A stretch of 55,775 nt of DNA from an uncultured Dehalococcoidales bacterium (GCA_964543495.1 CAZIYN010000001.1:1-55775); one strand, 5' to 3'; shown: positions 1-55,775, numbered from the stretch's first letter. Notes: a model not told the origin generated them from the sequence alone. Numbers and translations: made by a program.

Positions 1-55
1 CCCCCCTTACTGATTTTAGTAATATCAGAAATATTTCATAATGTCAAGTCGAAGA
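1..55. repeat. Terminal direct repeat copy 1 (identical to 55721-55775)
   Basis: Exact 55-nt identity between the first and last 55 nt of the window. Implies a circular or terminally redundant complete genome. Confidence 0.95.
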
Positions 56-791
56 ACGGCACTTCCACCAGCTCCGGAACGCGGATTCCCTCTCCGTGAC
101 CGTATACCCCGGACTCGCCGAAACCCTCCCCGTGGTCCGCGGTAATCGTTATCCTGTCGAAGTACGCCACCAGGCGCTCAACGGACTTCAAGGCAGCAAC
201 CAGGTTACCGACGTAGGCCTCGATGAGCAGCTCTCCATAGCCCTCATCGAATATATTTTCTATTGATGGAAGAAAAAGCCCTACCGCATCGTGCATACCC
301 GTCCACACCGCGTCCGTCAGCTCCGGACTGCCGATATAAGGGCTGTGAGGCTGGATGAAGTGGGCGACTATCGACTTCTCCGGATTATCCCTTGCCGCGG
401 CGATCGCCGCCTCCACGATGGTATCCGGCATCACAGTTCCCTTCTCCTCGTCGTAGCCCCAGTCCCACACATCCACGACCGAATCGAAGTGATCCATCCC
501 GATGAACTTCGCCTGCCTTTTATCCCGGATAGAGGCGGCTATGTAGGGGATTGAAGACAGGTAGACCGCCGGATACCTGCCGGTGAAGGTATTGACCGCC
601 CACTCGACGGTCGTCGACCCGGCGGAAATCACCTTGCCGAGTTGCCCGGGAAGCCAGTTGACCTTCTCGAAGATATCATACCTGCAGGCGTCAAGCAGGC
701 ATATCAACCGGCCCGGGTCTTGTAGGCGTAATATGAGGCTTTCCTGTTGCGTCGACCCTGGTTGGGGTCTCGCTATCGATGTTTGATTCAT
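36..791 (-). CDS. Alkaline-phosphatase-superfamily metalloenzyme (sulfatase/NPP/PglZ-like), 251 aa
   Basis: LLDACRYD (metal Asp), SAGSTTVEW..FTG (Ser/Thr nucleophile region), ITADHGEGFGE..YGHG (DHG..H metal site). GGAGGG lies 12 nt upstream. The stop codon is inside the terminal repeat. Confidence 0.7.
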   Translation of the reverse strand: MNQTSIARPQPGSTQQESLILRLQDPGRLICLLDACRYDIFEKVNWLPGQLGKVISAGSTTVEWAVNTFTGRYPAVYLSSIPYIAASIRDKRQAKFIGMDHFDSVVDVWDWGYDEEKGTVMPDTIVEAAIAAARDNPEKSIVAHFIQPHSPYIGSPELTDAVWTGMHDAVGLFLPSIENIFDEGYGELLIEAYVGNLVAALKSVERLVAYFDRITITADHGEGFGESGVYGHGEGIRVPELVEVPFFDLTL

Positions 792-1023
792 CTGTTTCGC
801 TTACCCTCCTTCCCAGCTTGCCGCTCTCCCCGTGGACCCGGGTATCGGGGCGGTGGTCGGTATTATAGAAGCCCGAGCCTTTGAAAATAACGGCATTAGG
901 CTGGATTAATCTCTTGAGCTGCCCGCCGCAGCTCCCGCATATCTCCAGAGGATCATCATCGAAGCCCTGGTTTGCCTCAACTTCATCCCCGCACTCTTCA
1001 CACTTATAAACATAGGTCGGCAT
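691..1023 (-). CDS. FmdB-family CxxC..CxxC zinc-ribbon protein
   Basis: MPTYVYKCEECG..CGSCGG..KGSGFY matches the FmdB/CxxC_CxxC_SSSS signature. The 3' 101 nt overlap the next gene out of frame. Confidence 0.75.
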   Translation of the reverse strand: MPTYVYKCEECGDEVEANQGFDDDPLEICGSCGGQLKRLIQPNAVIFKGSGFYNTDHRPDTRVHGESGKLGRRVSETDESNIDSETPTRVDATGKPHITPTRPGPVDMPA

Positions 1024-1032
1024 TTCTCCTCC

Positions 1033-1866
1033 TTACATATATCCCCATGATCTCAGCCTGAGCATCACGTCCTTACTCTCCTTATCCTGCATACGCCCGC
1101 TCCTCTCGATACCAGGAGTCATGTAGACCTCGCTGGTTATCTCGGTAATCGTCTTCGCTTTGGACTCGACGGGCTCAGTGCAGCATTCGCAGCCCAACGA
1201 ACGATACCGGCGCCAAATCCCGTCTTCATATTCCCTGGCAAAGTACAGGGGATTAACCGGTATATCATGCAGAAGGATATACTGCCAGACTTCCGCCTCG
1301 GTCCACGGGAGAATAGCGTTAACGCGAACGTGAGCCGACTTCTCCTGCTCCGGAGCGGTAACTCCATAACCCCCAAATCTCGCGGTATACTGCCAGTTTC
1401 CATCTTCATCACGTAAAGACATCAGGTCTTCAAGCCCACGAACGTAATGCTCATCGTGCCTGATAGCCATTACAAGGGCATCAAAGTGATTATCCTCAAT
1501 CGTCTTCTTCAGCACGTTGGTCTTGAGAGCGGTGCAGCACTCGTAACGCCCCAGGGTATCGGGAGAGAGGTTGTAGATCTCGCGGTCGGGGTTCGTCACT
1601 ACCATCAGCGGGATATCCCACAGCATCTTCATTCTATTACGAAACTTATATATCTCCTGAAACTTATAGCCGGTATCGATATGGATAACCGGCCACGGGA
1701 AATAGCCGAAAGCCTTTTTAATGAGGTAAAGGGTCATGGTACTGTCTTTACCCGTCGACCATAAAACGGCTGGCTTGCTCGCTATCTGAGGGACACTCCT
1801 CAGCATCTTGATGGTATCGCTCTCGAGGAGCTGTAATTTATTCATTAGGCCTTTATCCTCCCCCAT
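1033..1866 (-). CDS. cysD: CysD-like sulfate adenylyltransferase subunit 2 (PP-loop, PAPS-reductase superfamily)
   Basis: PP-loop LWSTGKDS, HIDTGYKFQEIYKFRN, RYRSLGCECCT..VES and C-terminal ERSGRMQDKES..LRSWGYM are colinear with E. coli CysD. Alternative start at 1845 (TAATG coupling). Confidence 0.8.
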   Translation of the reverse strand: MGEDKGLMNKLQLLESDTIKMLRSVPQIASKPAVLWSTGKDSTMTLYLIKKAFGYFPWPVIHIDTGYKFQEIYKFRNRMKMLWDIPLMVVTNPDREIYNLSPDTLGRYECCTALKTNVLKKTIEDNHFDALVMAIRHDEHYVRGLEDLMSLRDEDGNWQYTARFGGYGVTAPEQEKSAHVRVNAILPWTEAEVWQYILLHDIPVNPLYFAREYEDGIWRRYRSLGCECCTEPVESKAKTITEITSEVYMTPGIERSGRMQDKESKDVMLRLRSWGYM

Positions 1867-2090
1867 TCAATTTTATCCCACATTCTCTCGTGGTAATAAT
1901 AAAGAACCGTCCTGACAGCATGAAACACCACCGTTATGATGGTAGTTTCCTGCCAATCGCGCGTCACCAGCCAGCTGAGGCCGCCGAGTATAAAAATTCC
2001 GATCACCCTCCAGATGATAGACTTCACCCAGGATCTCCGCTTCATCTCTCCCAGATAACCGAAACGGCGAAGTTTCTCGTCAACCTTCAT
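1845..2090 (-). CDS. DUF2061-type small membrane protein
   Basis: RRSWVKSIIWRVIG, two TM helices, then YYYHERMW. This family is often linked to sulfate-assimilation genes. Confidence 0.65.
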   Translation of the reverse strand: MKVDEKLRRFGYLGEMKRRSWVKSIIWRVIGIFILGGLSWLVTRDWQETTIITVVFHAVRTVLYYYHERMWDKIEWGRIKA

Positions 2091-2481
2091 CCCGCCCCAT
2101 TTCTTGAGAAATATTCTCTCTTATAATCCCCGCCTGTCTCCGGAGCCAGTTACGTGCCTTGGTCCACCCCAGGAAGAAAGACGCCAGCCGCGGGTCCTGC
2201 TTCCGGACGGAATCTATAAGCCACCCGTCTGTAAACCAGTCGACCGACCTCAAATTAGAAGCGATATTCCTTATCTTCTGCTGCCATTCAGGGGAAAGCA
2301 TCTTCCAAAGCTCTTTGTTCTTTTCGACATACTCGGTAACAGTTTCGATATCGAGGGGATGCTTCTGCAGCATTTCCAGGAGCACACCCCGAATCATCTC
2401 CGGAGACACCTGCCCAAATACCGCCCGGGCAATAGGGCCTTTAAGATTAGCGAGCTGCTTAAGGTTTACCATTTCACTCAA
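2080..2481 (-). CDS. Hypothetical protein, 133 aa
   Basis: Minus-strand tiling ORF. No motif recognised. Confidence 0.55.
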   Translation of the reverse strand: MSEMVNLKQLANLKGPIARAVFGQVSPEMIRGVLLEMLQKHPLDIETVTEYVEKNKELWKMLSPEWQQKIRNIASNLRSVDWFTDGWLIDSVRKQDPRLASFFLGWTKARNWLRRQAGIIRENISQEMGRDEG

Positions 2482-3499
2482 CCCTCTTAACGGCTACACG
2501 CAGACCACAGTTGGCACATTCCCCATGGGTGGCCGTGGGGCCGACAATAATCGGCTCGCTGCAATCGGGGCACTCGATTTCCCCCGATTCTCCCTTACCG
2601 ACCTCAATATGGTAGCCTTTCGGAGGCCCTTCCTGTGTTCTCCCCGGCGGTGGCGCCTCCCTCTCAACAGGGGTCCCTCCCCCGGCATCAACGTCCATCA
2701 AGGCCTGGGCAATAACCCGGCCGATAGTCTCCGGAGCCCTCATCAGCATTTCGTCCCGCTTCTGCTTTTGAGCAATCTCTTCCTTCCGCATTTCCCTTTC
2801 CTCATCCCACTGCTTCATCTTCAAATCGAACTCCCGGTCCGCCCTCTTCTCCTCCCTCTCCATTTTCTTCATTTCCAGCTGGTGCTCCCAGTCAAGCTTC
2901 TTCAGCTCGATACTCACCACAGCGTCCTGGGACGCTTCCGGATTATAAGCACCGAGTGCCTTGGCGACACTCAACGCCTCTTCATACTGCTCGATAAACG
3001 ACTTCTTAGCAGAAGTACTCGCCTTCATATCTTCCAGGGCTTTCATCATCACCTGCAGGGTGCCCTGGGTCTTCACCTCGACAAGCTCCAGCTCCTTGGC
3101 ATGAAGACGTTCCATAAGAGCATCCGCCCGGGCGCTCTGGTTCGAGGCCGCCTGCTCGGCTTCGGCCCTCGCGTCCTTAAGCTCGGACTCGAGCTGGCGC
3201 TGGCGCTCCATCAGGTCGAATTCCCCGAGGTTAATCTGCCCCTTGATACCGAAGGGAGATTCCTGTTGAGGCTTGCTATCGGCCTTTTCAGCTTCCGCCG
3301 TATCCTTCTTCACCTTCTTTTCAAGCTCTGCTTTCTTCGCCTCGTGCGAGAGCTCCTCTATCTCTTCATCCCTTTCTATCCTCCTCTTCCTGGCCTTAGT
3401 CGCCGCGTCCTCCAGAACCTCATTTTCCGGTTTCTGAGAACCAGCTCTCTCCCCGAAGGGAACCTGCCATTCTTTACCCTTACTGGTTGTCATTTCCAC
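2474..3499 (-). CDS. Coiled-coil protein with C-terminal zinc ribbon, 341 aa
   Basis: Long E/K/R/A-rich heptad-like region. C-terminus has CPDC..(14)..CANC. The antisense 452-aa ORF is low complexity. Confidence 0.6.
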   Translation of the reverse strand: MEMTTSKGKEWQVPFGERAGSQKPENEVLEDAATKARKRRIERDEEIEELSHEAKKAELEKKVKKDTAEAEKADSKPQQESPFGIKGQINLGEFDLMERQRQLESELKDARAEAEQAASNQSARADALMERLHAKELELVEVKTQGTLQVMMKALEDMKASTSAKKSFIEQYEEALSVAKALGAYNPEASQDAVVSIELKKLDWEHQLEMKKMEREEKRADREFDLKMKQWDEEREMRKEEIAQKQKRDEMLMRAPETIGRVIAQALMDVDAGGGTPVEREAPPPGRTQEGPPKGYHIEVGKGESGEIECPDCSEPIIVGPTATHGECANCGLRVAVKRVE

Positions 3500-4229
3500 C
3501 TCCTGCTCCCAAATTGATCAACCCTAGAGCCAGCCCCCTGCCCTGGTAGAAATCCTCGACACAGTCGTCGAGAAAGTCACCCAGACTCAGAGGCAAGCCG
3601 GTTATATCAACCGATGATTGATTTGCTATTTTATAGAGAGAAAGCGTATGCAGTGAGAGCCTCACGTTGCACATGATGCCCTCATCAGCTACGCTTTTGG
3701 GAATCGCTACGTTTTTCTTTTTGCCGTCGCCCTTCGATTTGTCTTCTTCCCCTTTCTCTTTCTCCTCGGGAACATTAACAGCTTCCCCGAACAGGTTATC
3801 AAGGTCATCAGGCTTAGACGATTCTTCCTCCGAGGGGTTTTCAGGAGGGTTTTTTGGCACTGCAGGCTCTTCTTCGGGAGAGGCATCTTCAGGAGGGTTT
3901 TTTGGCACTGCAGGCTCTTCTTCGGGAGAGGCATCTTCAGCCGTCGTTTCACCAGAAGGCCCCTTCGTTTCATTAGATGGCTCCTCCGTCTCAGCAGTAG
4001 GAGCTTTCGTTTCACTTACTCCGGCGATCGTCTCTCCCCCCGGTAGAGAAATAGAGCTCTTTGTTTTCCTACTTCTTGATACGTCAACGTTCTCAGGCCC
4101 TTTCCACTCGTTATAGTAGCGAAAAGCCGTCCGCCTCTTGACCAAGGCCAGTACCTCCGGGGAAGTAGGAATCTTCCCTTCATCGAACAGCTTTAGTACC
4201 TTAGGTTTCTGCGGAATTTTTTTTGGCAC
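3480..4229 (-). CDS. Acidic repeat protein with basic N-terminus (possible DNA-binding, autoregulated)
   Basis: ORF is open up to TTG 4283. GTG 4229 has GAGG 8 nt upstream. Contains an exact tandem EDASPEEEPAVPKNPP x2. Confidence 0.55.
   Translation of the reverse strand: MPKKIPQKPKVLKLFDEGKIPTSPEVLALVKRRTAFRYYNEWKGPENVDVSRSRKTKSSISLPGGETIAGVSETKAPTAETEEPSNETKGPSGETTAEDASPEEEPAVPKNPPEDASPEEEPAVPKNPPENPSEEESSKPDDLDNLFGEAVNVPEEKEKGEEDKSKGDGKKKNVAIPKSVADEGIMCNVRLSLHTLSLYKIANQSSVDITGLPLSLGDFLDDCVEDFYQGRGLALGLINLGAGGGNDNQ
3841..3938. repeat. Perfect 48-bp tandem duplication inside a CDS
   Basis: tcaggagggttttttggcactgcaggctcttcttcgggagaggcatct occurs twice back to back. Each unit carries a TTTTGGCAC half-site. 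Confidence 0.9.
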
Positions 4230-4261
4230 TACTAAAACCTCACTAATCAATGCCAATAAAT

Positions 4262-4280
4262 TTTTGGCACTCTGCCAAAA
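4262..4280. promoter_or_regulatory. Palindromic operator candidate TTTTGGCA-CTC-TGCCAAAA
   Basis: 8-3-8 inverted repeat just downstream of the minus-strand promoter. A related perfect palindrome lies at 29059-29079. Confidence 0.6.
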
Positions 4281-4296
4281 CAAGTCTAAACCTTAT

Positions 4297-4324
4297 ACTA
4301 TAATGAATTCTTCGCCGATGTCAA
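4297..4324 (-). promoter_or_regulatory. Sigma70-like promoter (TTGACA-N16-TATAGT), leftward
   Basis: Read on the minus strand: -35 at 4324-4319, -10 at 4302-4297. Confidence 0.6.
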
Positions 4325-4333
4325 TCCCCCTTC

Positions 4334-4362
4334 TTGACTTAACACGATAACTGTGATATTAG
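4334..4362 (+). promoter_or_regulatory. Sigma70-like promoter (TTGACT-N17-TATTAG), rightward, leaderless
   Basis: The -10 ends 7 nt before ATG 4370 and there is no SD, so a leaderless mRNA is predicted. It sits back to back with the leftward promoter. Confidence 0.5.
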
Positions 4363-4369
4363 TAAAAGT

Positions 4370-4975
4370 ATGAGAAGGGATTTAATCGGCCTGCTGATAC
4401 AGGAAACCTCGCGCCTGTTCACCGCTTATCTCCAGACGCGCCCGCGCCGGTATTCCGCTCCCGAACCGGCACCGCCCGAATTTCCCGTCATCGTAGCGGA
4501 GATTTCCGAAGGAACGGCAGGGGAAACCGATGGCTCCGAGAGCTCTGTCGCGGCGGGATGCGTCCCCTGCTCCATTAACCACCTCGCTACCTGCTCCGGG
4601 CTTTTGTCAGAGGGGATGCGCTTCGCCAGGTCCGACGGGCTTCAGAGCAACGAGGTTATCGACAGGGTTACCCACTGTCTCGAGGAGCTCTCCACCATGG
4701 AGAGGGAGGATCTGGCACCGGTAAAGGTTGCCCGGCTTCCGGAATGGGAGAGGGCCCTCGCCAACGAAGCTGCCAATACCAGCCGCAACATCCGTCACCG
4801 CCTTGAAGGCCTGGCATCAATAAACGACCTGGAAGCGGCAGCAGCCGACGCCCAGGGCGCCAGGCAGGACATAGGCCGCGGCTGGTTTAAAGAGAGACTC
4901 TCGAGGATGGACCAGGGTGAAAAAGAAGAGCTCACCCAGAAGGCCATCGAGAGGATTAACAACCAGGAGGAATAA
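4370..4975 (+). CDS. Hypothetical protein, 201 aa
   Basis: First gene of the only plus-strand block. Has CVPC..H..C and a coiled-coil C-terminus. Confidence 0.6.
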   Translation: MRRDLIGLLIQETSRLFTAYLQTRPRRYSAPEPAPPEFPVIVAEISEGTAGETDGSESSVAAGCVPCSINHLATCSGLLSEGMRFARSDGLQSNEVIDRVTHCLEELSTMEREDLAPVKVARLPEWERALANEAANTSRNIRHRLEGLASINDLEAAAADAQGARQDIGRGWFKERLSRMDQGEKEELTQKAIERINNQEE

Positions 4976-4977
4976 CT

Positions 4978-5253
4978 ATGACCATAGAAAATGATAACAA
5001 TGCCCCATGCGACGTCGACGATCTGCTGTGCCAGATAGAAGCCCTCGGGCATCTTAAGGGACTCCGCCAGGTAGTAGGAGAGGACAAGTTCAAGGAGAGC
5101 TTCCCGGACCTGGCATCGCTCGGCGACCGCCTCGATGAGAAAATATCCTCGAGCAGGACATCGCTCGAAGAATCACTGAAGAAGTGCGGACTCCCGTCCG
5201 TCGAAGACCTGGGAGAGATTATAGATGAACCGCAGCCGGCAGAATCGGATTAG
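4978..5253 (+). CDS. Hypothetical acidic protein, 91 aa
   Basis: Starts 3 nt after the previous stop. Plus-strand block. Confidence 0.6.
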   Translation: MTIENDNNAPCDVDDLLCQIEALGHLKGLRQVVGEDKFKESFPDLASLGDRLDEKISSSRTSLEESLKKCGLPSVEDLGEIIDEPQPAESD

Positions 5254-5368
5254 CGAATCACCCGTCGCTACTACCGCCAACACAATATTCCTTTCGATCC
5301 TCAGCGGAATCGGTCTGGGGATAGGCTTCATGCTGGTCGACAAGGTAACAAAGAAGGCGAAGACTTAA
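5225..5368 (+). CDS. Small single-TM protein, 47 aa (below ORF-track cutoff)
   Basis: ATG 5225 to TAA 5368. Translates to MNRSRQNRISESPVATTANTIFLSILSGIGLGIGFMLVDKVTKKAKT. Confidence 0.35.
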   Translation: MNRSRQNRISESPVATTANTIFLSILSGIGLGIGFMLVDKVTKKAKT

Positions 5369-5385
5369 CCCGAAGGGAGACAACC

Positions 5386-5667
5386 ATGGCCAAGTGCGTG
5401 CCCTGCATGGCAGAATCACTCAAAGATATAATCCGTGAATTCACGGACGACCCTCATACCCTCAAGCAGGTCGACGAGATAGCCACCTGCTCCCTGGGTG
5501 AAATCATGGAGCTCTGCGGCGGCAAGACCGGTGGCAGAAAGCCCAGCGCCTACAACGAGTTTATCTCCCAGTGTATGAAGGGCAAGCCCATCAAGGGAAA
5601 GCCGTTCGGCACCGCGTCCAAATACATGAAAGAGTGCAGCGAGGAATGGAAAGCTCTCAAGCCGTAA
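5386..5667 (+). CDS. Small protein with HMG-box/YABBY-like C-terminal motif
   Basis: GAAGGGAG SD upstream. RKPSAYNEFI..(25)..ECSEEWKALK resembles PSAYNrFI...W of YABBY/HMG helices. Confidence 0.55.
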   Translation: MAKCVPCMAESLKDIIREFTDDPHTLKQVDEIATCSLGEIMELCGGKTGGRKPSAYNEFISQCMKGKPIKGKPFGTASKYMKECSEEWKALKP

Positions 5668-5852
5668 AGATCCCACAGGATATCCTGGAGAAACTCCCGG
5701 AAGACCTCGACATCCGCCTCAAAGAATACCACTGCGGCAACTGCGGGCGCTTCCTCTGCCTGCAGGCCCTTATCGAAGGGACCGTCGTCATCAAGTGCCG
5801 GCGTTGCAAGGAGTGGAACATCCTGGATGCCAGGGCCGTAGAAGAGCCTTGA
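5646..5852 (+). CDS. Com-like zinc-finger protein (Mu Com family)
   Basis: HCGNCGRFLCLQALIEGTVVIKCRRCKEWNILD fits the pattern CxxC..L..(I/V)xIKCxRCKxxN. ATG 5646 overlaps the upstream gene by 22 nt. Confidence 0.6.
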   Translation: MESSQAVKIPQDILEKLPEDLDIRLKEYHCGNCGRFLCLQALIEGTVVIKCRRCKEWNILDARAVEEP

Positions 5853-5877
5853 CAGTTCCCTCCGGTTGATGTATATA
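5849..5877 (+). promoter_or_regulatory. Consensus sigma70 promoter TTGACA-N17-TATATA(AT)
   Basis: -35 at 5849-5854 overlaps the TGA of the Com-like gene. -10 at 5872-5877. Confidence 0.7.
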
Positions 5878-5930
5878 ATACCTGAAAGGTCGACTAGACT
5901 TAGACCACTTAGGTCACCAAGGTCACTGAG

Positions 5931-5946
5931 GCCGCCGAGAGGCGGC
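5931..5946 (+). promoter_or_regulatory. GNRA-loop hairpin GCCGCC-GAGA-GGCGGC in the 5' leader
   Basis: Lies between the promoter and SD AAGGAG (5958). Preceded by GGTCAC x2 (5912, 5921) and followed by a T-rich stretch. Confidence 0.45.
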
Positions 5947-5970
5947 TAATTCTTTATAAGGAGACTGTCG

Positions 5971-6213
5971 ATGATTCTCACAACCATGCCCGGCTACGTC
6001 AAGCGGCGCCCTGCACCCCATAAACTCGGCAACATCACCACCCGGCAGCACAGCGGTTTCGTCCTGGCGAAATACCCCAAAGACTACCCGCGCACCGCTC
6101 AACAGCGGAAAGTTGCCAGTGTGGCAGCCGACTGCGGCATCAAAAAAGGTATCAGCAGGAACGACCTCATCAGCAAGATGATTGACTGTGTAGGTCCCAA
6201 GATGCGGAAATAG
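5971..6213 (+). CDS. Small basic protein, paralog of 6275-6466
   Basis: KYPKDYPRTAQQRKVASVAADCGIKKGISRNDLISKMIDCV compared with KKYPVTEQQQRFRQVLDMCGIRKGITRDELVDAMKNCV in the paralog. Confidence 0.65.
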   Translation: MILTTMPGYVKRRPAPHKLGNITTRQHSGFVLAKYPKDYPRTAQQRKVASVAADCGIKKGISRNDLISKMIDCVGPKMRK

Positions 6214-6257
6214 TTCCAACCATACGGTTTTGATTGCCGGAGTGATCTACCCAAAAT

Positions 6258-6288
6258 TTAAAGGGGACTGAATATCAGTCCCCTTTAA
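6258..6288. terminator. Bidirectional hairpin terminator between convergent paralogs
   Basis: ttaaaggggactga-ata-tcagtcccctttaa, a 14-bp perfect stem flanked by A/T runs on both sides. Confidence 0.7.
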
Positions 6289-6466
6289 TCTTTCTCCAGG
6301 CATCCGGGACGCAGTTCTTCATGGCGTCCACCAGTTCGTCTCTCGTTATCCCCTTACGGATGCCACACATATCGAGTACCTGGCGGAATCTCTGCTGCTG
6401 CTCGGTGACCGGATACTTTTTCGGCCGCTTCCGGACAATAAAAAGTTTACGCTCCTTCGTCTCCAC
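6275..6466 (-). CDS. Small basic protein, paralog of 5971-6213
   Basis: See the paralog alignment. Convergent orientation. Confidence 0.65.
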   Translation of the reverse strand: METKERKLFIVRKRPKKYPVTEQQQRFRQVLDMCGIRKGITRDELVDAMKNCVPDAWRKIKGD

Positions 6467-6719
6467 CGTCGCACTCCAGCAGGAGAGTATTGTCTTCGTG
6501 GTCCACCCTTATCCGGCACCTCTTCCCTTCCAGAAAAGCCGACGGGACGGCGTCCAGCCCGTCGAATATCTCCCCGAAGCCCTCGTCGGACTCGATATCG
6601 ATCATCTCCGCCTCGCCCTCTTCGCCGTTAATTAAAAAACGACCTTTCGACAGCAGTTCTTTCACCTCGACGCAGGGCACGCAGTGCTCCGCCACGTATA
6701 CTTTTACTTTCTTGGCCAT
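6447..6719 (-). CDS. Thioredoxin/glutaredoxin-fold protein (CVPC)
   Basis: MAKKVKVYVAEHCVPCVEVK.. with a cis-Pro-like AVPSAF. GGGAGAAG SD before ATG 6719. Confidence 0.7.
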   Translation of the reverse strand: MAKKVKVYVAEHCVPCVEVKELLSKGRFLINGEEGEAEMIDIESDEGFGEIFDGLDAVPSAFLEGKRCRIRVDHEDNTLLLECDGGDEGA

Positions 6720-7014
6720 CTTTCTTCTTCTCCCACCTTTTTCTTGATTTCTGCAGCTCTTCAGGGAAAGCGTCCCTTGAGACAAACAACCGGCACGTGC
6801 AGAACCCCTTTTCCGCACACAGCTTCTTGGCGCTATCGCACGGGCAGTAAGGCTCATCATTCTGGCAGATGCAGTGACCCACCGCTACGGTATTGTGGCA
6901 GAAGGTCGGCAGGTCCTTATCCGGATGAATGTAGAAGCCGTTCGAGTAAGCGAACTCCAGGATATCCAGATTCAGCTCTATCGGATCCTTATCCCTGACC
7001 GGCTTCTTCGGCAT
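6628..7014 (-). CDS. Ferredoxin-thioredoxin-reductase catalytic-subunit-like protein
   Basis: HCICQNDEPYCPCDSAKKLCAEKGFCTCRLF resembles the FTR-beta CPC..CPC..CHC-LF cluster. The N-terminus resembles the FTRC YAkrsG.y..dK region. Confidence 0.6.
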   Translation of the reverse strand: MPKKPVRDKDPIELNLDILEFAYSNGFYIHPDKDLPTFCHNTVAVGHCICQNDEPYCPCDSAKKLCAEKGFCTCRLFVSRDAFPEELQKSRKRWEKKKDGQESKSIRGGALRALRRGERTAVERSFFN

Positions 7015-7159
7015 CGTCCTTCTTATCCTTCTTCACTGTATTCAGGAATTTCTCCAGCTCCTTCTTCACATCCATTGCATTTCGTATCATCTGGTCCATT
7101 GAATCTATCGCCTCGACAACACTCTGCGCCAGGTCGCTCCGCTCATGCTTTCCAGTCAT
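6989..7159 (-). CDS. Small helical protein, 56 aa (below cutoff)
   Basis: AGGAGG lies 7 nt before ATG 7159. MTGKHERSDLAQSVVEAIDSMDQMIRN.. Stop TAA at 6989. Confidence 0.4.
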   Translation of the reverse strand: MTGKHERSDLAQSVVEAIDSMDQMIRNAMDVKKELEKFLNTVKKDKKDDAEEAGQG

Positions 7160-7160
7160 T

Positions 7161-7853
7161 TCATTCCTCCTTTAATCTCTCAATACCCTTCTTCTCAACG
7201 ACAGTCGGGCATATATTTCTCAGCTCCTCCAGGAGCCTGCGTACCTTCTTGGGGGACGGCTCCGGAAGCTTGTTGTGGTAGTTATCCGGACCTATCTCGA
7301 TTATATCAGGAGACACGTCCTTTACCATCTTAACCATTTTTCGCAGGTCGAAGTCAAGCAGCGGCTCAATCGAGACGAACTTCTTATCATGCCGTATAGT
7401 CGACAGGAGTAACGCCCGGGTTGCCGGCGGCGGCGCCTTGGTGATCTGGTAATCCCTGTTAGTCTCGATAGTGGCCCCGAGGTAAACGTTATCGGGCAAC
7501 TCAATATTCCAGACGGTCTGCCACACCAGGTAACACCCGGGTGACTTGGTAAGGAAGAGATAATTACAGCCCGCATTATGCTCGACGCGGGATAATATCT
7601 TCACGAGATCAGCCCTCTCAATAAAGGAGATATCACCCATGTAAGCCACGAACACCCAGGTCCCGTCCTTGTAGCGCTTCGGCAGCAACTCGGGGATTAA
7701 ACGCGGCTCGAAGCCCGCCCGGTACCGCTCGGTATCCTTGAGGCGGGTCCTGACCAAGCGGCGGACATTACAGTAAGAACATTCATACCGGCAGCCAATG
7801 AAGACGTTCCATGTCTTCATCGGAGACCCTTCAATTTCAAACATCCTACTCAT
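7161..7853 (-). CDS. Radical SAM protein (CX3CX2C), phage Gp37/Gp68-like size
   Basis: TWNVFIGCRYECSYCNV carries the canonical C-x3-C-x-aromatic-C motif. AGGGAGG SD upstream. ATGA coupling to the HNH gene. Confidence 0.6.
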   Translation of the reverse strand: MSRMFEIEGSPMKTWNVFIGCRYECSYCNVRRLVRTRLKDTERYRAGFEPRLIPELLPKRYKDGTWVFVAYMGDISFIERADLVKILSRVEHNAGCNYLFLTKSPGCYLVWQTVWNIELPDNVYLGATIETNRDYQITKAPPPATRALLLSTIRHDKKFVSIEPLLDFDLRKMVKMVKDVSPDIIEIGPDNYHNKLPEPSPKKVRRLLEELRNICPTVVEKKGIERLKEE

Positions 7854-8284
7854 TTCTCTGACCTCCCTATCACATACCATTTGAAATCAGAATTAGCTAC
7901 CAGCCCTCGCTTTTTCAGCATTGTCAAAGCTTTACACACTACCGATAAACTTTTCTGTGCTTTAACAGCAACCTCTTTATTCGTCAATCCGCTATCAGCG
8001 TCTAACAAGCTATAAATGAACATCTGAGTTTTTGCATTAGGGGGAAACAAGGGATTCGGATCTTTTCGAGGCATTCTTAAAGACTGCTTACCAATATTAC
8101 AAGCCGAACAGGCCGTCACCAGATTGTCTTCTTCCGTCCTACCCCCAGCGGCAATAGGTACACGATGATCCACATGCAACGTAACATCCGGAGCAGACCG
8201 ACCACAGTACTGGCAGGTGAAATTATCCCTTGCCAGGATCTTAAATCTCAACTTGTAGACACCATTAAAAGCACGATTACCCAT
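7850..8284 (-). CDS. HNH endonuclease with C-terminal wHTH-like tail
   Basis: CQYCGR..HVDHRVPIAAGG..NLVTACSACNIGK is an HNH core. Confidence 0.85.
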   Translation of the reverse strand: MGNRAFNGVYKLRFKILARDNFTCQYCGRSAPDVTLHVDHRVPIAAGGRTEEDNLVTACSACNIGKQSLRMPRKDPNPLFPPNAKTQMFIYSLLDADSGLTNKEVAVKAQKSLSVVCKALTMLKKRGLVANSDFKWYVIGRSEK

Positions 8285-8359
8285 GATTTACTATTATACA
8301 ATATTTTCGTAGTTTTAAAAAGTAAAAAGTAAATTATTTATCATTTATGTTAAGAAAGT

Positions 8360-8514
8360 CGTAAATGAGGCTAAAAACGAACATAATTTCGTTTTTACCC
8401 CGTAAATGAACAAATTGCAAAATTAGCCTCACTTTACGGCTTACCCCCCTATAGTAAAAGCCAACCCGTAAATATTAATGGAATTTACGGGCTTTATGGG
8501 TCGTAATTTACGGG
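8360..8514. repeat. Iteron cluster (CCCGTAAAT family) in a 235-bp AT-rich spacer
   Basis: CCCGTAAAT at 8399 and 8465 (plus strand) and at 8483 and 8506 (minus strand). CGTAAAT at 8360. CGTAAAG at 8432 (minus strand). 8465-8491 forms a 9-9-9 palindrome. Confidence 0.7.
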
Positions 8515-8519
8515 GTAAA

Positions 8520-9782
8520 TTATTGCAGGGAATCATCAGTTAAAAGCCCCCAATTCTTATTCTCAAGGTTTATAACTTCGTTCTTCCTTTTTAACTCCGT
8601 AAGGTTCTTAGAGATGCTTCCTTTCGTAATTTCGAGTATCTCTGATAGGTATTCGGCCGTTTGCGGTCCCGACCGTAGCTCCGCCTTAATACGTGCCTTT
8701 ATCGGTAGCTCCCTGGCCAGCTCGGTTATCCCGCTGACGTCGGTTCTTTTTATCATAACCTGGCTATCTTCCGAGAAGTCGAAGTGAAAGCCGAGCGGCG
8801 GGTGCTTCATATCTTCGTTTGCTTTTCTATGGTACATAGCCACACTGAGCGACTTTGCCCCGACCTCCTGGGATTTTCTGACTTCCCATATCGAGCGGCT
8901 GTAATAGCCGAATATACCGGAGCCGAGGATTGTTTTAACCTTCTTCTCCGGGTCCTTCTGTGTCTGGGCGATTATGAAGGGGGTTACTCTGAGTTCCCGC
9001 AGGGCACTGAAGTAGGCGGTGGCTGTGTCGGGATCCATTATATTGCCTCCTGCGGATTGGGTAAGGCTGTCGATAATCACCGCCTTGGCGGATATCGATG
9101 CGACGTGTTCCTGGATCTTATCGATTTCGTTGGGTACGGACGACGTGCACCTGCGGTAAAATATGGGGAATGACGGCAGCCCCATGCCGTTCCGTATTTT
9201 GTTGAAACGCCACTGAACAAGCTTCGATTCGGATTCCCAGTCCAGAATGAGGGTCGTTACCGGCGCCTCGGGTGTCGTCAGCTTTAAAGGATTGTCCCAC
9301 CAGGGAAGCGATAGAAGAATGTATATTATCTGTGATAAATATGATTTTAAGGTTCCTTCCTCACCGTAGATTATCGTGGGCTGATTTTCTGGAAGGATTG
9401 GGGAAATAAGATATTTGGGCGGCTCTATATCCGGATCATCGGCCATGAGGGTAAGGACCGGCTCGCCGACGCGGAACCTCTCAAGTACGTAGAACCGGAG
9501 CTGCTCCAAGATGTCGCTCCACGAGATATCAAGGTTGTCGTACCGGTCGCCGAGGGTCTTAGCCAGCCTGTCCTGAGTCTGCGTAGAGCCGAAGTTGAAT
9601 TCGGCCTGGTGGAGAAGCTTGGCTTTCTCCCCGCCGGCGGTGGATATAATCCTCAGCCAGCCGGTAATCCTGTTGTCCCTGGTATGCTGCTTTAACCTGG
9701 TTGCCGTTATATAAAGGTTATGAGCATCCCACCTTATCTCGTATCCGCCAAGGATATCTTTGACCTCAACGTTACTCGGCAA
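8520..9782 (-). CDS. RepA/DnaB-like RecA-fold ATPase with C-terminal wHTH (replication initiator/helicase candidate)
   Basis: Degenerate Walker A YGEEGTLKS. Walker B AVIIDSL. C-terminal PQTAEYLSEILEITKGSISKNLTELKRKNEV looks like a wHTH. Confidence 0.5.
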   Translation of the reverse strand: MPSNVEVKDILGGYEIRWDAHNLYITATRLKQHTRDNRITGWLRIISTAGGEKAKLLHQAEFNFGSTQTQDRLAKTLGDRYDNLDISWSDILEQLRFYVLERFRVGEPVLTLMADDPDIEPPKYLISPILPENQPTIIYGEEGTLKSYLSQIIYILLSLPWWDNPLKLTTPEAPVTTLILDWESESKLVQWRFNKIRNGMGLPSFPIFYRRCTSSVPNEIDKIQEHVASISAKAVIIDSLTQSAGGNIMDPDTATAYFSALRELRVTPFIIAQTQKDPEKKVKTILGSGIFGYYSRSIWEVRKSQEVGAKSLSVAMYHRKANEDMKHPPLGFHFDFSEDSQVMIKRTDVSGITELARELPIKARIKAELRSGPQTAEYLSEILEITKGSISKNLTELKRKNEVINLENKNWGLLTDDSLQ

Positions 9783-10119
9783 TTTCTACCCCTTCTGATT
9801 TGTCCTTCTTTGGGCCTTTCTCCTTTATTCGTTTTTTCTTCAACGGAGCGGTATGCTCATTGAATATGTTCTCGAAGTGGCGAAATTCGCCGGTAAGACT
9901 GTTTAAGTCCTTCCGGATATCGGCCAGGACGTAGCTCGGCGCCATGAGCTTGACCTGGTCGAGCTCCTCCTCGAGCATATCGATGCGCTCTTCCGGAGTG
10001 AGGATTTCGCTCAGCTCTACTGCCGGGTTGTCGTAGTAGCACTTCCTGTCCCTGCAGTTAGGGCATTCGGTGCACTTATATTCGCGGGACAACCTGTCAT
10101 TCGGGCAGTTTTCAGGCAT
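9772..10119 (-). CDS. Cys-rich small protein, 115 aa
   Basis: GGAGGAGG SD before ATG 10119. CPNDRLSREYKCTECPNCRDRKC. Confidence 0.55.
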   Translation of the reverse strand: MPENCPNDRLSREYKCTECPNCRDRKCYYDNPAVELSEILTPEERIDMLEEELDQVKLMAPSYVLADIRKDLNSLTGEFRHFENIFNEHTAPLKKKRIKEKGPKKDKSEGVEIAE

Positions 10120-10897
10120 CGGGCGCCTCCTCCTTCTCCGCGGTGGCACCCTCCCCCTTCTCTATCTTTTCAAGCAGCTCATGGGCCTGCTTCATGTTAA
10201 GCTTGTTGACCGAGTCGACCCCGAAGGATTTAATTAGTGCAGTACTTGATTCCCTGGTATACCCCATCTTTGTGGCTACTTTCCTTAATTTTTCAATCAT
10301 CTCTTCGGTGATGGGGCTTTCATCGGACGTTTCTTTTTTCGGTGCCGGAGCGGGTTTTTCTGCAGGTTTCTCCGCGGGCTTCTTCTGCTCGGCTTTGGCA
10401 GCCGGCTTTGATGCCGGCTTGCTGCCGCCCATGGCCGCTTTCATCTTGGCTTCTGCGTAATCCAGGGCCGTTGCAGCCAGATCGTGGGTAGGGGTGATAA
10501 TTTTATTACTTAAAAGGCTGATGACGCCGGCGTATGCTGCTTCTCCTTCTCTTTCGACTATCTCTAGTCGGACCTGCTCGTCGGACTTGCCGGTACCGCC
10601 TCTGGACTGACGCCGGGTGGTTTCCCTGACGGGCTTCCCGTTTTCGTCCCATATCTGGGTTACCCGGTACGTTACCTGGTCATTCTTGGTTATCGTGGTT
10701 ACCTCGCAGTCTAGCCTGGCGTCTTTGACGATGAGGTCGACAAGGTCGTTTCCCCAGGCTTCATAGCCGTGCCCTTCCTTGGTGTCCTCCCTGTGGGCGC
10801 TGAAGTTAATTACCGGGTTGCCGGCAGAGGGCTCTCTTTTATTACCGACAGAGTCGACAATAATTACTATTCTCTCTTTTGGATTCTGCTCAGCCAT
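10112..10897 (-). CDS. Hypothetical protein, 261 aa (possible OB-fold/DNA-binding protein)
   Basis: Beta-rich N-terminal domain, a PAEK low-complexity linker and a helical C-terminal domain. No motif recognised. Confidence 0.55.
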   Translation of the reverse strand: MAEQNPKERIVIIVDSVGNKREPSAGNPVINFSAHREDTKEGHGYEAWGNDLVDLIVKDARLDCEVTTITKNDQVTYRVTQIWDENGKPVRETTRRQSRGGTGKSDEQVRLEIVEREGEAAYAGVISLLSNKIITPTHDLAATALDYAEAKMKAAMGGSKPASKPAAKAEQKKPAEKPAEKPAPAPKKETSDESPITEEMIEKLRKVATKMGYTRESSTALIKSFGVDSVNKLNMKQAHELLEKIEKGEGATAEKEEAPDA

Positions 10898-10923
10898 TTC
10901 TACCTCCTTGATTTACCTGCTCA

Positions 10924-11016
10924 CTGCCGCCCCGGAGTGTGTCCGTCTTGGGTAAGCACGGAAAACGCATTCTTACTGGGAAAGGAGTAAGAATTGATTG
11001 CGGGGCTCCGGGGCAG
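10924..11016 (-). other. Candidate structured RNA (three-helix junction) in a 5' UTR
   Basis: Outer stem ctgccgccccggag/ctccggggcag encloses hairpins tccgt..acgga and cttact..agtaag. Confidence 0.25.
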
Positions 11017-11033
11017 CACTCAACAGGCAAACT

Positions 11034-11180
11034 TTATTCTCCTTGCCGGCACTTGCTGCAGATCCTCTCTTCTTCCGGAAGGTAGTAATCCCGGAAGGGA
11101 TTGCCGCACTTCCGGCACCGGTAGGTCCGCAGCCTGCCGTACTTCATTCTGTTAGTTATGGGTTGTTCTTTCATACCCAT
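11034..11180 (-). CDS. Zinc-ribbon mini-protein, 48 aa (below cutoff)
   Basis: MGMKEQPITNRMKYGRLRTYRCRKCGNPF..CSKCRQGE. No clear SD. Confidence 0.35.
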   Translation of the reverse strand: MGMKEQPITNRMKYGRLRTYRCRKCGNPFRDYYLPEEERICSKCRQGE

Positions 11181-11199
11181 GATAAATAATGTCTATTAT

Positions 11200-11430
11200 T
11201 TAGTAACCGGTGGCGCCGGCGGCTTTACCTGATCCCTTGCAGAGCTCACACTGCTCAAAGTAAACAGAGTTATCTGATCCTTCACCTTCCTTCTCAAGAT
11301 TACCGCTACCGTTGCATGCCGGGCAGGGTATTGACTTTAGTTTGCTTAGCTCTGTGCTCCCGGCACTAATCTGGCCTTCGAGCAGGGCAATCCGGCGTCG
11401 TATCTCTAAGACTTGTTCTTCAATAGTCAT
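11200..11430 (-). CDS. DnaJ-type CxxCxGxG zinc-finger mini-protein
   Basis: CPACNGSG..(19)..CELCKGSG after a coiled-coil. ATGA coupling at 11430. Confidence 0.6.
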   Translation of the reverse strand: MTIEEQVLEIRRRIALLEGQISAGSTELSKLKSIPCPACNGSGNLEKEGEGSDNSVYFEQCELCKGSGKAAGATGY

Positions 11431-11645
11431 TCCGTGGGTTCCTCCTTCCTGTTTTTCTTCGGCTTGACGGGCTTGAACTCGGTGCAGTGACCGTTCCGGA
11501 GCGCCGGCTCTTTCTTGTTCTTGACGATGAAGTCGCAATAGTGCGGCCGGCCCATCCGGAGCTCGCGCTGGTCGGCGAGCTGGCACCTGGCGCAGTACTT
11601 CTTCTTGAACTCGAGGGTCCGCTTGTTCTGTTTACTCATCACCAC
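11427..11645 (-). CDS. Basic Cys/His mini-protein, 72 aa
   Basis: CARC..HYC..HC. Minus-strand tiling ORF. Confidence 0.55.
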   Translation of the reverse strand: MVMSKQNKRTLEFKKKYCARCQLADQRELRMGRPHYCDFIVKNKKEPALRNGHCTEFKPVKPKKNRKEEPTE

Positions 11646-12102
11646 GACCTTCCGGAAGAAGGAATCCTCTCTGCAGCATCAGCCCGTAAAGGGTCTGCCC
11701 GTCTTTTATCTGAAGGTAGGGGAGAAACACTTCCTCGATGGTTACCATTTCAGTTTCGATGAAGGCGAGCTGGGCATCGACCCAGTCCTTAATGGTTCGC
11801 CAGGCTGTCATTGCTGCCTGTTTCTTTATGCGCGCCATGGTGGTCTCGTAATTTTGCATCCAAGGCTCGGGCGGTCTGGCTCTCATTGAGAGGAATATTG
11901 TCTCGACCTTCTGCACGTTGGCCGGCAGCCGGAACGGCAGCTCTCCGTTGGCAGTGGGGACCATGAACGCCAGGGCAATGGGTTCGCCGGCATCGTTATA
12001 ATCGGTCATTATCGCCCGGGCGCCGTGGGCCACCAGGTTACCCTGAATCTGTCCCAGGGTTTTATTTACCGGTACTTCGGTGGTGTAGTTTTTCAGGGGC
12101 AT
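11632..12102 (-). CDS. Hypothetical protein, 156 aa
   Basis: Minus-strand tiling ORF. No motif recognised. Confidence 0.6.
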   Translation of the reverse strand: MPLKNYTTEVPVNKTLGQIQGNLVAHGARAIMTDYNDAGEPIALAFMVPTANGELPFRLPANVQKVETIFLSMRARPPEPWMQNYETTMARIKKQAAMTAWRTIKDWVDAQLAFIETEMVTIEEVFLPYLQIKDGQTLYGLMLQRGFLLPEGRGDE

Positions 12103-12114
12103 TTCAAACCTCCT

Positions 12115-12309
12115 TCACTTCCAGAGTTCGGGCATGCTCCGTGCCAGCTCCTCCTCGGTAGCCGGCCTCGCCGTGATTTTCTTATGGGTGGGGATCTTGA
12201 AGAGTATCTGAGCCAAGCCCTCGGCGTCATGCACGTCGTAGGCGCGCATGTGGATAGGCAAGACCCAGTCTTCGATGTCGACAACGAATAGGTTAATCTC
12301 TCTTTGCAT
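12115..12309 (-). CDS. Hypothetical protein, 64 aa
   Basis: Minus-strand tiling ORF. Confidence 0.5.
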   Translation of the reverse strand: MQREINLFVVDIEDWVLPIHMRAYDVHDAEGLAQILFKIPTHKKITARPATEEELARSMPELWK

Positions 12310-12321
12310 TTTCTGGTACTG

Positions 12322-12546
12322 CTAAGGGTTATTTTTTGCCGCGTCCGAATATAGGGGGCTTTCCTTGAACTTCCTTACTATCTTTCGTGTTTCCTCAGGA
12401 TGATTATTTACTATGTCATTAATTAGTTCGTCGATGAATTGTTCCCGCTCTGGCCCGTAGGGCGTATAGAATGGATTTATTATTGGAGGGGCATCACCCT
12501 GAGAGCAATGGTCAAAACTGGTGATATTACAGAACAAACATCCCAT
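12322..12546 (-). CDS. Hypothetical protein, 74 aa
   Basis: Minus-strand tiling ORF. Confidence 0.5.
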   Translation of the reverse strand: MGCLFCNITSFDHCSQGDAPPIINPFYTPYGPEREQFIDELINDIVNNHPEETRKIVRKFKESPLYSDAAKNNP

Positions 12547-12555
12547 TTTTGCCTC

Positions 12556-12822
12556 CTATAAAAATTGTTGGCAGACTTCGTGAACTTCCGTAAATGAGGG
12601 CGTGTAATCCTCCGGCCAGACATAAAGAACGTTCCCCCACCGGTCATAGAGGACGAACGGGTCCTCTTCAGCGTAGAGTTCATAGAGCTCGAGCCTTGTG
12701 CCGCATTCTACCGGAAGGAGATCGTTCCTTTTTATCGCCGTTGCATTTTCGAGACCTGGGGGCGTAGCACGATGGTGAGTTATAGTGGCTCCGCCGAAAC
12801 CGAGTAAAGTTCCTTTAAACAT
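12556..12822 (-). CDS. Hypothetical protein, 88 aa
   Basis: AGGAGG SD follows palindrome copy 1. Confidence 0.55.
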   Translation of the reverse strand: MFKGTLLGFGGATITHHRATPPGLENATAIKRNDLLPVECGTRLELYELYAEEDPFVLYDRWGNVLYVWPEDYTPSFTEVHEVCQQFL

Positions 12823-12836
12823 TGAAATCCTCCTGC

Positions 12837-12856
12837 AAGATAAGAGTCATTATCTA
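12837..12856 (-). promoter_or_regulatory. Intercistronic 20-bp palindrome, copy 1
   Basis: Minus strand reads AGATAA-tgactc-TTATCTTGCAGGAGG-N7-ATG. The distal arm contains the upstream stop codon. Confidence 0.6.
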
Positions 12857-13221
12857 TCCTGAGTATTAAAGGGAACGCTCAATTCCTCGCCGAGCAGCCG
12901 GATGAATTTATTGTCGGCTTCGATTTCTTTATCGCGGGCCTCCCGGGCGAGTCGGTCCTCTTCCTGGTTCTTCAGCATATTGCGAACGATTTCTTCGCCT
13001 TTCTCTTTCACAGCGGCGGTGAATTCTTCTTCAGTGTAGTCTTTGATAGGGATAGCCACACCGAAACCGGTGATGGAACCTATCCCTTCTTTGCACTCAA
13101 GGTAAACCATGAGTTTTTTTTCTGGGACTTTTAAAAGTGGAGAGAGACTACCGCGGGGGTCGGGTTCATGGATACTGATAAATCCGACTTCCACCTCATA
13201 ATCGAGTAGCTGTATTTTCAT
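12850..13221 (-). CDS. Hypothetical protein, 123 aa
   Basis: Minus-strand tiling ORF. Confidence 0.6.
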   Translation of the reverse strand: MKIQLLDYEVEVGFISIHEPDPRGSLSPLLKVPEKKLMVYLECKEGIGSITGFGVAIPIKDYTEEEFTAAVKEKGEEIVRNMLKNQEEDRLAREARDKEIEADNKFIRLLGEELSVPFNTQDR

Positions 13222-13242
13222 ATTTACCTCCTTTTTTGTTGG

Positions 13243-13392
13243 CTATTCCTCGGGTTCATAATATATCCAGGCGGTATCACCCTCTTTTGCGTCCGGGATC
13301 GCTACTGGGAATATATTGCCTGTGTAATCCCGCCACTGGATATTTCCATGACCGTCTTTATATGCTGTTATTCGACATAATTTTATTAGCAT
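13243..13392 (-). CDS. Hypothetical mini-protein, 49 aa
   Basis: AAGGAGG SD before ATG 13392. The ORF-track version extends to GTG 13524 through a low-complexity N-terminus. Confidence 0.45.
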   Translation of the reverse strand: MLIKLCRITAYKDGHGNIQWRDYTGNIFPVAIPDAKEGDTAWIYYEPEE

Positions 13393-13520
13393 CTTTACCT
13401 CCTTATCTTTTGCCGGGAGGGAAGCCTCATTATGGGTCACCCCACTCCCTCTTTCATCCGCTCCCCGTCTGCAGGAGTGTTTACCTGCCGACTTCATGGG
13501 GTAATACGGCGCCCGGCGAA

Positions 13521-13763
13521 TCACTGTATAATTTTGACGGCAGTCAGGTAATCTTTATTTGGATCTTCCTTTTCGTTTTTCCATAAGTTTGATATTGTTC
13601 TGAAGATAGATTTCCTTCTATGGATTACCGTGTGGGAGGATGACCATTCGTCGGCTATCTCTTCCGGGATTAATTTATCTATTACGAGGGCTTTGAGAAT
13701 AACCACCTTAACGTTATCGGCGAAGTCTTCTAATTCATCTTTGGTTAGGTTATAGACTTCCAT
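13521..13763 (-). CDS. Hypothetical protein, 80 aa
   Basis: AGGAGG SD follows palindrome copy 2. Confidence 0.55.
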   Translation of the reverse strand: MEVYNLTKDELEDFADNVKVVILKALVIDKLIPEEIADEWSSSHTVIHRRKSIFRTISNLWKNEKEDPNKDYLTAVKIIQ

Positions 13764-13778
13764 GCTTACCTCCTTTGA

Positions 13779-13798
13779 AAGATAACATCACTTATCTT
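13779..13798 (-). promoter_or_regulatory. Intercistronic 20-bp palindrome, copy 2
   Basis: AAGATAA-gtgatg-TTATCTTTCAAAGGAGG-N5-ATG. Confidence 0.6.
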
Positions 13799-14438
13799 TC
13801 GTTTTTTCTGTCTCGAGCCGCGTCAGCTCCACCAAGGTTTCGAACCAGGCTATTTTAACGGTGCTTGTCCATTCTTCGTTCCAGGTAGGGAGTGCCGGCA
13901 GCCCTTTCTCGCGGGGCTGAGCTGGGGGCTTCTCCGCGGCGGGCTTTTTGTCGGCAGGGCTCGGTGCCTTTTTAGGAGCGGTGGGTTTTGCTCTGCTTTT
14001 GGTCTTCCACTCGGGCATAGTAAAACGCTGGGGCATCCACCTGGCTCTGATCACGGACCATGCCGAGGAGCCTATTTCCCACCTCTTTGTCATTGAGTTT
14101 GTTGCCAGCTCCTGCTCTTCCGGAGGTAATAGGTTAAACTCGGCGAGTATCCGCTCTTTATTCTCTTCGTAATAATCGTGTATCAATGAATTACGTTGCC
14201 GTGGATTCAAGCCTGTTGTGTCAGGTTTCGGCGGGATAGGATCGGCTGGGCTATTTTCTGCGGTCTTACTAACGTTTTCGGACATTTCAGTAACCTCCCT
14301 ACTCGTTTCTTTAACAGTATTCAGCGGTCTGATAACGTTTCCACACCAGTAGCATTTCTCTCCTGGGGAAAAGTCGCTTTCTATCTGCTTCCCGCAATTC
14401 GGGCATTCGATTAGCTTAAAGCGGGACGGACTGGTCAT
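13788..14438 (-). CDS. N-terminal zinc-ribbon protein, 216 aa
   Basis: CPNCGK..(15)..CYWCG, followed by a Pro/Lys-rich linker. Confidence 0.6.
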   Translation of the reverse strand: MTSPSRFKLIECPNCGKQIESDFSPGEKCYWCGNVIRPLNTVKETSREVTEMSENVSKTAENSPADPIPPKPDTTGLNPRQRNSLIHDYYEENKERILAEFNLLPPEEQELATNSMTKRWEIGSSAWSVIRARWMPQRFTMPEWKTKSRAKPTAPKKAPSPADKKPAAEKPPAQPREKGLPALPTWNEEWTSTVKIAWFETLVELTRLETEKTKDK

Positions 14439-14447
14439 ATTAACTCC

Positions 14448-14630
14448 CTACGCTTCGCTATTTTTAATTTTGATAATTTCGCTTTTGGGGATATAAGGTA
14501 TGCCATCCATATCTACGAAAGATATCTGGCACTTCTTTATCCACCGGTAGATGGTGGACTTCGGTTTACCTAATTCGGTTGCCGCTGTTGGCACGGTGAC
14601 GTAATCTTCCGGATTAATTCTGATTGTCAA
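14448..14630 (-). CDS. Excisionase/MerR-type HTH protein
   Basis: VTVPTAATELGKPKSTIYRWIKK is a typical Xis-family HTH. TTG start with a GGAGAGG SD. Confidence 0.65.
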   Translation of the reverse strand: MTIRINPEDYVTVPTAATELGKPKSTIYRWIKKCQISFVDMDGIPYIPKSEIIKIKNSEA

Positions 14631-14657
14631 TTTCCTCTCCAGAGAATGCGTGCAACT

Positions 14658-14686
14658 ATAGTAGCAATCTCTGTCGGGGATGTCAA
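14658..14686 (-). promoter_or_regulatory. Sigma70-like promoter TTGACA-N17-TACTAT
   Basis: Read on the minus strand. About 20-nt leader to TTG 14630. Confidence 0.65.
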
Positions 14687-14851
14687 TAGCGGCGACAAAA
14701 ATTTTTAATAACTGTGCCGTCAGGCGTGGGGTTGTGAAAAGGTATTAAAAAGAGGTGATTTTTCGAGGCTAAGACGCGCTGAGAGCCAAAATTAGGGGGT
14801 GGAGCGGCTTTGGCAGACCGATTCTACCTTGGAGAACTGAGCGTGGGGGTT

Positions 14852-15088
14852 TTATTGGTCCAGAAAAGCATGGGGATATGCTTGGACAAGTTTCTCGCTG
14901 CCGGTTTCCTTCTTCGCAATACCTACAAGTTTTTTAAAGGGGTTCGGTCGCTTTACTCCGGAGAGCTGGTTTAAAGTGACCCAGAGAGCGGCGTGGTAGC
15001 CGAACATCAGGAATTTATATCCGGCGAGGGCTGCCCAGGCTTTCGCCTCTTCTTCGTAGAGTTTTTCAGCTAACTCGGTTTCTGTCAT
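14852..15088 (-). CDS. Hypothetical protein, 78 aa
   Basis: CAGGAGG SD. TAATG coupling at 15088. Confidence 0.55.
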   Translation of the reverse strand: MTETELAEKLYEEEAKAWAALAGYKFLMFGYHAALWVTLNQLSGVKRPNPFKKLVGIAKKETGSEKLVQAYPHAFLDQ

Positions 15089-15519
15089 TAATTCCTCCTG
15101 AATATCGGTTTTCTTGAGATACAGACTCCTCCTACTATTAATGGGGGATTCGAATAGCTGCAGCAGGGCATGCCAGTGCCGACGGCATCCGGGTCCGCGA
15201 ATAAACATCCGATACAATTACGGGTTTGGAAATATGGCAGCTCCTCTTCGGTCTTCTCGTCGATTTCTCTTTCCATGGCGTCGACCCGGGCCTCCAGGTC
15301 AAGAGGGACACCGTCTGTATCGAGCCCTTCGTTGAAAAAGGAATAGGTCTTCGATGCCTCGACGCAGTCCGGGTTGTCGTTGCAGTAGTGGACGTTCATT
15401 GTTCCGCAGTACTCCCCGTTTATTTGGAGCTGCGAGGAGCGGACGGATATCTTGTCATCGGGACGAACCCTACCACAGATATGGCAGGACCAGGTTAAAT
15501 CAATGAGCTTTTCTCCCAT
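15088..15519 (-). CDS. Cys-rich protein, 143 aa
   Basis: CHICG..YCND.PDC..CIGC..CC. Minus-strand tiling ORF. Confidence 0.6.
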   Translation of the reverse strand: MGEKLIDLTWSCHICGRVRPDDKISVRSSQLQINGEYCGTMNVHYCNDNPDCVEASKTYSFFNEGLDTDGVPLDLEARVDAMEREIDEKTEEELPYFQTRNCIGCLFADPDAVGTGMPCCSYSNPPLIVGGVCISRKPIFRRN

Positions 15520-15531
15520 GGTTACCTCCTA

Positions 15532-15795
15532 TTAGTACCAGGTAATGCAGGAGCCTTCTATGGTCATTCTGGTGAAATCGTAATCTCCGGCGGACATTTC
15601 CTCTGGAATGTATTCATATTCGTTGATTTTACCGTGAACGAGGTAGGCTGTTTCACCCATGGCGCCCACGAATACGATTGGCTCTTTATCGTCGTCGAGA
15701 AGCCTTTCGACTTTTCCTTTTACTTCCAACTCTATAAACCCATCGCTGTCAGGTCCGGAGCTTAGTATTTCGGGGAGGTCTTTGTAGTACTGCAT
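15532..15795 (-). CDS. Hypothetical protein, 87 aa
   Basis: ATG 15795 follows palindrome copy 3 and an AGGAGG SD. Confidence 0.55.
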   Translation of the reverse strand: MQYYKDLPEILSSGPDSDGFIELEVKGKVERLLDDDKEPIVFVGAMGETAYLVHGKINEYEYIPEEMSAGDYDFTRMTIEGSCITWY

Positions 15796-15811
15796 TGAAA
15801 ATCCTCCTTTC

Positions 15812-15831
15812 AAGATAATAGTTATTATTTT
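15812..15831 (-). promoter_or_regulatory. Intercistronic 20-bp palindrome, copy 3
   Basis: AAAATAA-taacta-TTATCTTGAAAGGAGG-N7-ATG. Confidence 0.6.
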
Positions 15832-16232
15832 TCGGCGGGCCTGAGAAATCTCCTGTGGACATTGAAAAAAGGACATCTCTTTTGGGCCTTGGCTACGGAC
15901 TTATTCGGCTTGCAAATTCCGCTCCATGCATAAGAGTCCGGAACCGTTCCACCACTTGGTAGCACGGGGTCATATCTACCATGGGTACAGTGCCAGTAAT
16001 TTTTATATCCCATACTTTCGGCTTCTGTATCCTCTTCCAGCTCGCTGCAGTTTTTACAGGTTTTTTCTACTAAAAGAGGGCAGTTATCGTTGACGTAGCA
16101 GTGCTCACCAGCTGGGATTTCAACGACGCAAGCGCTACAGAGATTTGCGACTATCCAGGAACAGGGGCCTTCATCTGTGATACACGGGTTATCATCGGTA
16201 CATCCGCAGATTTTACATTTTCTTTCTTGCAT
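15825..16232 (-). CDS. Cys-rich protein, 135 aa
   Basis: CKICGC..C..C..CSAC..C. Minus-strand tiling ORF. Confidence 0.6.
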   Translation of the reverse strand: MQERKCKICGCTDDNPCITDEGPCSWIVANLCSACVVEIPAGEHCYVNDNCPLLVEKTCKNCSELEEDTEAESMGYKNYWHCTHGRYDPVLPSGGTVPDSYAWSGICKPNKSVAKAQKRCPFFNVHRRFLRPAEK

Positions 16233-16416
16233 TTTTCTCCTTTCTTCGGGCTTCTACTTTTTCATAGCACGATAGGCACCGGGGTGGCAAGTAATCACGG
16301 CTGCCCTTGTAACTGAACTGGTATAGAGGGTATTCCCTCCACTCGGTAGTTCCCGGGACCGTGCCGGGCTGCCGGTATACGCCGGTCGGTTGTTTGCAGA
16401 TAGGGCATTTAAGCAT
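16213..16416 (-). CDS. Zinc-ribbon mini-protein, 67 aa
   Basis: MLKCPICKQ..(45)..CLSC. ATG 16416 overlaps the upstream stop by 8 nt. Confidence 0.5.
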   Translation of the reverse strand: MLKCPICKQPTGVYRQPGTVPGTTEWREYPLYQFSYKGSRDYLPPRCLSCYEKVEARRKEKNARKKM

Positions 16417-16681
16417 CGTACTTTTCGTCCCATCCCGCTTCAGCGAGCTGGCGGAGGGCCGTTCCCTCCGGAGCGATCTGTTCAATTATTCCCTGGGCGA
16501 TATCACGGGCTGTCTTCGAAGTCTCGCCGGTGTTTTCAGGATGCCTCAGGGCGAGCTGGAGCTGGCACATTACCGCCCATGCCGAGAGGGCGTCTGTGGC
16601 GAAGACAAAGGGTACACCGTTAAGGGCGGTAAGCTCTTCTGTAACCTGGGCTTTGAAGACCGGGTCGTCTAACGGGTCCAT
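16409..16681 (-). CDS. Hypothetical protein, 90 aa
   Basis: GAGGAGG SD before ATG 16681. Confidence 0.6.
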   Translation of the reverse strand: MDPLDDPVFKAQVTEELTALNGVPFVFATDALSAWAVMCQLQLALRHPENTGETSKTARDIAQGIIEQIAPEGTALRQLAEAGWDEKYDA

Positions 16682-16819
16682 CTATTCCTCCTCCTGTGTC
16701 TTCCAGGTGTAGCCCGGGGGCTCGTCGTAGCCGGCGACTATCCCTTCCTGGATCAGTTCGCCGATTCTCTTCAGAGCTTCTGGTTCCGGAGGGTCGTCGC
16801 AGTATATGATAATAACCAA
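16682..16819 (-). CDS. Mini-protein, 45 aa (below cutoff)
   Basis: AGGAGGG SD lies 6 nt before TTG 16819. The stop abuts the next ATG. Confidence 0.4.
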   Translation of the reverse strand: MVIIIYCDDPPEPEALKRIGELIQEGIVAGYDEPPGYTWKTQEEE

Positions 16820-16822
16820 TTT

Positions 16823-16990
16823 TTATCCCTCCTTTAAGGCTTCGACTATCTTTCTTGCTCTTATCGGTGCCTCGTTAAGTCTTGAGTAGTCCTTCAGGGC
16901 GATGTGGGCGACGCCTGGCATCATATCTTCCACGAGGTCGAGCAGGTTGTTGAAGGCATCGATGATTTCCTCGTCGGTTGGTCTTGCCAT
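16823..16990 (-). CDS. Mini-protein, 55 aa (below cutoff)
   Basis: AGGAGG SD before ATG 16990. MARPTDEEIIDAFNNLLDLVEDMMPGVAHIALKDY.. Confidence 0.5.
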   Translation of the reverse strand: MARPTDEEIIDAFNNLLDLVEDMMPGVAHIALKDYSRLNEAPIRARKIVEALKEG

Positions 16991-17012
16991 GGTATACCTC
17001 CTTTCATCTCAG

Positions 17013-17085
17013 AGCGGGAGGGGGGCTTCGAACCCCCATCCTTCTCGCTGGCAACGAGATGCTCTACCCGCTGAGCTTCTCCCGC
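17013..17085 (-). tRNA. tRNA-Gly (anticodon GCC), 73 nt, no encoded CCA
   Basis: The cloverleaf folds by hand: acceptor GCGGGAG/CTCCCGC, D arm GCTC/GAGC, anticodon arm TCTCG-TTGCCAG-CGAGA, T arm GGGGG-TTCGAAG-CCCCC. Bacterial-type. Confidence 0.9.
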
Positions 17086-17108
17086 AAAATAAGGTCCATT
17101 ATCTATCT

Positions 17109-17561
17109 TCAATTCCAGGGGGGCTCCATGTAGTCTTCCTGGAACATTTGCGCTGCCTTTTCACAGAGAACCATACCGGCGAGCTGGTTTGATTCATCCA
17201 CATCCGTCCATAGATATGAAAGGGCACGACTGACTGCTCTCCATGAATAATTTTCATCAACGCGGAGTTTTCGAATCAGGCCAGCATTAAGAGTGTCTAC
17301 CGATATAAAGCTCTTAAGATGTTCAATCGTTTCGTTACCTTTTTCTCGGAGGACTGTTAAATCTGATGGGGTGAGCTGTCGTAATCCTTCGACTTCCTTT
17401 CGGGCTTCTGGTTCGGTTCCTTCTTCTGAAAGGGCCATGTCCATAACTTCATAAGGGGTCTTTCCCCCACATGCTTCACGTATGACACGGTCCCAGGTGA
17501 CCATTGTTGCACCAGCTTCCTTCGATTGTCTTATAATTTCTTCGTCCATGGGGTCTAGCAC
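17109..17561 (-). CDS. Hypothetical protein, 150 aa
   Basis: AGGAGG lies 6 nt before GTG 17561. Sits between the two tRNAs. Confidence 0.6.
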   Translation of the reverse strand: MLDPMDEEIIRQSKEAGATMVTWDRVIREACGGKTPYEVMDMALSEEGTEPEARKEVEGLRQLTPSDLTVLREKGNETIEHLKSFISVDTLNAGLIRKLRVDENYSWRAVSRALSYLWTDVDESNQLAGMVLCEKAAQMFQEDYMEPPWN

Positions 17562-17577
17562 TGCGAACCTCCTTTAA

Positions 17578-17649
17578 TGGGGCTGCCGGGATTCGAACCC
17601 AGGCATGCTGGTTATGAGCCAGTCGTTCTAATCATTGAACTACAGCCCC
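17578..17649 (-). tRNA. tRNA-Met/Ile2 (anticodon CAT), 72 nt, no encoded CCA
   Basis: Acceptor GGGGCTG/CAGCCCC, D arm GTTC/GAAC, anticodon loop CTCATAA, T arm CTGGG-TTCGAAT-CCCGG. Not initiator-like. Confidence 0.9.
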
Positions 17650-17653
17650 CTGC

Positions 17654-17673
17654 AAGATAACGTAGATTATTTT
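17654..17673 (-). promoter_or_regulatory. Intercistronic 20-bp palindrome, copy 4 (abuts the tRNA-Met 5' end)
   Basis: AAAATAA-tctacg-TTATCTTGCAG is followed immediately by GGGGCTG, the tRNA +1 position. Confidence 0.6.
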
Positions 17674-17837
17674 TCTTCACCGATAGGGTTCCCGAAATGC
17701 AGGCCGATTGTAACGAGGAAAAGCCCCAGTGCAATCTGAAACCAACTCCCCTTCTCCCGTAGGGTCCATAGTCCAAGCACGCACATTTCCGCGTCATGCC
17801 ATGGCGTATTCACTTCATAGAAGTAAGAAACTTTCAT
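17667..17837 (-). CDS. Small membrane protein, 56 aa
   Basis: ATG 17837 follows GGGAGG. Hydrophobic stretch GSWFQIALGLFLVTIGL. Confidence 0.5.
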   Translation of the reverse strand: MKVSYFYEVNTPWHDAEMCVLGLWTLREKGSWFQIALGLFLVTIGLHFGNPIGEEK

Positions 17838-17850
17838 ATCTGCCTCCCAC

Positions 17851-17870
17851 AAGATAATTGTTTTTATTTT
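17851..17870 (-). promoter_or_regulatory. Intercistronic 20-bp palindrome, copy 5
   Basis: AAAATAA-aaacaa-TTATCTTGTGGGAGG-N5-ATG. Confidence 0.6.
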
Positions 17871-18076
17871 TTATCACGCATTCGCCAGAATGCGTGAGCT
17901 GCTATGGTTCCTCCTACTGATAAAGTTAAGAAAAGGTAAAAGGGGGAGACAAGCACGGTGAGTAAAATGGAGGAGATAACACAGACAAAAACACATATCG
18001 TGTATTCTCCCCAGGGTGAGATCAAATAACGGGGCGTATTAAGTATGCCTTTTAAGTACCATTTCCAGAATTCCAT
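17864..18076 (-). CDS. Two-TM membrane protein, 70 aa
   Basis: Two hydrophobic helices. GGGAGG SD. Confidence 0.6.
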   Translation of the reverse strand: MEFWKWYLKGILNTPRYLISPWGEYTICVFVCVISSILLTVLVSPFYLFLTLSVGGTIAAHAFWRMRDKK

Positions 18077-18092
18077 AGTTCTTACCTCCCGA

Positions 18093-18112
18093 AAGATAAT
18101 GCACCTTATCTT
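18093..18112 (-). promoter_or_regulatory. Intercistronic 20-bp palindrome, copy 6
   Basis: AAGATAA-ggtgca-TTATCTTTCGGGAGG-N9-ATG. Confidence 0.6.
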
Positions 18113-18115
18113 CCG

Positions 18116-18436
18116 TTATTCTTCTTCGATGGAGCCGGCGCGGACCTCGCAGCCGATCTCCTCGCATTTCTCTTTGATTTCTGCATGGACTTTCTGGGCC
18201 CGTTCGTAGATTTTATTGTCCTGCTCTTCGTTGATCTCCCAGATGTCTCCGCAGTATCTTTCGAGCCTTACCAACTGACCCTGTACTGTGTAGGAAGCGA
18301 TTACTGACAGGAGTTTGATATTCGGAGAGAAGCTGGAGTTCTTGAATAGATTGGTGATACGGACTATCTTCCGATCCGGGGTGTCCTTGGCGAGCTCCTC
18401 GAGGAATTCGCCAACGTCGTTGAATAAGACTTTCAT
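18116..18436 (-). CDS. Hypothetical protein, 106 aa
   Basis: Minus-strand tiling ORF. Confidence 0.6.
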   Translation of the reverse strand: MKVLFNDVGEFLEELAKDTPDRKIVRITNLFKNSSFSPNIKLLSVIASYTVQGQLVRLERYCGDIWEINEEQDNKIYERAQKVHAEIKEKCEEIGCEVRAGSIEEE

Positions 18437-18448
18437 ATTAACCTCCTT

Positions 18449-18652
18449 TCAAACTACGTTAATATTCCAGATATCGCTGCCGGCGTACTGCCCCAGGATA
18501 TTCTCGGCATCTTCGACCTTGGAGCGCTCGTGAAGTGCTTCATTGGTCACTCCGGTGGCCTGTTTGAAATAGAGCAGGGCGTCGATTCTGTTTTTATAGG
18601 CGGCCACTTCTTGGACCAGCCCCTGGTAAATGATGATAACGATATGAATCAT
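18449..18652 (-). CDS. Hypothetical protein, 67 aa
   Basis: GAGGAGG SD before ATG 18652. Confidence 0.5.
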   Translation of the reverse strand: MIHIVIIIYQGLVQEVAAYKNRIDALLYFKQATGVTNEALHERSKVEDAENILGQYAGSDIWNINVV

Positions 18653-18675
18653 GCCGGTACCTCCTCTTACTTCCA

Positions 18676-18855
18676 TTAAGCTATTTTGACATAAATGTAC
18701 TTTGCCTTAATTGATATTGATTCGCCTTGCGACAGAGGATGGCCCTTTCCCGCTTTAAGATCGTCGGCATTTGCTCCTACAAGCGCTATTGTAGAGTAGG
18801 GGTTGGTGTAAAAAATTTCATCACCTTCAATCAGCTCAACCTTATAAATAAGCAC
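18676..18855 (-). CDS. Hypothetical mini-protein, 59 aa (GTG start)
   Basis: GTG 18855 lies 5 nt after AGGAGG, which follows palindrome copy 7. The longer ORF-track N-terminus overlaps the DUF1643 gene. Confidence 0.5.
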   Translation of the reverse strand: MLIYKVELIEGDEIFYTNPYSTIALVGANADDLKAGKGHPLSQGESISIKAKYIYVKIA

Positions 18856-18870
18856 GTGAACCTCCTCTGC

Positions 18871-18890
18871 AAGATAAGAACAGTTATTTT
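18871..18890 (-). promoter_or_regulatory. Intercistronic 20-bp palindrome, copy 7
   Basis: AAAATAA-ctgttc-TTATCTTGCAGAGGAGG-N5-GTG. Confidence 0.6.
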
Positions 18891-19370
18891 TCATTGGAAG
18901 CTTTCCAGCTTCGAGTCCCCGGGAAGATAGAGGGGGTGCTTCGGATTGCCGCTTTTTGTCAAGCCGAAACAGTAGGGATGGCTGAGAAGCTGCCATACGG
19001 TGTGAACCCTCGATTCTCTCCAGGCAACCTTTTCGATGCCATCTCCCCATCCGCAGACAGTTAATTTTGATAATCCTACGGCCATCTGGATTGCCGGAAT
19101 GTTAGCAGGATGGAGTGCCGTCTTGAGTTTTAATTCTTCTGGATATGGGGTAACCTGGCTATAGAGATTACAGGCGTAAAGACCGCCGTACCCCCATTTC
19201 TGGGCGAAGTCGCATAAGCGGTGTATCGTTGGATCGTCCTCGACTTCATTAGCAGTAGAAGGGTTTAATCCGATAAAAAGCATCCGGGGCTCGCTATCCC
19301 AGAAATTCCATAGCAAAAAGCGATGGGTTCTGTCTTCATTCATCACCGCTCCTCTGAACTGGCTTATCAA
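18891..19370 (-). CDS. DUF1643 family protein (UDG-like fold family)
   Basis: HRFLLWNFW..MLFIGLNPSTANEVEDDPTIHRLCDFAQKWGYGGLYACNLY is the DUF1643 signature. Confidence 0.8.
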   Translation of the reverse strand: MISQFRGAVMNEDRTHRFLLWNFWDSEPRMLFIGLNPSTANEVEDDPTIHRLCDFAQKWGYGGLYACNLYSQVTPYPEELKLKTALHPANIPAIQMAVGLSKLTVCGWGDGIEKVAWRESRVHTVWQLLSHPYCFGLTKSGNPKHPLYLPGDSKLESFQ

Positions 19371-19384
19371 TTTATACCTCCTGC

Positions 19385-19404
19385 AAAATAATTGATATTA
19401 TGTT
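19385..19404 (-). promoter_or_regulatory. Intercistronic 20-bp palindrome, copy 8 (degenerate)
   Basis: AACATAA-tatcaa-TTATTTTGCAGGAGG-N6-TTG. Confidence 0.5.
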
Positions 19405-19644
19405 TTACTTCTTTTCCCAGTAGGGACATTCGTACTCCGGCTCGGCGAGCTCTTCGAGTCTCCAGACGTTAATGAATCCCCACCTGGCATACTCCTCGCG
19501 GAGATCCTCCTGCCCGTGCTCGGCGAGGTTTTCCATCATTTCTCTGCTCGAGCAGTTCACTCCGTCCTCGGAGTCACCCGGTGAAGGTGGATAGTCGATT
19601 TCGCCGTGCTTACAGGTACCGCACTGTTTTATGGCAGTTTTCAT
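19405..19644 (-). CDS. Cys-containing acidic protein, 79 aa
   Basis: CGTCKH..C..C. Minus-strand tiling ORF. Confidence 0.55.
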   Translation of the reverse strand: MKTAIKQCGTCKHGEIDYPPSPGDSEDGVNCSSREMMENLAEHGQEDLREEYARWGFINVWRLEELAEPEYECPYWEKK

Positions 19645-19668
19645 AATAACCTTCGCTAAACAGCTCAG

Positions 19669-19824
19669 CTACTTGTGGTTAAGCGCTTTCCTGGCGACCC
19701 TCTCGACCCATTCGGTCAGGGTTTCGTCTTTCAGGGCGGCGTCTGCCTTTATCTGCTTCCAGAGCTCCGGATCGGCGTTCCTGAGATGCTGGGTTTTGGA
19801 AGTCTTTTCGGTTTCTGTAGTCAT
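19669..19824 (-). CDS. Ribbon-helix-helix (Arc/CopG-like) protein, 51 aa, leaderless (below cutoff)
   Basis: MTTETEKTSKTQHLRNADPELWKQIKADAALKDETLTEWVERVARKALNHK. The ATG lies 9 nt after the -10 element and there is no SD. Confidence 0.55.
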   Translation of the reverse strand: MTTETEKTSKTQHLRNADPELWKQIKADAALKDETLTEWVERVARKALNHK

Positions 19825-19833
19825 AGTGATACG

Positions 19834-19862
19834 AGTCTACCATGTATCACAAGTGTTGTCAA
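19834..19862 (-). promoter_or_regulatory. Sigma70-like promoter TTGACA-N17-TAGACT
   Basis: Read on the minus strand, immediately upstream of the RHH ORF. Confidence 0.6.
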
Positions 19863-19874
19863 GTTCTTGGCCAG

Positions 19875-20369
19875 TCAGCTCATATCGAAGCCGAGCTGCA
19901 GTAGCTCCTCCTCCTTTTTCTTTTCTTTCTTCCCTTCTCTGTCGACCTTTTCCGTCCTCTTTCTATGTTTAAGCCTCTGCTCGTAAATCCAGTACTTGAG
20001 GCGGTTTAGCATATCCATCTGATACCGGCTAAGTTCCTCGACAACGAGGTCCGCGGGAAACTTTTGAGTGTCGTCCTTGTTCTTATGATAATTCCATACT
20101 TTACCGGTGACGTAGAAATAAATCTGGGACCAGTCGTGCCCCATCGGGGCCTCAAGGCTGGCCGTGTAGAGGTAAGCGACGGCCTCGGCATCGGTGCCGG
20201 TCATGAGTCCGGACCTTACTCCCTGCATATTCATAATGAGGCGCTCCATGGTGATCGCTTCTTTCAACCAGGGAGGAAGCGTGTCACCCCAGCCACCCGG
20301 CATAACGATAATCGGGTCGGTAAAAACACCGACTATTTCTCCTATCCACTTTTCATCTTTGTTTGACAA
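19875..20369 (-). CDS. Hypothetical protein, 164 aa
   Basis: TTG start with AAGGAG SD. Lys/Glu-rich C-terminus. Confidence 0.6.
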   Translation of the reverse strand: MSNKDEKWIGEIVGVFTDPIIVMPGGWGDTLPPWLKEAITMERLIMNMQGVRSGLMTGTDAEAVAYLYTASLEAPMGHDWSQIYFYVTGKVWNYHKNKDDTQKFPADLVVEELSRYQMDMLNRLKYWIYEQRLKHRKRTEKVDREGKKEKKKEEELLQLGFDMS

Positions 20370-20387
20370 TATATCTCCTTTGAATAT

Positions 20388-20415
20388 GTAGCCCCGGAGG
20401 GTGCCCCGGGGCTAC
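20388..20415 (-). other. GC hairpin after dnaN (no U-tract)
   Basis: gtagccccgg-N8-ccggggctac. Confidence 0.5.
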
Positions 20416-20424
20416 ACGGCGCCG

Positions 20425-21540
20425 TTATTCGTATTTCATCGGCATTATCAGCACTCTCGGGTGGTTGTGGCTGTGGAAGGCAATTGGAGCTGATTGTCCT
20501 GTCCAGGACAGGGTCATCAGCCCTTCCTTCCCGTTGAGGTAGTCAAGGATATACTTGGCATTGATGGCCAGCTTATTCGGAACCCCTTCGGCATTGAGAG
20601 TGCTGATTGAAGATTCTGCCCGAAGATCGCCGTCGCCGGCCCAGATGGTGGCCTGGCTGTCCTTAAAGTCCATCCGGACCATGCCGGCGCCCTCTGATGC
20701 CATGCTCTTGACCCGGTTGATGGCCACCTCGAGCTCCGGGGCATAGAAGCTGGCTTTAAGCACCGGCTCGTCTTTCGGTATGAGCTTCAGGAAGTCCGGG
20801 GGATTGCCCTGGATGAGCTTGACGATGGCCGTCAGCCCCCTGGCGAACCTGAACTGTATACCCTTCTCTCCGTCGACGGAAATGTTAACCATCTTCTTGG
20901 CGGTAAGAGCGGGTATCAGGGCATCGGTCGACAGGGCTGCCCGTGGTGATTTCTTCCACAGGTGCTCGAGGACGGGTATTGATTCCAGCGGCATCACCAG
21001 CGTGCGCTCTTCCGGGAACGAGCCATCCAGCTCGGTATCCGCCATCCGGAACCCGTCGCCGGCGACGGCCTTGATTTTCTCACCCAGCATGAGCGTTATA
21101 CCGTTAAGAACGGCCCGATCGCTTTCCTTGGCCGCGTATTTCCGGAGAGATGCAAGTCCCGGTATCAGGTTATCTCCGTTCAGGTCGGTCTCGGCTGCCG
21201 CGGCGAATTCCGGTACGGCGGGGAAGGTATCCGGGTCCTTGGTGGGGAAGTTGGCGCTGCCGCTCGACCATTTGAGTGACAGGCTCCCCTTCGAGCTCTT
21301 GAACTTGAGCTTTTCGGTCCCGGCTACATACTGCAGGACGTCCATAACCTTCTTGAAGGGAACCAGTGCCTCGATATCGACTTCGGGCAGGGGCATGACG
21401 ACCATGGTGTCCATGTCCGTCGCCACCGCCTTGCCGTCCTTAAGGAGGATACACTTCAGCACTTCGAGAGAAGGCTTCCCGGGTACCGCCGGTTTCAGCA
21501 GGTACATTATATCCCTGAATTTGGATACATATAATTCCAC
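20425..21540 (-). CDS. dnaN: DNA polymerase III beta sliding clamp
   Basis: 371 aa. PSLEVLKCILLKDGKAVATDMDTMVV resembles the TLPIL.nvLl..L.ltaTDle region of DnaN. C-terminus ends PRVLIMPMKYE. Confidence 0.75.
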   Translation of the reverse strand: MELYVSKFRDIMYLLKPAVPGKPSLEVLKCILLKDGKAVATDMDTMVVMPLPEVDIEALVPFKKVMDVLQYVAGTEKLKFKSSKGSLSLKWSSGSANFPTKDPDTFPAVPEFAAAAETDLNGDNLIPGLASLRKYAAKESDRAVLNGITLMLGEKIKAVAGDGFRMADTELDGSFPEERTLVMPLESIPVLEHLWKKSPRAALSTDALIPALTAKKMVNISVDGEKGIQFRFARGLTAIVKLIQGNPPDFLKLIPKDEPVLKASFYAPELEVAINRVKSMASEGAGMVRMDFKDSQATIWAGDGDLRAESSISTLNAEGVPNKLAINAKYILDYLNGKEGLMTLSWTGQSAPIAFHSHNHPRVLIMPMKYE

Positions 21541-21604
21541 GTTTTCACCTCCTTTCCGGTCGATTATTCAGTAGCATCGGGTGACCAGCTCCGGTGCCGG
21601 CGAG

Positions 21605-22012
21605 TTAAAAGAAACTCGGCTGCTTATCGTCAGCCTTCGGCGTTGAATTCTTGGAGCGCTTGGAAGTCGATTTTGTCGCGGCCGGCTGGGGAGCCGGCGG
21701 TTCCGGCAGGTCGGCTTTCGGATATGTCGGGCTCTCGGCCCACTGCTTTTTGGCAGTCTCGACTATTTTCGGGACTCTCTTGAGAGCTGCCGCTAGGGTG
21801 CCCTTGAAGGTCTCGTACACCGGATCGCAGCCCGGGCTCTGGACACCGACCATGTAGTTTTTGCCCCTCGAGTTGATGACGATTTTCAGCTCGTCGAAAT
21901 TCTTCGGCTTCTCCGGCTCTTTGGGCTCTTCGGTTTCTGGAGCCGGTTCTTCAGCCTCTTCCTCTTCTACCTCTTCTTCGTTCTCTTCGACAGTGGTTTC
22001 TTCATCGTCCAT
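21605..22012 (-). CDS. Protein with hyper-acidic N-terminus, 135 aa
   Basis: MDDEETTVEENEEEVEEEEAEEPAPETEE.., then a folded-looking core. Confidence 0.6.
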   Translation of the reverse strand: MDDEETTVEENEEEVEEEEAEEPAPETEEPKEPEKPKNFDELKIVINSRGKNYMVGVQSPGCDPVYETFKGTLAAALKRVPKIVETAKKQWAESPTYPKADLPEPPAPQPAATKSTSKRSKNSTPKADDKQPSFF

Positions 22013-22850
22013 GGGCGTACCTCCTTTCTCTATTATTTTTCGATGTTAGCTCTTTGACTTTTATTCCGAGCATTCGGGCGACCGTTACCGGTTCTGCCGG
22101 CACCACGTGAAGGGTACCGGCTTCCATATCGATATATGCTCCCATCCAGGCTAACTCGCCCTTCATGAGCTTCTCGACGAATTCCAGTACCAGGAATCCC
22201 ATAGCCTGGTTGATCAGCGGGCTCTGCTCGTCCGCAATGACGGCTTCGGCACAGTCCTGCTCCGGCTGCCGTGTTTCCGGCGCCGGCGACAGTAGCCCCG
22301 AAAGCTGTATGGGGGGATACGGCAGCGCCGATACCGTGCCGGCTTTCTCATCGAAAGCTCCCGCCAGATCGGGGAAATGACGGGTATTTCCTATCAGGAC
22401 TTGTCCCGATGAATGACCGTTGCCGGCGTCTATCCACCAGGTAAGCCCGCCGAGGGACTCGGCTATATCCCGCCTGGCGGCGGCGTTGTCGACGCAGCTA
22501 ATTAACAGGCTGTAAATAACGGTCGAGTGCATGCCGCCGCCCATATTCTCCTCGAACATGTCGCCCATGTAGGGGTAGACGCTATACTGGATGGGGCGCC
22601 GGTACTGCCGCGCGAGGCGCTCTGCCAAAACCTGGCTCTTGAACTTACCGATATCCTCTTCGAAGAAATGCTGCCGAAGCAGGTTATGCTGCTCGACCCT
22701 GTCATGGTCGATTAAAAGCAGCTCATACTCCTGTCGGTTTATCAGCAGCCGGCAGAGACCTTCAGCGACGAAACCACCTGTCCCACCACAGCCGACCAGA
22801 GCTATCTTTTTCTTCGCGAAATTCTGCTCTGCAGAGATCCGGAAACTCAT
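22002..22850 (-). CDS. ThiF/MoeB-type E1-like adenylyltransferase (PRTRC ThiF-like)
   Basis: KIALVGCGGTGG Rossmann motif, LIDHDRVEQHNLLRQ, SCVDNAAARRDI. AGGAGG SD. Confidence 0.85.
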   Translation of the reverse strand: MSFRISAEQNFAKKKIALVGCGGTGGFVAEGLCRLLINRQEYELLLIDHDRVEQHNLLRQHFFEEDIGKFKSQVLAERLARQYRRPIQYSVYPYMGDMFEENMGGGMHSTVIYSLLISCVDNAAARRDIAESLGGLTWWIDAGNGHSSGQVLIGNTRHFPDLAGAFDEKAGTVSALPYPPIQLSGLLSPAPETRQPEQDCAEAVIADEQSPLINQAMGFLVLEFVEKLMKGELAWMGAYIDMEAGTLHVVPAEPVTVARMLGIKVKELTSKNNRERRYAHGR

Positions 22851-23445
22851 ACTGGGTTATCACCTCCTCTTCAAGATATTCCTTGGCGCCTTCCAGGGCG
22901 CCGTCGAAGACCTCCGACCATGAAAGGTCGTCGAAATAGCCGTATACGCCGATTCGCAGCCTGATGACCGGGGTTTTCGACAGGTTTCCGACTATTCCAT
23001 AGATCTTCAGACCCGTTTCGTCTTTATCATCCGTATAGCTGAAGCCTATTTTCATCTCGCCGTGGGAGTGCATCTCCAGCACGATTTTATCGCCGGCTTC
23101 ATAAACGATGCCACCTCCGGATTTATCCTGGACCGGGACGTAGAACTTGTATCCGAAGTCTCCCTTCACGGCGACATAATGCTCTATCCGGGTGTCTGTC
23201 ATAAATACGTCGAGGGCGAGGTCGAAGAACCTCCGCGGGATGCTCCCGTAGAGGAGATTCAGCTTCTTATCGATCGGCGGCAGGCCGCGGACCTCGCAGC
23301 GAGCCACCGGTATCCTGGCTGAAATCAGCTTGTTCTCGGCCTCGATGAAGAGACCGTTGCCGGCCAGGATATAGTCGTAGAAGATACCCCTATCGCCGGC
23401 GAGTCCCTCGCCGGTGTTTATCAGATATCCCACCTGTTTTATCAT
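22762..23445 (-). CDS. JAB/JAMM metallopeptidase (PRTRC protein A-like)
   Basis: EMHSHGEMKIGFSYTD matches HxHx7Sx2D. The last 89 nt overlap the E1 gene out of frame. Confidence 0.8.
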   Translation of the reverse strand: MIKQVGYLINTGEGLAGDRGIFYDYILAGNGLFIEAENKLISARIPVARCEVRGLPPIDKKLNLLYGSIPRRFFDLALDVFMTDTRIEHYVAVKGDFGYKFYVPVQDKSGGGIVYEAGDKIVLEMHSHGEMKIGFSYTDDKDETGLKIYGIVGNLSKTPVIRLRIGVYGYFDDLSWSEVFDGALEGAKEYLEEEVITQYEFPDLCRAEFREEKDSSGRLWWDRWFRR

Positions 23446-24128
23446 GCCAGCTCCATCATCATCAGGTCGCTTATTGTCCCGTGCTTGACCAGGTCGTTCT
23501 TCGGGAACGCCTTTTTACCATCGAGGTGAGCCCAGAGGTAAGCGACATTCTTCGGAAACATCCGAGACCGGTTGTGAAGGTCGGCCGTCTCCGTGAAAAA
23601 CGACACGAAGAAGGAATGGGGGATATCGGCTGCCCTCTCCGGATACCGGTGATTGCCCGGGCAGGACCTGCCGCTGTCAAAAATATTGCAGAGCGGCGCC
23701 TTGAAGACCGGGTCCCGCTCTTTCGTCGGTTTCTTTTTCACCGCGTATACCCAGGGCGGTTTGCCCGGCGAGCATAGGAATATGAGCCCGGGCAGGGGTA
23801 TGGTGAAGCGTTTCGGCGGCTTGCCGAGTTCCTTCTGCAGGGCGAGGGTTCGAATCTTCGGTTCCGTGTAGATGGCGAAGAACGGGCCCGCTCTGGTGTT
23901 CTCCCACCAAAGGGTATTCGCCGGCAGGAGTCCGGTACCGAATGACAGCTCGTTGGCCAGTGCCTGAGCCACGTCGAAAGCCGAGACTATCCTAGTGGTC
24001 GTTGTTTCCTCGCCGAAGAAGGTTAAAACGACGGCCTGGTGATGGAAATCCAGCCTGGCTCTCAGCGGATCCGGCGGTATGTTCAGCTCCTCCGGTATCG
24101 CCCATCGATGGGCTGTCCCTATTACCAT
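23442..24128 (-). CDS. E2/UBC-like protein candidate (PRTRC protein B-like)
   Basis: APLCNIFDSGRSCPGNH resembles the UBC hPN(I/V)..G.IC active-site segment. Size and position match PRTRC-B. Confidence 0.55.
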   Translation of the reverse strand: MVIGTAHRWAIPEELNIPPDPLRARLDFHHQAVVLTFFGEETTTTRIVSAFDVAQALANELSFGTGLLPANTLWWENTRAGPFFAIYTEPKIRTLALQKELGKPPKRFTIPLPGLIFLCSPGKPPWVYAVKKKPTKERDPVFKAPLCNIFDSGRSCPGNHRYPERAADIPHSFFVSFFTETADLHNRSRMFPKNVAYLWAHLDGKKAFPKNDLVKHGTISDLMMMELA

Positions 24129-24138
24129 ATGAACCTCC

Positions 24139-24432
24139 TCAATATTCTTCCGGGAAAAGGACGGTAGTTACCGACCTGTCGGCCTCGGTGATTATCCAGA
24201 TTTTCGGGTTCAGCTCGTAGGCTGAGAAAATCCGGAGATTCCCCTCTTTGACTGCCAGGTCGTTTTCCTTCTTGTCGTCTTCCGACATATCTCCCCAGTC
24301 GCCGTTGTAATGGCGATCGAGGCTCTTATTGACGGCAATCCTGAATTGGTCGTCGTCTTCCATCCTTTCCAGGATTCCGGGCGTGACGACCAGCTGTCCG
24401 CCAGGGAATTTACTTCCTACTATTCCGACCAT
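24139..24432 (-). CDS. Conserved small plasmid/phage-type protein, 97 aa
   Basis: GDWGDMSEDDKKEN..IWIITEADRSVTTVLFPEEY recalls a family seen on mobile elements. Function unknown and family name not recalled. Confidence 0.6.
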   Translation of the reverse strand: MVGIVGSKFPGGQLVVTPGILERMEDDDQFRIAVNKSLDRHYNGDWGDMSEDDKKENDLAVKEGNLRIFSAYELNPKIWIITEADRSVTTVLFPEEY

Positions 24433-24444
24433 AATAGACCTCCT

Positions 24445-25392
24445 TTATGTCAGTACTTGGGCGTTTTCATCCAAAGGCAGAGGCATTTGCTCTTTCGGTA
24501 TTATTTCCGTTCCTTTCTCCGCGATTTTAATATCCAGGATAAACTCGAGCAGTTCCTTGAAGCGGGGCTTCAGGTCTTCCTCGAGCCATTCATAGGCTTT
24601 TGTCATCCGTTCATGGTATTCTCTTACGCGGGGCCACTGCTCGGTAAGGTTATCGACGTAGTAGCGGCTCCAGTCCACCATCTCGTAGCCGTCTTCGTAA
24701 TTTGCGTCGAGCTGCCAGCAGTCGGTGGAAGAGAATATCCAGTCGACGACCGCGTTAATCATATCGTAGTCGGTATTGTCCAGCTTCGGGTAGAGCTCGT
24801 GATATCTGAAGCCCCCTTCCGGGATGTGCGATATCAAGCCTTCCCCGACAAGGTCGGCAGCCGCTTCGAGTATCGGTATCCTGGCATCATCCTCTCCCCA
24901 TGGTGGTTCTAACAGGGCTATTATGAGGATAAAACCATCCCTCGATGTGGGCGCCTCGTGGTAGTCGGAGAAGCTGAGACCCATGAGGTTGATGGGTATG
25001 TCCCGGGTAAAGTCCCCCAGAGGAGTCTCGTCGTAGATATAGGTGAAACTGTCGGCCAGCGGGAAGTACCGGTTGGCGAAGTGGTGCATGAACATCCGTA
25101 TCTTATCGGTGTCGCTCATCTGGGCCATGATTGCCGTCTCGTGCTCCGGAAGATATTCTCTTATCAGATCGAGGAACTCTGCGACTGACTCGTAGTTGAG
25201 CAGCCGGTCGATGACGTGGGCGAGGGACGGGGGGCCGGCGATGAGCTTGTGGGCGAGCATGGCGAGCGGAAATACCGGCTCCAGCTCGTCTTCTATCACG
25301 AGAGGCTCTCCCGTCATCATCCGCTGCCTGGCAACGGCCTGCTCGTTAAGGAAACGCAGCGTCTCTAGATCATACATCGTCCTCTTCCTCAT
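24445..25392 (-). CDS. Hypothetical protein, 315 aa (positional equivalent of PRTRC protein F)
   Basis: Minus-strand tiling ORF inside the Ubl cassette. Alternative start at 25377. Confidence 0.6.
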   Translation of the reverse strand: MRKRTMYDLETLRFLNEQAVARQRMMTGEPLVIEDELEPVFPLAMLAHKLIAGPPSLAHVIDRLLNYESVAEFLDLIREYLPEHETAIMAQMSDTDKIRMFMHHFANRYFPLADSFTYIYDETPLGDFTRDIPINLMGLSFSDYHEAPTSRDGFILIIALLEPPWGEDDARIPILEAAADLVGEGLISHIPEGGFRYHELYPKLDNTDYDMINAVVDWIFSSTDCWQLDANYEDGYEMVDWSRYYVDNLTEQWPRVREYHERMTKAYEWLEEDLKPRFKELLEFILDIKIAEKGTEIIPKEQMPLPLDENAQVLT

Positions 25393-25624
25393 CTTTTGCC
25401 GCGGCCATTCTCTTCAGGGAGTCGACTGAAACCATGGTATGGCTGCCGTACATCTTGGCTTCCGCGAGGGCGCGGTTGACTTCCGGCTGGATATTCGCCA
25501 GCCCTTCGTAGTCCACCTCGCCGTCGACGGTGTATTTATTCGCCAGCTCGATAATGAGGAGGCTCTTTTCGGGCACCCTGCCCAGGGCTGTAACGACCCT
25601 GTCGATTTGTTCCGAATCTTTCAT
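25370..25624 (-). CDS. Hypothetical acidic protein, 84 aa
   Basis: TAATG-coupled to the Ubl gene. Confidence 0.6.
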   Translation of the reverse strand: MKDSEQIDRVVTALGRVPEKSLLIIELANKYTVDGEVDYEGLANIQPEVNRALAEAKMYGSHTMVSVDSLKRMAAAKDEEEDDV

Positions 25625-25815
25625 TACCCGCCCTTCGTTCCGACCCGCTTCTTGAACTCGTAGATGGTGTCTTCGCCGCGGGTACTTTCCTTGATTTCGG
25701 CGTTAGCCAGCTCGGGGAAGAATGAAGTCATGGACTGCCTGACTTCTTCCGGCGTGCTGGCGGGGTCCGGGTCCGGGAATTCTCTGCCGTCGTAGACGAA
25801 AATTCTCTTGGTCAT
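25624..25815 (-). CDS. Ubiquitin-like beta-grasp protein ending in Gly-Gly (PRTRC protein C-like)
   Basis: MTKRIFVYDGREFPDPDPASTPEEVRQSMTSFFPELANAEI..IYEFKKRVGTKGG followed directly by the stop. Matches the recalled PRTRC-C pattern R.F.Y.G..LPDP..s.eeVr..yPEl..A.i..Y.F...vGTKG. Confidence 0.7.
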   Translation of the reverse strand: MTKRIFVYDGREFPDPDPASTPEEVRQSMTSFFPELANAEIKESTRGEDTIYEFKKRVGTKGG

Positions 25816-25833
25816 AATCCCTCCTTTCGTCGA

Positions 25834-26019
25834 TTAATCTTCTTTGAGGCACTCCTCGCACTTGAGGACTCTGCCGTATTTAGTCCAGTATAGAGCGGTG
25901 TTAAATTTCAAGCACCATGGCTGTTTTGCGATCGCGTCGTCCAAGTCCGGGCACTCAATGCCTTCTCCGAAGACGCTTGCGTTATAGCAGAACTCGTTCG
26001 TCGGCTTCTCTTTTCTCAC
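25834..26019 (-). CDS. Cys-rich mini-protein, 61 aa
   Basis: GTG 26019 lies 6 nt after AGGAGG. C..CPD..C..CEEC. Confidence 0.5.
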   Translation of the reverse strand: MRKEKPTNEFCYNASVFGEGIECPDLDDAIAKQPWCLKFNTALYWTKYGRVLKCEECLKED

Positions 26020-26111
26020 GATCAACCTCCTTTAAAGCCTTACATCCATTATGCTCAGTGTAATAAGGATAGCCAGGGAGAGAATGAAGGCTATCCACAG
26101 CCAGTTCTTTC

Positions 26112-26417
26112 TCACTTGTCCCATTTTCTCCTGAACTTATGAATATCGTCTCTGCCGGCGTTCGGCTTGAACTTGATTTCGATAGCCTTGATGAAGTCCG
26201 TCTCGCCCCAGAACAGGACTTGCCGGACGATGAACTTCGCCAGGTTGTAATCGATGCCCTTCCTGTATAGGCGGATATAGAAATTGAAGGCAAACACCTG
26301 CCGGCTGGTAAGCGTGGACATATCGAGCATATCAGGGCTATCGAGAGCCGACACCAGGTGCTCGATGTCCTTGAAGTCCGAGGGTCCGCACTGACCTATT
26401 ATTCTCATGCTCTCCAT
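26112..26417 (-). CDS. Hypothetical protein, 101 aa
   Basis: ATG 26417. The longer ORF-track N-terminus is Arg-rich and overlaps the upstream gene. Confidence 0.5.
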   Translation of the reverse strand: MESMRIIGQCGPSDFKDIEHLVSALDSPDMLDMSTLTSRQVFAFNFYIRLYRKGIDYNLAKFIVRQVLFWGETDFIKAIEIKFKPNAGRDDIHKFRRKWDK

Positions 26418-26611
26418 AATTCTGTTCCTGCCGGCAGTCGCTTGTATCCCCAGGCGCTTCGTACCGCTTCCCTGGCGTCTTTCTCGCAGGTATAATATCC
26501 TGTAGTCGGCCCGTAAGCGTATACCTGCCCGGGCAGGTGATAATACCACCGGCTGTAGGGCTTCTTGTGGTTCGAGTTGCGTATCCTTTTCGGTCTTTCC
26601 GTGAGTATCAT
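26405..26611 (-). CDS. Hypothetical basic protein, 68 aa
   Basis: GAGAGG SD before ATG 26611. The longer version would run through the 13-bp hairpin. Confidence 0.5.
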   Translation of the reverse strand: MILTERPKRIRNSNHKKPYSRWYYHLPGQVYAYGPTTGYYTCEKDAREAVRSAWGYKRLPAGTELWRA

Positions 26612-26627
26612 AGAACCTCTCTTTTTT

Positions 26628-26676
26628 ATCGGGCGGGGGATGCCAAAGCCGTATCTTTTAATTTCCCCCGCCCGAT
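26628..26676 (-). other. Perfect 13-bp stem hairpin with 23-nt loop
   Basis: atcgggcggggga-N23-tcccccgcccgat. No U-tract on the transcribed strand. Confidence 0.6.
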
Positions 26677-26684
26677 ACACCCCG

Positions 26685-27026
26685 TTACTCGGGGCGCTTA
26701 TCGTAGAACTCCGTTATCTTGCCGGTCCCCGGGTCCAGTCCGACGGCGTAGGGTGGTGGTGGCCCGTAGAACTCCGCCATGCTGGCGAGCTCGGCGTGGT
26801 AGCTCTCTTCGGTCGGGCAGGTCACCGTGGTAACGTCGCCCTCGGCGTAGGTTATAATCACCCGTTTTCCCGGGTGCACCCAGACGCCGAAGTACCAGGC
26901 GTCCTGCTTCGTATCGAACTGCTTCCACCCCTTCTCTGCCGAGCAGATGGTGAAGTCGAACTCGTACCGCTCGGTATGCCTGAAGGACCGCTCGATGGAG
27001 TTACCTCTCTCGTTTACTTCGGGCAT
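26685..27026 (-). CDS. Hypothetical protein, 113 aa
   Basis: AGGAGG SD. Minus-strand tiling ORF. Confidence 0.6.
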   Translation of the reverse strand: MPEVNERGNSIERSFRHTERYEFDFTICSAEKGWKQFDTKQDAWYFGVWVHPGKRVIITYAEGDVTTVTCPTEESYHAELASMAEFYGPPPPYAVGLDPGTGKITEFYDKRPE

Positions 27027-27037
27027 AGGTCGACCTC

Positions 27038-27166
27038 CTAATTACGTATTCTCTTTTTAAGCAGCTTGTGATAGACGGCTCCGCAGTTTCTGCACCTCCA
27101 CCATTGAAGGAAGCCGAGTATACCGATGTATTCTCCTTCTCCGCCGCACAGCGGGCAGTAAATCAT
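27038..27166 (-). CDS. Zinc-ribbon mini-protein, 42 aa (below cutoff)
   Basis: AGGAGG SD. MIYCPLCGGEGEYIGILGFLQWWRCRNCGAVYHKLLKKRIRN. Confidence 0.5.
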   Translation of the reverse strand: MIYCPLCGGEGEYIGILGFLQWWRCRNCGAVYHKLLKKRIRN

Positions 27167-27295
27167 TTCTTCTTCCTCCTGGAGAAGTTTTTTCTACCGT
27201 GCCGGACTAGTATCCGGACATACTTATTATTTTTAGAGCCTGTAACCAACTCTCTCTTTCGTTTCATAGAGTCTCCCTGCTGGATAATAAAAAGA

Positions 27296-27320
27296 CGGGA
27301 GATACCCTTCGTATCTCCCG
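27296..27320 (-). terminator. Rho-independent terminator (minus strand)
   Basis: cgggagatac-ccttc-gtatctcccg, followed on the minus strand by TCTTTTTATTAT. Confidence 0.7.
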
Positions 27321-27384
27321 AAAAATGACGACCTGTTAAAAAGCAAAAGACACCCCCCGTTAACGGGAAGTGCCTTCCGCTTTT

Positions 27385-27912
27385 TTAGTGGCTGTAATAA
27401 TCCCGAACTGCTAAAAGAACTTGACTGTTAATCTGATTGACAATCTCATTCGGTAAAGGCTTTCCGTAACGTAAAGCCTTCCGTCTTTTAGACTTAGAGA
27501 CTTGTTTTAATACTCCGCTTAAATCAACGTATAGCCTGATATAGCTTGAGGCTATCCGAGCCTTAACGAATGGCTGAAGGGTAACACCGCTTACCGATTG
27601 CCCATCAAGGTAAAATAGAGGCTGGCTTTCAGCATAGATGTCCCTAGACACAGCGTTAAAACGACCTTCAAGGGGAAACCGCCGTTGCGGTAGTCTGTGA
27701 AGTGCGTTCCGTTCAGCTTCAAGTATAGCGTTCTGTAAATCCCTGTCTAATTCCTTCCAGTCGTGAATAAGGTATTCAATATATACGCTGAAATGATGTT
27801 CAGGGATAGGGCAATTCTTATGCCCGTATACGCAGAAGCCACGACTAACGGTGAACAAGCGTATTAAAGCCTCTTTACGTTCAGGGGTAAGCCACTGAGG
27901 TATTTTAGACAT
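27385..27912 (-). CDS. Hypothetical protein, 175 aa (AT-rich island)
   Basis: AAGGGGTG SD before ATG 27912. Visibly lower GC than its neighbours. Confidence 0.6.
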   Translation of the reverse strand: MSKIPQWLTPERKEALIRLFTVSRGFCVYGHKNCPIPEHHFSVYIEYLIHDWKELDRDLQNAILEAERNALHRLPQRRFPLEGRFNAVSRDIYAESQPLFYLDGQSVSGVTLQPFVKARIASSYIRLYVDLSGVLKQVSKSKRRKALRYGKPLPNEIVNQINSQVLLAVRDYYSH

Positions 27913-27937
27913 AATACACCCCTTATCGTAAATTTTT

Positions 27938-27962
27938 CTCAGTAGCACGACAAGGCAGGGGA
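27938..27962. repeat. 25-bp inverted repeat, left copy
   Basis: ctcagtagcacgacaaggcagggga matches the reverse complement of 28544-28568 at 24 of 25 positions. Confidence 0.9.
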
Positions 27963-28004
27963 TTGATTGACTTAACCTGAGTCTAGTTAAGGGGAATTTT
28001 ACCG

Positions 28005-28520
28005 CTAGGCGGTAACGAGTTCTTTTTCCCTGTCAGGTTCGGGAGTAGCTTCCGCTTCCGCTTCCGCTTCCGCTTCCAGTTGTGCTTCCATTCGTGCCTG
28101 TATTGCCTCATTCAACGCCTGTGAGTCGTGTTCTGCGATAGGCTTTCCAGCCTTCACGCAGGCATTTACCATACTGCCGTATTCCTTCTCTTTAGCAGTC
28201 GCCACGTTCTCGGTATAGTCCTGAAGGTGAGCCACGAAGTTCTCACGAACCATAGCAACCGCTTCGGAGATAGGCTTGGCAACACGTATCACAGGTCTGC
28301 CGTTCTGGGAGAATTTAACCGCCCCGTCTTTATCGTAACCGAGCCTCAGCGGGCAACCGAGAGCCTCAGCGGGAATGGCGGTATCGCCCATAGTGTTAGT
28401 GGCGGTAAAGAACGGAAGCCATACGTTCTCAAGGTCAATACTCCAGACACGTCTACTTCTGGACTTCTGAGGGGAAGGCACAACAAGGGCTTTAATATAT
28501 GAAGGGGTATCGTATTTCAC
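28005..28520 (-). CDS. Hypothetical protein, 171 aa, flanked by the 25-bp inverted repeats
   Basis: GTG start with GGAG SD. C-terminal (EA)5 is encoded by (GCTTCC)5 at 28047-28076. Confidence 0.6.
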   Translation of the reverse strand: MKYDTPSYIKALVVPSPQKSRSRRVWSIDLENVWLPFFTATNTMGDTAIPAEALGCPLRLGYDKDGAVKFSQNGRPVIRVAKPISEAVAMVRENFVAHLQDYTENVATAKEKEYGSMVNACVKAGKPIAEHDSQALNEAIQARMEAQLEAEAEAEAEATPEPDREKELVTA

Positions 28521-28543
28521 AGTTTCACACTCCGAATTGAATT

Positions 28544-28568
28544 TCCCCTGCCTTGTCGTGCCACTGAG
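28544..28568. repeat. 25-bp inverted repeat, right copy
   Basis: tcccctgccttgtcgtgccactgag. Confidence 0.9.
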
Positions 28569-28750
28569 ATTATGACCTGAAAGTGCAATCCGCTTTCAGT
28601 CCGTATCTGGTCGTGAAGTGAGTTCAGATACCTTCACCTATTCGCTGGAATGACCTTATCGGCTCGGCTGTCATATATAAGGAAACCGAGTTCGGGAAAC
28701 CGAGCCTATCGGGTATTTTTTAACGTGCTACAAGTGATACAAGTATCATC

Positions 28751-28779
28751 ATTAAAACACAGGTCGTGCCGTTTGTCAA
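28751..28779 (-). promoter_or_regulatory. Sigma70-like promoter TTGACA-N17-TTTAAT
   Basis: Read on the minus strand. It points at the right inverted repeat and the 171-aa gene, with a leader of about 224 nt. Confidence 0.6.
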
Positions 28780-28799
28780 TAGATAATGTATCTTATTTT
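28780..28799 (+). promoter_or_regulatory. 20-bp palindrome, copy 10 (variant), abutting the -35 element
   Basis: TAGATAA-tgtatc-TTATTTTTCGATATAT. It shares the TTCGATATAT tail with copy 9. Confidence 0.5.
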
Positions 28800-29058
28800 T
28801 CGATATATCCAAAAGGCTTTTCAGGCTCGGAAACGATTTTTCGGGCTGGTAAAATAGAAAAAATTTTCCGTCTATAATATGAAGGATTTTTTTTGAAAAA
28901 TTCGGCTGGTCGGTTCGGCTCGGTTTTTATCGGTTCGGGCTTGCTCGGCTGGTCGGCTGATATTCGGGGTCTACCATTTCGGGAAGGCTGGAAAAGTCCA
29001 TCTCGGCTCATACCACGACTCAGTCTCGATTATTGGCAGAGATAGGCTCGGAGAGGTT

Positions 29059-29079
29059 TTTTGGCACTCAGTGCCAAAA
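29059..29079. promoter_or_regulatory. Perfect palindrome TTTTGGCAC-TCA-GTGCCAAAA
   Basis: 9-3-9 inverted repeat at the edge of the iteron region. Related to 4262-4280. Confidence 0.6.
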
Positions 29080-29087
29080 CAGGCTCG

Positions 29088-29300
29088 CTAGTCGGTTCTA
29101 TACTTCCTGTAGTGAGGGGACTCTCTCGTTCTCAGTGCAGGGGCTTCTACAGAGGGCAGCTCTTTACCATAACCGCCCAACGTTCTCGAGCAAAGCAGGC
29201 ACTTGGCGTCTCCCGTCCACTCGTCCAGGTAAACGTTGCCCCCGCACCGGTGACACCGGAAGGGAAAGAATATCCTTCTTCTGTCGAGTGTAGCTTTCAA
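29088..29300 (-). CDS. Zinc-ribbon mini-protein, 70 aa
   Basis: CHRCGG..(15)..CLLCS. TTG start. Confidence 0.5.
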   Translation of the reverse strand: MKATLDRRRIFFPFRCHRCGGNVYLDEWTGDAKCLLCSRTLGGYGKELPSVEAPALRTRESPHYRKYRTD

Positions 29301-29395
29301 GGTATAATCGGTCTCCCTTCCTTTTCTAAGGGGCTATATTTCGATTTCAGGGCTTCGTTTTTTCTCGGGGCCTGGAACTCTTTCTACCTCCGTGC

Positions 29396-29674
29396 TCAGA
29401 TGGTCGGGTGAGGGTGCAGGACGAGGAAGGACTCGCCGCATCGGCAGTGGTACTCGGCGCCCGTCAGGGTCTTGTGATGTCTCTTCGCAAAGGCCCGGCA
29501 CTGCGGGCATCTCTGTCTCTTCGGCATATCCGGCCCGCCCTTGCTCGTATCGATAATCCGGAACGGGAACTCCCACCACTTCCTGGGCGGCCGCTTCTTT
29601 TCTGGGACCTCTGCCGGCGCCGGCTGCTCCTTCTTCTTCCTGGTGAAAAACTGCTTAATCTTTGTCAGGCACAT
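29396..29674 (-). CDS. Basic zinc-ribbon protein, 92 aa
   Basis: CPQC..(20)..CRCG. Lys/Pro-rich N-terminus. Confidence 0.55.
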   Translation of the reverse strand: MCLTKIKQFFTRKKKEQPAPAEVPEKKRPPRKWWEFPFRIIDTSKGGPDMPKRQRCPQCRAFAKRHHKTLTGAEYHCRCGESFLVLHPHPTI

Positions 29675-29867
29675 CTTCTTCCTCCTCTTCAGGATCGGGA
29701 GTCGGGGCTATGACCAGCTCGGTATTGCCGTCCAGGAGTTTCCGGAGCAAAACGGGGCGCCCGTATTTCTTCCAGAGATTATCGAGAACCTGGCTCTCCT
29801 CCTCGGTGGTTGAGGTTACGATAATACCCGGGTACTGCAGGGGGCCTGTTTCTAATTGAGCTAACAT
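29655..29867 (-). CDS. Hypothetical acidic protein, 70 aa
   Basis: Minus-strand tiling ORF. Confidence 0.5.
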   Translation of the reverse strand: MLAQLETGPLQYPGIIVTSTTEEESQVLDNLWKKYGRPVLLRKLLDGNTELVIAPTPDPEEEEEDVPDKD

Positions 29868-29881
29868 TTTTATCTCCTCTA

Positions 29882-30154
29882 TTAAAGCTCCTCGAGAACC
29901 CTCTCGACTCTTTCCTTTATAAGGACCTGCAGGTCGTTATCGATGTCGACCGGCTCGTATTTCATCCTTCCGTGGCCGCTGCCTCTCCGGTAGGGGTCTA
30001 ATTTCCTGGCTTCTCTCTCGGCATCGGTGAGCTTATCCTTTCCCCCGAACTGGTGGATGAACGCCTCGAGGGGGAAGGGTTCGGGCGTTTCCAGCCTGTC
30101 TCTCGGCGCGATCTGCCCGCAGCAGGGGCATCTGAATACCGGTGTTTCTGGCAT
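29882..30154 (-). CDS. Hypothetical protein, 90 aa, with N-terminal CPCCG
   Basis: Minus-strand tiling ORF. Confidence 0.55.
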   Translation of the reverse strand: MPETPVFRCPCCGQIAPRDRLETPEPFPLEAFIHQFGGKDKLTDAEREARKLDPYRRGSGHGRMKYEPVDIDNDLQVLIKERVERVLEEL

Positions 30155-30155
30155 T

Positions 30156-30488
30156 TTACTTCCCCGCCTCTTCTATTTCATTAATATAGCCATTCAGGTC
30201 CAGAGCTAAAGCATCGATTCTAGGTTTGCTCGCTTCAACGCTTACAAGATTTTTGAGGGCTTGCCTGGTTGTCTCGAGCGCCTGGCAGACTTTTTCGATT
30301 TGCTTATCCTGTTTCTTTATCTTCTCCTCGAGGGCCCGGGACCTCAAATCGCTCCGCTTGTGAAGAAGTGCCATCGAGTAGGCTCCGTAGAAGTATTTAG
30401 CACTTCCGTCCTCCAGTAGCTCTTTCGCAATTTCGTTCAGCTCATCGATGTCCTTGGCATCTGCTATCCGGTTTAGTGTTTCGTCCAT
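30156..30488 (-). CDS. Coiled-coil protein, 110 aa
   Basis: Minus-strand tiling ORF. Confidence 0.6.
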   Translation of the reverse strand: MDETLNRIADAKDIDELNEIAKELLEDGSAKYFYGAYSMALLHKRSDLRSRALEEKIKKQDKQIEKVCQALETTRQALKNLVSVEASKPRIDALALDLNGYINEIEEAGK

Positions 30489-30500
30489 TTCTCTTCCTCC

Positions 30501-30818
30501 TTACAATTTCGAGCCGCAGCTCGGGCATTCGCCTTTCATTATATCCTCGTAGCTGAGGTCTGATGTGCAGACCTGGCACTTGAATGCTCCTGAAGAGAGC
30601 ATGGATTTCATAAGAACGTTCATTATCTTACTCAGTTCAGAGGAGCTCTCGGCAAGTCTCTCTACCGGTTGCGGTATAGTCAGCGGTCGCGGATATACCA
30701 TGCGCAGCCAGTCCCCAACCAACCATTGTACCATCGCTTCCGGCGCGACTCCTCTTTCTTTACTCTGCTCTTCCAGTTTACTGTAGACCTCATCGGTCAG
30801 TTGAATTGTGAGCTCCAT
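30501..30818 (-). CDS. Protein with C-terminal zinc ribbon, 105 aa
   Basis: CQVC..(13)..CPSCG. Confidence 0.6.
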   Translation of the reverse strand: MELTIQLTDEVYSKLEEQSKERGVAPEAMVQWLVGDWLRMVYPRPLTIPQPVERLAESSSELSKIMNVLMKSMLSSGAFKCQVCTSDLSYEDIMKGECPSCGSKL

Positions 30819-30982
30819 AACATCACCTTCTTTACCTTCTCTTTTTGGACCCGGCCGTCGCCACCATGGTGGATATCGGCGACCTTCTTACCGTCGACCT
30901 TAATCTCGATACCCAGGCTATCAATTTCCTCCCGGGTATGGTCGTTTTTGTGTATTCTATACCATTCTTCAGAGATTAGCAA
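30797..30982 (-). CDS. Hypothetical mini-protein, 61 aa
   Basis: TTG start overlapping the integrase stop. Weak support. Confidence 0.35.
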   Translation of the reverse strand: MLISEEWYRIHKNDHTREEIDSLGIEIKVDGKKVADIHHGGDGRVQKEKVKKVMLWSSQFN

Positions 30983-31742
30983 CGCCGTTTTTCTCCGCTT
31001 TCGCCAGTTCGTCGGACAGCTCCCCGCCGGTGATGAGCAGGTACCTGGCCGTGGTATTTATATTAGCATGTCCCAGGAACTGCTGCACGAAGGCCAGAGA
31101 CATGCCCTTCCGGAGAAGGTCCACCGCCCTGGAGTGGCGGAGCATGTGGGTGCTGACTTCCGGATGCCCGACCCTTCCGCCGAGCTCTTTGAGAGTTTTA
31201 TAATAATAGGTATAGGGGCGCGGGAAAATCCTTCCTTTCTTACCTTTCGCGTATTCGGCGATGACCGGGTAGAAGTCTTTGGTTATCACCTTCAGCCGGT
31301 AGGTCCCGCCCTTGGCCAGGACCATCACGCCGGCAGGGGTGATGTCCTTCTCCTGGATGCCCATCAGCTCGTTGATGCGGCAGCCGAGGGTGAACTGGGT
31401 GAGGACGTACATCCTGTCGTCTTCGTTGTCCGCGGCATCGGCCATCTCTGCCACCGACTCGGGCGGCACGTACCGGATTATTTCATTCCGTATGGGCGTG
31501 AACAACCGGTGAGAGAACGGCCATGGCTCGCCCGGGTTCTTGTACTCGCGGTATGCCTTGATGGCCGCCTTGTGCCGGTGGAGCGAGCTGGCGCTGTAGG
31601 ATTGCAGGAACTTCAGTATCTCCTGGTCCGTGGGCTCTTTGCCCTTGATGTAGGAATTGAGCTGCCAGAGGGTCTGCTCGTAGGCCCGCTGCGTGTTCTG
31701 AGAGAGGCCGGCTATCGACTTGATAAAGTTCCGGATATCCAT
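30969..31742 (-). CDS. int: Tyrosine recombinase/integrase (XerC/D-like)
   Basis: C-terminal HMLRHSRAVDLL..LGHANINTTARYL fits the R..HxxR..Y catalytic set. ATG 31742 is coupled by TAATG to the upstream zinc-ribbon ORF. Confidence 0.9.
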   Translation of the reverse strand: MDIRNFIKSIAGLSQNTQRAYEQTLWQLNSYIKGKEPTDQEILKFLQSYSASSLHRHKAAIKAYREYKNPGEPWPFSHRLFTPIRNEIIRYVPPESVAEMADAADNEDDRMYVLTQFTLGCRINELMGIQEKDITPAGVMVLAKGGTYRLKVITKDFYPVIAEYAKGKKGRIFPRPYTYYYKTLKELGGRVGHPEVSTHMLRHSRAVDLLRKGMSLAFVQQFLGHANINTTARYLLITGGELSDELAKAEKNGVANL

Positions 31743-31897
31743 TACGCAGTACTCCCTATTTCCACCTCGGGTAAAACTTGAGTCGTTCCGCATTTCGTGC
31801 ACTCTAAACGAATCCTGTCATCTGCAGCTGTCGGCGGGAGAATAATAAACTTTTTCTTTTCTCTACATACAAAACAATAGTAATTCCGGATATACAT
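31742..31897 (-). CDS. Zinc-ribbon mini-protein, 51 aa (below cutoff), coupled to the integrase
   Basis: GAGGT SD. MYIRNYYCFVCREKK..LECTKCGTTQ. Confidence 0.5.
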   Translation of the reverse strand: MYIRNYYCFVCREKKKFIILPPTAADDRIRLECTKCGTTQVLPEVEIGSTA

Positions 31898-32001
31898 CTA
31901 CTTCTTACCTCTCAGCAGGCAGCCCCAGAACCGGTGCTCGGCATCGGAGAGGTGCTGGGGGAATCCCGCCAGGTAAACTACCACGGTATGGAATAGTCGT
32001 T

Positions 32002-32181
32002 TCATTTTCTCTTCTGCCCGAGGTCCGGAAGGTTGTCGATCATCCTTTTGAGAGCGTCGGCTTTGTCGTCGAGCATGCTGATTCTCGAGTCGAACCTCGC
32101 CCACATCAACCCGGCGCCGATGAGGAATCCCACTATCATCCCGCCGGCGGTCGCTATTATTAACCAGGCAAAGTGTATCAT
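32002..32181 (-). CDS. Single-TM mini-protein, 59 aa (below cutoff)
   Basis: ATGA coupling at both ends. MIHFAWLIIATAGGMIVGFLIGAGLMWARF.. Confidence 0.55.
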   Translation of the reverse strand: MIHFAWLIIATAGGMIVGFLIGAGLMWARFDSRISMLDDKADALKRMIDNLPDLGQKRK

Positions 32182-32459
32182 AATTCCACCCCGCTGCCGG
32201 CAGCCCAGTCTTTGTAGAGCTGCTCGGCAAATTTTATAATCTCGGTATGCATATCATACTCGAGCTGCGAAAGACAACCGCGAACGCATTCGTCACAGGC
32301 TTCATCGCTGTCGTCTTCACACCCATCGCAGATTTCGTAGAGCCTCGGGCTGAACACATCGGCATCATATTTCATCAGCCTTTCGAGGTACCCGGGCTTA
32401 TCCATGCCATGGGTTAATATCGCCTCGAACTCTTCGCTATATCCATACCTATCACTCAT
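32178..32459 (-). CDS. Acidic Cys-rich protein, 93 aa
   Basis: AGGAGGAGGAG SD before ATG 32459. CDGC..CDEC..C. Confidence 0.55.
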   Translation of the reverse strand: MSDRYGYSEEFEAILTHGMDKPGYLERLMKYDADVFSPRLYEICDGCEDDSDEACDECVRGCLSQLEYDMHTEIIKFAEQLYKDWAAGSGVEL

Positions 32460-32481
32460 TTCTCCTCCTCCTTTTTGCGCC

Positions 32482-32517
32482 GGCGGGGAAGTACACCCCT
32501 TAAAATACTCCCCCGCC
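32482..32517 (-). other. Hairpin GGCGGGGAAGTA-N12-TACTCCCCCGCC
   Basis: 11 of 12 bp pair in the stem. Sequence-related to the hairpin at 50201-50232. Confidence 0.5.
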
Positions 32518-32636
32518 AGGTCGAATCGCGGGGCAGGGTCACGGCAAGGGGTTTTTAAGAGAAAACAATAGTTCAGTATTAAAGTTCCACTTGCTGACGA
32601 CAATTATGGAATGTGTGACGAGATAAGTAACCCTCG

Positions 32637-32810
32637 CTATCCTGCCCCCAGTTTCTCATTTATTACGTCAAGACCATCGTCGACAGGGCACCGGTCCGAA
32701 CCCTCTTCATACTCCGGATGCATGCATTCCATGGAGTTTTCAATACTGTTACATAGCGCGTGCCCGCACTCGAGACACAGCGGATTAATGGCTGCCGGCA
32801 GCTCTTTCAT
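32637..32810 (-). CDS. Cys/His-rich mini-protein, 57 aa
   Basis: ATGA coupling at 32810. CLECGHALC..C.H..C. Confidence 0.5.
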   Translation of the reverse strand: MKELPAAINPLCLECGHALCNSIENSMECMHPEYEEGSDRCPVDDGLDVINEKLGAG

Positions 32811-32947
32811 ATTACTTTTCTCCTCTTCTCCTTGCCGCAGCATACGCAAACCGCCACTTCGTACTTGGCGTTGAACGGATCGGGGCGCCACTCGCCGTAG
32901 GAGTGGAACCCGAGTAAGCATAATACGCAGTCAATCATCGTGGGCAT
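32807..32947 (-). CDS. Zinc-ribbon mini-protein, 46 aa (below cutoff)
   Basis: TAATG coupling at 32947. MPTMIDCVLC..(24)..CVCCGKEK. Confidence 0.5.
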   Translation of the reverse strand: MPTMIDCVLCLLGFHSYGEWRPDPFNAKYEVAVCVCCGKEKRRKVI

Positions 32948-33135
32948 TACGGCACTACTCCCAGCAAAACAGGGTTGATATCCGGGACTACGAACGTGGC
33001 CTCGACCTTCTCGAATACCCCCAGCTTGGCCACTATTACCCAGTTGTCGCCTTCCTTTCTCCCCGATATAGGCTTAAATGGCGTATCCTTGACAAGCTTA
33101 TTCGCAATTCCGGTGGCTACCGCAGCATCAAACAT
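32947..33135 (-). CDS. Hypothetical protein, 62 aa
   Basis: CAGGAGGG SD. First gene after the 420-bp noncoding region. Confidence 0.55.
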   Translation of the reverse strand: MFDAAVATGIANKLVKDTPFKPISGRKEGDNWVIVAKLGVFEKVEATFVVPDINPVLLGVVP

Positions 33136-33554
33136 CTTTGCCCTCCTGGATGCCCCGCGGGGCCCGTTTAAACGGCTTCTACCGTCTTCCGCCCCCGGAA
33201 GGTCGCGGAGTTACCGGCTCCACGTCCTGAGTCTGGAGGACCCCGCTTCCGGGCATATATCGAAAGATAACATTTATTACTTTGCACGAAATCCAGAAAG
33301 TTGTCAAGCCCACGCCTGAAATGAAAACTACCCTATTACATCATGTGGTAATGTGGTAAAACGGCACTAATATTTTTGCAATTTTTCCGTTTACGAAAAT
33401 CCGGAAACTCGGTTGGTAAAACCGCTACCAAAATATTAGTGCTTTTTTGAGCCTGAAAGGGGGAAAACCGGTCATACTTTCGGTCATATTTTACAGTGCT
33501 TTGTAAAAATCGCGTAATAATATTAGTAAAATTATTACGGGGAAAATGCCGGAA
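33136..33554. other. 420-bp AT-rich noncoding region with nested repeats (regulatory region, attP or origin candidate)
   Basis: Inverted repeat gcactaatatttt (33364) / aaaatattagtgc (33430). Inverted repeat cgtaataat (33513) / attattacg (33531). TGGTAAAAC at 33354 and 33414. cggtcata at 33469 and 33481. Confidence 0.6.
33264..33283 (-). promoter_or_regulatory. 20-bp palindrome, copy 9 (variant)
   Basis: Minus strand reads AAAGTAA-taaatg-TTATCTTTCGATATAT. A TTGACA lies 22 nt upstream. Confidence 0.45.
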
Positions 33555-33833
33555 CTACCGCTTCATTACGACGACGTATTCAGTAGGAGAGGCTATAGCG
33601 TAGCAGAATTCGTAGCCCTCTTTTGCCATTTCAATGATACTTTCCCCGATCTCATAAGGGCTCTTGAAAACAAGGGTAGCATATTCAACCCCGCCTCTTT
33701 CAGAGACCGCTCTGACCAGGGCATGGAGAGAGCTGGGCGTGTGGACTATGTCCCTGTCCCCTATCTTGAACCGGAGCTGCTTTATCTCCTGATCCTCGGG
33801 GATTGTATCGGAACCGTCGAATGTTAAATTCAC
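33555..33833 (-). CDS. Hypothetical protein, 92 aa
   Basis: 4-nt overlap coupling to the upstream gene. Preferred over the mirror plus-strand ORF at 33546-33827. Confidence 0.55.
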   Translation of the reverse strand: MNLTFDGSDTIPEDQEIKQLRFKIGDRDIVHTPSSLHALVRAVSERGGVEYATLVFKSPYEIGESIIEMAKEGYEFCYAIASPTEYVVVMKR

Positions 33834-34036
33834 TTTTCTTTACCTCCTGTTGTCTTCCTGATACCCTGGCACTTCGGGCACCAGTATGTGGGCGGGCGCT
33901 CGGGCTCGGTCGCCACGGCGCCTAAAGGATTATCGCAGCGGGCGCAGAAGAACGGGACGAATCCTTCCGGAAGAACCATCTCCACGGTGACTTCCTCGCC
34001 GTAATCATCGATGTCGACGACCGCAGTTAGACCCAC
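33830..34036 (-). CDS. Zinc-ribbon mini-protein, 68 aa
   Basis: CARC..(17)..CPKC. Confidence 0.55.
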   Translation of the reverse strand: MGLTAVVDIDDYGEEVTVEMVLPEGFVPFFCARCDNPLGAVATEPERPPTYWCPKCQGIRKTTGGKEK

Positions 34037-34221
34037 TGTCTCTCCGGAGCCGAGGTTCCCAGCACCAGCTGATACCGGCCCTTGCTGTCGCTGCCTAAAG
34101 CCAGTATGCTGCCCCTGTTATACATGTCGTATAGGTCCTGGCTCTCCTGGTTGTTAGACGGGGAAATCACTATCTGCGTCTGGGTGCCGTCCGCCGACCT
34201 CTTTACCTTGAACTTCATCAC
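34027..34221 (-). CDS. Hypothetical protein, 64 aa
   Basis: AAGGAGGAG SD. Confidence 0.55.
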   Translation of the reverse strand: MMKFKVKRSADGTQTQIVISPSNNQESQDLYDMYNRGSILALGSDSKGRYQLVLGTSAPERQWV

Positions 34222-34360
34222 TCCTCCTTACCCTTGAGGCTACATTCGGCGGTATTCCCTGCCTGACAAACATGGCGTATGTGGATTCGGGACAGTTGCT
34301 TAAATACTCCGCCTGTTTCTCCAATTCCTCAACCGTCGGATATAGCCTACCCGGTGACAC
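34154..34360 (-). CDS. Possible excisionase-type HTH mini-protein
   Basis: TVEELEKQAEYLSNCPESTYAMFVRQGIPP resembles an Xis-family HTH. GTG start. Overlaps the next gene by 68 nt. Confidence 0.35.
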   Translation of the reverse strand: MSPGRLYPTVEELEKQAEYLSNCPESTYAMFVRQGIPPNVASRVRRSDEVQGKEVGGRHPDADSDFPV

Positions 34361-34550
34361 GGATCTGCCCTTTGCTCGCCTTGTCCCACCCGTCCCACCA
34401 GAGCTTCGCAATCTGCACGTCCTTCAGGTGGTACGGGTTCTGGTCCCGGCGCCGTCCCTGGGCGTGAGCCAGCGCCCCCTTTATCACGTAGCCCGAAAGC
34501 ATCGGCATGTCGAGCTCCGTGTCGTCCATCAGTACATTTATTTTCGCCAT
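34347..34550 (-). CDS. Ribosome-modulation-factor (RMF)-like mini-protein
   Basis: GYVIKGALAHAQGRRRDQNPY..(12)..WWDGWDKA parallels E. coli RMF GYQAGIAGRSKEMCPY..W.GGWREA. Confidence 0.45.
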   Translation of the reverse strand: MAKINVLMDDTELDMPMLSGYVIKGALAHAQGRRRDQNPYHLKDVQIAKLWWDGWDKASKGQIRVTG

Positions 34551-34567
34551 TTTCTCCTACCTCTCTT

Positions 34568-34918
34568 TTAGCCTGCTTTGAAGGGCTTCCCGCCCTGCAT
34601 GAACTGTATCGGGGCGTCTTCAATACGGGACTCCCGGCAGTGAACCAGCCCGCACTTGGCACAGGTCACCAGCCTCTGCTGCAGCATGGGGATGTCTGCT
34701 ATGGCCGCCTGGACGTTGACGAGCGGTATCATGGTTAGCCTTCCGTATCTCTTATTGTCAGGGACCGGCTTGCCTCTCTGTACCATCAGCTCGGCCGCCA
34801 TCCCCTCTCTCGTCATGGTCTCACCGCAGTTGGGGCACCTGTCCCATTCCTTCGGGAAATCATCTTCGGAAACCCCTTTCTTACCGTGGAATAACCTTCT
34901 AATCCTTGCCAGAAACAT
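34568..34918 (-). CDS. Zinc-ribbon protein, 116 aa
   Basis: CPNCGE..(55)..CAKCG. AGGAGG SD. Own promoter. Confidence 0.6.
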   Translation of the reverse strand: MFLARIRRLFHGKKGVSEDDFPKEWDRCPNCGETMTREGMAAELMVQRGKPVPDNKRYGRLTMIPLVNVQAAIADIPMLQQRLVTCAKCGLVHCRESRIEDAPIQFMQGGKPFKAG

Positions 34919-34939
34919 CTATTTCTACCTCCTGGCGTC

Positions 34940-34968
34940 ATAATAGGAAAGACCGAGGGATTTGTCAA
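34940..34968 (-). promoter_or_regulatory. Near-consensus sigma70 promoter TTGACA-N17-TATTAT
   Basis: Read on the minus strand. About 15-nt leader with AGGAGG to ATG 34918. Confidence 0.7.
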
Positions 34969-35135
34969 GGAAAGCGGGGAAAAACCCTATTTTCGCATCC
35001 TGGAGCCTCTGAATAGCGGAAGAGGGGACATCATCCCCTCTTCCCCGGGGAGCCTCGCAAGGGGGAGGTACCCGCCCCCGGCGGGCGACCAGGGCTCGAA
35101 ACCCCTGCCGCCCCTGCAGGGAAAAGCAACCCTGG

Positions 35136-35444
35136 CTACTTTCCCTTGCTCGACTTGGCCCCGGTTTTATCCTCAACAGCGGCTATACGGCCGGACAGCT
35201 CGGTGCTGACTGCGGCACAGTGAGTCTTGAAATCACCCTGCCCCTTGGCCAGCGCTACCAGCCCGTGATCCTCGCTGCTTAATTCCTGTTTGACAGCCTT
35301 AACATCATTCTTCAGCACCGCTATGTCGCTTTTTACCTGGGCATCCTCGTTAGCCGTCGTCCTATTATCTCGCTTCCACGTGGCCAGTAGCCCAATGCCG
35401 AGGAATATCACCCCGAGTATCGCTATTCCGGTCGCTACATCCAT
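35136..35444 (-). CDS. N-terminal-TM coiled-coil protein, 102 aa
   Basis: MDVATGIAILGVIFLGIGLLATW, then a helical region. Confidence 0.6.
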   Translation of the reverse strand: MDVATGIAILGVIFLGIGLLATWKRDNRTTANEDAQVKSDIAVLKNDVKAVKQELSSEDHGLVALAKGQGDFKTHCAAVSTELSGRIAAVEDKTGAKSSKGK

Positions 35445-35456
35445 CTTGATCCCCCT

Positions 35457-35876
35457 TTATATCAAGCCCATCTTGCGCAGCGGGCTGTCCGGAGCGTCCG
35501 GCTCCACCTCCCGCCCGTCGGGCAGCGTTATCACCCCGCTGAAACACATGTGGGAGAGATCCTTCTCCGAGGGGATTATGAGCTCTCCTTTCTTGTTGAG
35601 GATGGAGTACTTCGCCATGATTTCGCTCATCGGCACACATACCTCTACTTCCTCCCCTTCCTCGGCTTTCGATATGGCTTCTTCCCCGAACTGCTCGACC
35701 GCCTTCACGTAAGCTTCCTCGCCCTCGAGAGACGTGCCCCAGATGCCATCGCCGGCTTCGTAAGAGTAGACCTCGAAGTTGGGATCTTTGTAGACTACCT
35801 CGAGCACGCCCGTCCGGTATTTGCTTTTCTGCAGTACCGCCTGAATGGAGTTGCATTCACACTTTTTCTCACTCAT
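35457..35876 (-). CDS. Hypothetical protein, 139 aa
   Basis: Minus-strand tiling ORF. Confidence 0.6.
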   Translation of the reverse strand: MSEKKCECNSIQAVLQKSKYRTGVLEVVYKDPNFEVYSYEAGDGIWGTSLEGEEAYVKAVEQFGEEAISKAEEGEEVEVCVPMSEIMAKYSILNKKGELIIPSEKDLSHMCFSGVITLPDGREVEPDAPDSPLRKMGLI

Positions 35877-36090
35877 TGCTAGCCCCCTCTTTTATCGCGC
35901 TGACAAACCTCTCTACCCCGAATAATACCATCAGGGTGGTCATTATTATCTCGGTTATGAGGACCGGCTGGTTATCTTCGTATATCATCACCTTGCCTTT
36001 GAGCTTTATCATGATTAAGTGAAATAGAACCCACCCGCATGATAAAATAACCAGTAGCCCGCTTATGACGTTTTTCATTACACTCCCCAC
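35869..36090 (-). CDS. Two-TM membrane protein, 73 aa
   Basis: Two hydrophobic helices. Confidence 0.6.
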   Translation of the reverse strand: MGSVMKNVISGLLVILSCGWVLFHLIMIKLKGKVMIYEDNQPVLITEIIMTTLMVLFGVERFVSAIKEGASNE

Positions 36091-37637
36091 TGCTCGCCTT
36101 CATCCGGCGGCAGGCCTTCTTTACGGAATATGCCTTCCAATTCGAATACCGAGCCGGCTACAAAGTTAGGCCCTGTAACTAAGGCGAGGTCAATCCGTGT
36201 AATAGCATTTAAGCTCTCCCATCGATTGGATTGAACGACAACAATATTCTCCTGCCTCCCGTGAAAAGAAATACAATGTTTATGCCTATCTGTCTCCGCA
36301 TACGACGGAAATATAAATAAGCCTCCACCGAATTCCCCTACGCCCTCATTAGCCGCTGGGCATTTTAACCAATCTTGTATAGCAAGATTTCGGTCGGATG
36401 TCACCACGGCGCCGCTTCCATATAGCCTTTGCCGGTCGTAATTCGCAACGACGGCATCTCCATTAATAGTAATAGCGATATCATCATCAAGCGCCGCCTT
36501 ATCCGATCTCGCATAGACGTTAATCTGCAGAGCTTCGAAGTTCTGGGAAATATTATCAAACGTGACAGTAGCTGTGTCCTCGGTCAGCTCTACCCTCTCG
36601 ATTATCCGCTTCGGTACCCGGTAAAGGGAGAATAAACTGCCTGCTTTGAAGTCTGTGCCATTGTTAGGCTCGTAACTTAATTTATTTATAGGTTCCGAAT
36701 TGTCTCTTCTGCCTGAACGCAGGTCAATAACACCCGTTGGTGCGGAACTCTCATGGAAACCTGTAATATTAAACAAGTGAGGCTGATTAGCCTTTGTGTA
36801 TTGTGATACTATCGAAATTAAAGAACCATACACACTGGCAGTAGCATTTACCGCAGGACAATCACCAATAATTCGGTTATTTTGGCTAACAGAAGAAACA
36901 GCTGCGCCTACCCCTCGTAATTGCTGGTTATAATAATTTGCATTTATGCTGTCTTCATTAATATTTATATTAATTGAATCCGTAACACCAACTCGGTCAC
37001 TTCTACAATAACCCACTACCGCCAAATTGCCTTCTCCCTGGGGAATATTATCAAAGACAGGTAGTCCAGCTCCTCCTGCCAAATCCACTTCTTCTACCAG
37101 GTAGCGCTCGTCTACTACTCCCAGATGGAAGGTGCTACCAGCTTGCATATTGCCTGAATTAGCGTAAACTTCAATAGAAGTAATCGCATTTACGTTTGAC
37201 CATCTTCCAGTGGTAACTTGAACTGTGGTTTCCAATGAACCGGTTAAGGACAAAAAAGCTTTCTGGTTACTTGTATTGAAGGCGTGGGGAAAAATAAGAA
37301 TACCACCGCTATAGGCATTAGCAATGTTCGTTCCATTAAAAAGGCCACTGTGGGCATAAGAAGTTGAATCATATCTACTAGCCGCAGCCGCAGCGGCCGT
37401 TCCTCTGATTTCTTGGCTAGAGTAATTATTTCCTCCATCGCCGTTTAATCTGAAGGCTATCCATCGGTCAGCCGCATCCGAGGCCGCTGCATTAATTAGT
37501 ATTACTAGATGCCTTGAAGTAATATGCTGCCGGGCATCCCAGGCTGCCACCAGGTCATCGATATTCGAGAAAGTGACACTGGCCTGGTCAGTCTCTATCT
37601 GAATTGTCTGAAGTATCTTTACAGGTGCATTAAGCAT
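36078..37637 (-). CDS. Triple-repeat beta-rich protein, 519 aa (paralog B)
   Basis: Three modules of about 170 aa each carry VTF.NI.Q..L...R.D....NGD....NY..Q.L.G.G ... RW....AIT.I.L....G.NF.AGS.F.L.G. Confidence 0.75.
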   Translation of the reverse strand: MLNAPVKILQTIQIETDQASVTFSNIDDLVAAWDARQHITSRHLVILINAAASDAADRWIAFRLNGDGGNNYSSQEIRGTAAAAAASRYDSTSYAHSGLFNGTNIANAYSGGILIFPHAFNTSNQKAFLSLTGSLETTVQVTTGRWSNVNAITSIEVYANSGNMQAGSTFHLGVVDERYLVEEVDLAGGAGLPVFDNIPQGEGNLAVVGYCRSDRVGVTDSINININEDSINANYYNQQLRGVGAAVSSVSQNNRIIGDCPAVNATASVYGSLISIVSQYTKANQPHLFNITGFHESSAPTGVIDLRSGRRDNSEPINKLSYEPNNGTDFKAGSLFSLYRVPKRIIERVELTEDTATVTFDNISQNFEALQINVYARSDKAALDDDIAITINGDAVVANYDRQRLYGSGAVVTSDRNLAIQDWLKCPAANEGVGEFGGGLFIFPSYAETDRHKHCISFHGRQENIVVVQSNRWESLNAITRIDLALVTGPNFVAGSVFELEGIFRKEGLPPDEGEQWGV

Positions 37638-39181
37638 CAGTCTATTGCCATCCCTTCATCCGGAGGGAGCCCCTCCACGCGCAGTATTCCTTCGAGTTCA
37701 ATCACCGTGCCGGCAAGGAAGTTAGGGCCATTCAGTGGGGCTATTGAGATAGATGTTATTGCATCGGTAAGCATATAGATATCCGATACTATGAAGACAG
37801 AATTGTCCGAATTGCCGTAAAGACCGAAACAGTGTTTGTAACGGTCGGTTTCAGCATATCCCGGAAATATCAGGGTGCCGCCGTCGAACTCTCCCGCGGG
37901 ACCCGTGCCGCTTACCAGCATCCAATCCTGGTCGGCATTGGTTCTTACCGCGGTAACCACGGCGCCAAACCCGTAGAGCTCCTGGGTGCTGTAATGAGCT
38001 GCAATACCATCCCCATTTATCGTAAATCTCACCGGGTCGCTGCCGGCTGCCCGGTCGGTCTTTGCATAGACGTGGAGAATAAGAGCTTCGAAGTTCTGGG
38101 GGATATTACTGATAGTAATGGAGGCCGCGGCAGCGTCCAGCTCTACCCGCTCGATAATTCGTTTCGGCACACGGTAGAGGGAGAAAAGCGAGCCAGTTAC
38201 GAAATTCGTGCCGGCATTGGGCTGATAGACTATCTTATTAACAGGCTCATCATTGGCTCTCATTCCACTCATAGTCCGAACCTCAGCCGTAGGTCCCGTG
38301 CTTTCGTGATATCCGCTTAATGATAGAAAATGAGGATGGTTACCTTTAATATACTGAGAGTAAACCGCTACAAGGGCGCCGAATACATTGGCCGTGGCAT
38401 TGGCGCCGCTGACCATACCTATTTCCTGGTTTACAGGAGATGCCGCCGCGGTAACCGCTGCCCTGGCCGTTAACTCCTGAGCAGGATAATTGCCGGCCGT
38501 CGTATCGTCGTTAATTGAATGCAGAACCTCATCTTCGACGGCCGCACCATCTGTTCGAGCGTATCCTATTAACACCAGGTCACCCTCCCCTTGGGGAATA
38601 TTATCAAATATAGCTGTCGCTGTCGGAGTTAATTCTTCCACCAGATAACGCTCGTCAATAACACCCAGGTGGAACGTGGAGCCGGCAAGGAAATTACCGG
38701 TGGTGCCCAGCAGAAGACTGATTATCGCGTTCGCGCTTGCCCACCTCCCAGCAGTCCCCTGCACCGAATAATCAGTTCCACCTCCCAGTGTCAAAATAGC
38801 CTTATGATTGACAGTATTGAAGGCGTGGGGAATGAGAATGACACCGCCGCCAAAAGAAGTAGCGCCCCAGGACGCTGCGGGTATCATTGAGGCATTATAA
38901 GCCGGCACACCGTCATTCCTTTGAGCAGCAGCCACAGCCGCTGTCCCAGTTATTTCCTGCCGGTTGTAAGTATTGCCAGAATCACCATTGAGTAGAATAT
39001 ATAAATCCCGCTGGGAAACAGCATCCTCACCAGCTGCGTTGATAATAACGACAAGGTGTCTGCTGGTTACCCGAGCGAGAGCATCCCACTCTGCTACTAG
39101 GTCGTCTATATCTGAGAAGGTGACAGTAGCCTGAGCAGTTTCTATCTCGATGGATTGCAGTATCTTTATTGGAAGGTTCAT
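37637..39181 (-). CDS. Triple-repeat beta-rich protein, 514 aa (paralog A)
   Basis: Colinear with 36078-37637. Same three-module architecture. Confidence 0.75.
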   Translation of the reverse strand: MNLPIKILQSIEIETAQATVTFSDIDDLVAEWDALARVTSRHLVVIINAAGEDAVSQRDLYILLNGDSGNTYNRQEITGTAAVAAAQRNDGVPAYNASMIPAASWGATSFGGGVILIPHAFNTVNHKAILTLGGGTDYSVQGTAGRWASANAIISLLLGTTGNFLAGSTFHLGVIDERYLVEELTPTATAIFDNIPQGEGDLVLIGYARTDGAAVEDEVLHSINDDTTAGNYPAQELTARAAVTAAASPVNQEIGMVSGANATANVFGALVAVYSQYIKGNHPHFLSLSGYHESTGPTAEVRTMSGMRANDEPVNKIVYQPNAGTNFVTGSLFSLYRVPKRIIERVELDAAAASITISNIPQNFEALILHVYAKTDRAAGSDPVRFTINGDGIAAHYSTQELYGFGAVVTAVRTNADQDWMLVSGTGPAGEFDGGTLIFPGYAETDRYKHCFGLYGNSDNSVFIVSDIYMLTDAITSISIAPLNGPNFLAGTVIELEGILRVEGLPPDEGMAID

Positions 39182-39182
39182 C

Positions 39183-39422
39183 TTACACCCCTATCGTGAG
39201 TTCTTCGTCTCTCTTTATCTTGAAGGGGCCTCCTCCGAAAGTAATTCCATCTGTTTCGATATGGATTACTGTCGCAATAGGACCCCAGTCCGCGGCTACA
39301 GTTTTACTCACACGCCCGTTCTCATCAGTCGTAAATTCTGTATTTATCGTCTCTCCCAGGGTAACCTTTGCGCCTATTAAAGGCTCACCGTTTTTTAATA
39401 ACTGAATACTCGCTATTGCCAT
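39183..39422 (-). CDS. Small beta-sandwich-like protein, 79 aa
   Basis: Minus-strand tiling ORF with Ig/CarbReg-like alternation. Confidence 0.55.
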   Translation of the reverse strand: MAIASIQLLKNGEPLIGAKVTLGETINTEFTTDENGRVSKTVAADWGPIATVIHIETDGITFGGGPFKIKRDEELTIGV

Positions 39423-39673
39423 TATTGACCTCCGTTAGTTTCTCCAGGCATCGCCCGCCTGAAGTAGAACTGGAATATCAGGGTTCCGATAACTATAAAG
39501 AACTGTGTCACTCCTCCGAGCCCAAGCCCGGTAAGGAGTGCCATCAAAGGGTCGAGTGTGTCAGGGTTATTCGTTACCAGCTTCGTGAATATTACTATTG
39601 CGAATACCAGCCAGATAAGTAGTACCCCGCAGTATACCAATGCCAGGATATCTCTGAAATTCTTTATTCTCAT
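39422..39673 (-). CDS. Two-TM membrane protein, 83 aa
   Basis: Two hydrophobic helices. Confidence 0.6.
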   Translation of the reverse strand: MRIKNFRDILALVYCGVLLIWLVFAIVIFTKLVTNNPDTLDPLMALLTGLGLGGVTQFFIVIGTLIFQFYFRRAMPGETNGGQ

Positions 39674-39681
39674 TTTACCTC

Positions 39682-39912
39682 CTAGTTCGGAGTACTCGTC
39701 GGAGAAGTGGCTACAGTGACACCAATAGCTTCAGCATCATTTCCATCATCCACCGATGTCTCAGTATCGTCGGTTACGGATGCCCTGGTAGGAGATCCGT
39801 AATTTTTGTTTATATCGACGCCTATCTCGGTTAATTTCCGGTAACTATGGGTGTGAGCATCGAAGACCGCATGGCTAACGCCGGAGGCTACCTCTTCCGT
39901 TTGCTTGGCCAT
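39682..39912 (-). CDS. Small protein, 76 aa (N-terminus paralogous to 39921-40214)
   Basis: MAKQTEEVASG compared with MAKQTAEVITP. Confidence 0.55.
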   Translation of the reverse strand: MAKQTEEVASGVSHAVFDAHTHSYRKLTEIGVDINKNYGSPTRASVTDDTETSVDDGNDAEAIGVTVATSPTSTPN

Positions 39913-39920
39913 TACTTCTC

Positions 39921-40214
39921 CTATGACTCGGCGACGTCTTCGTAATCGTATTCCATATTGCCGGCTGCATTGCGGTGTATACCGTAAATCTTGTATTCTC
40001 CGCTCTGCGGGTCGCTAACCATAATCTGCCGGTCGGCGTCGGCCAGCCCCATAACCGCAGTCTGAATCTCGGCTCCAGTCAGGTCCGCAGTCGCGTTATC
40101 TTCTATTCCGGAGAGCTTCGTCTGCTCGGTTGCAGACATCCGCTTGTAGGTAGACCCGTCCGGAATCCCGTCCAGATCTGAAGGAGTAATTACCTCTGCT
40201 GTCTGTTTTGCCAT
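39921..40214 (-). CDS. Small protein, 97 aa (C-terminus paralogous to 40227-40463)
   Basis: SDPQSGEYKIYGIHRNAAGNMEYDYEDV compared with SDPPSGGYKILNIWRNAAGNLEYEYEDT. Confidence 0.55.
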   Translation of the reverse strand: MAKQTAEVITPSDLDGIPDGSTYKRMSATEQTKLSGIEDNATADLTGAEIQTAVMGLADADRQIMVSDPQSGEYKIYGIHRNAAGNMEYDYEDVAES

Positions 40215-40226
40215 TGTCTTCCTCCT

Positions 40227-40463
40227 TTATGGCTCGGGCGTATCTTCATATTCGTATTCCAGGTTGCCCGCAGCGTTTCTCCATATATTCAATATTTTAT
40301 AACCACCGCTGGGAGGGTCGCTTATCAGATGTAGCCCTTCAAGGATTTCCTTTACTCTCTCATCTCGAACGGCATCCGTGCTGAGACCTCTACCAGTATA
40401 GCTTGCTCCTCCAATATCGTTTTCTCTTCCACTTGTCATATTTTCCTCTACAAGTGATTCCAT
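40227..40463 (-). CDS. Small protein, 78 aa (paralog)
   Basis: See 39921-40214. Confidence 0.55.
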   Translation of the reverse strand: MESLVEENMTSGRENDIGGASYTGRGLSTDAVRDERVKEILEGLHLISDPPSGGYKILNIWRNAAGNLEYEYEDTPEP

Positions 40464-43036
40464 ACCTTTATGTTTCCGCCTCTCAATACACAGGCAGTAG
40501 CAACAGCTCCATTATCGATTGATAATACCCAGTAACAGGCTCCCGCAGCTGCCCCTGATGGGATATTAGCCACAGTGGTAATGCTGCCTTTATATTGGTC
40601 GTTGACATAGAAACGGACTTCTACCCCGGGTATGTGAACCATCCTGACGCGATATACATATAGAGCGGTCATAGTTGTATTGAGATTAACCGTCGATCTT
40701 CCGGCATTAAAGGATTCTCCGTAGATATCGTAATTCTGTATTTCTATACCCAGTCCATCGGCTGCCAGAACTCCTTCTCCATTTGCTTGTTTGAGCTGGA
40801 ATCTACCTCTGATATCAGCATGCGAACCAGCATCCCTTGACAGGTCAATAGCATATTCTATTCGATTATCGAAATGAACCCTGTCCCACTGACCTGCGCC
40901 ATCGAAGGACGAATTCACCATTACACCCGGACAATGGAAAAGTCCATGGTCGCCTCCGGCAGCTGCGCAGGATACCTCGGCAAACGTCGTATATAACGTG
41001 CCTCCTCCTGTTCCTCCATGATTGGCCGTCCATAGAGAATTGATAGGCACCTGGAATGACCTTCCCTGCCTTTCTAATAGCTCCATAACGAATTCCGGAG
41101 TGGCGAAGATGGGATTGTCTTCCTGGTATTCAGTTATTCCATACCTCTTTATAATCCGCGTGAGAGCCGGGTTAAGAGGTCTCTCCTCTTCCAGCCTTAC
41201 CACCGGTTGCCCGGGGAAATTGGTAACGCCATGGTCGGGATTGATAATCGTCGAGAAGAGGCCGTTTATAGTGATATTATGCAAGTTCGAATTCGTAGCG
41301 AACTGGATATCCACCAGCCCCGCGTCTACATCGAAATCCCTCAGTATCCAGCCGTCCTGTGCCCCGGCAGTTATTACCGGTGTTACTCCATCAAGCGTGA
41401 TCCGGGTTGATAGTCCAGCACCGAATATTTCCACGTCATCTATTGCCCTGAGTACTTGAGCGGTAAGGGCAAAAGTGCCATACCCGAGTTCAATCTTTCC
41501 TCCGCCGACTGACAAAGCATTCAGGGCATGCTGGATCTGCATGCCGGAATGAACCTGGAAGTGTCCCGGGTCTTTCCTCAAAACAACGTTTGCGTTTGCC
41601 AGGTTGACGGTACTGCCGGCAGTGGTTTCATCCGAGTCGCCATCAAGCTCTATTAATCCGGAAGCGGCTACCTCGAATAATGAGACTTGCTGGCCAGCCC
41701 ACCTGTTTCCACCTCCGGAAATAGTGGCTGCTGCGATATTAACATACATCATCACGCCCTGGTCACAGGTGAAATCGTTTCCGATAAGGATACCATCCGC
41801 AGCGGCTGTATCAACATGTATGAGATGGAATCCGGCGGCGCCACTGGCAATATTACCGTAGTTATGCTTAAGGCTGAAATTTCCACCACCGGTTATATCC
41901 CATACCTGATGAGCAAAAGCGCCAGGCGTAATGATTTCTATTCTTACTCTTTCGAAGGTAAAAGAAGCCGCAGCTCCGCCGTCAGTGATGAGGGTTCGAG
42001 CCTGCGACGGGCTGTCGAGCTGGATGGTCACGTTTTCGATTTCCTGGTAACCAGCTGCTAAGGTGATTATATCATCGTCATCAAACTGGTAGAGCCGGAC
42101 AGCATTCCCCGGCCCTATACCTTTCAAATGAACATAGGTATTCATGGTGATGTTTTCGTTATAGATTCCAGGATGTATAAGGACAGTATAAGGATTCGCC
42201 GCCGCGGGTACCGGAGCATCGGCAGCCGCCATGTCAATAGCGTCCTGTATCCACATCCCTTCGTAAACTTCGTATTGCTGTTTCCCGTTTTTAAGGCAGA
42301 CAGTACCGCCCACGATATTTTCAGCCGCCTCGGTAGTTACCGAATCATTGTTGAAAACGATGGTTCCATTGGTAACGCTGAACATACGACCAGTGCCGGC
42401 CCATCGATTTCCGCCTCCGGTTATGGTGCTTGCCACCAGGCAGAGCACATGGGTAGAGTTGGCATTCTGGAAGGTGAAATTATTGTTTATCAGGTGGATA
42501 GTTGCAGGGTTATTCTGGCTGGTAACGGTATAAGATCCTCCGGTACCTCCGATATTGTGATAGCAATTCTCTACCCGGAGGTCCGTCCCATTTCCTTCAA
42601 TAACAAAAACATTGATTACTACTGCGCCCGGTGTGGTCACCTCGAAAATCACATTTCGAAGGACAGTACTGACTGCAGCAGCACCATCCCGGACATGTGC
42701 ACGCCCCCCTGCCGGGGTGCCCATACGCAGAGTAACATTCTCAACTTCACCATCGTCAATAGTGAGAATATTATTATCGTTCTGGTATATGACAACAGAT
42801 CCGGAAGGGCCCATACCCTTCAGGTGAACGTTAGCTGCCATGGTGATAGTTTCGTCGTAAATGCCAGGCCATATCTGCACTGTATAAGGAGCCGCGGCTG
42901 ATGGTGCCGGCACCGCCTGCGTAGCGCACCAGTTAATTGCCGCCTGAATCGTTATAAATTCCGACAGACCGCCCGGGGCAATGCCTACCCGCACAGTTCG
43001 CGGCATTCTTTTCAGTTTAGCGTCTATCTCTGCCAT
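40448..43036 (-). CDS. Spike/depolymerase-like protein with two beta-helix domains, 862 aa
   Basis: The internal duplication PYTVQIWPGIYDETITMAANVHLKGMGP / PYTVLIHPGIYNENITMNTYVHLKGIGP is typical of pectate-lyase-fold entry segments. Confidence 0.55.
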   Translation of the reverse strand: MAEIDAKLKRMPRTVRVGIAPGGLSEFITIQAAINWCATQAVPAPSAAAPYTVQIWPGIYDETITMAANVHLKGMGPSGSVVIYQNDNNILTIDDGEVENVTLRMGTPAGGRAHVRDGAAAVSTVLRNVIFEVTTPGAVVINVFVIEGNGTDLRVENCYHNIGGTGGSYTVTSQNNPATIHLINNNFTFQNANSTHVLCLVASTITGGGNRWAGTGRMFSVTNGTIVFNNDSVTTEAAENIVGGTVCLKNGKQQYEVYEGMWIQDAIDMAAADAPVPAAANPYTVLIHPGIYNENITMNTYVHLKGIGPGNAVRLYQFDDDDIITLAAGYQEIENVTIQLDSPSQARTLITDGGAAASFTFERVRIEIITPGAFAHQVWDITGGGNFSLKHNYGNIASGAAGFHLIHVDTAAADGILIGNDFTCDQGVMMYVNIAAATISGGGNRWAGQQVSLFEVAASGLIELDGDSDETTAGSTVNLANANVVLRKDPGHFQVHSGMQIQHALNALSVGGGKIELGYGTFALTAQVLRAIDDVEIFGAGLSTRITLDGVTPVITAGAQDGWILRDFDVDAGLVDIQFATNSNLHNITINGLFSTIINPDHGVTNFPGQPVVRLEEERPLNPALTRIIKRYGITEYQEDNPIFATPEFVMELLERQGRSFQVPINSLWTANHGGTGGGTLYTTFAEVSCAAAGGDHGLFHCPGVMVNSSFDGAGQWDRVHFDNRIEYAIDLSRDAGSHADIRGRFQLKQANGEGVLAADGLGIEIQNYDIYGESFNAGRSTVNLNTTMTALYVYRVRMVHIPGVEVRFYVNDQYKGSITTVANIPSGAAAGACYWVLSIDNGAVATACVLRGGNIKVWNHL

Positions 43037-43047
43037 ATCTCACCGCC

Positions 43048-43434
43048 TTAACTCTTTCTCGCCATGGCGAACAGACCAAGCCCCACGGCTCCGAGTAAGA
43101 GAACCGTAGCCGGCACTCCTCCTCCGGATACCCTCACCACGGTCTTAGCCGAGCTGTCCTGCCCCCACATAGTATCACCCGCTTCACACCAGCATTGAGC
43201 AACGATTTCAGCATTCTTATCCGGCATGACGAACGAAAGAGGCCAGGAAACACTGGCCCCGGGTATAATCGTCTTCTCGTAGGTCCCCGGGATTACCTCT
43301 CCGTTAACCGTAACCACCGGCTCGGCGTAGAGTGTCCAGCCATGCACGCTCGTTATCACAACCTCAAAATATACGGTCTCGCCCGGAACAAATCTCCCGC
43401 CGGACACCTCTATAGCAATCTGAGTTATATTCAT
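43048..43434 (-). CDS. Beta-rich protein with C-terminal TM anchor, 128 aa
   Basis: AAGGGGGG SD before ATG 43434. C-terminus VPATVLLLGAVGLGLFAMARKS. Confidence 0.55.
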   Translation of the reverse strand: MNITQIAIEVSGGRFVPGETVYFEVVITSVHGWTLYAEPVVTVNGEVIPGTYEKTIIPGASVSWPLSFVMPDKNAEIVAQCWCEAGDTMWGQDSSAKTVVRVSGGGVPATVLLLGAVGLGLFAMARKS

Positions 43435-43445
43435 ATTATCCCCCC

Positions 43446-44249
43446 TTACGGCCTCTGGAAGTCCTCCGTCCAAAATCTGTTTATTCCGACCTGCGGCGTG
43501 CAAGCGCCGCCGACATTGGTATCGAAGTACCAGTTTTTATACATCGGCAAATCCGGAAGGTTGGTTATATGAGTAGCGATCAAAGTCTCATTCAGATAGA
43601 AATCAATGGTCCCTACTCCTGCCGGCGTTTGCCGTATGGTGACCCGGAATTTATTCTTAGCGGCCAGGTTCTCACCGAACCCGGTATTAACGGTTTCAGC
43701 ACCTGCTAGATCGGTAACCGTTTGCAGCGCATTACCGGCCCCCACCAGGGCAAACCCGATAATATTATTCGAACCCCGGTTATCAGCCTGATTAGGAGTC
43801 AATCCAAAGAAACAGATAGTGTTATCGAGATTTGCCAGGTTGGCAATCGTCATCTCAAATTCAAAGTGAGACAGGCGGAGGATACTATTAATTCCCCAGT
43901 TATCAGGGCCTATCGGGTCCCGGAAAGTGGTAACAAGCCGAGCCGTCTCGTTCGCGTTCGGAGCGCACGTCGCGGTAAGTCCGTCGGCCATCACGCCGGC
44001 GCCGGCACCCCTTGCCCACGCAGCACCGGTCGCAGGGTGAGTAAGATTCCACAGGGTGAAATCTATCCCCAGCTCGTCCTGCCAGCCCTCGTAGTACTGC
44101 ATCTCCGGAGCGCCTATCTGCCCCAGGATAAGGATTATGAGGGCAATAGCCTCACTTATCGCCTCGAGACTGTCAGTCGCTCTATCGAACGTGTGGGCAT
44201 TATCCTTATTCATTATCCGGTCAAGCAACCGGGTCAGTAATCCTATCAT
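43446..44249 (-). CDS. Lectin/jelly-roll-like protein, 267 aa
   Basis: Beta-rich with no P-loop. Minus-strand tiling ORF. Confidence 0.55.
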   Translation of the reverse strand: MIGLLTRLLDRIMNKDNAHTFDRATDSLEAISEAIALIILILGQIGAPEMQYYEGWQDELGIDFTLWNLTHPATGAAWARGAGAGVMADGLTATCAPNANETARLVTTFRDPIGPDNWGINSILRLSHFEFEMTIANLANLDNTICFFGLTPNQADNRGSNNIIGFALVGAGNALQTVTDLAGAETVNTGFGENLAAKNKFRVTIRQTPAGVGTIDFYLNETLIATHITNLPDLPMYKNWYFDTNVGGACTPQVGINRFWTEDFQRP

Positions 44250-44261
44250 TTTATCCTCTCC

Positions 44262-44855
44262 TTACCCCATTATTATCGGCAGTAAATCACCATAGAGGTC
44301 GGACCGTGACCCTTCTCCGGATAGCGTCGTAAAAGTGACGTCCTGACCGTAGCCCTCTCCGTACTTATTTCTGGCCACGGCCCTGTAATGGTAGCTCTTC
44401 CCTCCGGAGAGCGGACCTACAATATCATAAAATGTGGACCCGGTGACAGCACCACTAACCCACTGTGTTTCATTTCCGTAATTCGAGGTCCCGCCATACT
44501 GGAATTTCGTCTGGCAGCCACCTCCCCTGTCATTAACTATCTGCCCGTTGAGCTGTGCATCATGCTCCCCTATCACGGAAGCATCAAGAGTTATAACATC
44601 GGGGGGCTCTCCGGGAGTCACGAAGCTCATAATGGCGCCATAGGTAGTCCCCACGGCATTCCGCGCAATAGCCATAAAATAAACTGTGACATTACCGCTG
44701 GGCACTAGCACAGTCTCGGAAAAGGCCATGCCGGTGTAGAAGGGCGTTTGCCACGCAGTATAATAAGTCGGCCCGCCGACGGTCCACGCGAAACATACAT
44801 CGCAGGGAAGCCCACCATCATCTGTCAGTGTCCCGTTTAATTTTGCAGTTGCCAT
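44262..44855 (-). CDS. Protein with two FN3-like domains, 197 aa
   Basis: Two occurrences of Y..(A/R)(I/V)ARN..G..YG....F(V/T)T. Confidence 0.5.
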   Translation of the reverse strand: MATAKLNGTLTDDGGLPCDVCFAWTVGGPTYYTAWQTPFYTGMAFSETVLVPSGNVTVYFMAIARNAVGTTYGAIMSFVTPGEPPDVITLDASVIGEHDAQLNGQIVNDRGGGCQTKFQYGGTSNYGNETQWVSGAVTGSTFYDIVGPLSGGKSYHYRAVARNKYGEGYGQDVTFTTLSGEGSRSDLYGDLLPIIMG

Positions 44856-45940
44856 TATCTCTGAATCTCCGTAGCATTATTCGTCTGCACCGTAGGCACC
44901 GATGCAAGAGACTGAGGGAAAAGACCGAAAGCTCCCGACAGGAAATTCGGAGCTCCAATTCCGGCAATATTCGAATTGAAAACCGGCGCCGCCGGGTTCG
45001 ACACGTCAATTATGGTGAGGCTACTATCAAACTGGGCTGCCACATAGGCAAACCCATTATAAAAATATAGACAGGCGGGCTGGCCCAGGAAATTTGGAGC
45101 CCCAAAGCCCTGTATGCTACCGGAAAGAACCGGGAGCGCAGGGTTGGTCACATCTATTATCGTCAAGGCATTATCATTAAAGGCGGTAACATAAGCCAGC
45201 CCCCCAGAGTAGAAAACCTTATTCGCTCCGCCCAGGAAATTAGGTGCGCCGGCTCCTTGAATGCTGCCGGAGAACACCGGGACTGCAGGGTTGGTCACAT
45301 CGATTACCGTAAGGGCGCTTTCCAGAGTGGCTGCCACGTAAGCATAGTTCCCGGATACATATACACCGCTTGGCCAGGAAAGGAAGGGTGGGATACCTCC
45401 CCCGCCATGTATCTCGCCGGAAAATGCCGGAGCCAGGGGATTGGTTATATCGATTATCGTAAGCCCGTCACCCTGGGCGCAAACGTAAGCGTAATTACCC
45501 TGAACAAAAACACACTGGGGAGTATTCAGCCAATTCGGTGCGCCGGCGCCGGCTATGTTTGCAGCAAACGCCGGGGCTGCCGGGTTAGTCACATCGATTA
45601 CTGTCAAACTGTTATCGCCGGCAGCACAAACGTATGCATAATTGCCGTCCACATATACGAAGTTGGCACCTGAGAGAAAGTTCGGGCCGCCGGCACCCTG
45701 GATACTTCCTAAAAGAGCAGGCGCCGCTGGATTAGATACATCAAATATCGATAGGGCATTATCGAGAATGCTCGCAACATAAGCCCTGTCGTTAACCACA
45801 TGAACCCCGTAGGCGCTCTGCAGGAAATTCGGTGCACCTGCACCCTGGATACTTCCGGAGAAGGCCGGAGCTCCGGTCACTGCGTCTATAATCGTTAATG
45901 CGTCGTCGTTCGGTGCGGCTACGCACATGTAAGGTGGCAT
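44855..45940 (-). CDS. LVIVD-repeat beta-propeller protein, 361 aa
   Basis: About 8 repeats of roughly 43 aa: GNYAYV.A..DN.LT(I/V)IDVTNPAAP...G.I.GAGAPNFL. Confidence 0.8.
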   Translation of the reverse strand: MPPYMCVAAPNDDALTIIDAVTGAPAFSGSIQGAGAPNFLQSAYGVHVVNDRAYVASILDNALSIFDVSNPAAPALLGSIQGAGGPNFLSGANFVYVDGNYAYVCAAGDNSLTVIDVTNPAAPAFAANIAGAGAPNWLNTPQCVFVQGNYAYVCAQGDGLTIIDITNPLAPAFSGEIHGGGGIPPFLSWPSGVYVSGNYAYVAATLESALTVIDVTNPAVPVFSGSIQGAGAPNFLGGANKVFYSGGLAYVTAFNDNALTIIDVTNPALPVLSGSIQGFGAPNFLGQPACLYFYNGFAYVAAQFDSSLTIIDVSNPAAPVFNSNIAGIGAPNFLSGAFGLFPQSLASVPTVQTNNATEIQR

Positions 45941-45955
45941 CCCATCTCTCCTCTG

Positions 45956-46339
45956 CTATCTGGTAGCGTCAAAGAACTCGCAATAGCAGGTAGTCAGCGC
46001 AACGGCCACAGCCGTCTGCCTCATCTCGATCAGAACACCAAAGGTGTCCATGAGCGGTCCGATGGTAATCTTCTGCTGATTGGTAGGCTGAGCACCGACA
46101 TACTCAACCAAATCCTTTAATACGTAAGCTCCTCCCTGGGTATCTCTCTTGGAGATTCTTATCTCGATGGTATCTCCCGCTACCATATTACTCAAATTGA
46201 TCTCGCCGGCTATGAAAAGCCAGGCGTAAGCATGGCTGTTGGCATAGACCGTCTGCCAGGCAGCCGTCATCGTATAGTTGCCGCTCTGCGCGGACCTCTT
46301 CGCCCTTAAAGCCGCCGGTACCGGATACGCTACTGCCAT
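45956..46339 (-). CDS. Small beta-rich protein, 127 aa
   Basis: Minus-strand tiling ORF. Confidence 0.6.
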   Translation of the reverse strand: MAVAYPVPAALRAKRSAQSGNYTMTAAWQTVYANSHAYAWLFIAGEINLSNMVAGDTIEIRISKRDTQGGAYVLKDLVEYVGAQPTNQQKITIGPLMDTFGVLIEMRQTAVAVALTTCYCEFFDATR

Positions 46340-46887
46340 TATCCTTGCTCCACTATATAAGCGACCCCGTCATTCACTGTGGGTGCCATCACCCACACGA
46401 GGTCGGCACTGGTCACGAAAAGCCCCACTGCTTCCTGAATAACCATTGGATAAGCTACCAGCATATTCTGGCTATCGCTCTGCTGAAAGGCCAGGTACAC
46501 CCACCCGACATTACCCGGGAGGGCCTTAACCACAAGCTGCCTGTTCTTAGGCACAACTATCGGGGGCAACTGGAAGCCTAAATTGGCTGTCGAGCAAATC
46601 ACCTGACCGGTAATCCCTTTACCGAAGTTACTGAAAGGGTCCTCGCCGCCGGCAGGAACTCCGCCCATCGACAGCGTCAGCTGATTAAGGCTTAACACCA
46701 GGTCATTAACCTGCTGGGCCTGAACGGCCGTCGCCTCAATGGTCTGGATATACATCTCCCAGACCTGCGGATCCATTCCCTCCGGAGCACCTGCGGCCCT
46801 GGCCTTCTGTACATTCTCGAGGAATGTAGCAATCAAGGCACCGCCGGCAGCTCCTATTAAAAGCCCCTTAGTTCTCTCTGAAGTCAT
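46339..46887 (-). CDS. N-terminal-TM beta-rich protein, 182 aa
   Basis: GLLIGAAGGALIATFL helix followed by a beta-rich domain. Confidence 0.6.
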   Translation of the reverse strand: MTSERTKGLLIGAAGGALIATFLENVQKARAAGAPEGMDPQVWEMYIQTIEATAVQAQQVNDLVLSLNQLTLSMGGVPAGGEDPFSNFGKGITGQVICSTANLGFQLPPIVVPKNRQLVVKALPGNVGWVYLAFQQSDSQNMLVAYPMVIQEAVGLFVTSADLVWVMAPTVNDGVAYIVEQG

Positions 46888-46900
46888 TCAGAGCCTCCCT

Positions 46901-47263
46901 TTACGTACCGATTTCCTCGACTTCAACCTGTACCTGCACGCCGAGTATATCGCTCTGAATAGTAAGGTTGGCGCCGACTTCTACCTCGGGAATCCAGTCT
47001 TCCTGCCATTCCGAGTCCATGCCGTTTGTTACGAAGATAAACGGAATGATCTGGGCAAAAGCCACACCAAGCCCTGTACCTATCTGAACAATGCAGTTGC
47101 CGACAGCGCTGTAGGCCATAATCTTACGCAGAATGACAGTCCTGCCGACCGTACCGCCCGCAGTAACCAGATAGAGGTTCTCGGGAGTCGCCGCAGCAGC
47201 TACCGCTACCACATCGGAGACCTTTCTTATTCCGCGAGCCCCTTGAATATAGTGACTAGCCAT
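46901..47263 (-). CDS. Small beta-rich protein, 120 aa
   Basis: Minus-strand tiling ORF. Confidence 0.6.
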   Translation of the reverse strand: MASHYIQGARGIRKVSDVVAVAAAATPENLYLVTAGGTVGRTVILRKIMAYSAVGNCIVQIGTGLGVAFAQIIPFIFVTNGMDSEWQEDWIPEVEVGANLTIQSDILGVQVQVEVEEIGT

Positions 47264-47291
47264 CTTATCCCCCTATTTCTCAAGAAATATT

Positions 47292-47855
47292 CTACAGGTG
47301 GGCCGTAGCCGGCACCCTAGTCCACACTTCCGGTAAATTCCCCGCTTTCCAGTTATACTGGGTTTCCGCATCGAGAACGTACCGGTACCCCCAGAAGACC
47401 ACCCTCGCCTGGGTAAGGGCGTAAGAGGTGTTGTTGGTAGCCTGCATGAACGCCCAGTTATCCTCATACTCGTAAAACTCGGACTGATGCCCATCAGGGT
47501 CGAACAGCGGAGAAAACCTGCTCAGTGTGGCTACCCGGTTCTGGAGCTTGTGTCTCTGGTCCGCCCTGCCCTGGTAGAGAATAACCTCCACGTCGTCGAG
47601 AACCTCAGCCCTGAACTGGCCGAACTCGGCGTCAGGCATCTGCAGCAGGGTCAGTTGCGTGATACCGGTAGTCCCGCCTGCAGCCAGAGCGCCGAGGTCT
47701 ATGGTGATGGGGTTGGACCGGTTCAGCGGTTCAATGAAAGCCACCCTGTAGAACTCATACACCTTGTTAACCCATATGCCGACAATTTCGCCGGGCACCA
47801 CGATCTGCTCGACCGGGCCCCCTTTATAGGTAAAAACCTGTGGTAACGCTGGCAT
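47292..47855 (-). CDS. Beta-rich protein, 187 aa (capsid-type candidate)
   Basis: Minus-strand tiling ORF. No motif recognised. Confidence 0.6.
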   Translation of the reverse strand: MPALPQVFTYKGGPVEQIVVPGEIVGIWVNKVYEFYRVAFIEPLNRSNPITIDLGALAAGGTTGITQLTLLQMPDAEFGQFRAEVLDDVEVILYQGRADQRHKLQNRVATLSRFSPLFDPDGHQSEFYEYEDNWAFMQATNNTSYALTQARVVFWGYRYVLDAETQYNWKAGNLPEVWTRVPATAHL

Positions 47856-47870
47856 CTTACTCCTCCTCTA

Positions 47871-48716
47871 TCATACTCCACCCTCATCGGACGGCTCTTC
47901 ACCGAGACCGACCGAGGGCGTCATGGGATTTACAAGCATCCTTATCTCCGCCTCCCTGTCCCAGTTCTCGTTAAGCTGCTCCTGCCAGAGGAAATGCCCC
48001 CCTCCGAGTTGGACCAGCTTAGCAGACTCGACATCGTTATGGTAGGCATACTCAAAGAGCTTCTGCGGCTCCATCTCGAGTAAAATCATGGTGGCGATGA
48101 AGCCCTGGGTATTAATATACGAACTTCCCTCAATAGCCGACTTCATCTTCTCGATGTTATCCTTCACCTTATCGGTGGTGCTGTTATTGATGAAAGCCCG
48201 GTATCCTTCTTTCTCAATCTTACCGATGGGCCTGTTACAGACATCTAAGGGGACTATCCTGGTAACTCCGTAAGCCTGGCAAACCAGCGGGCGGACCGGA
48301 TGTATCAGGCAGGTCTTGTCCTCAGCGAGCATCGGGCAGCCGCTTTTCTGCGCCAGCCACACGACCTCCTGGTTAAGCTGGTCGATGATATGCGGCGGCA
48401 TCCTAGTAGTGCCAAAGCCGTACCGGGTACCTACCTTTTCAAACTTCTCGAAAAGCCATTTCCGGCAGGCTTCCAAAACGCGGTTCCTTACTTCCGTCTT
48501 CTGCTTTTTCAGCCAGTTGGAGATATACCTGGCCTCGATTCCCTTTATCGTTATCGAGTTAATCTCGCAGCACTTGCCACAGTTAGGCATGCAGACCGGT
48601 ACACCTATAATCTTGACGAACTCCTTCTCCGCAACAGAAAGCCAGGCGTGAGCTTCACCGAGATACTTTATCGCAGGGTCATGCCCATTTCTCGAAAACA
48701 TCACCAGTACCCCCAC
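47871..48716 (-). CDS. YkgJ-family (CxxCxxCC) cysteine-cluster protein
   Basis: MPNCGKCCEINSITI and CPMLAEDKTCLIHPVRPLVCQAYG match the UPF0153/YkgJ signatures. Confidence 0.75.
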   Translation of the reverse strand: MGVLVMFSRNGHDPAIKYLGEAHAWLSVAEKEFVKIIGVPVCMPNCGKCCEINSITIKGIEARYISNWLKKQKTEVRNRVLEACRKWLFEKFEKVGTRYGFGTTRMPPHIIDQLNQEVVWLAQKSGCPMLAEDKTCLIHPVRPLVCQAYGVTRIVPLDVCNRPIGKIEKEGYRAFINNSTTDKVKDNIEKMKSAIEGSSYINTQGFIATMILLEMEPQKLFEYAYHNDVESAKLVQLGGGHFLWQEQLNENWDREAEIRMLVNPMTPSVGLGEEPSDEGGV

Positions 48717-49144
48717 CTTTCGAGCCTCCTGGCAACCGCATCGTCTTCAAGCCAAATTTCTTCCGGAAGAACGTAATCCACCTTATTGCCCCTCAGTTCT
48801 ATAATTTTCTGGGCGTGCGTAATAGTGGTCGGCACGCCGAAGACGGTATAGAAGTCGCAGCGCGGGCACTTATACGCTATATCCATAGCGTAAGGCCTGT
48901 TGGCCGCCGGGTCTTCGTCTCTTGCTCCTTTTTCAAGATTGGCAATCCTGACATCAGCCACCGTATGAATCCGGCTCCGCCTCATCCTCATCTCCACCTT
49001 TATCGATGGCTCGCGAGCCTTGCACATGGGGCAGTAGATAGGCTCCTTGGAAACGATTCCTACCGGTTCATCCACCTCCACCCAGCATTCGTTTTTCACG
49101 AGTTCGGGGCGATCCTCTTCTTTTCTCACTTTTACCTCCACCAT
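48701..49144 (-). CDS. Cys-containing protein, 147 aa
   Basis: CPMC..(50)..CPRC. Confidence 0.6.
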   Translation of the reverse strand: MVEVKVRKEEDRPELVKNECWVEVDEPVGIVSKEPIYCPMCKAREPSIKVEMRMRRSRIHTVADVRIANLEKGARDEDPAANRPYAMDIAYKCPRCDFYTVFGVPTTITHAQKIIELRGNKVDYVLPEEIWLEDDAVARRLERWGYW

Positions 49145-49181
49145 ATTTTCTTTTACCTCCTGATATTGATAGACGGGTGGA

Positions 49182-49203
49182 GAGGGGGAGCGAACTCCCC
49201 CTC
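49182..49203 (-). other. Hairpin GAGGGGGAG-(UUCG loop on the mRNA)-CUCCCCCUC after 49209-49685
   Basis: 9-bp perfect stem. The tetraloop reads TTCG on the minus strand. No U-tract. Confidence 0.65.
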
Positions 49204-49208
49204 ATCCT

Positions 49209-49685
49209 TTACTTCTGTCGAGATATTATGAGTTGCGCCGAAGCCTTCTTTCCGGCAGTGGTCGCCGTGGCTATCGCCATCCCTATCTGCTTACCGGCGG
49301 GAACATATATCCTCTGGTTCAGCGGTATGACGTTACGGCTCGTTGTAAGAGCCAGGTCACCCGGAACCTCAGCCAGTACCTGACCAACCGCTGTAATAGC
49401 GGTGGCCGTGGTAATCGCTACCTGGTACTGAAGAGCGGCAGTAGTAGCCGCCGAGAGGATAATCCCCTCAATCCAGCACTCGGTGGTATTGGCAGTCGCC
49501 GAAATGGCCGTAACCACAGCGCCGAAAGCCCAGGTAGAGCCGACACCCGTTGCAGCCTGCAGCTGCGTTGGTGCTATGGAAGCCAGTCCGGCTCCATGGG
49601 GGATGAAAGTCACGAACGTTCCACCGTTGGCCCGTGTTAGCCAGGGAGTAATACTCGACAGCATCCGCTTGATAAAAGCCATCAT
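49209..49685 (-). CDS. Small beta-rich protein, 158 aa (paralog pair, capsid-type candidate)
   Basis: Shares FIPHGAGL, ATANTTECWIEG(I/V)IL and TTATA motifs with 49697-50167. Confidence 0.65.
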   Translation of the reverse strand: MMAFIKRMLSSITPWLTRANGGTFVTFIPHGAGLASIAPTQLQAATGVGSTWAFGAVVTAISATANTTECWIEGIILSAATTAALQYQVAITTATAITAVGQVLAEVPGDLALTTSRNVIPLNQRIYVPAGKQIGMAIATATTAGKKASAQLIISRQK

Positions 49686-49696
49686 CGCTATCTACC

Positions 49697-50167
49697 TCAC
49701 TTGTTCCTCGATATTACTACCCAGACGTCACACGTCTTGCCGCCGGAGGACTCGGCAAGCTGGCAGCCTATCGGCACGCCAGCCGGAATATGAACGCGCT
49801 GTCCCAGAGGCACGTAATCCACGTCCGTAACGAGGTTGCCATGATACGCTATCTCCCCGGCGATCTGCGCTGCCGCTGTAACGGCCGCCGTCGCCGTGGT
49901 GACGAGAACGTAGTAATGTTTATTCGCCACCTGGGGATTGGCAAGTATCACGCCCTCGATCCAGCACTCGGTCGTGTTAGCCGTAGCAGCCAGCACATTG
50001 GCCAGCGCCCCGTACACATTGGCTGCGCCGCCCGTCAGGGTCTTGGCAGCCGCACCGAGCAAGCCGGCTCCATGTGGGATATATGTAGTGAAAATACCGG
50101 CCTGGGCACGGTTAACGACCGGGATAATGCTCTGGAAAGTGCGTTTAACCTGTCCTGGTAAACCCAT
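49697..50167 (-). CDS. Small beta-rich protein, 156 aa (paralog pair)
   Basis: See 49209-49685. Confidence 0.65.
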   Translation of the reverse strand: MGLPGQVKRTFQSIIPVVNRAQAGIFTTYIPHGAGLLGAAAKTLTGGAANVYGALANVLAATANTTECWIEGVILANPQVANKHYYVLVTTATAAVTAAAQIAGEIAYHGNLVTDVDYVPLGQRVHIPAGVPIGCQLAESSGGKTCDVWVVISRNK

Positions 50168-50200
50168 TCCTTTTTGTCCTCCTCCGACCTAATGGGTTAA

Positions 50201-50232
50201 GGGGGGAAGTAATCTGTGGGATACCTCCCCCC
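50201..50232 (-). other. Hairpin GGGGGGAAGTA-N10-TACCTCCCCCC after 50244-50813
   Basis: 10 of 11 bp pair in the stem. Confidence 0.6.
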
Positions 50233-50243
50233 GGAATCGACCT

Positions 50244-50813
50244 TTAGCTTACGACTCCGCCCACTCGCTCTATGATGAGGCAGCCGAATCCCAGCTCCTC
50301 ACCACCGGCAGGCGTCGCTGCCCTGCCGTAGAAATCGATGTTTAACTGGTCCTGGGGATCATAGACCACCGGCTCACTGAACCAGGCTTCCGGCTCGAGC
50401 TTGCAGTCTATGAGATTCTGGATAAAGAAGTTAGCCTTGGTAGTAGCCGCCATCAGAAGGAACCGCACCGCGGTAGTCATGGGGTTCGCTGATGCGTCGT
50501 AGACCTTGTAGAAGACAGCCACCCTGCCGACCGGCAGGAACGGATCCAGAGCAGCCGCAAGCCCGTAAGCGCTCGCCCAGGCACCGGCACCGACGGCAGC
50601 CGGCGTCCGGTAATACTCGAGGGCATAGCCGGAACCGGCAAGCACCACCGCTCCGAGGTCGGTAGCCGGTAATGCCTCTCTCCACACCATTTCCTCGTCC
50701 GATGCCGCGATTCCTTTAGCCTTTGCCCTCGCAATGCCCGCAGCAAGAGCCATTGTCTTGTACTGCTTGATATCCGTCAGGGTTATTTCGTTGGTAGGTA
50801 TTGCATAACTCAT
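50244..50813 (-). CDS. Ala/Gly-rich beta protein, 189 aa (capsid-type candidate)
   Basis: Minus-strand tiling ORF flanked by strong hairpins. Confidence 0.65.
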   Translation of the reverse strand: MSYAIPTNEITLTDIKQYKTMALAAGIARAKAKGIAASDEEMVWREALPATDLGAVVLAGSGYALEYYRTPAAVGAGAWASAYGLAAALDPFLPVGRVAVFYKVYDASANPMTTAVRFLLMAATTKANFFIQNLIDCKLEPEAWFSEPVVYDPQDQLNIDFYGRAATPAGGEELGFGCLIIERVGGVVS

Positions 50814-50848
50814 CCGTGTATACCTCCATCAGAGTTACGACTGCGACT

Positions 50849-51178
50849 TTAGACCAGTCGGGCGCCTCCAAAAGGCTGCTCAACTAGAGGAGCCGGCCAG
50901 CGCGAAACTGTCTTTGTCGCCAGGCGCGTAGTTACGGGAGAACCGAACTGAGCCATGGCCCATCTGTAGATGGACTTGGCGGCCCAGGGCATCGAAGCGA
51001 TCCCCATGTTCTTCATGAAATCGCCTCCATAACCCATCATTGCCGCTCCGTAGCTGCCTCCTGCCATAACCAGGGAAACTGGAACATTCCAGTCGGGAGC
51101 TGTAGCCTCCGTAATCAGGTCAACAGCGGCAACCGCCACGGGAGCTCCGACATCCTCCACCAATCTTATCCTCGCCAT
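50849..51178 (-). CDS. Gly/Ala/Met-rich small protein, 109 aa
   Basis: GGAGGAGG SD. Confidence 0.6.
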   Translation of the reverse strand: MARIRLVEDVGAPVAVAAVDLITEATAPDWNVPVSLVMAGGSYGAAMMGYGGDFMKNMGIASMPWAAKSIYRWAMAQFGSPVTTRLATKTVSRWPAPLVEQPFGGARLV

Positions 51179-51224
51179 CTCGTCCTCCTCCGATTTAATG
51201 AGGGGGGTGCTATCGAAAGAGAAT

Positions 51225-51261
51225 GGGGGGTCTCCCGAACTCTTTCGAGTCGCGACCCCCC
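51225..51261 (-). promoter_or_regulatory. G6..C6 leader hairpin with alternative or pseudoknot pairing
   Basis: ggggggtc/gacccccc closes a loop whose UCGAAAGAG can pair with CUCUUUCGA just 3' of the stem on the mRNA (plus-strand 51240-48 with 51213-21). Confidence 0.5.
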
Positions 51262-51321
51262 ATTTTTCATCCCGTCGACCTGGAGGCTATCTGTCTGTCT
51301 GCTCCCAGGATGCTAATTTTA

Positions 51322-51350
51322 TTGTTACCATAAAAGGGTATTACTGTCAA
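51322..51350 (-). promoter_or_regulatory. Sigma70-like promoter TTGACA-N17-(TGg)TAACAA
   Basis: Extended -10 TG is present. The -35 lies 5 nt after the stop of 51355-52650. Confidence 0.5.
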
Positions 51351-51354
51351 GAAA

Positions 51355-52650
51355 TTATTTCGTCTTTTTCTTTTCTCCGGTTAACAGGGCAAGCAAAGCA
51401 GCTCCCCCAGCTACCACACCGGCTATCAGCCACGGAAATCCTCCGCCCTCTCCTTCCTCCGGCGGTACCTCGCCCTCTCCCGGAGGTGCCGCTCTCAAGA
51501 CAACGCTTACCGAATCACCGATAACATGCCAAGGCATCTTATCGAGCTCGACTTCACCCGCCTTAACCGTCCGCCTTATTGCGGTCCCGATTACATGCCA
51601 GTGCTCCAGCTCAACCCCCGAGGATTTCACCGTCCGCCTTATCGCCGTACCTATAACGTGCCAGTGCTCGGCTTCTCCAGCCGAAACCAGCTCGAACCTG
51701 GCAATCACGTAAAGGTCGGTGTTCATAGTGATAACTTTCACCGAACCCGTCCCGGAAATATCTCCCGTCCAAGCCGAGAACTTATATCCCTCGTTAGCCA
51801 CTGCCTCGAGGGTAACCTCGGTTCCAGTGGGATAGAGATTCATGTAGGGCTCCCGGGTCACCTGGCCGGCACCAGCCGGTATTACCTCCGTGACAAGGTT
51901 TTTATCCTCTATCACGGTCGTTTTCTTAAAACGAGCGATTACATAGGTATCCCTCTCCATGAAGATAGTTATAGAGCTATTACGGTCGTCGACGTCGCCG
52001 GCCCACGCCTCGAATCGGTATCCGGTGGTCGGGACTGCAGTGAGGGTCACGTAGGTGCCTTCCATGTAGGCATTCGCCTGCGGGTTCCTTGTTATGGCCC
52101 CGCCGTTCGCCGGAGACACCTCGGTTTCCAGTGAATAATAGACATCGCTCGGTGGCGGAGGTTCTTCCGGAGGTTCCTCGAACTTCACAACGATATTTTT
52201 ATCCCGATCCATCGTAATACGGATTTTATCGGTACCGATATAATCGGCGCCCTGGATATCCCCGCCCCAGCCGAGAAGTGTCTGGCCGGCGCCCGGGTAA
52301 GCCACCAGTATAACCTGGCTGCCCTTGTCGAATGTCCCCTCGGACGGCAGAACACTGCCATTGCCTATAACATCGGTGGTGAGCTGCACCAGGTCCTCGG
52401 AGTATGAGCCGAAGACCGCCGTTACCGTCTTGTTGCTATTCATGGTAACGGTGACGACCTCGGCACTACCCGAGACGTCGCCCTCCCAGTGATCGAGATA
52501 TCCGAGATTCAGGGCCGGAAGAGCCCTGAGTGAAACTACAGTACCCTCAGCATACTCCATGGCGCCGGGTCCCACGTAATTGCCGGTGGGAGTCGGCTGC
52601 ACACTTCCTGAACTGGCAGGACTAATGTAAATCTGCAGCTTGTAAGCCAT
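51355..52650 (-). CDS. InlB-B-repeat surface protein with C-terminal TM anchor, 431 aa
   Basis: Four G.V....G.Y..GT.V.L.A.P..GY.F..W.GD.....T..M modules, EHWHVIGTAIRRTVK repeats, then FPWLIAGVVAGGAALLALLTG-EKKKTK. Confidence 0.6.
   Translation of the reverse strand: MAYKLQIYISPASSGSVQPTPTGNYVGPGAMEYAEGTVVSLRALPALNLGYLDHWEGDVSGSAEVVTVTMNSNKTVTAVFGSYSEDLVQLTTDVIGNGSVLPSEGTFDKGSQVILVAYPGAGQTLLGWGGDIQGADYIGTDKIRITMDRDKNIVVKFEEPPEEPPPPSDVYYSLETEVSPANGGAITRNPQANAYMEGTYVTLTAVPTTGYRFEAWAGDVDDRNSSITIFMERDTYVIARFKKTTVIEDKNLVTEVIPAGAGQVTREPYMNLYPTGTEVTLEAVANEGYKFSAWTGDISGTGSVKVITMNTDLYVIARFELVSAGEAEHWHVIGTAIRRTVKSSGVELEHWHVIGTAIRRTVKAGEVELDKMPWHVIGDSVSVVLRAAPPGEGEVPPEEGEGGGFPWLIAGVVAGGAALLALLTGEKKKTK
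51544..51669. repeat. 63-bp tandem repeat x2 (plus a degenerate third) inside a CDS
   Basis: Encodes EHWHVIGTAIRRTVK(SSG/AGE)VEL twice, then PWHVIGDSVSVVLR. Confidence 0.8.
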
Positions 52651-53087
52651 TATCCCTCCCAGGGCGGTTTAGAGTAATCGGTGGTATGAGCGCTGCCCCA
52701 TGGTGTTATAACGAGGGATATGTCCCCATCGGGCATCGTTGGACTCCGCGGGTTATCAAGCGTCATTACTCCGGAAGCCTGCGCTCCGAACAGCTGGGTA
52801 TTATCATATACCTTTATCCCTCCACCTTCCGCCGTAATACCGAAGACCCAGCTGGTCATCGGAAAACCGTACTCGGGCCAGCTGACTTCGTAGCTTGCCT
52901 TTATATCGAATTTAGACCCCGCCGAAACCTCGGTAACTCTCTGTCCTCCTACCTCGACCCAGGCATCGGTTATAACGGCCGACATGCCAGGACTACCTAT
53001 CTTCGAGCTCAGCCCGGAGCCCCTTTTCATGATAAGCTCTACCGACCTCGGCTGCTGTTTTTCCTCATCCTGTCTTCTCTGCGTCAT
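52650..53087 (-). CDS. Beta-rich protein, 145 aa
   Basis: Minus-strand tiling ORF. Confidence 0.6.
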   Translation of the reverse strand: MTQRRQDEEKQQPRSVELIMKRGSGLSSKIGSPGMSAVITDAWVEVGGQRVTEVSAGSKFDIKASYEVSWPEYGFPMTSWVFGITAEGGGIKVYDNTQLFGAQASGVMTLDNPRSPTMPDGDISLVITPWGSAHTTDYSKPPWEG

Positions 53088-53497
53088 GTTGACCTCCTGA
53101 AAGCTCTTATTCCGAAAAAGGTCGCCGCCCCTACGACACCCAGGGCCAGTATCATAGCTCCCGAAAACGCCGCCGGGCTATCCCTGTAAAGCTGCCAGCT
53201 GACTATTACGATAGCAAGAACTATCAGCAGCGGGATTATCACCCCGACGATTACCGGCAGCCAGGGAAAACCCTTTTTGAAAAATATATTCATGACAGGG
53301 CTACCCTTGGTTACCTTTACGTCGGGAATGCCGGCTGCATCGAGGGCGTTCTGAACAGTATCGACAACACCCTGTGAGACGGGACTCCGCAGGTTCAACC
53401 TCAACTTAGCCCTGCCTCCCTCGGGTATCAGTTCGTCATACTGCTTCATCCCGCTCTGGAAATCCAGCAGGCCTCCGCTCGCAACTTCCTCCCACAT
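53084..53497 (-). CDS. Two-TM membrane protein, 137 aa
   Basis: WLPVIVGVIIPLLIVLAIVIV and AMILALGVVGAATFFGI helices. Confidence 0.6.
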   Translation of the reverse strand: MWEEVASGGLLDFQSGMKQYDELIPEGGRAKLRLNLRSPVSQGVVDTVQNALDAAGIPDVKVTKGSPVMNIFFKKGFPWLPVIVGVIIPLLIVLAIVIVSWQLYRDSPAAFSGAMILALGVVGAATFFGIRAFRRST

Positions 53498-53500
53498 ATA

Positions 53501-53956
53501 TCACCTCGGTTTAACCGGAGCACCCGGAGAGAACCGGACCGGCTCATCTCCTATACCGCTCTGCGTGAGATCGGTACCATAGATATCCGATGACTTCCGG
53601 TAAAGATGTCCGCCCGATTCGAAAAGCCCCCCTATTTTTACCTCACTGAAAATGGGACCGGCAGGAATCGCTTCAGCCAGCGCTGGAGCTTCTTCTTTCT
53701 CAGGTTCCTCTTCGACTACTTCCTCTACCGGCGGCTCTTCTGCCGGCGGCTCTTCTGCCGGCGGCTCTTCTGCCGGCGGTTCCTCTGCCGGCGGTTCTTC
53801 TGCCGGCGGTTCTTCTACCGGTGGCTCTTCTGCCGGCGGTTCCTCTGCCGGCGGTTCCTCTGCCGGCGGTTCTTCTACCGCGGGCTCCTCTTCGGTCTTT
53901 ACTTCCTCAACGGGCTTCTCTTCTTCCGTTTTTTTCTTTTTACCACGAGTTTCCAT
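53501..53956 (-). CDS. (EEPPA)n repeat protein, 151 aa
   Basis: Ten EEPP(A/V) pentapeptides followed by a globular C-terminus. Confidence 0.6.
   Translation of the reverse strand: METRGKKKKTEEEKPVEEVKTEEEPAVEEPPAEEPPAEEPPAEEPPVEEPPAEEPPAEEPPAEEPPAEEPPAEEPPVEEVVEEEPEKEEAPALAEAIPAGPIFSEVKIGGLFESGGHLYRKSSDIYGTDLTQSGIGDEPVRFSPGAPVKPR
53726..53875. repeat. 15-bp tandem repeat x10 inside a CDS
   Basis: Units of ggcggctcttctgcc and variants encode EEPPA/EEPPV. Confidence 0.85.
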
Positions 53957-53969
53957 TTGATTTACCTCC

Positions 53970-54509
53970 CTATTCGTAGGAAGCTTCTCTCTCTCCGAGC
54001 TTCCTCACACGTTCGTTCTCAGACTCAAGCGTTTTACTCGAGATAACATCCCCCGGATGGAACACCGTTTTGCCGGGGTCCTTAACCGTATGATACTTTA
54101 TTTTCTCCCCGCCTCCGGACAGCTCCTTTATCATTTCCTCGAACATGACCTTGTGAGCGCATTCCTCCTCGGCAATTATAGCCATCTTCGCGGCAAGATA
54201 CTTCTTATCATTTTTCTTCAGGTCATCGGCAAGGCTATGATAAAGATGGCAGGCGTCATGTTCCTCTTCAACGTTTGCCTTAAGCTTATCAATAATCTGC
54301 TTAATCTCTTTATCTCCCACTTTCTTACCTCTACCGTAAACCTTCGCCCAGAGCCTGTTGTGCATATCCCTGGCTACCGGCCAGTTAAGGAAGTCCGGCA
54401 AGTCCCGCTCGGTAAGAGGCACCTTGGCCGCCTTGGCAGCTCTTCGGATATCTTTCATCAGGATATCCCACCGCTCGACCTCGTCCTTACCCGCAGGATT
54501 GTCAGGCAT
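53970..54509 (-). CDS. Ferritin-like (ExxH x2) helical protein, 179 aa
   Basis: NVEEEHDACHLYH and IIAEEECAHKVMFEE suggest a di-iron four-helix bundle. Confidence 0.45.
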   Translation of the reverse strand: MPDNPAGKDEVERWDILMKDIRRAAKAAKVPLTERDLPDFLNWPVARDMHNRLWAKVYGRGKKVGDKEIKQIIDKLKANVEEEHDACHLYHSLADDLKKNDKKYLAAKMAIIAEEECAHKVMFEEMIKELSGGGEKIKYHTVKDPGKTVFHPGDVISSKTLESENERVRKLGEREASYE

Positions 54510-54803
54510 CTACGTCTTCCTGGTTGCTATTATTACTCCGAGACCCAGTATTAAAGCAGCCCCGATAATACCAACGGCAGTACCTGCACCAGGAGACTGT
54601 TCTATCCTGCGGCGCCCCGATATTACGGTTCCGGCAGCTTCCTCCTCCCACCAGACACGGCGCCTTGATGACCCGAACTGGCTGGACATCCTCGTCCTGC
54701 CGGTGCCCCTCTCCGGAAGAGGAGTCCCCGGGTACAGGTCTTCATGCCTCGCCGCCCTCTCTTCCTCACTCCTCGGATTTCCATAACGATAATTCATCAT
54801 CAC
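54510..54803 (-). CDS. C-terminal-TM protein, 97 aa
   Basis: AVGIIGAALILGLGVIIATRKT. Confidence 0.55.
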   Translation of the reverse strand: MMMNYRYGNPRSEEERAARHEDLYPGTPLPERGTGRTRMSSQFGSSRRRVWWEEEAAGTVISGRRRIEQSPGAGTAVGIIGAALILGLGVIIATRKT

Positions 54804-55447
54804 CTCTTCTTCCCTTCGATATATGCGAAATCAAGATAATCCTTCAGCCAGGTGGAATACATAGGAACAGCCGTGAAGGGTTCCATTACAGTCCTGCCTT
54901 CCACAGCGTAACACTCTTTGTCATTGAAATAGTGGACCGGCTCGTAGCGGTCCGCCACGGAAGCGAGGACCAGCGCCGGCACATCGGGCCTGGTGCTCTC
55001 CGAGATATAGTTGCGGCCGTTCATTTTTACCTCGACCCAGGCATGACCTCCCGCTTTCCCGTTGTAGAGGTTACCGAGAACACAGTGGACATCGCTGGGG
55101 GACAGATCATTTCTCAAAAGTGAAGTCAGGAGGAATGCCTTATTCGCGCAGTTACCAACGCCGACATTCTTTGTCAGGCTCGGCATCATCCAGAGGTCTC
55201 TTTGGACAGAGTTTTTCCCCTCGATAGAAAGCCGTCCGGAAATGAAAGGCTTATAGCGGATCTGCTGGGAAACCCACCTGTGGCAGGCGTTTATCTTCTC
55301 CTGAGGGAGAATTTTATTAGCGGTAAGCTGCTTGTATAGAGACTTAACTTCAAGGGCATCGGGAGTTATATACTCGGTAAGCCAGTGTCCCTGCCTGAAG
55401 AAAGAGGCCTCGATAGGCTGATCGTCAATCCGAATTCTGCTCTCCAC
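54800..55447 (-). CDS. Transglutaminase-like cysteine peptidase
   Basis: VGVGNCANKAFLLTSLLR (Cys), GGHAWVEV (His) and a downstream Asp form the transglutaminase-core triad pattern. Confidence 0.7.
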   Translation of the reverse strand: MESRIRIDDQPIEASFFRQGHWLTEYITPDALEVKSLYKQLTANKILPQEKINACHRWVSQQIRYKPFISGRLSIEGKNSVQRDLWMMPSLTKNVGVGNCANKAFLLTSLLRNDLSPSDVHCVLGNLYNGKAGGHAWVEVKMNGRNYISESTRPDVPALVLASVADRYEPVHYFNDKECYAVEGRTVMEPFTAVPMYSTWLKDYLDFAYIEGKKR

Positions 55448-55448
55448 A

Positions 55449-55685
55449 TTAACCCCTCGCTTTCGCTTCGAGAAGTCTCTGCCCTCTTTCGGTAGCCCCT
55501 TTCAGGGCACCGCCGAACAGCATGCCGAGGAAGAAACCGAGCCCCCCGGCAAACAAGGGAGTCGGGATACTCACGCCCTGGATAGCTTCCAGCCGGGTGC
55601 CGCAGTTAGCACAGACGACCTGCTCTCCGATTTCCTGGATCTTGATAGGGTACCCGCAAACTGCGCAATCAGTTATCTCCGCCAT
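55449..55685 (-). CDS. Zinc-ribbon plus TM mini-protein, 78 aa
   Basis: CAVCG..(14)..CANCG, then LFAGGLGFFLGMLFGGAL. AGGAGGGAG SD. Confidence 0.6.
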   Translation of the reverse strand: MAEITDCAVCGYPIKIQEIGEQVVCANCGTRLEAIQGVSIPTPLFAGGLGFFLGMLFGGALKGATERGQRLLEAKARG

Positions 55686-55704
55686 AGCTCCCTCCTGAAA
55701 AAAC

Positions 55705-55726
55705 GGGGGGTCGCCGGCGACCCCCC
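55705..55726 (-). terminator. Rho-independent terminator GGGGGGTCGCC/GGCGACCCCCC plus U6
   Basis: 22-nt perfect palindrome followed on the minus strand by GTTTTTT. The right arm lies in the terminal repeat. Confidence 0.8.
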
Positions 55727-55775
55727 TTACTGATTTTAGTAATATCAGAAATATTTCATAATGTCAAGTCGAAGA
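55721..55775. repeat. Terminal direct repeat copy 2
   Basis: Identical to 1-55. Confidence 0.95.
55739..55767 (-). promoter_or_regulatory. Candidate promoter TTGACA-N17-TATTAC just upstream of the terminator (also present at 19-47)
   Basis: Read on the minus strand. The -10 lacks the final T. The predicted start is about 6 nt before the hairpin. Confidence 0.4.

Follow-up and report, generated by a model that had tools for sequence, protein, structure and literature searches.

What kind of element encodes the block of genes at positions 35136-55685 of a 55,775-nt stretch of DNA from an uncultured Dehalococcoidales bacterium (the window), and what does this block build? To our knowledge, every bacterial dsDNA virus known at this genome size is a tailed phage; the known non-tailed ones are small and have a jelly-roll capsid protein and an ATPase in common. 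The initial annotation recognized no tailed-phage hallmarks in the block and proposed either a non-tailed, membrane-containing virion or a plasmid-borne surface-decoration module.

The two ends of the window match exactly over 55 bp, a feature overlooked in the first reading.

1..55, no strand: direct terminal repeat identical to 55721-55775, as left by the assembly of a circular 55,720-bp genome

The window is thus a complete circular genome of 55,720 bp, so that no hallmark gene can lie outside it. The block was compared with three profile libraries (Pfam, PHROGs and NCBIfam) and the rest of the genome with two (Pfam and PHROGs), and neither part gave a match to terminase, portal, HK97, double-jelly-roll or FtsK/HerA proteins. 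Five ORFs of the whole genome reach 400 aa or more:

8520-9782: AAA_25 protein (Pfam), replicative-helicase-like
51355-52650, 40448-43036, 37637-39181 and 36078-37637: the remaining four

All five appear to be explained by other domains or by repeats within the protein, and no large terminase profile matched genome-wide, nor did any portal profile anywhere in the complete genome. The earlier statements that the block lacks tailed-phage hallmarks, that no ORF of at least 400 aa resembles a large terminase or portal and that no HK97-like capsid candidate is evident therefore agree with the profile scans (for HK97 Pfam, PHROGs and NCBIfam); both proteins modelled here, g11 and g15, are beta-sandwiches. 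For the double-jelly-roll capsid protein of Bamfordvirae there was no Pfam or PHROG match and no unassigned ORF was judged suitable in size. A packaging ATPase of the FtsK/HerA (A32-like) type was not found, the AAA_25 protein being the lone P-loop NTPase, and none is consistently carried in the modules of relatives. The claim that no Walker A packaging ATPase exists holds for the enzyme but not literally for the motif, as the six-frame search for [AG]xxxxGK[ST] gave six matches: four in short non-genic frames and two within g11 and g20, which are beta-sandwich proteins and offer no NTPase context. No real ORF contains a functional-looking Walker A motif.

An extremely divergent tailed phage, with terminase, portal and HK97 protein beyond profile recognition, would be in keeping with the ability of distant homologs to escape profile searches and with an HNH endonuclease and a DUF5131 protein in the genome, families that tailed phages often carry. 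It is opposed by the completeness of the genome, by the assignment of every ORF of at least 400 aa, by the lack of functional-looking P-loops in real ORFs apart from the AAA_25 protein, and by the ORFs of 250-400 aa, which mostly carry other domains (2474-3499, 3480-4283, 10112-10897, g21 and 24445-25392 are the five with no informative match). Sheath, tube or tape-measure candidates were not recognized either. Since the genome is complete and no ORF fits a large terminase, portal or HK97 capsid protein, the conclusion that the element is not a tailed phage is well supported, and we consider the divergent-phage explanation the least probable of those discussed here.

About 33 minus-strand ORFs follow one another from 55685 to 35136 and make the block a co-directional operon; most of them are preceded by a GGAGG-type ribosome-binding site at a distance of 5-10 nt. 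The module extends over the circular junction to approximately 4283, which the first reading had missed. At the distal end, the previously proposed ORF 35365-35856 is in the wrong frame, the true gene being g32' (35457-35876), and ORF 34925-35176 is a doubtful call. The upstream part is organized as follows:

55705..55726, minus strand: intrinsic terminator-like hairpin (9 pairs, 8 of them GC) followed by TTTTTT, between the upstream operon and g1
2080..4283, minus strand: upstream trio, adjoining g1-g2 in relatives (blastp and synteny in L060, L080, L093 and L009)
3480-4283, minus strand: acidic repeat protein of the trio
2474-3499, minus strand: 341-aa coiled-coil protein of the trio with a C-terminal zinc ribbon
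2080-2481, minus strand: 133-aa protein of the trio
55449..55685, minus strand: g1, zinc ribbon and C-terminal transmembrane (TM) helix (homologs in 7/27 relatives)
54800..55447, minus strand: g2, core transglutaminase-fold (papain-like) enzyme (Pfam Transglut_core 7.6e-6; 22/27 relatives)
53970..54509, minus strand: g4, ferritin/rubrerythrin-like protein with a two-helix di-iron motif (Pfam Rubrerythrin 2.9e-6)
53501..53956, minus strand: g5, acidic (P)EEPPA repeat protein (15-bp tandem repeat, 10.7 copies)
53084..53497, minus strand: g6, two C-terminal TM helices (10/27 relatives)
51355..52650, minus strand: g8, four InlB B-repeat domains and a C-terminal TM anchor (Pfam Flg_new_2 2.1e-42; TM 405-423; no signal peptide)
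50849..51178, minus strand: g9, small Ala/Gly/Met-rich core protein (20/27 relatives, collinear)
50244..50813, minus strand: g10, 189 aa, the most conserved core protein (162 homologs)
49209..50167, minus strand: g11 and g12, adjacent paralogs of 156 and 158 aa, 42% identical
47871..49144, minus strand: g13 (zinc ribbon) and g14 (CxxCxxCC/YkgJ-type metal-binding protein; Pfam CxxCxxCC 6e-7)
47292..47855, minus strand: g15, core 187-aa jelly-roll-like beta-sandwich (109 homologs, 50-75% identity)
45956..47263, minus strand: g16, g17 and g18 of 120, 182 and 127 aa (19/27, 15/27 and 8/27 relatives, collinear)

Across 27 related loci the genes g2, g9, g10, g15, g16 and g17 constitute a conserved collinear core, to which a wider listing adds g18 and a slot of jelly-roll-like proteins of about 150 aa. 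Conservation of the core reaches down to 30-47% identity within a structural-looking operon of 20-25 kb; hypervariable adhesin/depolymerase-like genes come after it, and the distal genes are not conserved among the 27 loci. The trio gave no protein-family matches, and its 341-aa product may be scaffold-like. The product of g2 contains Cys (GNCANKA) and His (GHAWVEV) motifs and is a putative maturation protease or cross-linker. The product of g4 also weakly matches an encapsulin-associated ferritin-like protein (1.9e-4, below cut-off). The g10 family, represented by 262 clusters among 1.84e9 representatives, has no Pfam, PHROG or PDB match, and g10 always lies directly downstream of g9; it is the candidate for the major shell protein. 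Tandem double-g10 fusions, found only in distant relatives, are what would be expected if subunits packed side by side. The products of g11 and g12 are poorly conserved, and their slot is variable, with one to five ORFs, mostly of about 150-190 aa, in every relative; g13 and g14 are also variable and present only in L001-L003.

Protein searches and a profile scan indicate that the group is widespread. The core families have 100-260 relatives, all of them metagenomic (deep-sea sediment, landfill, soil). In the metagenome-contig scan, the lengths of the longest family-bearing contigs cluster between 45 and 66 kb, protein searches adding contigs of 66.8 kb and 81 kb, and the offset of g10 differs among the longest ones, which agrees with circular genomes that are permuted and have a fixed size. 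These data bear on the possibility of a satellite that borrows capsid and packaging functions from an unrelated helper virus and contributes only accessory and host-recognition genes. The absence of capsid, portal and terminase genes from a complete genome would fit such dependence, as would the integrase:

30969..31802, minus strand: tyrosine integrase (Pfam Phage_integrase 6.1e-17), a context of temperate lifestyle

Known satellites are roughly 5-20 kb, so genomes of 45-66 kb lie far above them; moreover, the element has its own structural-looking operon of 20-25 kb with a core conserved to 30-47% identity, and small terminase, cos/pac mimicry and capsid-redirecting genes were not recognized. 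A satellite is in our opinion improbable.

Two of the small beta-rich proteins were modelled with AlphaFold, and both gave eight-stranded jelly-roll-like sandwiches: g15 with pLDDT 83.6 and pTM 0.77, and g11 with pLDDT 70 and a disordered N-terminal arm of 40 aa. The best Foldseek matches of both were weak (E 5e-4 to 3e-2, TM ≤0.42) and comprised jelly-roll domains including RNA-virus coat proteins; no close structural relative was found. The matches are generic, with lectins, carbohydrate-binding modules (CBMs) and GOLD domains also among them, and the models would fit lectin or CBM domains equally well. The proposal of small jelly-roll proteins is supported for the two proteins modelled, and these proteins may form a capsid with an internal membrane. 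The product of g15 is a candidate for a second shell or vertex protein.

Eight TM proteins are firm (g1, g3, g6, g8, g22, g27, g31 and g33) and two to three more are borderline, the earlier count being at least nine. Four of them (g1, g3, g8 and g22) have C-tail anchors. As the membrane proteins are mostly C-terminally anchored with the bulk N-terminal, this bulk is probably cytoplasmic. No N-terminal signal peptide was detected in the ten soluble proteins checked (g10, g11, g12, g15, g18, g19, g20, g23, g29 and g30). The distal part of the operon comprises the following genes:

44855..45940, minus strand: g19, six-bladed LVIVD beta-propeller with no signal peptide (Pfam LVIVD 5.1e-46; phrog_22523)
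43048..44855, minus strand: g20 (FN3-like by eye only), g21 (N-terminal hydrophobic helix) and g22 (C-terminal TM anchor)
40448..43036, minus strand: g23, 862-aa repeat protein with weak pectinesterase-type beta-helix motifs, not conserved
36078..39181, minus strand: g29 and g30, variable paralogs of 514 and 519 aa, 52% identical, with repeated domains of about 170 aa
35136..36090, minus strand: g31 (two TM helices), g32' (35457-35876) and g33 (N-terminal TM helix and coiled coil)

Among the domains assigned previously, the propeller (six LVIVD repeats in g19) and the InlB B-repeats of g8 are solid and the beta-helix of g23 is weak, whereas FN3 and lectin domains were not detected by Pfam in the window. 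The g23 protein may act as a spike or depolymerase and g29/g30, which have no family or PDB match, presumably in host recognition; g31 is holin-like by topology only. In relatives the distal genes carry GH114, GH123, Beta_helix/NosD, fn3, Laminin_G_3, PEGA, Glug and CarboxypepD_reg, domains that appear characteristic of the proteins with which virions recognize their hosts.

A secreted or cell-surface decoration module (adhesins, S-layer-like coat) on a mobile element would be in keeping with the propeller, InlB-repeat and beta-helix-like proteins and with the many TM proteins. The soluble beta proteins devoid of signal peptides, together with the C-tail-anchored membrane proteins whose bulk is probably cytoplasmic, argue against secretion, and secretion-system genes were not found. 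The plasmid-borne version suggested before is weakened further by the lack of conjugation and partition genes and by the absence of the core families from 72,556 plasmid records, and we regard surface decoration as highly improbable.

More weight has to be given to a non-viral mobile element, either a plasmid or a non-conjugative integrative element, whose module would build an intracellular or membrane-associated cellular structure or element-carrying membrane vesicles, as in pR1SE of Halorubrum, with no true capsid. Besides missing capsid and packaging homologs and numerous TM proteins, such an element would be compatible with the PRTRC A/B/C/ThiF ubiquitin-like cassette (mostly below curated cut-offs), as such cassettes are typical of plasmids and integrative elements, with the weak similarity of g4 to ferritin-like cargo of protein nanocompartments, with the frequent occurrence of jelly-roll sandwiches outside viruses, and with the single relative in IMG/VR. 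However, the plasmid records contain none of the core families, and g10 is absent from PLSDB as well (tblastn); no partition genes (ParA, ParB) were detected, and Pfam revealed no relaxase, type IV coupling protein, VirB4-type ATPase or other T4SS/conjugation genes. Two tRNAs, PHROG-type replication genes (beta clamp phrog_947, 3.4e-44), a virion-typical hypervariable adhesin/depolymerase tail of the operon and longest contigs mostly of 45-66 kb (one of 81 kb) also speak against it. We consider it unlikely, though a serious alternative. DUF1643 and PAPS reductase families add to the phage-like context of the genome.

The explanation that we favour, with a probability of roughly 0.45, is that the block 55685-35136 and the trio 4283-2080 serve as the 'late', particle-forming module of a circular dsDNA virus-like element that is temperate, not tailed, probably membrane-containing and from an undescribed lineage. 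In the proposed pathway g10, with g15 and g11-like proteins, would form a protein shell in the cytoplasm that g2 would process or cross-link; the tail-anchored and two-TM proteins would recruit a lipid layer as an internal membrane or envelope, and the propeller, beta-helix and multi-domain proteins would serve as vertex or surface spikes recognizing the host. Because a packaging NTPase is absent, the 55.7-kb genome would be enclosed by co-assembly or condensation and not pumped into a preformed capsid. We know of no dsDNA virus of this genome size without a packaging NTPase or a nucleoprotein-type capsid protein.

The want of such a precedent was counted against the viral explanation, as were the weak matches of g11 and g15, the PRTRC cassette and the failure to identify a lysin. 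The single relative in IMG/VR counts for it, since one is listed there, and against it, since there are no more.

Several known systems share parts of this proposed organization. Portogloboviridae (Sulfolobus polyhedral virus 1, SPV1) combine circular dsDNA and a nucleoprotein core with a lipid layer and small capsid proteins of single-jelly-roll type, and a packaging ATPase has not been identified in them. They infect archaeal hyperthermophiles and have 20-kb genomes, in contrast to the element of about 56 kb with bacterial-type replication genes and an integrase; no sequence or profile similarity was found (PHROGs), and SPV1-type capsid proteins had no PHROG or BFVD match. Helvetiavirae (Matshushitaviridae, with Thermus phages P23-77 and IN93, and Sphaerolipoviridae/Simuloviridae) resemble it in adjacent small jelly-roll capsid genes, in several small TM proteins that go with an internal membrane, in spikes at the vertices and in including temperate viruses, the counterparts in the element being predicted. 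Candidates for their trait of two adjacent single-jelly-roll major capsid genes would be g11/g12, adjacent paralogs with a jelly-roll-like model, generic Foldseek matches and poor conservation. Helvetiavirae differ from the element by a conserved packaging ATPase of the FtsK/HerA (A32-like) type and by genomes of 16-31 kb, and their sequences are unrelated to it. Tectiviridae, Corticoviridae and Autolykiviridae are also non-tailed, with signal-peptide-less membrane proteins under a jelly-roll shell (putative in the element) and spike complexes, but they have genomes of 10-15 kb and depend on a packaging ATPase and on a double-jelly-roll capsid protein of about 270-400 aa, of which neither was found here. 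Plasmaviridae, Pleolipoviridae and pR1SE (about 50 kb) enclose their genome in a membrane, as the element might, equip it with TM and spike proteins of their own, lack a capsid and a terminase and follow a temperate or plasmid-like lifestyle; TM proteins and large variable proteins are encoded by the element too, with no homologs found in those systems. They differ in having few or no conserved soluble beta-sandwich core proteins and in their hosts (wall-less bacteria or haloarchaea), and no sequence similarity to them was found. With Caudoviricetes the element has its genome size in common, an integrase, tRNAs, HNH, a beta clamp and DUF5131, and likewise a late operon read in one direction whose last genes are variable and receptor-binding-like; it differs from them in the large terminase, portal and HK97-fold capsid protein, all absent from this complete genome.

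We suggest, only tentatively, that the element may belong to a high-rank lineage of prokaryotic (probably bacterial) dsDNA viruses that had not been seen before, with genomes mostly of about 45-66 kb, a shell of unfamiliar small proteins (g10 family and g15/g11-type jelly-rolls) around or under a lipid layer, and a genome enclosed with no packaging NTPase. No current virus realm would accommodate such a lineage, and virus detection by marker genes would not see it. Marker-based discovery does miss the group: the profile scan of public metagenome contigs yielded 129 relatives, yet IMG/VR contains only one and the GenBank phage and plasmid collections none; no core family occurs in the 50,697 phage records or in the plasmid records. 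Widespread complete circular elements of 45-66 kb with phage-like replication genes and such a module could mean a new virion architecture, possibly a new realm, or alternatively a new route for the transfer of mobile elements between cells, and the g10 and g15 families are direct handles for finding and testing the group.

A Gallionella host label derives solely from a 10-kb contig that was assigned by binning. The host is probably a bacterium, because a phage-type beta clamp, DnaB, RusA and Ku occur in relatives, together with strong Shine-Dalgarno sites and an intrinsic terminator.

The window (55,775 bp, about 52% GC, genes nearly all on the minus strand) begins and ends with the same 55 bases, the usual signature of a circle assembled past its start, and represents a complete genome of 55,720 bp. 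This circularity had been overlooked in the initial annotation; because of it, no missing gene can lie beyond the ends. The region considered here is a block of about 33 minus-strand ORFs, g1 (55449-55685) to g33 (35136-35444), most of which have a correctly spaced GGAGG-type ribosome-binding site upstream and are thus regarded as real genes. ORF 35365-35856 proved to be a wrong, Arg/Gly-rich frame, the true gene being 35457-35876; the gene call at 34925-35176 is doubtful, and a sigma-70 promoter scan did no better than chance. The main features are listed below; genes labeled g lie on the minus strand, their domains are domain scan matches, and fractions give the share of 27 related metagenome loci, collinear in their core, that carry a homolog.

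55726-55705, minus strand: strong intrinsic terminator just upstream of g1
g2: transglutaminase-fold domain; 22/27
g4: rubrerythrin/ferritin-like motif
g6: 10/27
g8: four InlB B-repeats
g9: 20/27
g10: 25/27
g14: CxxCxxCC metal-binding domain
g15: 21/27
g16: 19/27
g17: 15/27
g18: 8/27
g19: six LVIVD propeller blades
g20: 10/27
g21: 7/27
g23: 862 aa, weak pectinesterase-type beta-helix motifs
8520-9782: AAA_25 replicative-helicase-like protein of at least 400 aa
3480-4283: acidic protein
2474-3499: protein with coiled coil and zinc ribbon
2080-2481: third protein preceding g1 across the circular junction

The block was scanned against Pfam, PHROGs and NCBIfam, and the remaining genome against Pfam and PHROGs. 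No large terminase, portal, HK97 or double-jelly-roll capsid protein or FtsK/HerA packaging ATPase was found in either part, nor any sheath, tube or tape measure protein in the block, and the block has no megablast match among 50,697 phage records. The earlier statement that tailed-phage hallmarks are lacking is upheld with small corrections. As had also been noted, none of the ORFs of at least 400 aa (8520-9782, g8, g23, g29 and g30) resembles a large terminase or portal, all five having other domains or repeats. The Walker A motif, described as absent from the whole window, does occur six times in a six-frame search, as chance matches only: four in short non-genic frames and two within the beta-sandwich proteins g11 and g20. 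That the element is a very divergent tailed phage is hardly credible, since no ORFs remain that could serve the missing functions.

The region between g10 and g15, occupied by g11 and g12 in the window, holds one to five ORFs in every relative, mostly of 148-190 aa, only part of which are connected to g11 by iterative HMM searches. All genes downstream of g21 (g22-g33, including g23 and g29/g30) are unconserved, and the matching positions of the relatives encode Beta_helix/NosD, Dockerin, GH114, GH123, fn3, Laminin_G_3, PEGA, Glug and CarboxypepD_reg domains. Virion modules are laid out in this way, with a conserved core of small proteins ahead of adhesin- or depolymerase-like genes that evolve fast. 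Directly before g1-g2 the relatives encode an acidic protein of about 200 aa and proteins of about 325-377 and 125 aa; their counterparts in the window are the three proteins at 3480-4283, 2474-3499 and 2080-2481, so the module crosses the circular junction. Between these and g1 lies an insertion missing in the relatives (36-1866, minus strand), encoding a PAPS-reductase-domain protein, a DUF2061 membrane protein, a Zn_ribbon_8 protein and a 251-aa protein weakly similar to phosphoethanolamine-transferase/sulfatase-type enzymes. Some relatives have large ORFs with a Walker A motif close to the module; these were considered as terminases and rejected, since the ORF of locus L028 encodes a DinG-type helicase and the remaining ones resemble adhesins or glycosidases.

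Our tentative interpretation, with a probability of about 0.45, is that the block serves to form the particle of a temperate virus that has no tail, probably contains a membrane and represents an undescribed lineage. What the analysis shows is genome completeness, absence of hallmarks, core conservation, two folds and membrane topology; all functional assignments are inferences. The shell would be formed by g10 with g15 and g11-type proteins, and g2, whose Cys and His motifs are intact in sequence, may be a maturation protease or cross-linker. A scaffold-like role could fall to the coiled-coil and acidic proteins, the tail-anchored and two-TM proteins would belong to the lipid component, and the variable proteins (propeller, beta-helix and multi-domain) are candidate spikes; the genome would be enclosed without an NTPase motor.

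Structures were modelled for g11 and g15 only. The g11 model (10-sequence alignment, pLDDT 70, pTM 0.64) has eight strands and a disordered 40-residue N-terminal arm, and that of g15 (46 sequences, pLDDT 83.6, pTM 0.77) is a beta-sandwich. All their Foldseek matches are jelly-roll-type sandwiches, both non-viral (gingipain adhesin domain, PHR and GOLD domains, TNF-like lectins, CBMs) and viral (IBDV VP2, coat proteins of bromo-, tymo-, tombus- and picornaviruses, phage fibre domains), and all are weak (E 2e-4 to 3e-2, TM at most 0.42). The predicted folds thus appear jelly-roll-like with no close structural relative; they are compatible with the small jelly-roll capsid proteins proposed earlier, and not diagnostic of them. 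The g10, g11 and g15 families are unrelated to one another by profile-profile comparison (hhalign), the g10 and g15 profiles found nothing among PDB sequences, and 112 distant g10-family members match no Pfam or PHROG family. Some distant relatives (e.g. P0279, P0365 and P0381) are single chains with two complete tandem g10 domains, at residues 5-195 and 206-399 in P0279, which would be expected of subunits packing side by side in an array. They are a putative parallel to the transition from single to double jelly rolls. A Pfam match of g7 (52650-53087) to MSP1_barrel, the jelly-roll domain of a viral major structural protein, is sub-threshold (E 0.047), at chance level and a lead only.

The propeller protein announced earlier is g19, while the FN3 and lectin domains were not confirmed in the window, lenient thresholds included. 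Profile searches against PDB sequences returned only the weak pectinesterase motif for g23 and nothing for g29, which is 52% identical to its paralog g30, both consisting of repeated domains of about 170 aa. The adjacent small proteins g24 and g25 (39921-40463) have in common a 32-residue C-terminal motif, GGYKI.NI.RNAAGN.EY.YED (66% identity); the IMG/VR relative has one like it (L010, around 13700). The acidic (P)EEPPA repeat of g5 is encoded by 10.7 copies of a 15-bp unit (53720-53880), which gives spurious terminator-like hairpins on the plus strand; the protein at 3480-4283 owes a comparable acidic duplication to a 48-bp repeat (2.1 copies, 3840-3940). Where at least nine TM proteins had been counted, a hydropathy scan gave eight firm and two or three borderline ones. 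In g1, g3, g8 and g22 the bulk of the protein precedes a single C-terminal membrane anchor, and N-terminal signal peptides are absent from the soluble beta-rich proteins g10, g11, g12, g15, g18, g19, g20, g23, g29 and g30. Such a topology speaks against a surface-decoration module exported through Sec; a secreted surface module, for which secretion genes are missing as well, is highly improbable. The topology would fit assembly in the cytoplasm on a patch of membrane, as in the internal-membrane phages PRD1 and PM2. Of the two readings left open by the initial annotation, the surface module is thus weakened and a novel virion is the best, though unproven; its caution was justified, and the block is a real finding and not an ordinary one.

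The other half of the circle is phage-like. It encodes a tyrosine integrase, a beta clamp (phrog_947, 3.4e-44) 24-26% identical to clamps of Rhizobium, Microcystis and Acinetobacter phages, an HNH endonuclease, DUF5131 and DUF1643 proteins, a PAPS reductase and an excisionase-like HTH protein. Near the integrase, 28520-29880 and 32921-33546 hold no convincing ORF and could serve as origin or attachment regions; a search of the gene-poor stretch 28400-30000 showed neither iterons nor notable repeats. A ubiquitin-like cassette of PRTRC type (22002-25815, minus strand) comprises ThiF/E1-like, JAB-like PRTRC_A, E2-like PRTRC_B (Prok-E2_D) and ubiquitin-like PRTRC_C proteins and a 315-aa protein (24445-25392) with no assigned family. 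Cassettes of this kind are described mostly from plasmids and integrative elements, and together with the generic folds and the weak resemblance of g4 to ferritin cargo this one speaks for a non-viral element that uses the module to build a cellular or vesicle structure. We regard that explanation as possible and somewhat unlikely: the core families are absent from plasmids (g10 tblastn against 72,556 plasmid records, no match), the operon layout is virion-like, and tRNAs are present, tRNA-Gly(GCC) (17012-17085) and tRNA-Met(CAT) (17578-17649), both on the minus strand, flanking a 150-aa ORF in the early/replication region. Genes for conjugation or partition were not found in the genome. A helper-dependent satellite is improbable, the element being too large and having its own conserved, structural-looking operon.

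Judged from its genes, the element would act most like the membrane-containing jelly-roll viruses, and it cannot be filed in any known family. It lacks the terminase, portal and HK97 capsid protein that define Caudoviricetes, the capsid protein and ATPase of double-jelly-roll viruses and the ATPase of Helvetiavirae, and has nothing detectable in common with Plasmaviridae, Pleolipoviridae or vesicle-forming plasmids. Portogloboviridae, with small jelly-roll proteins, a membrane and no ATPase, are nearest in principle, but they are archaeal, have 20-kb genomes and show no similarity to it.

Relatives come from metagenomes: Loki's Castle deep-sea sediment assemblies (SDBS, SDBU, SDBV), a landfill sample and a Danish soil bin. 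There are 162 homologs of g10, 109 of g15 (50-75% identity) and only 10 of g11; when 1.84 billion representative proteins were searched exhaustively with a profile, the g10 family grew to 262 clusters, nearly all of 170-205 aa. Neither g10 nor g15 matched the 50,697 GenBank phage records by tblastn, literature searches on the family or its features gave nothing relevant, and a set of genomes from 185,579 species yielded a single match, on a 10-kb Danish soil contig assigned to a Gallionella bin and lacking any host flank. Scanning metagenome contigs with a profile gave 129 relatives, the longest clustering at 44.7-66 kb (contigs of 66.8 and 81 kb are also among the protein-search matches), and the g10 offset differs among long contigs, as expected for circular genomes of fixed size. 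The group is of high interest because it is widespread, consistent in genome size, missed by current virus catalogues and directly testable. Among the 2.9 million viral contigs of IMG/VR there is just one relative, 52.5 kb long and of 30-47% identity (L012, IMGVR_UViG_3300037067_015217), with a near-identical 52,540-bp contig, Ga0172380_10000934, in another sample. At 16301-19071, downstream of its integrase, L012 encodes a Ku protein and, by eye, an apparent ATP-dependent DNA ligase. In another relative (L080, Ga0180007_10003177), a BadF/BcrA-type ATPase gene (5-2080, minus strand), about 5 kb upstream of the g1-g2 genes, is interrupted by an intein with a LAGLIDADG domain.
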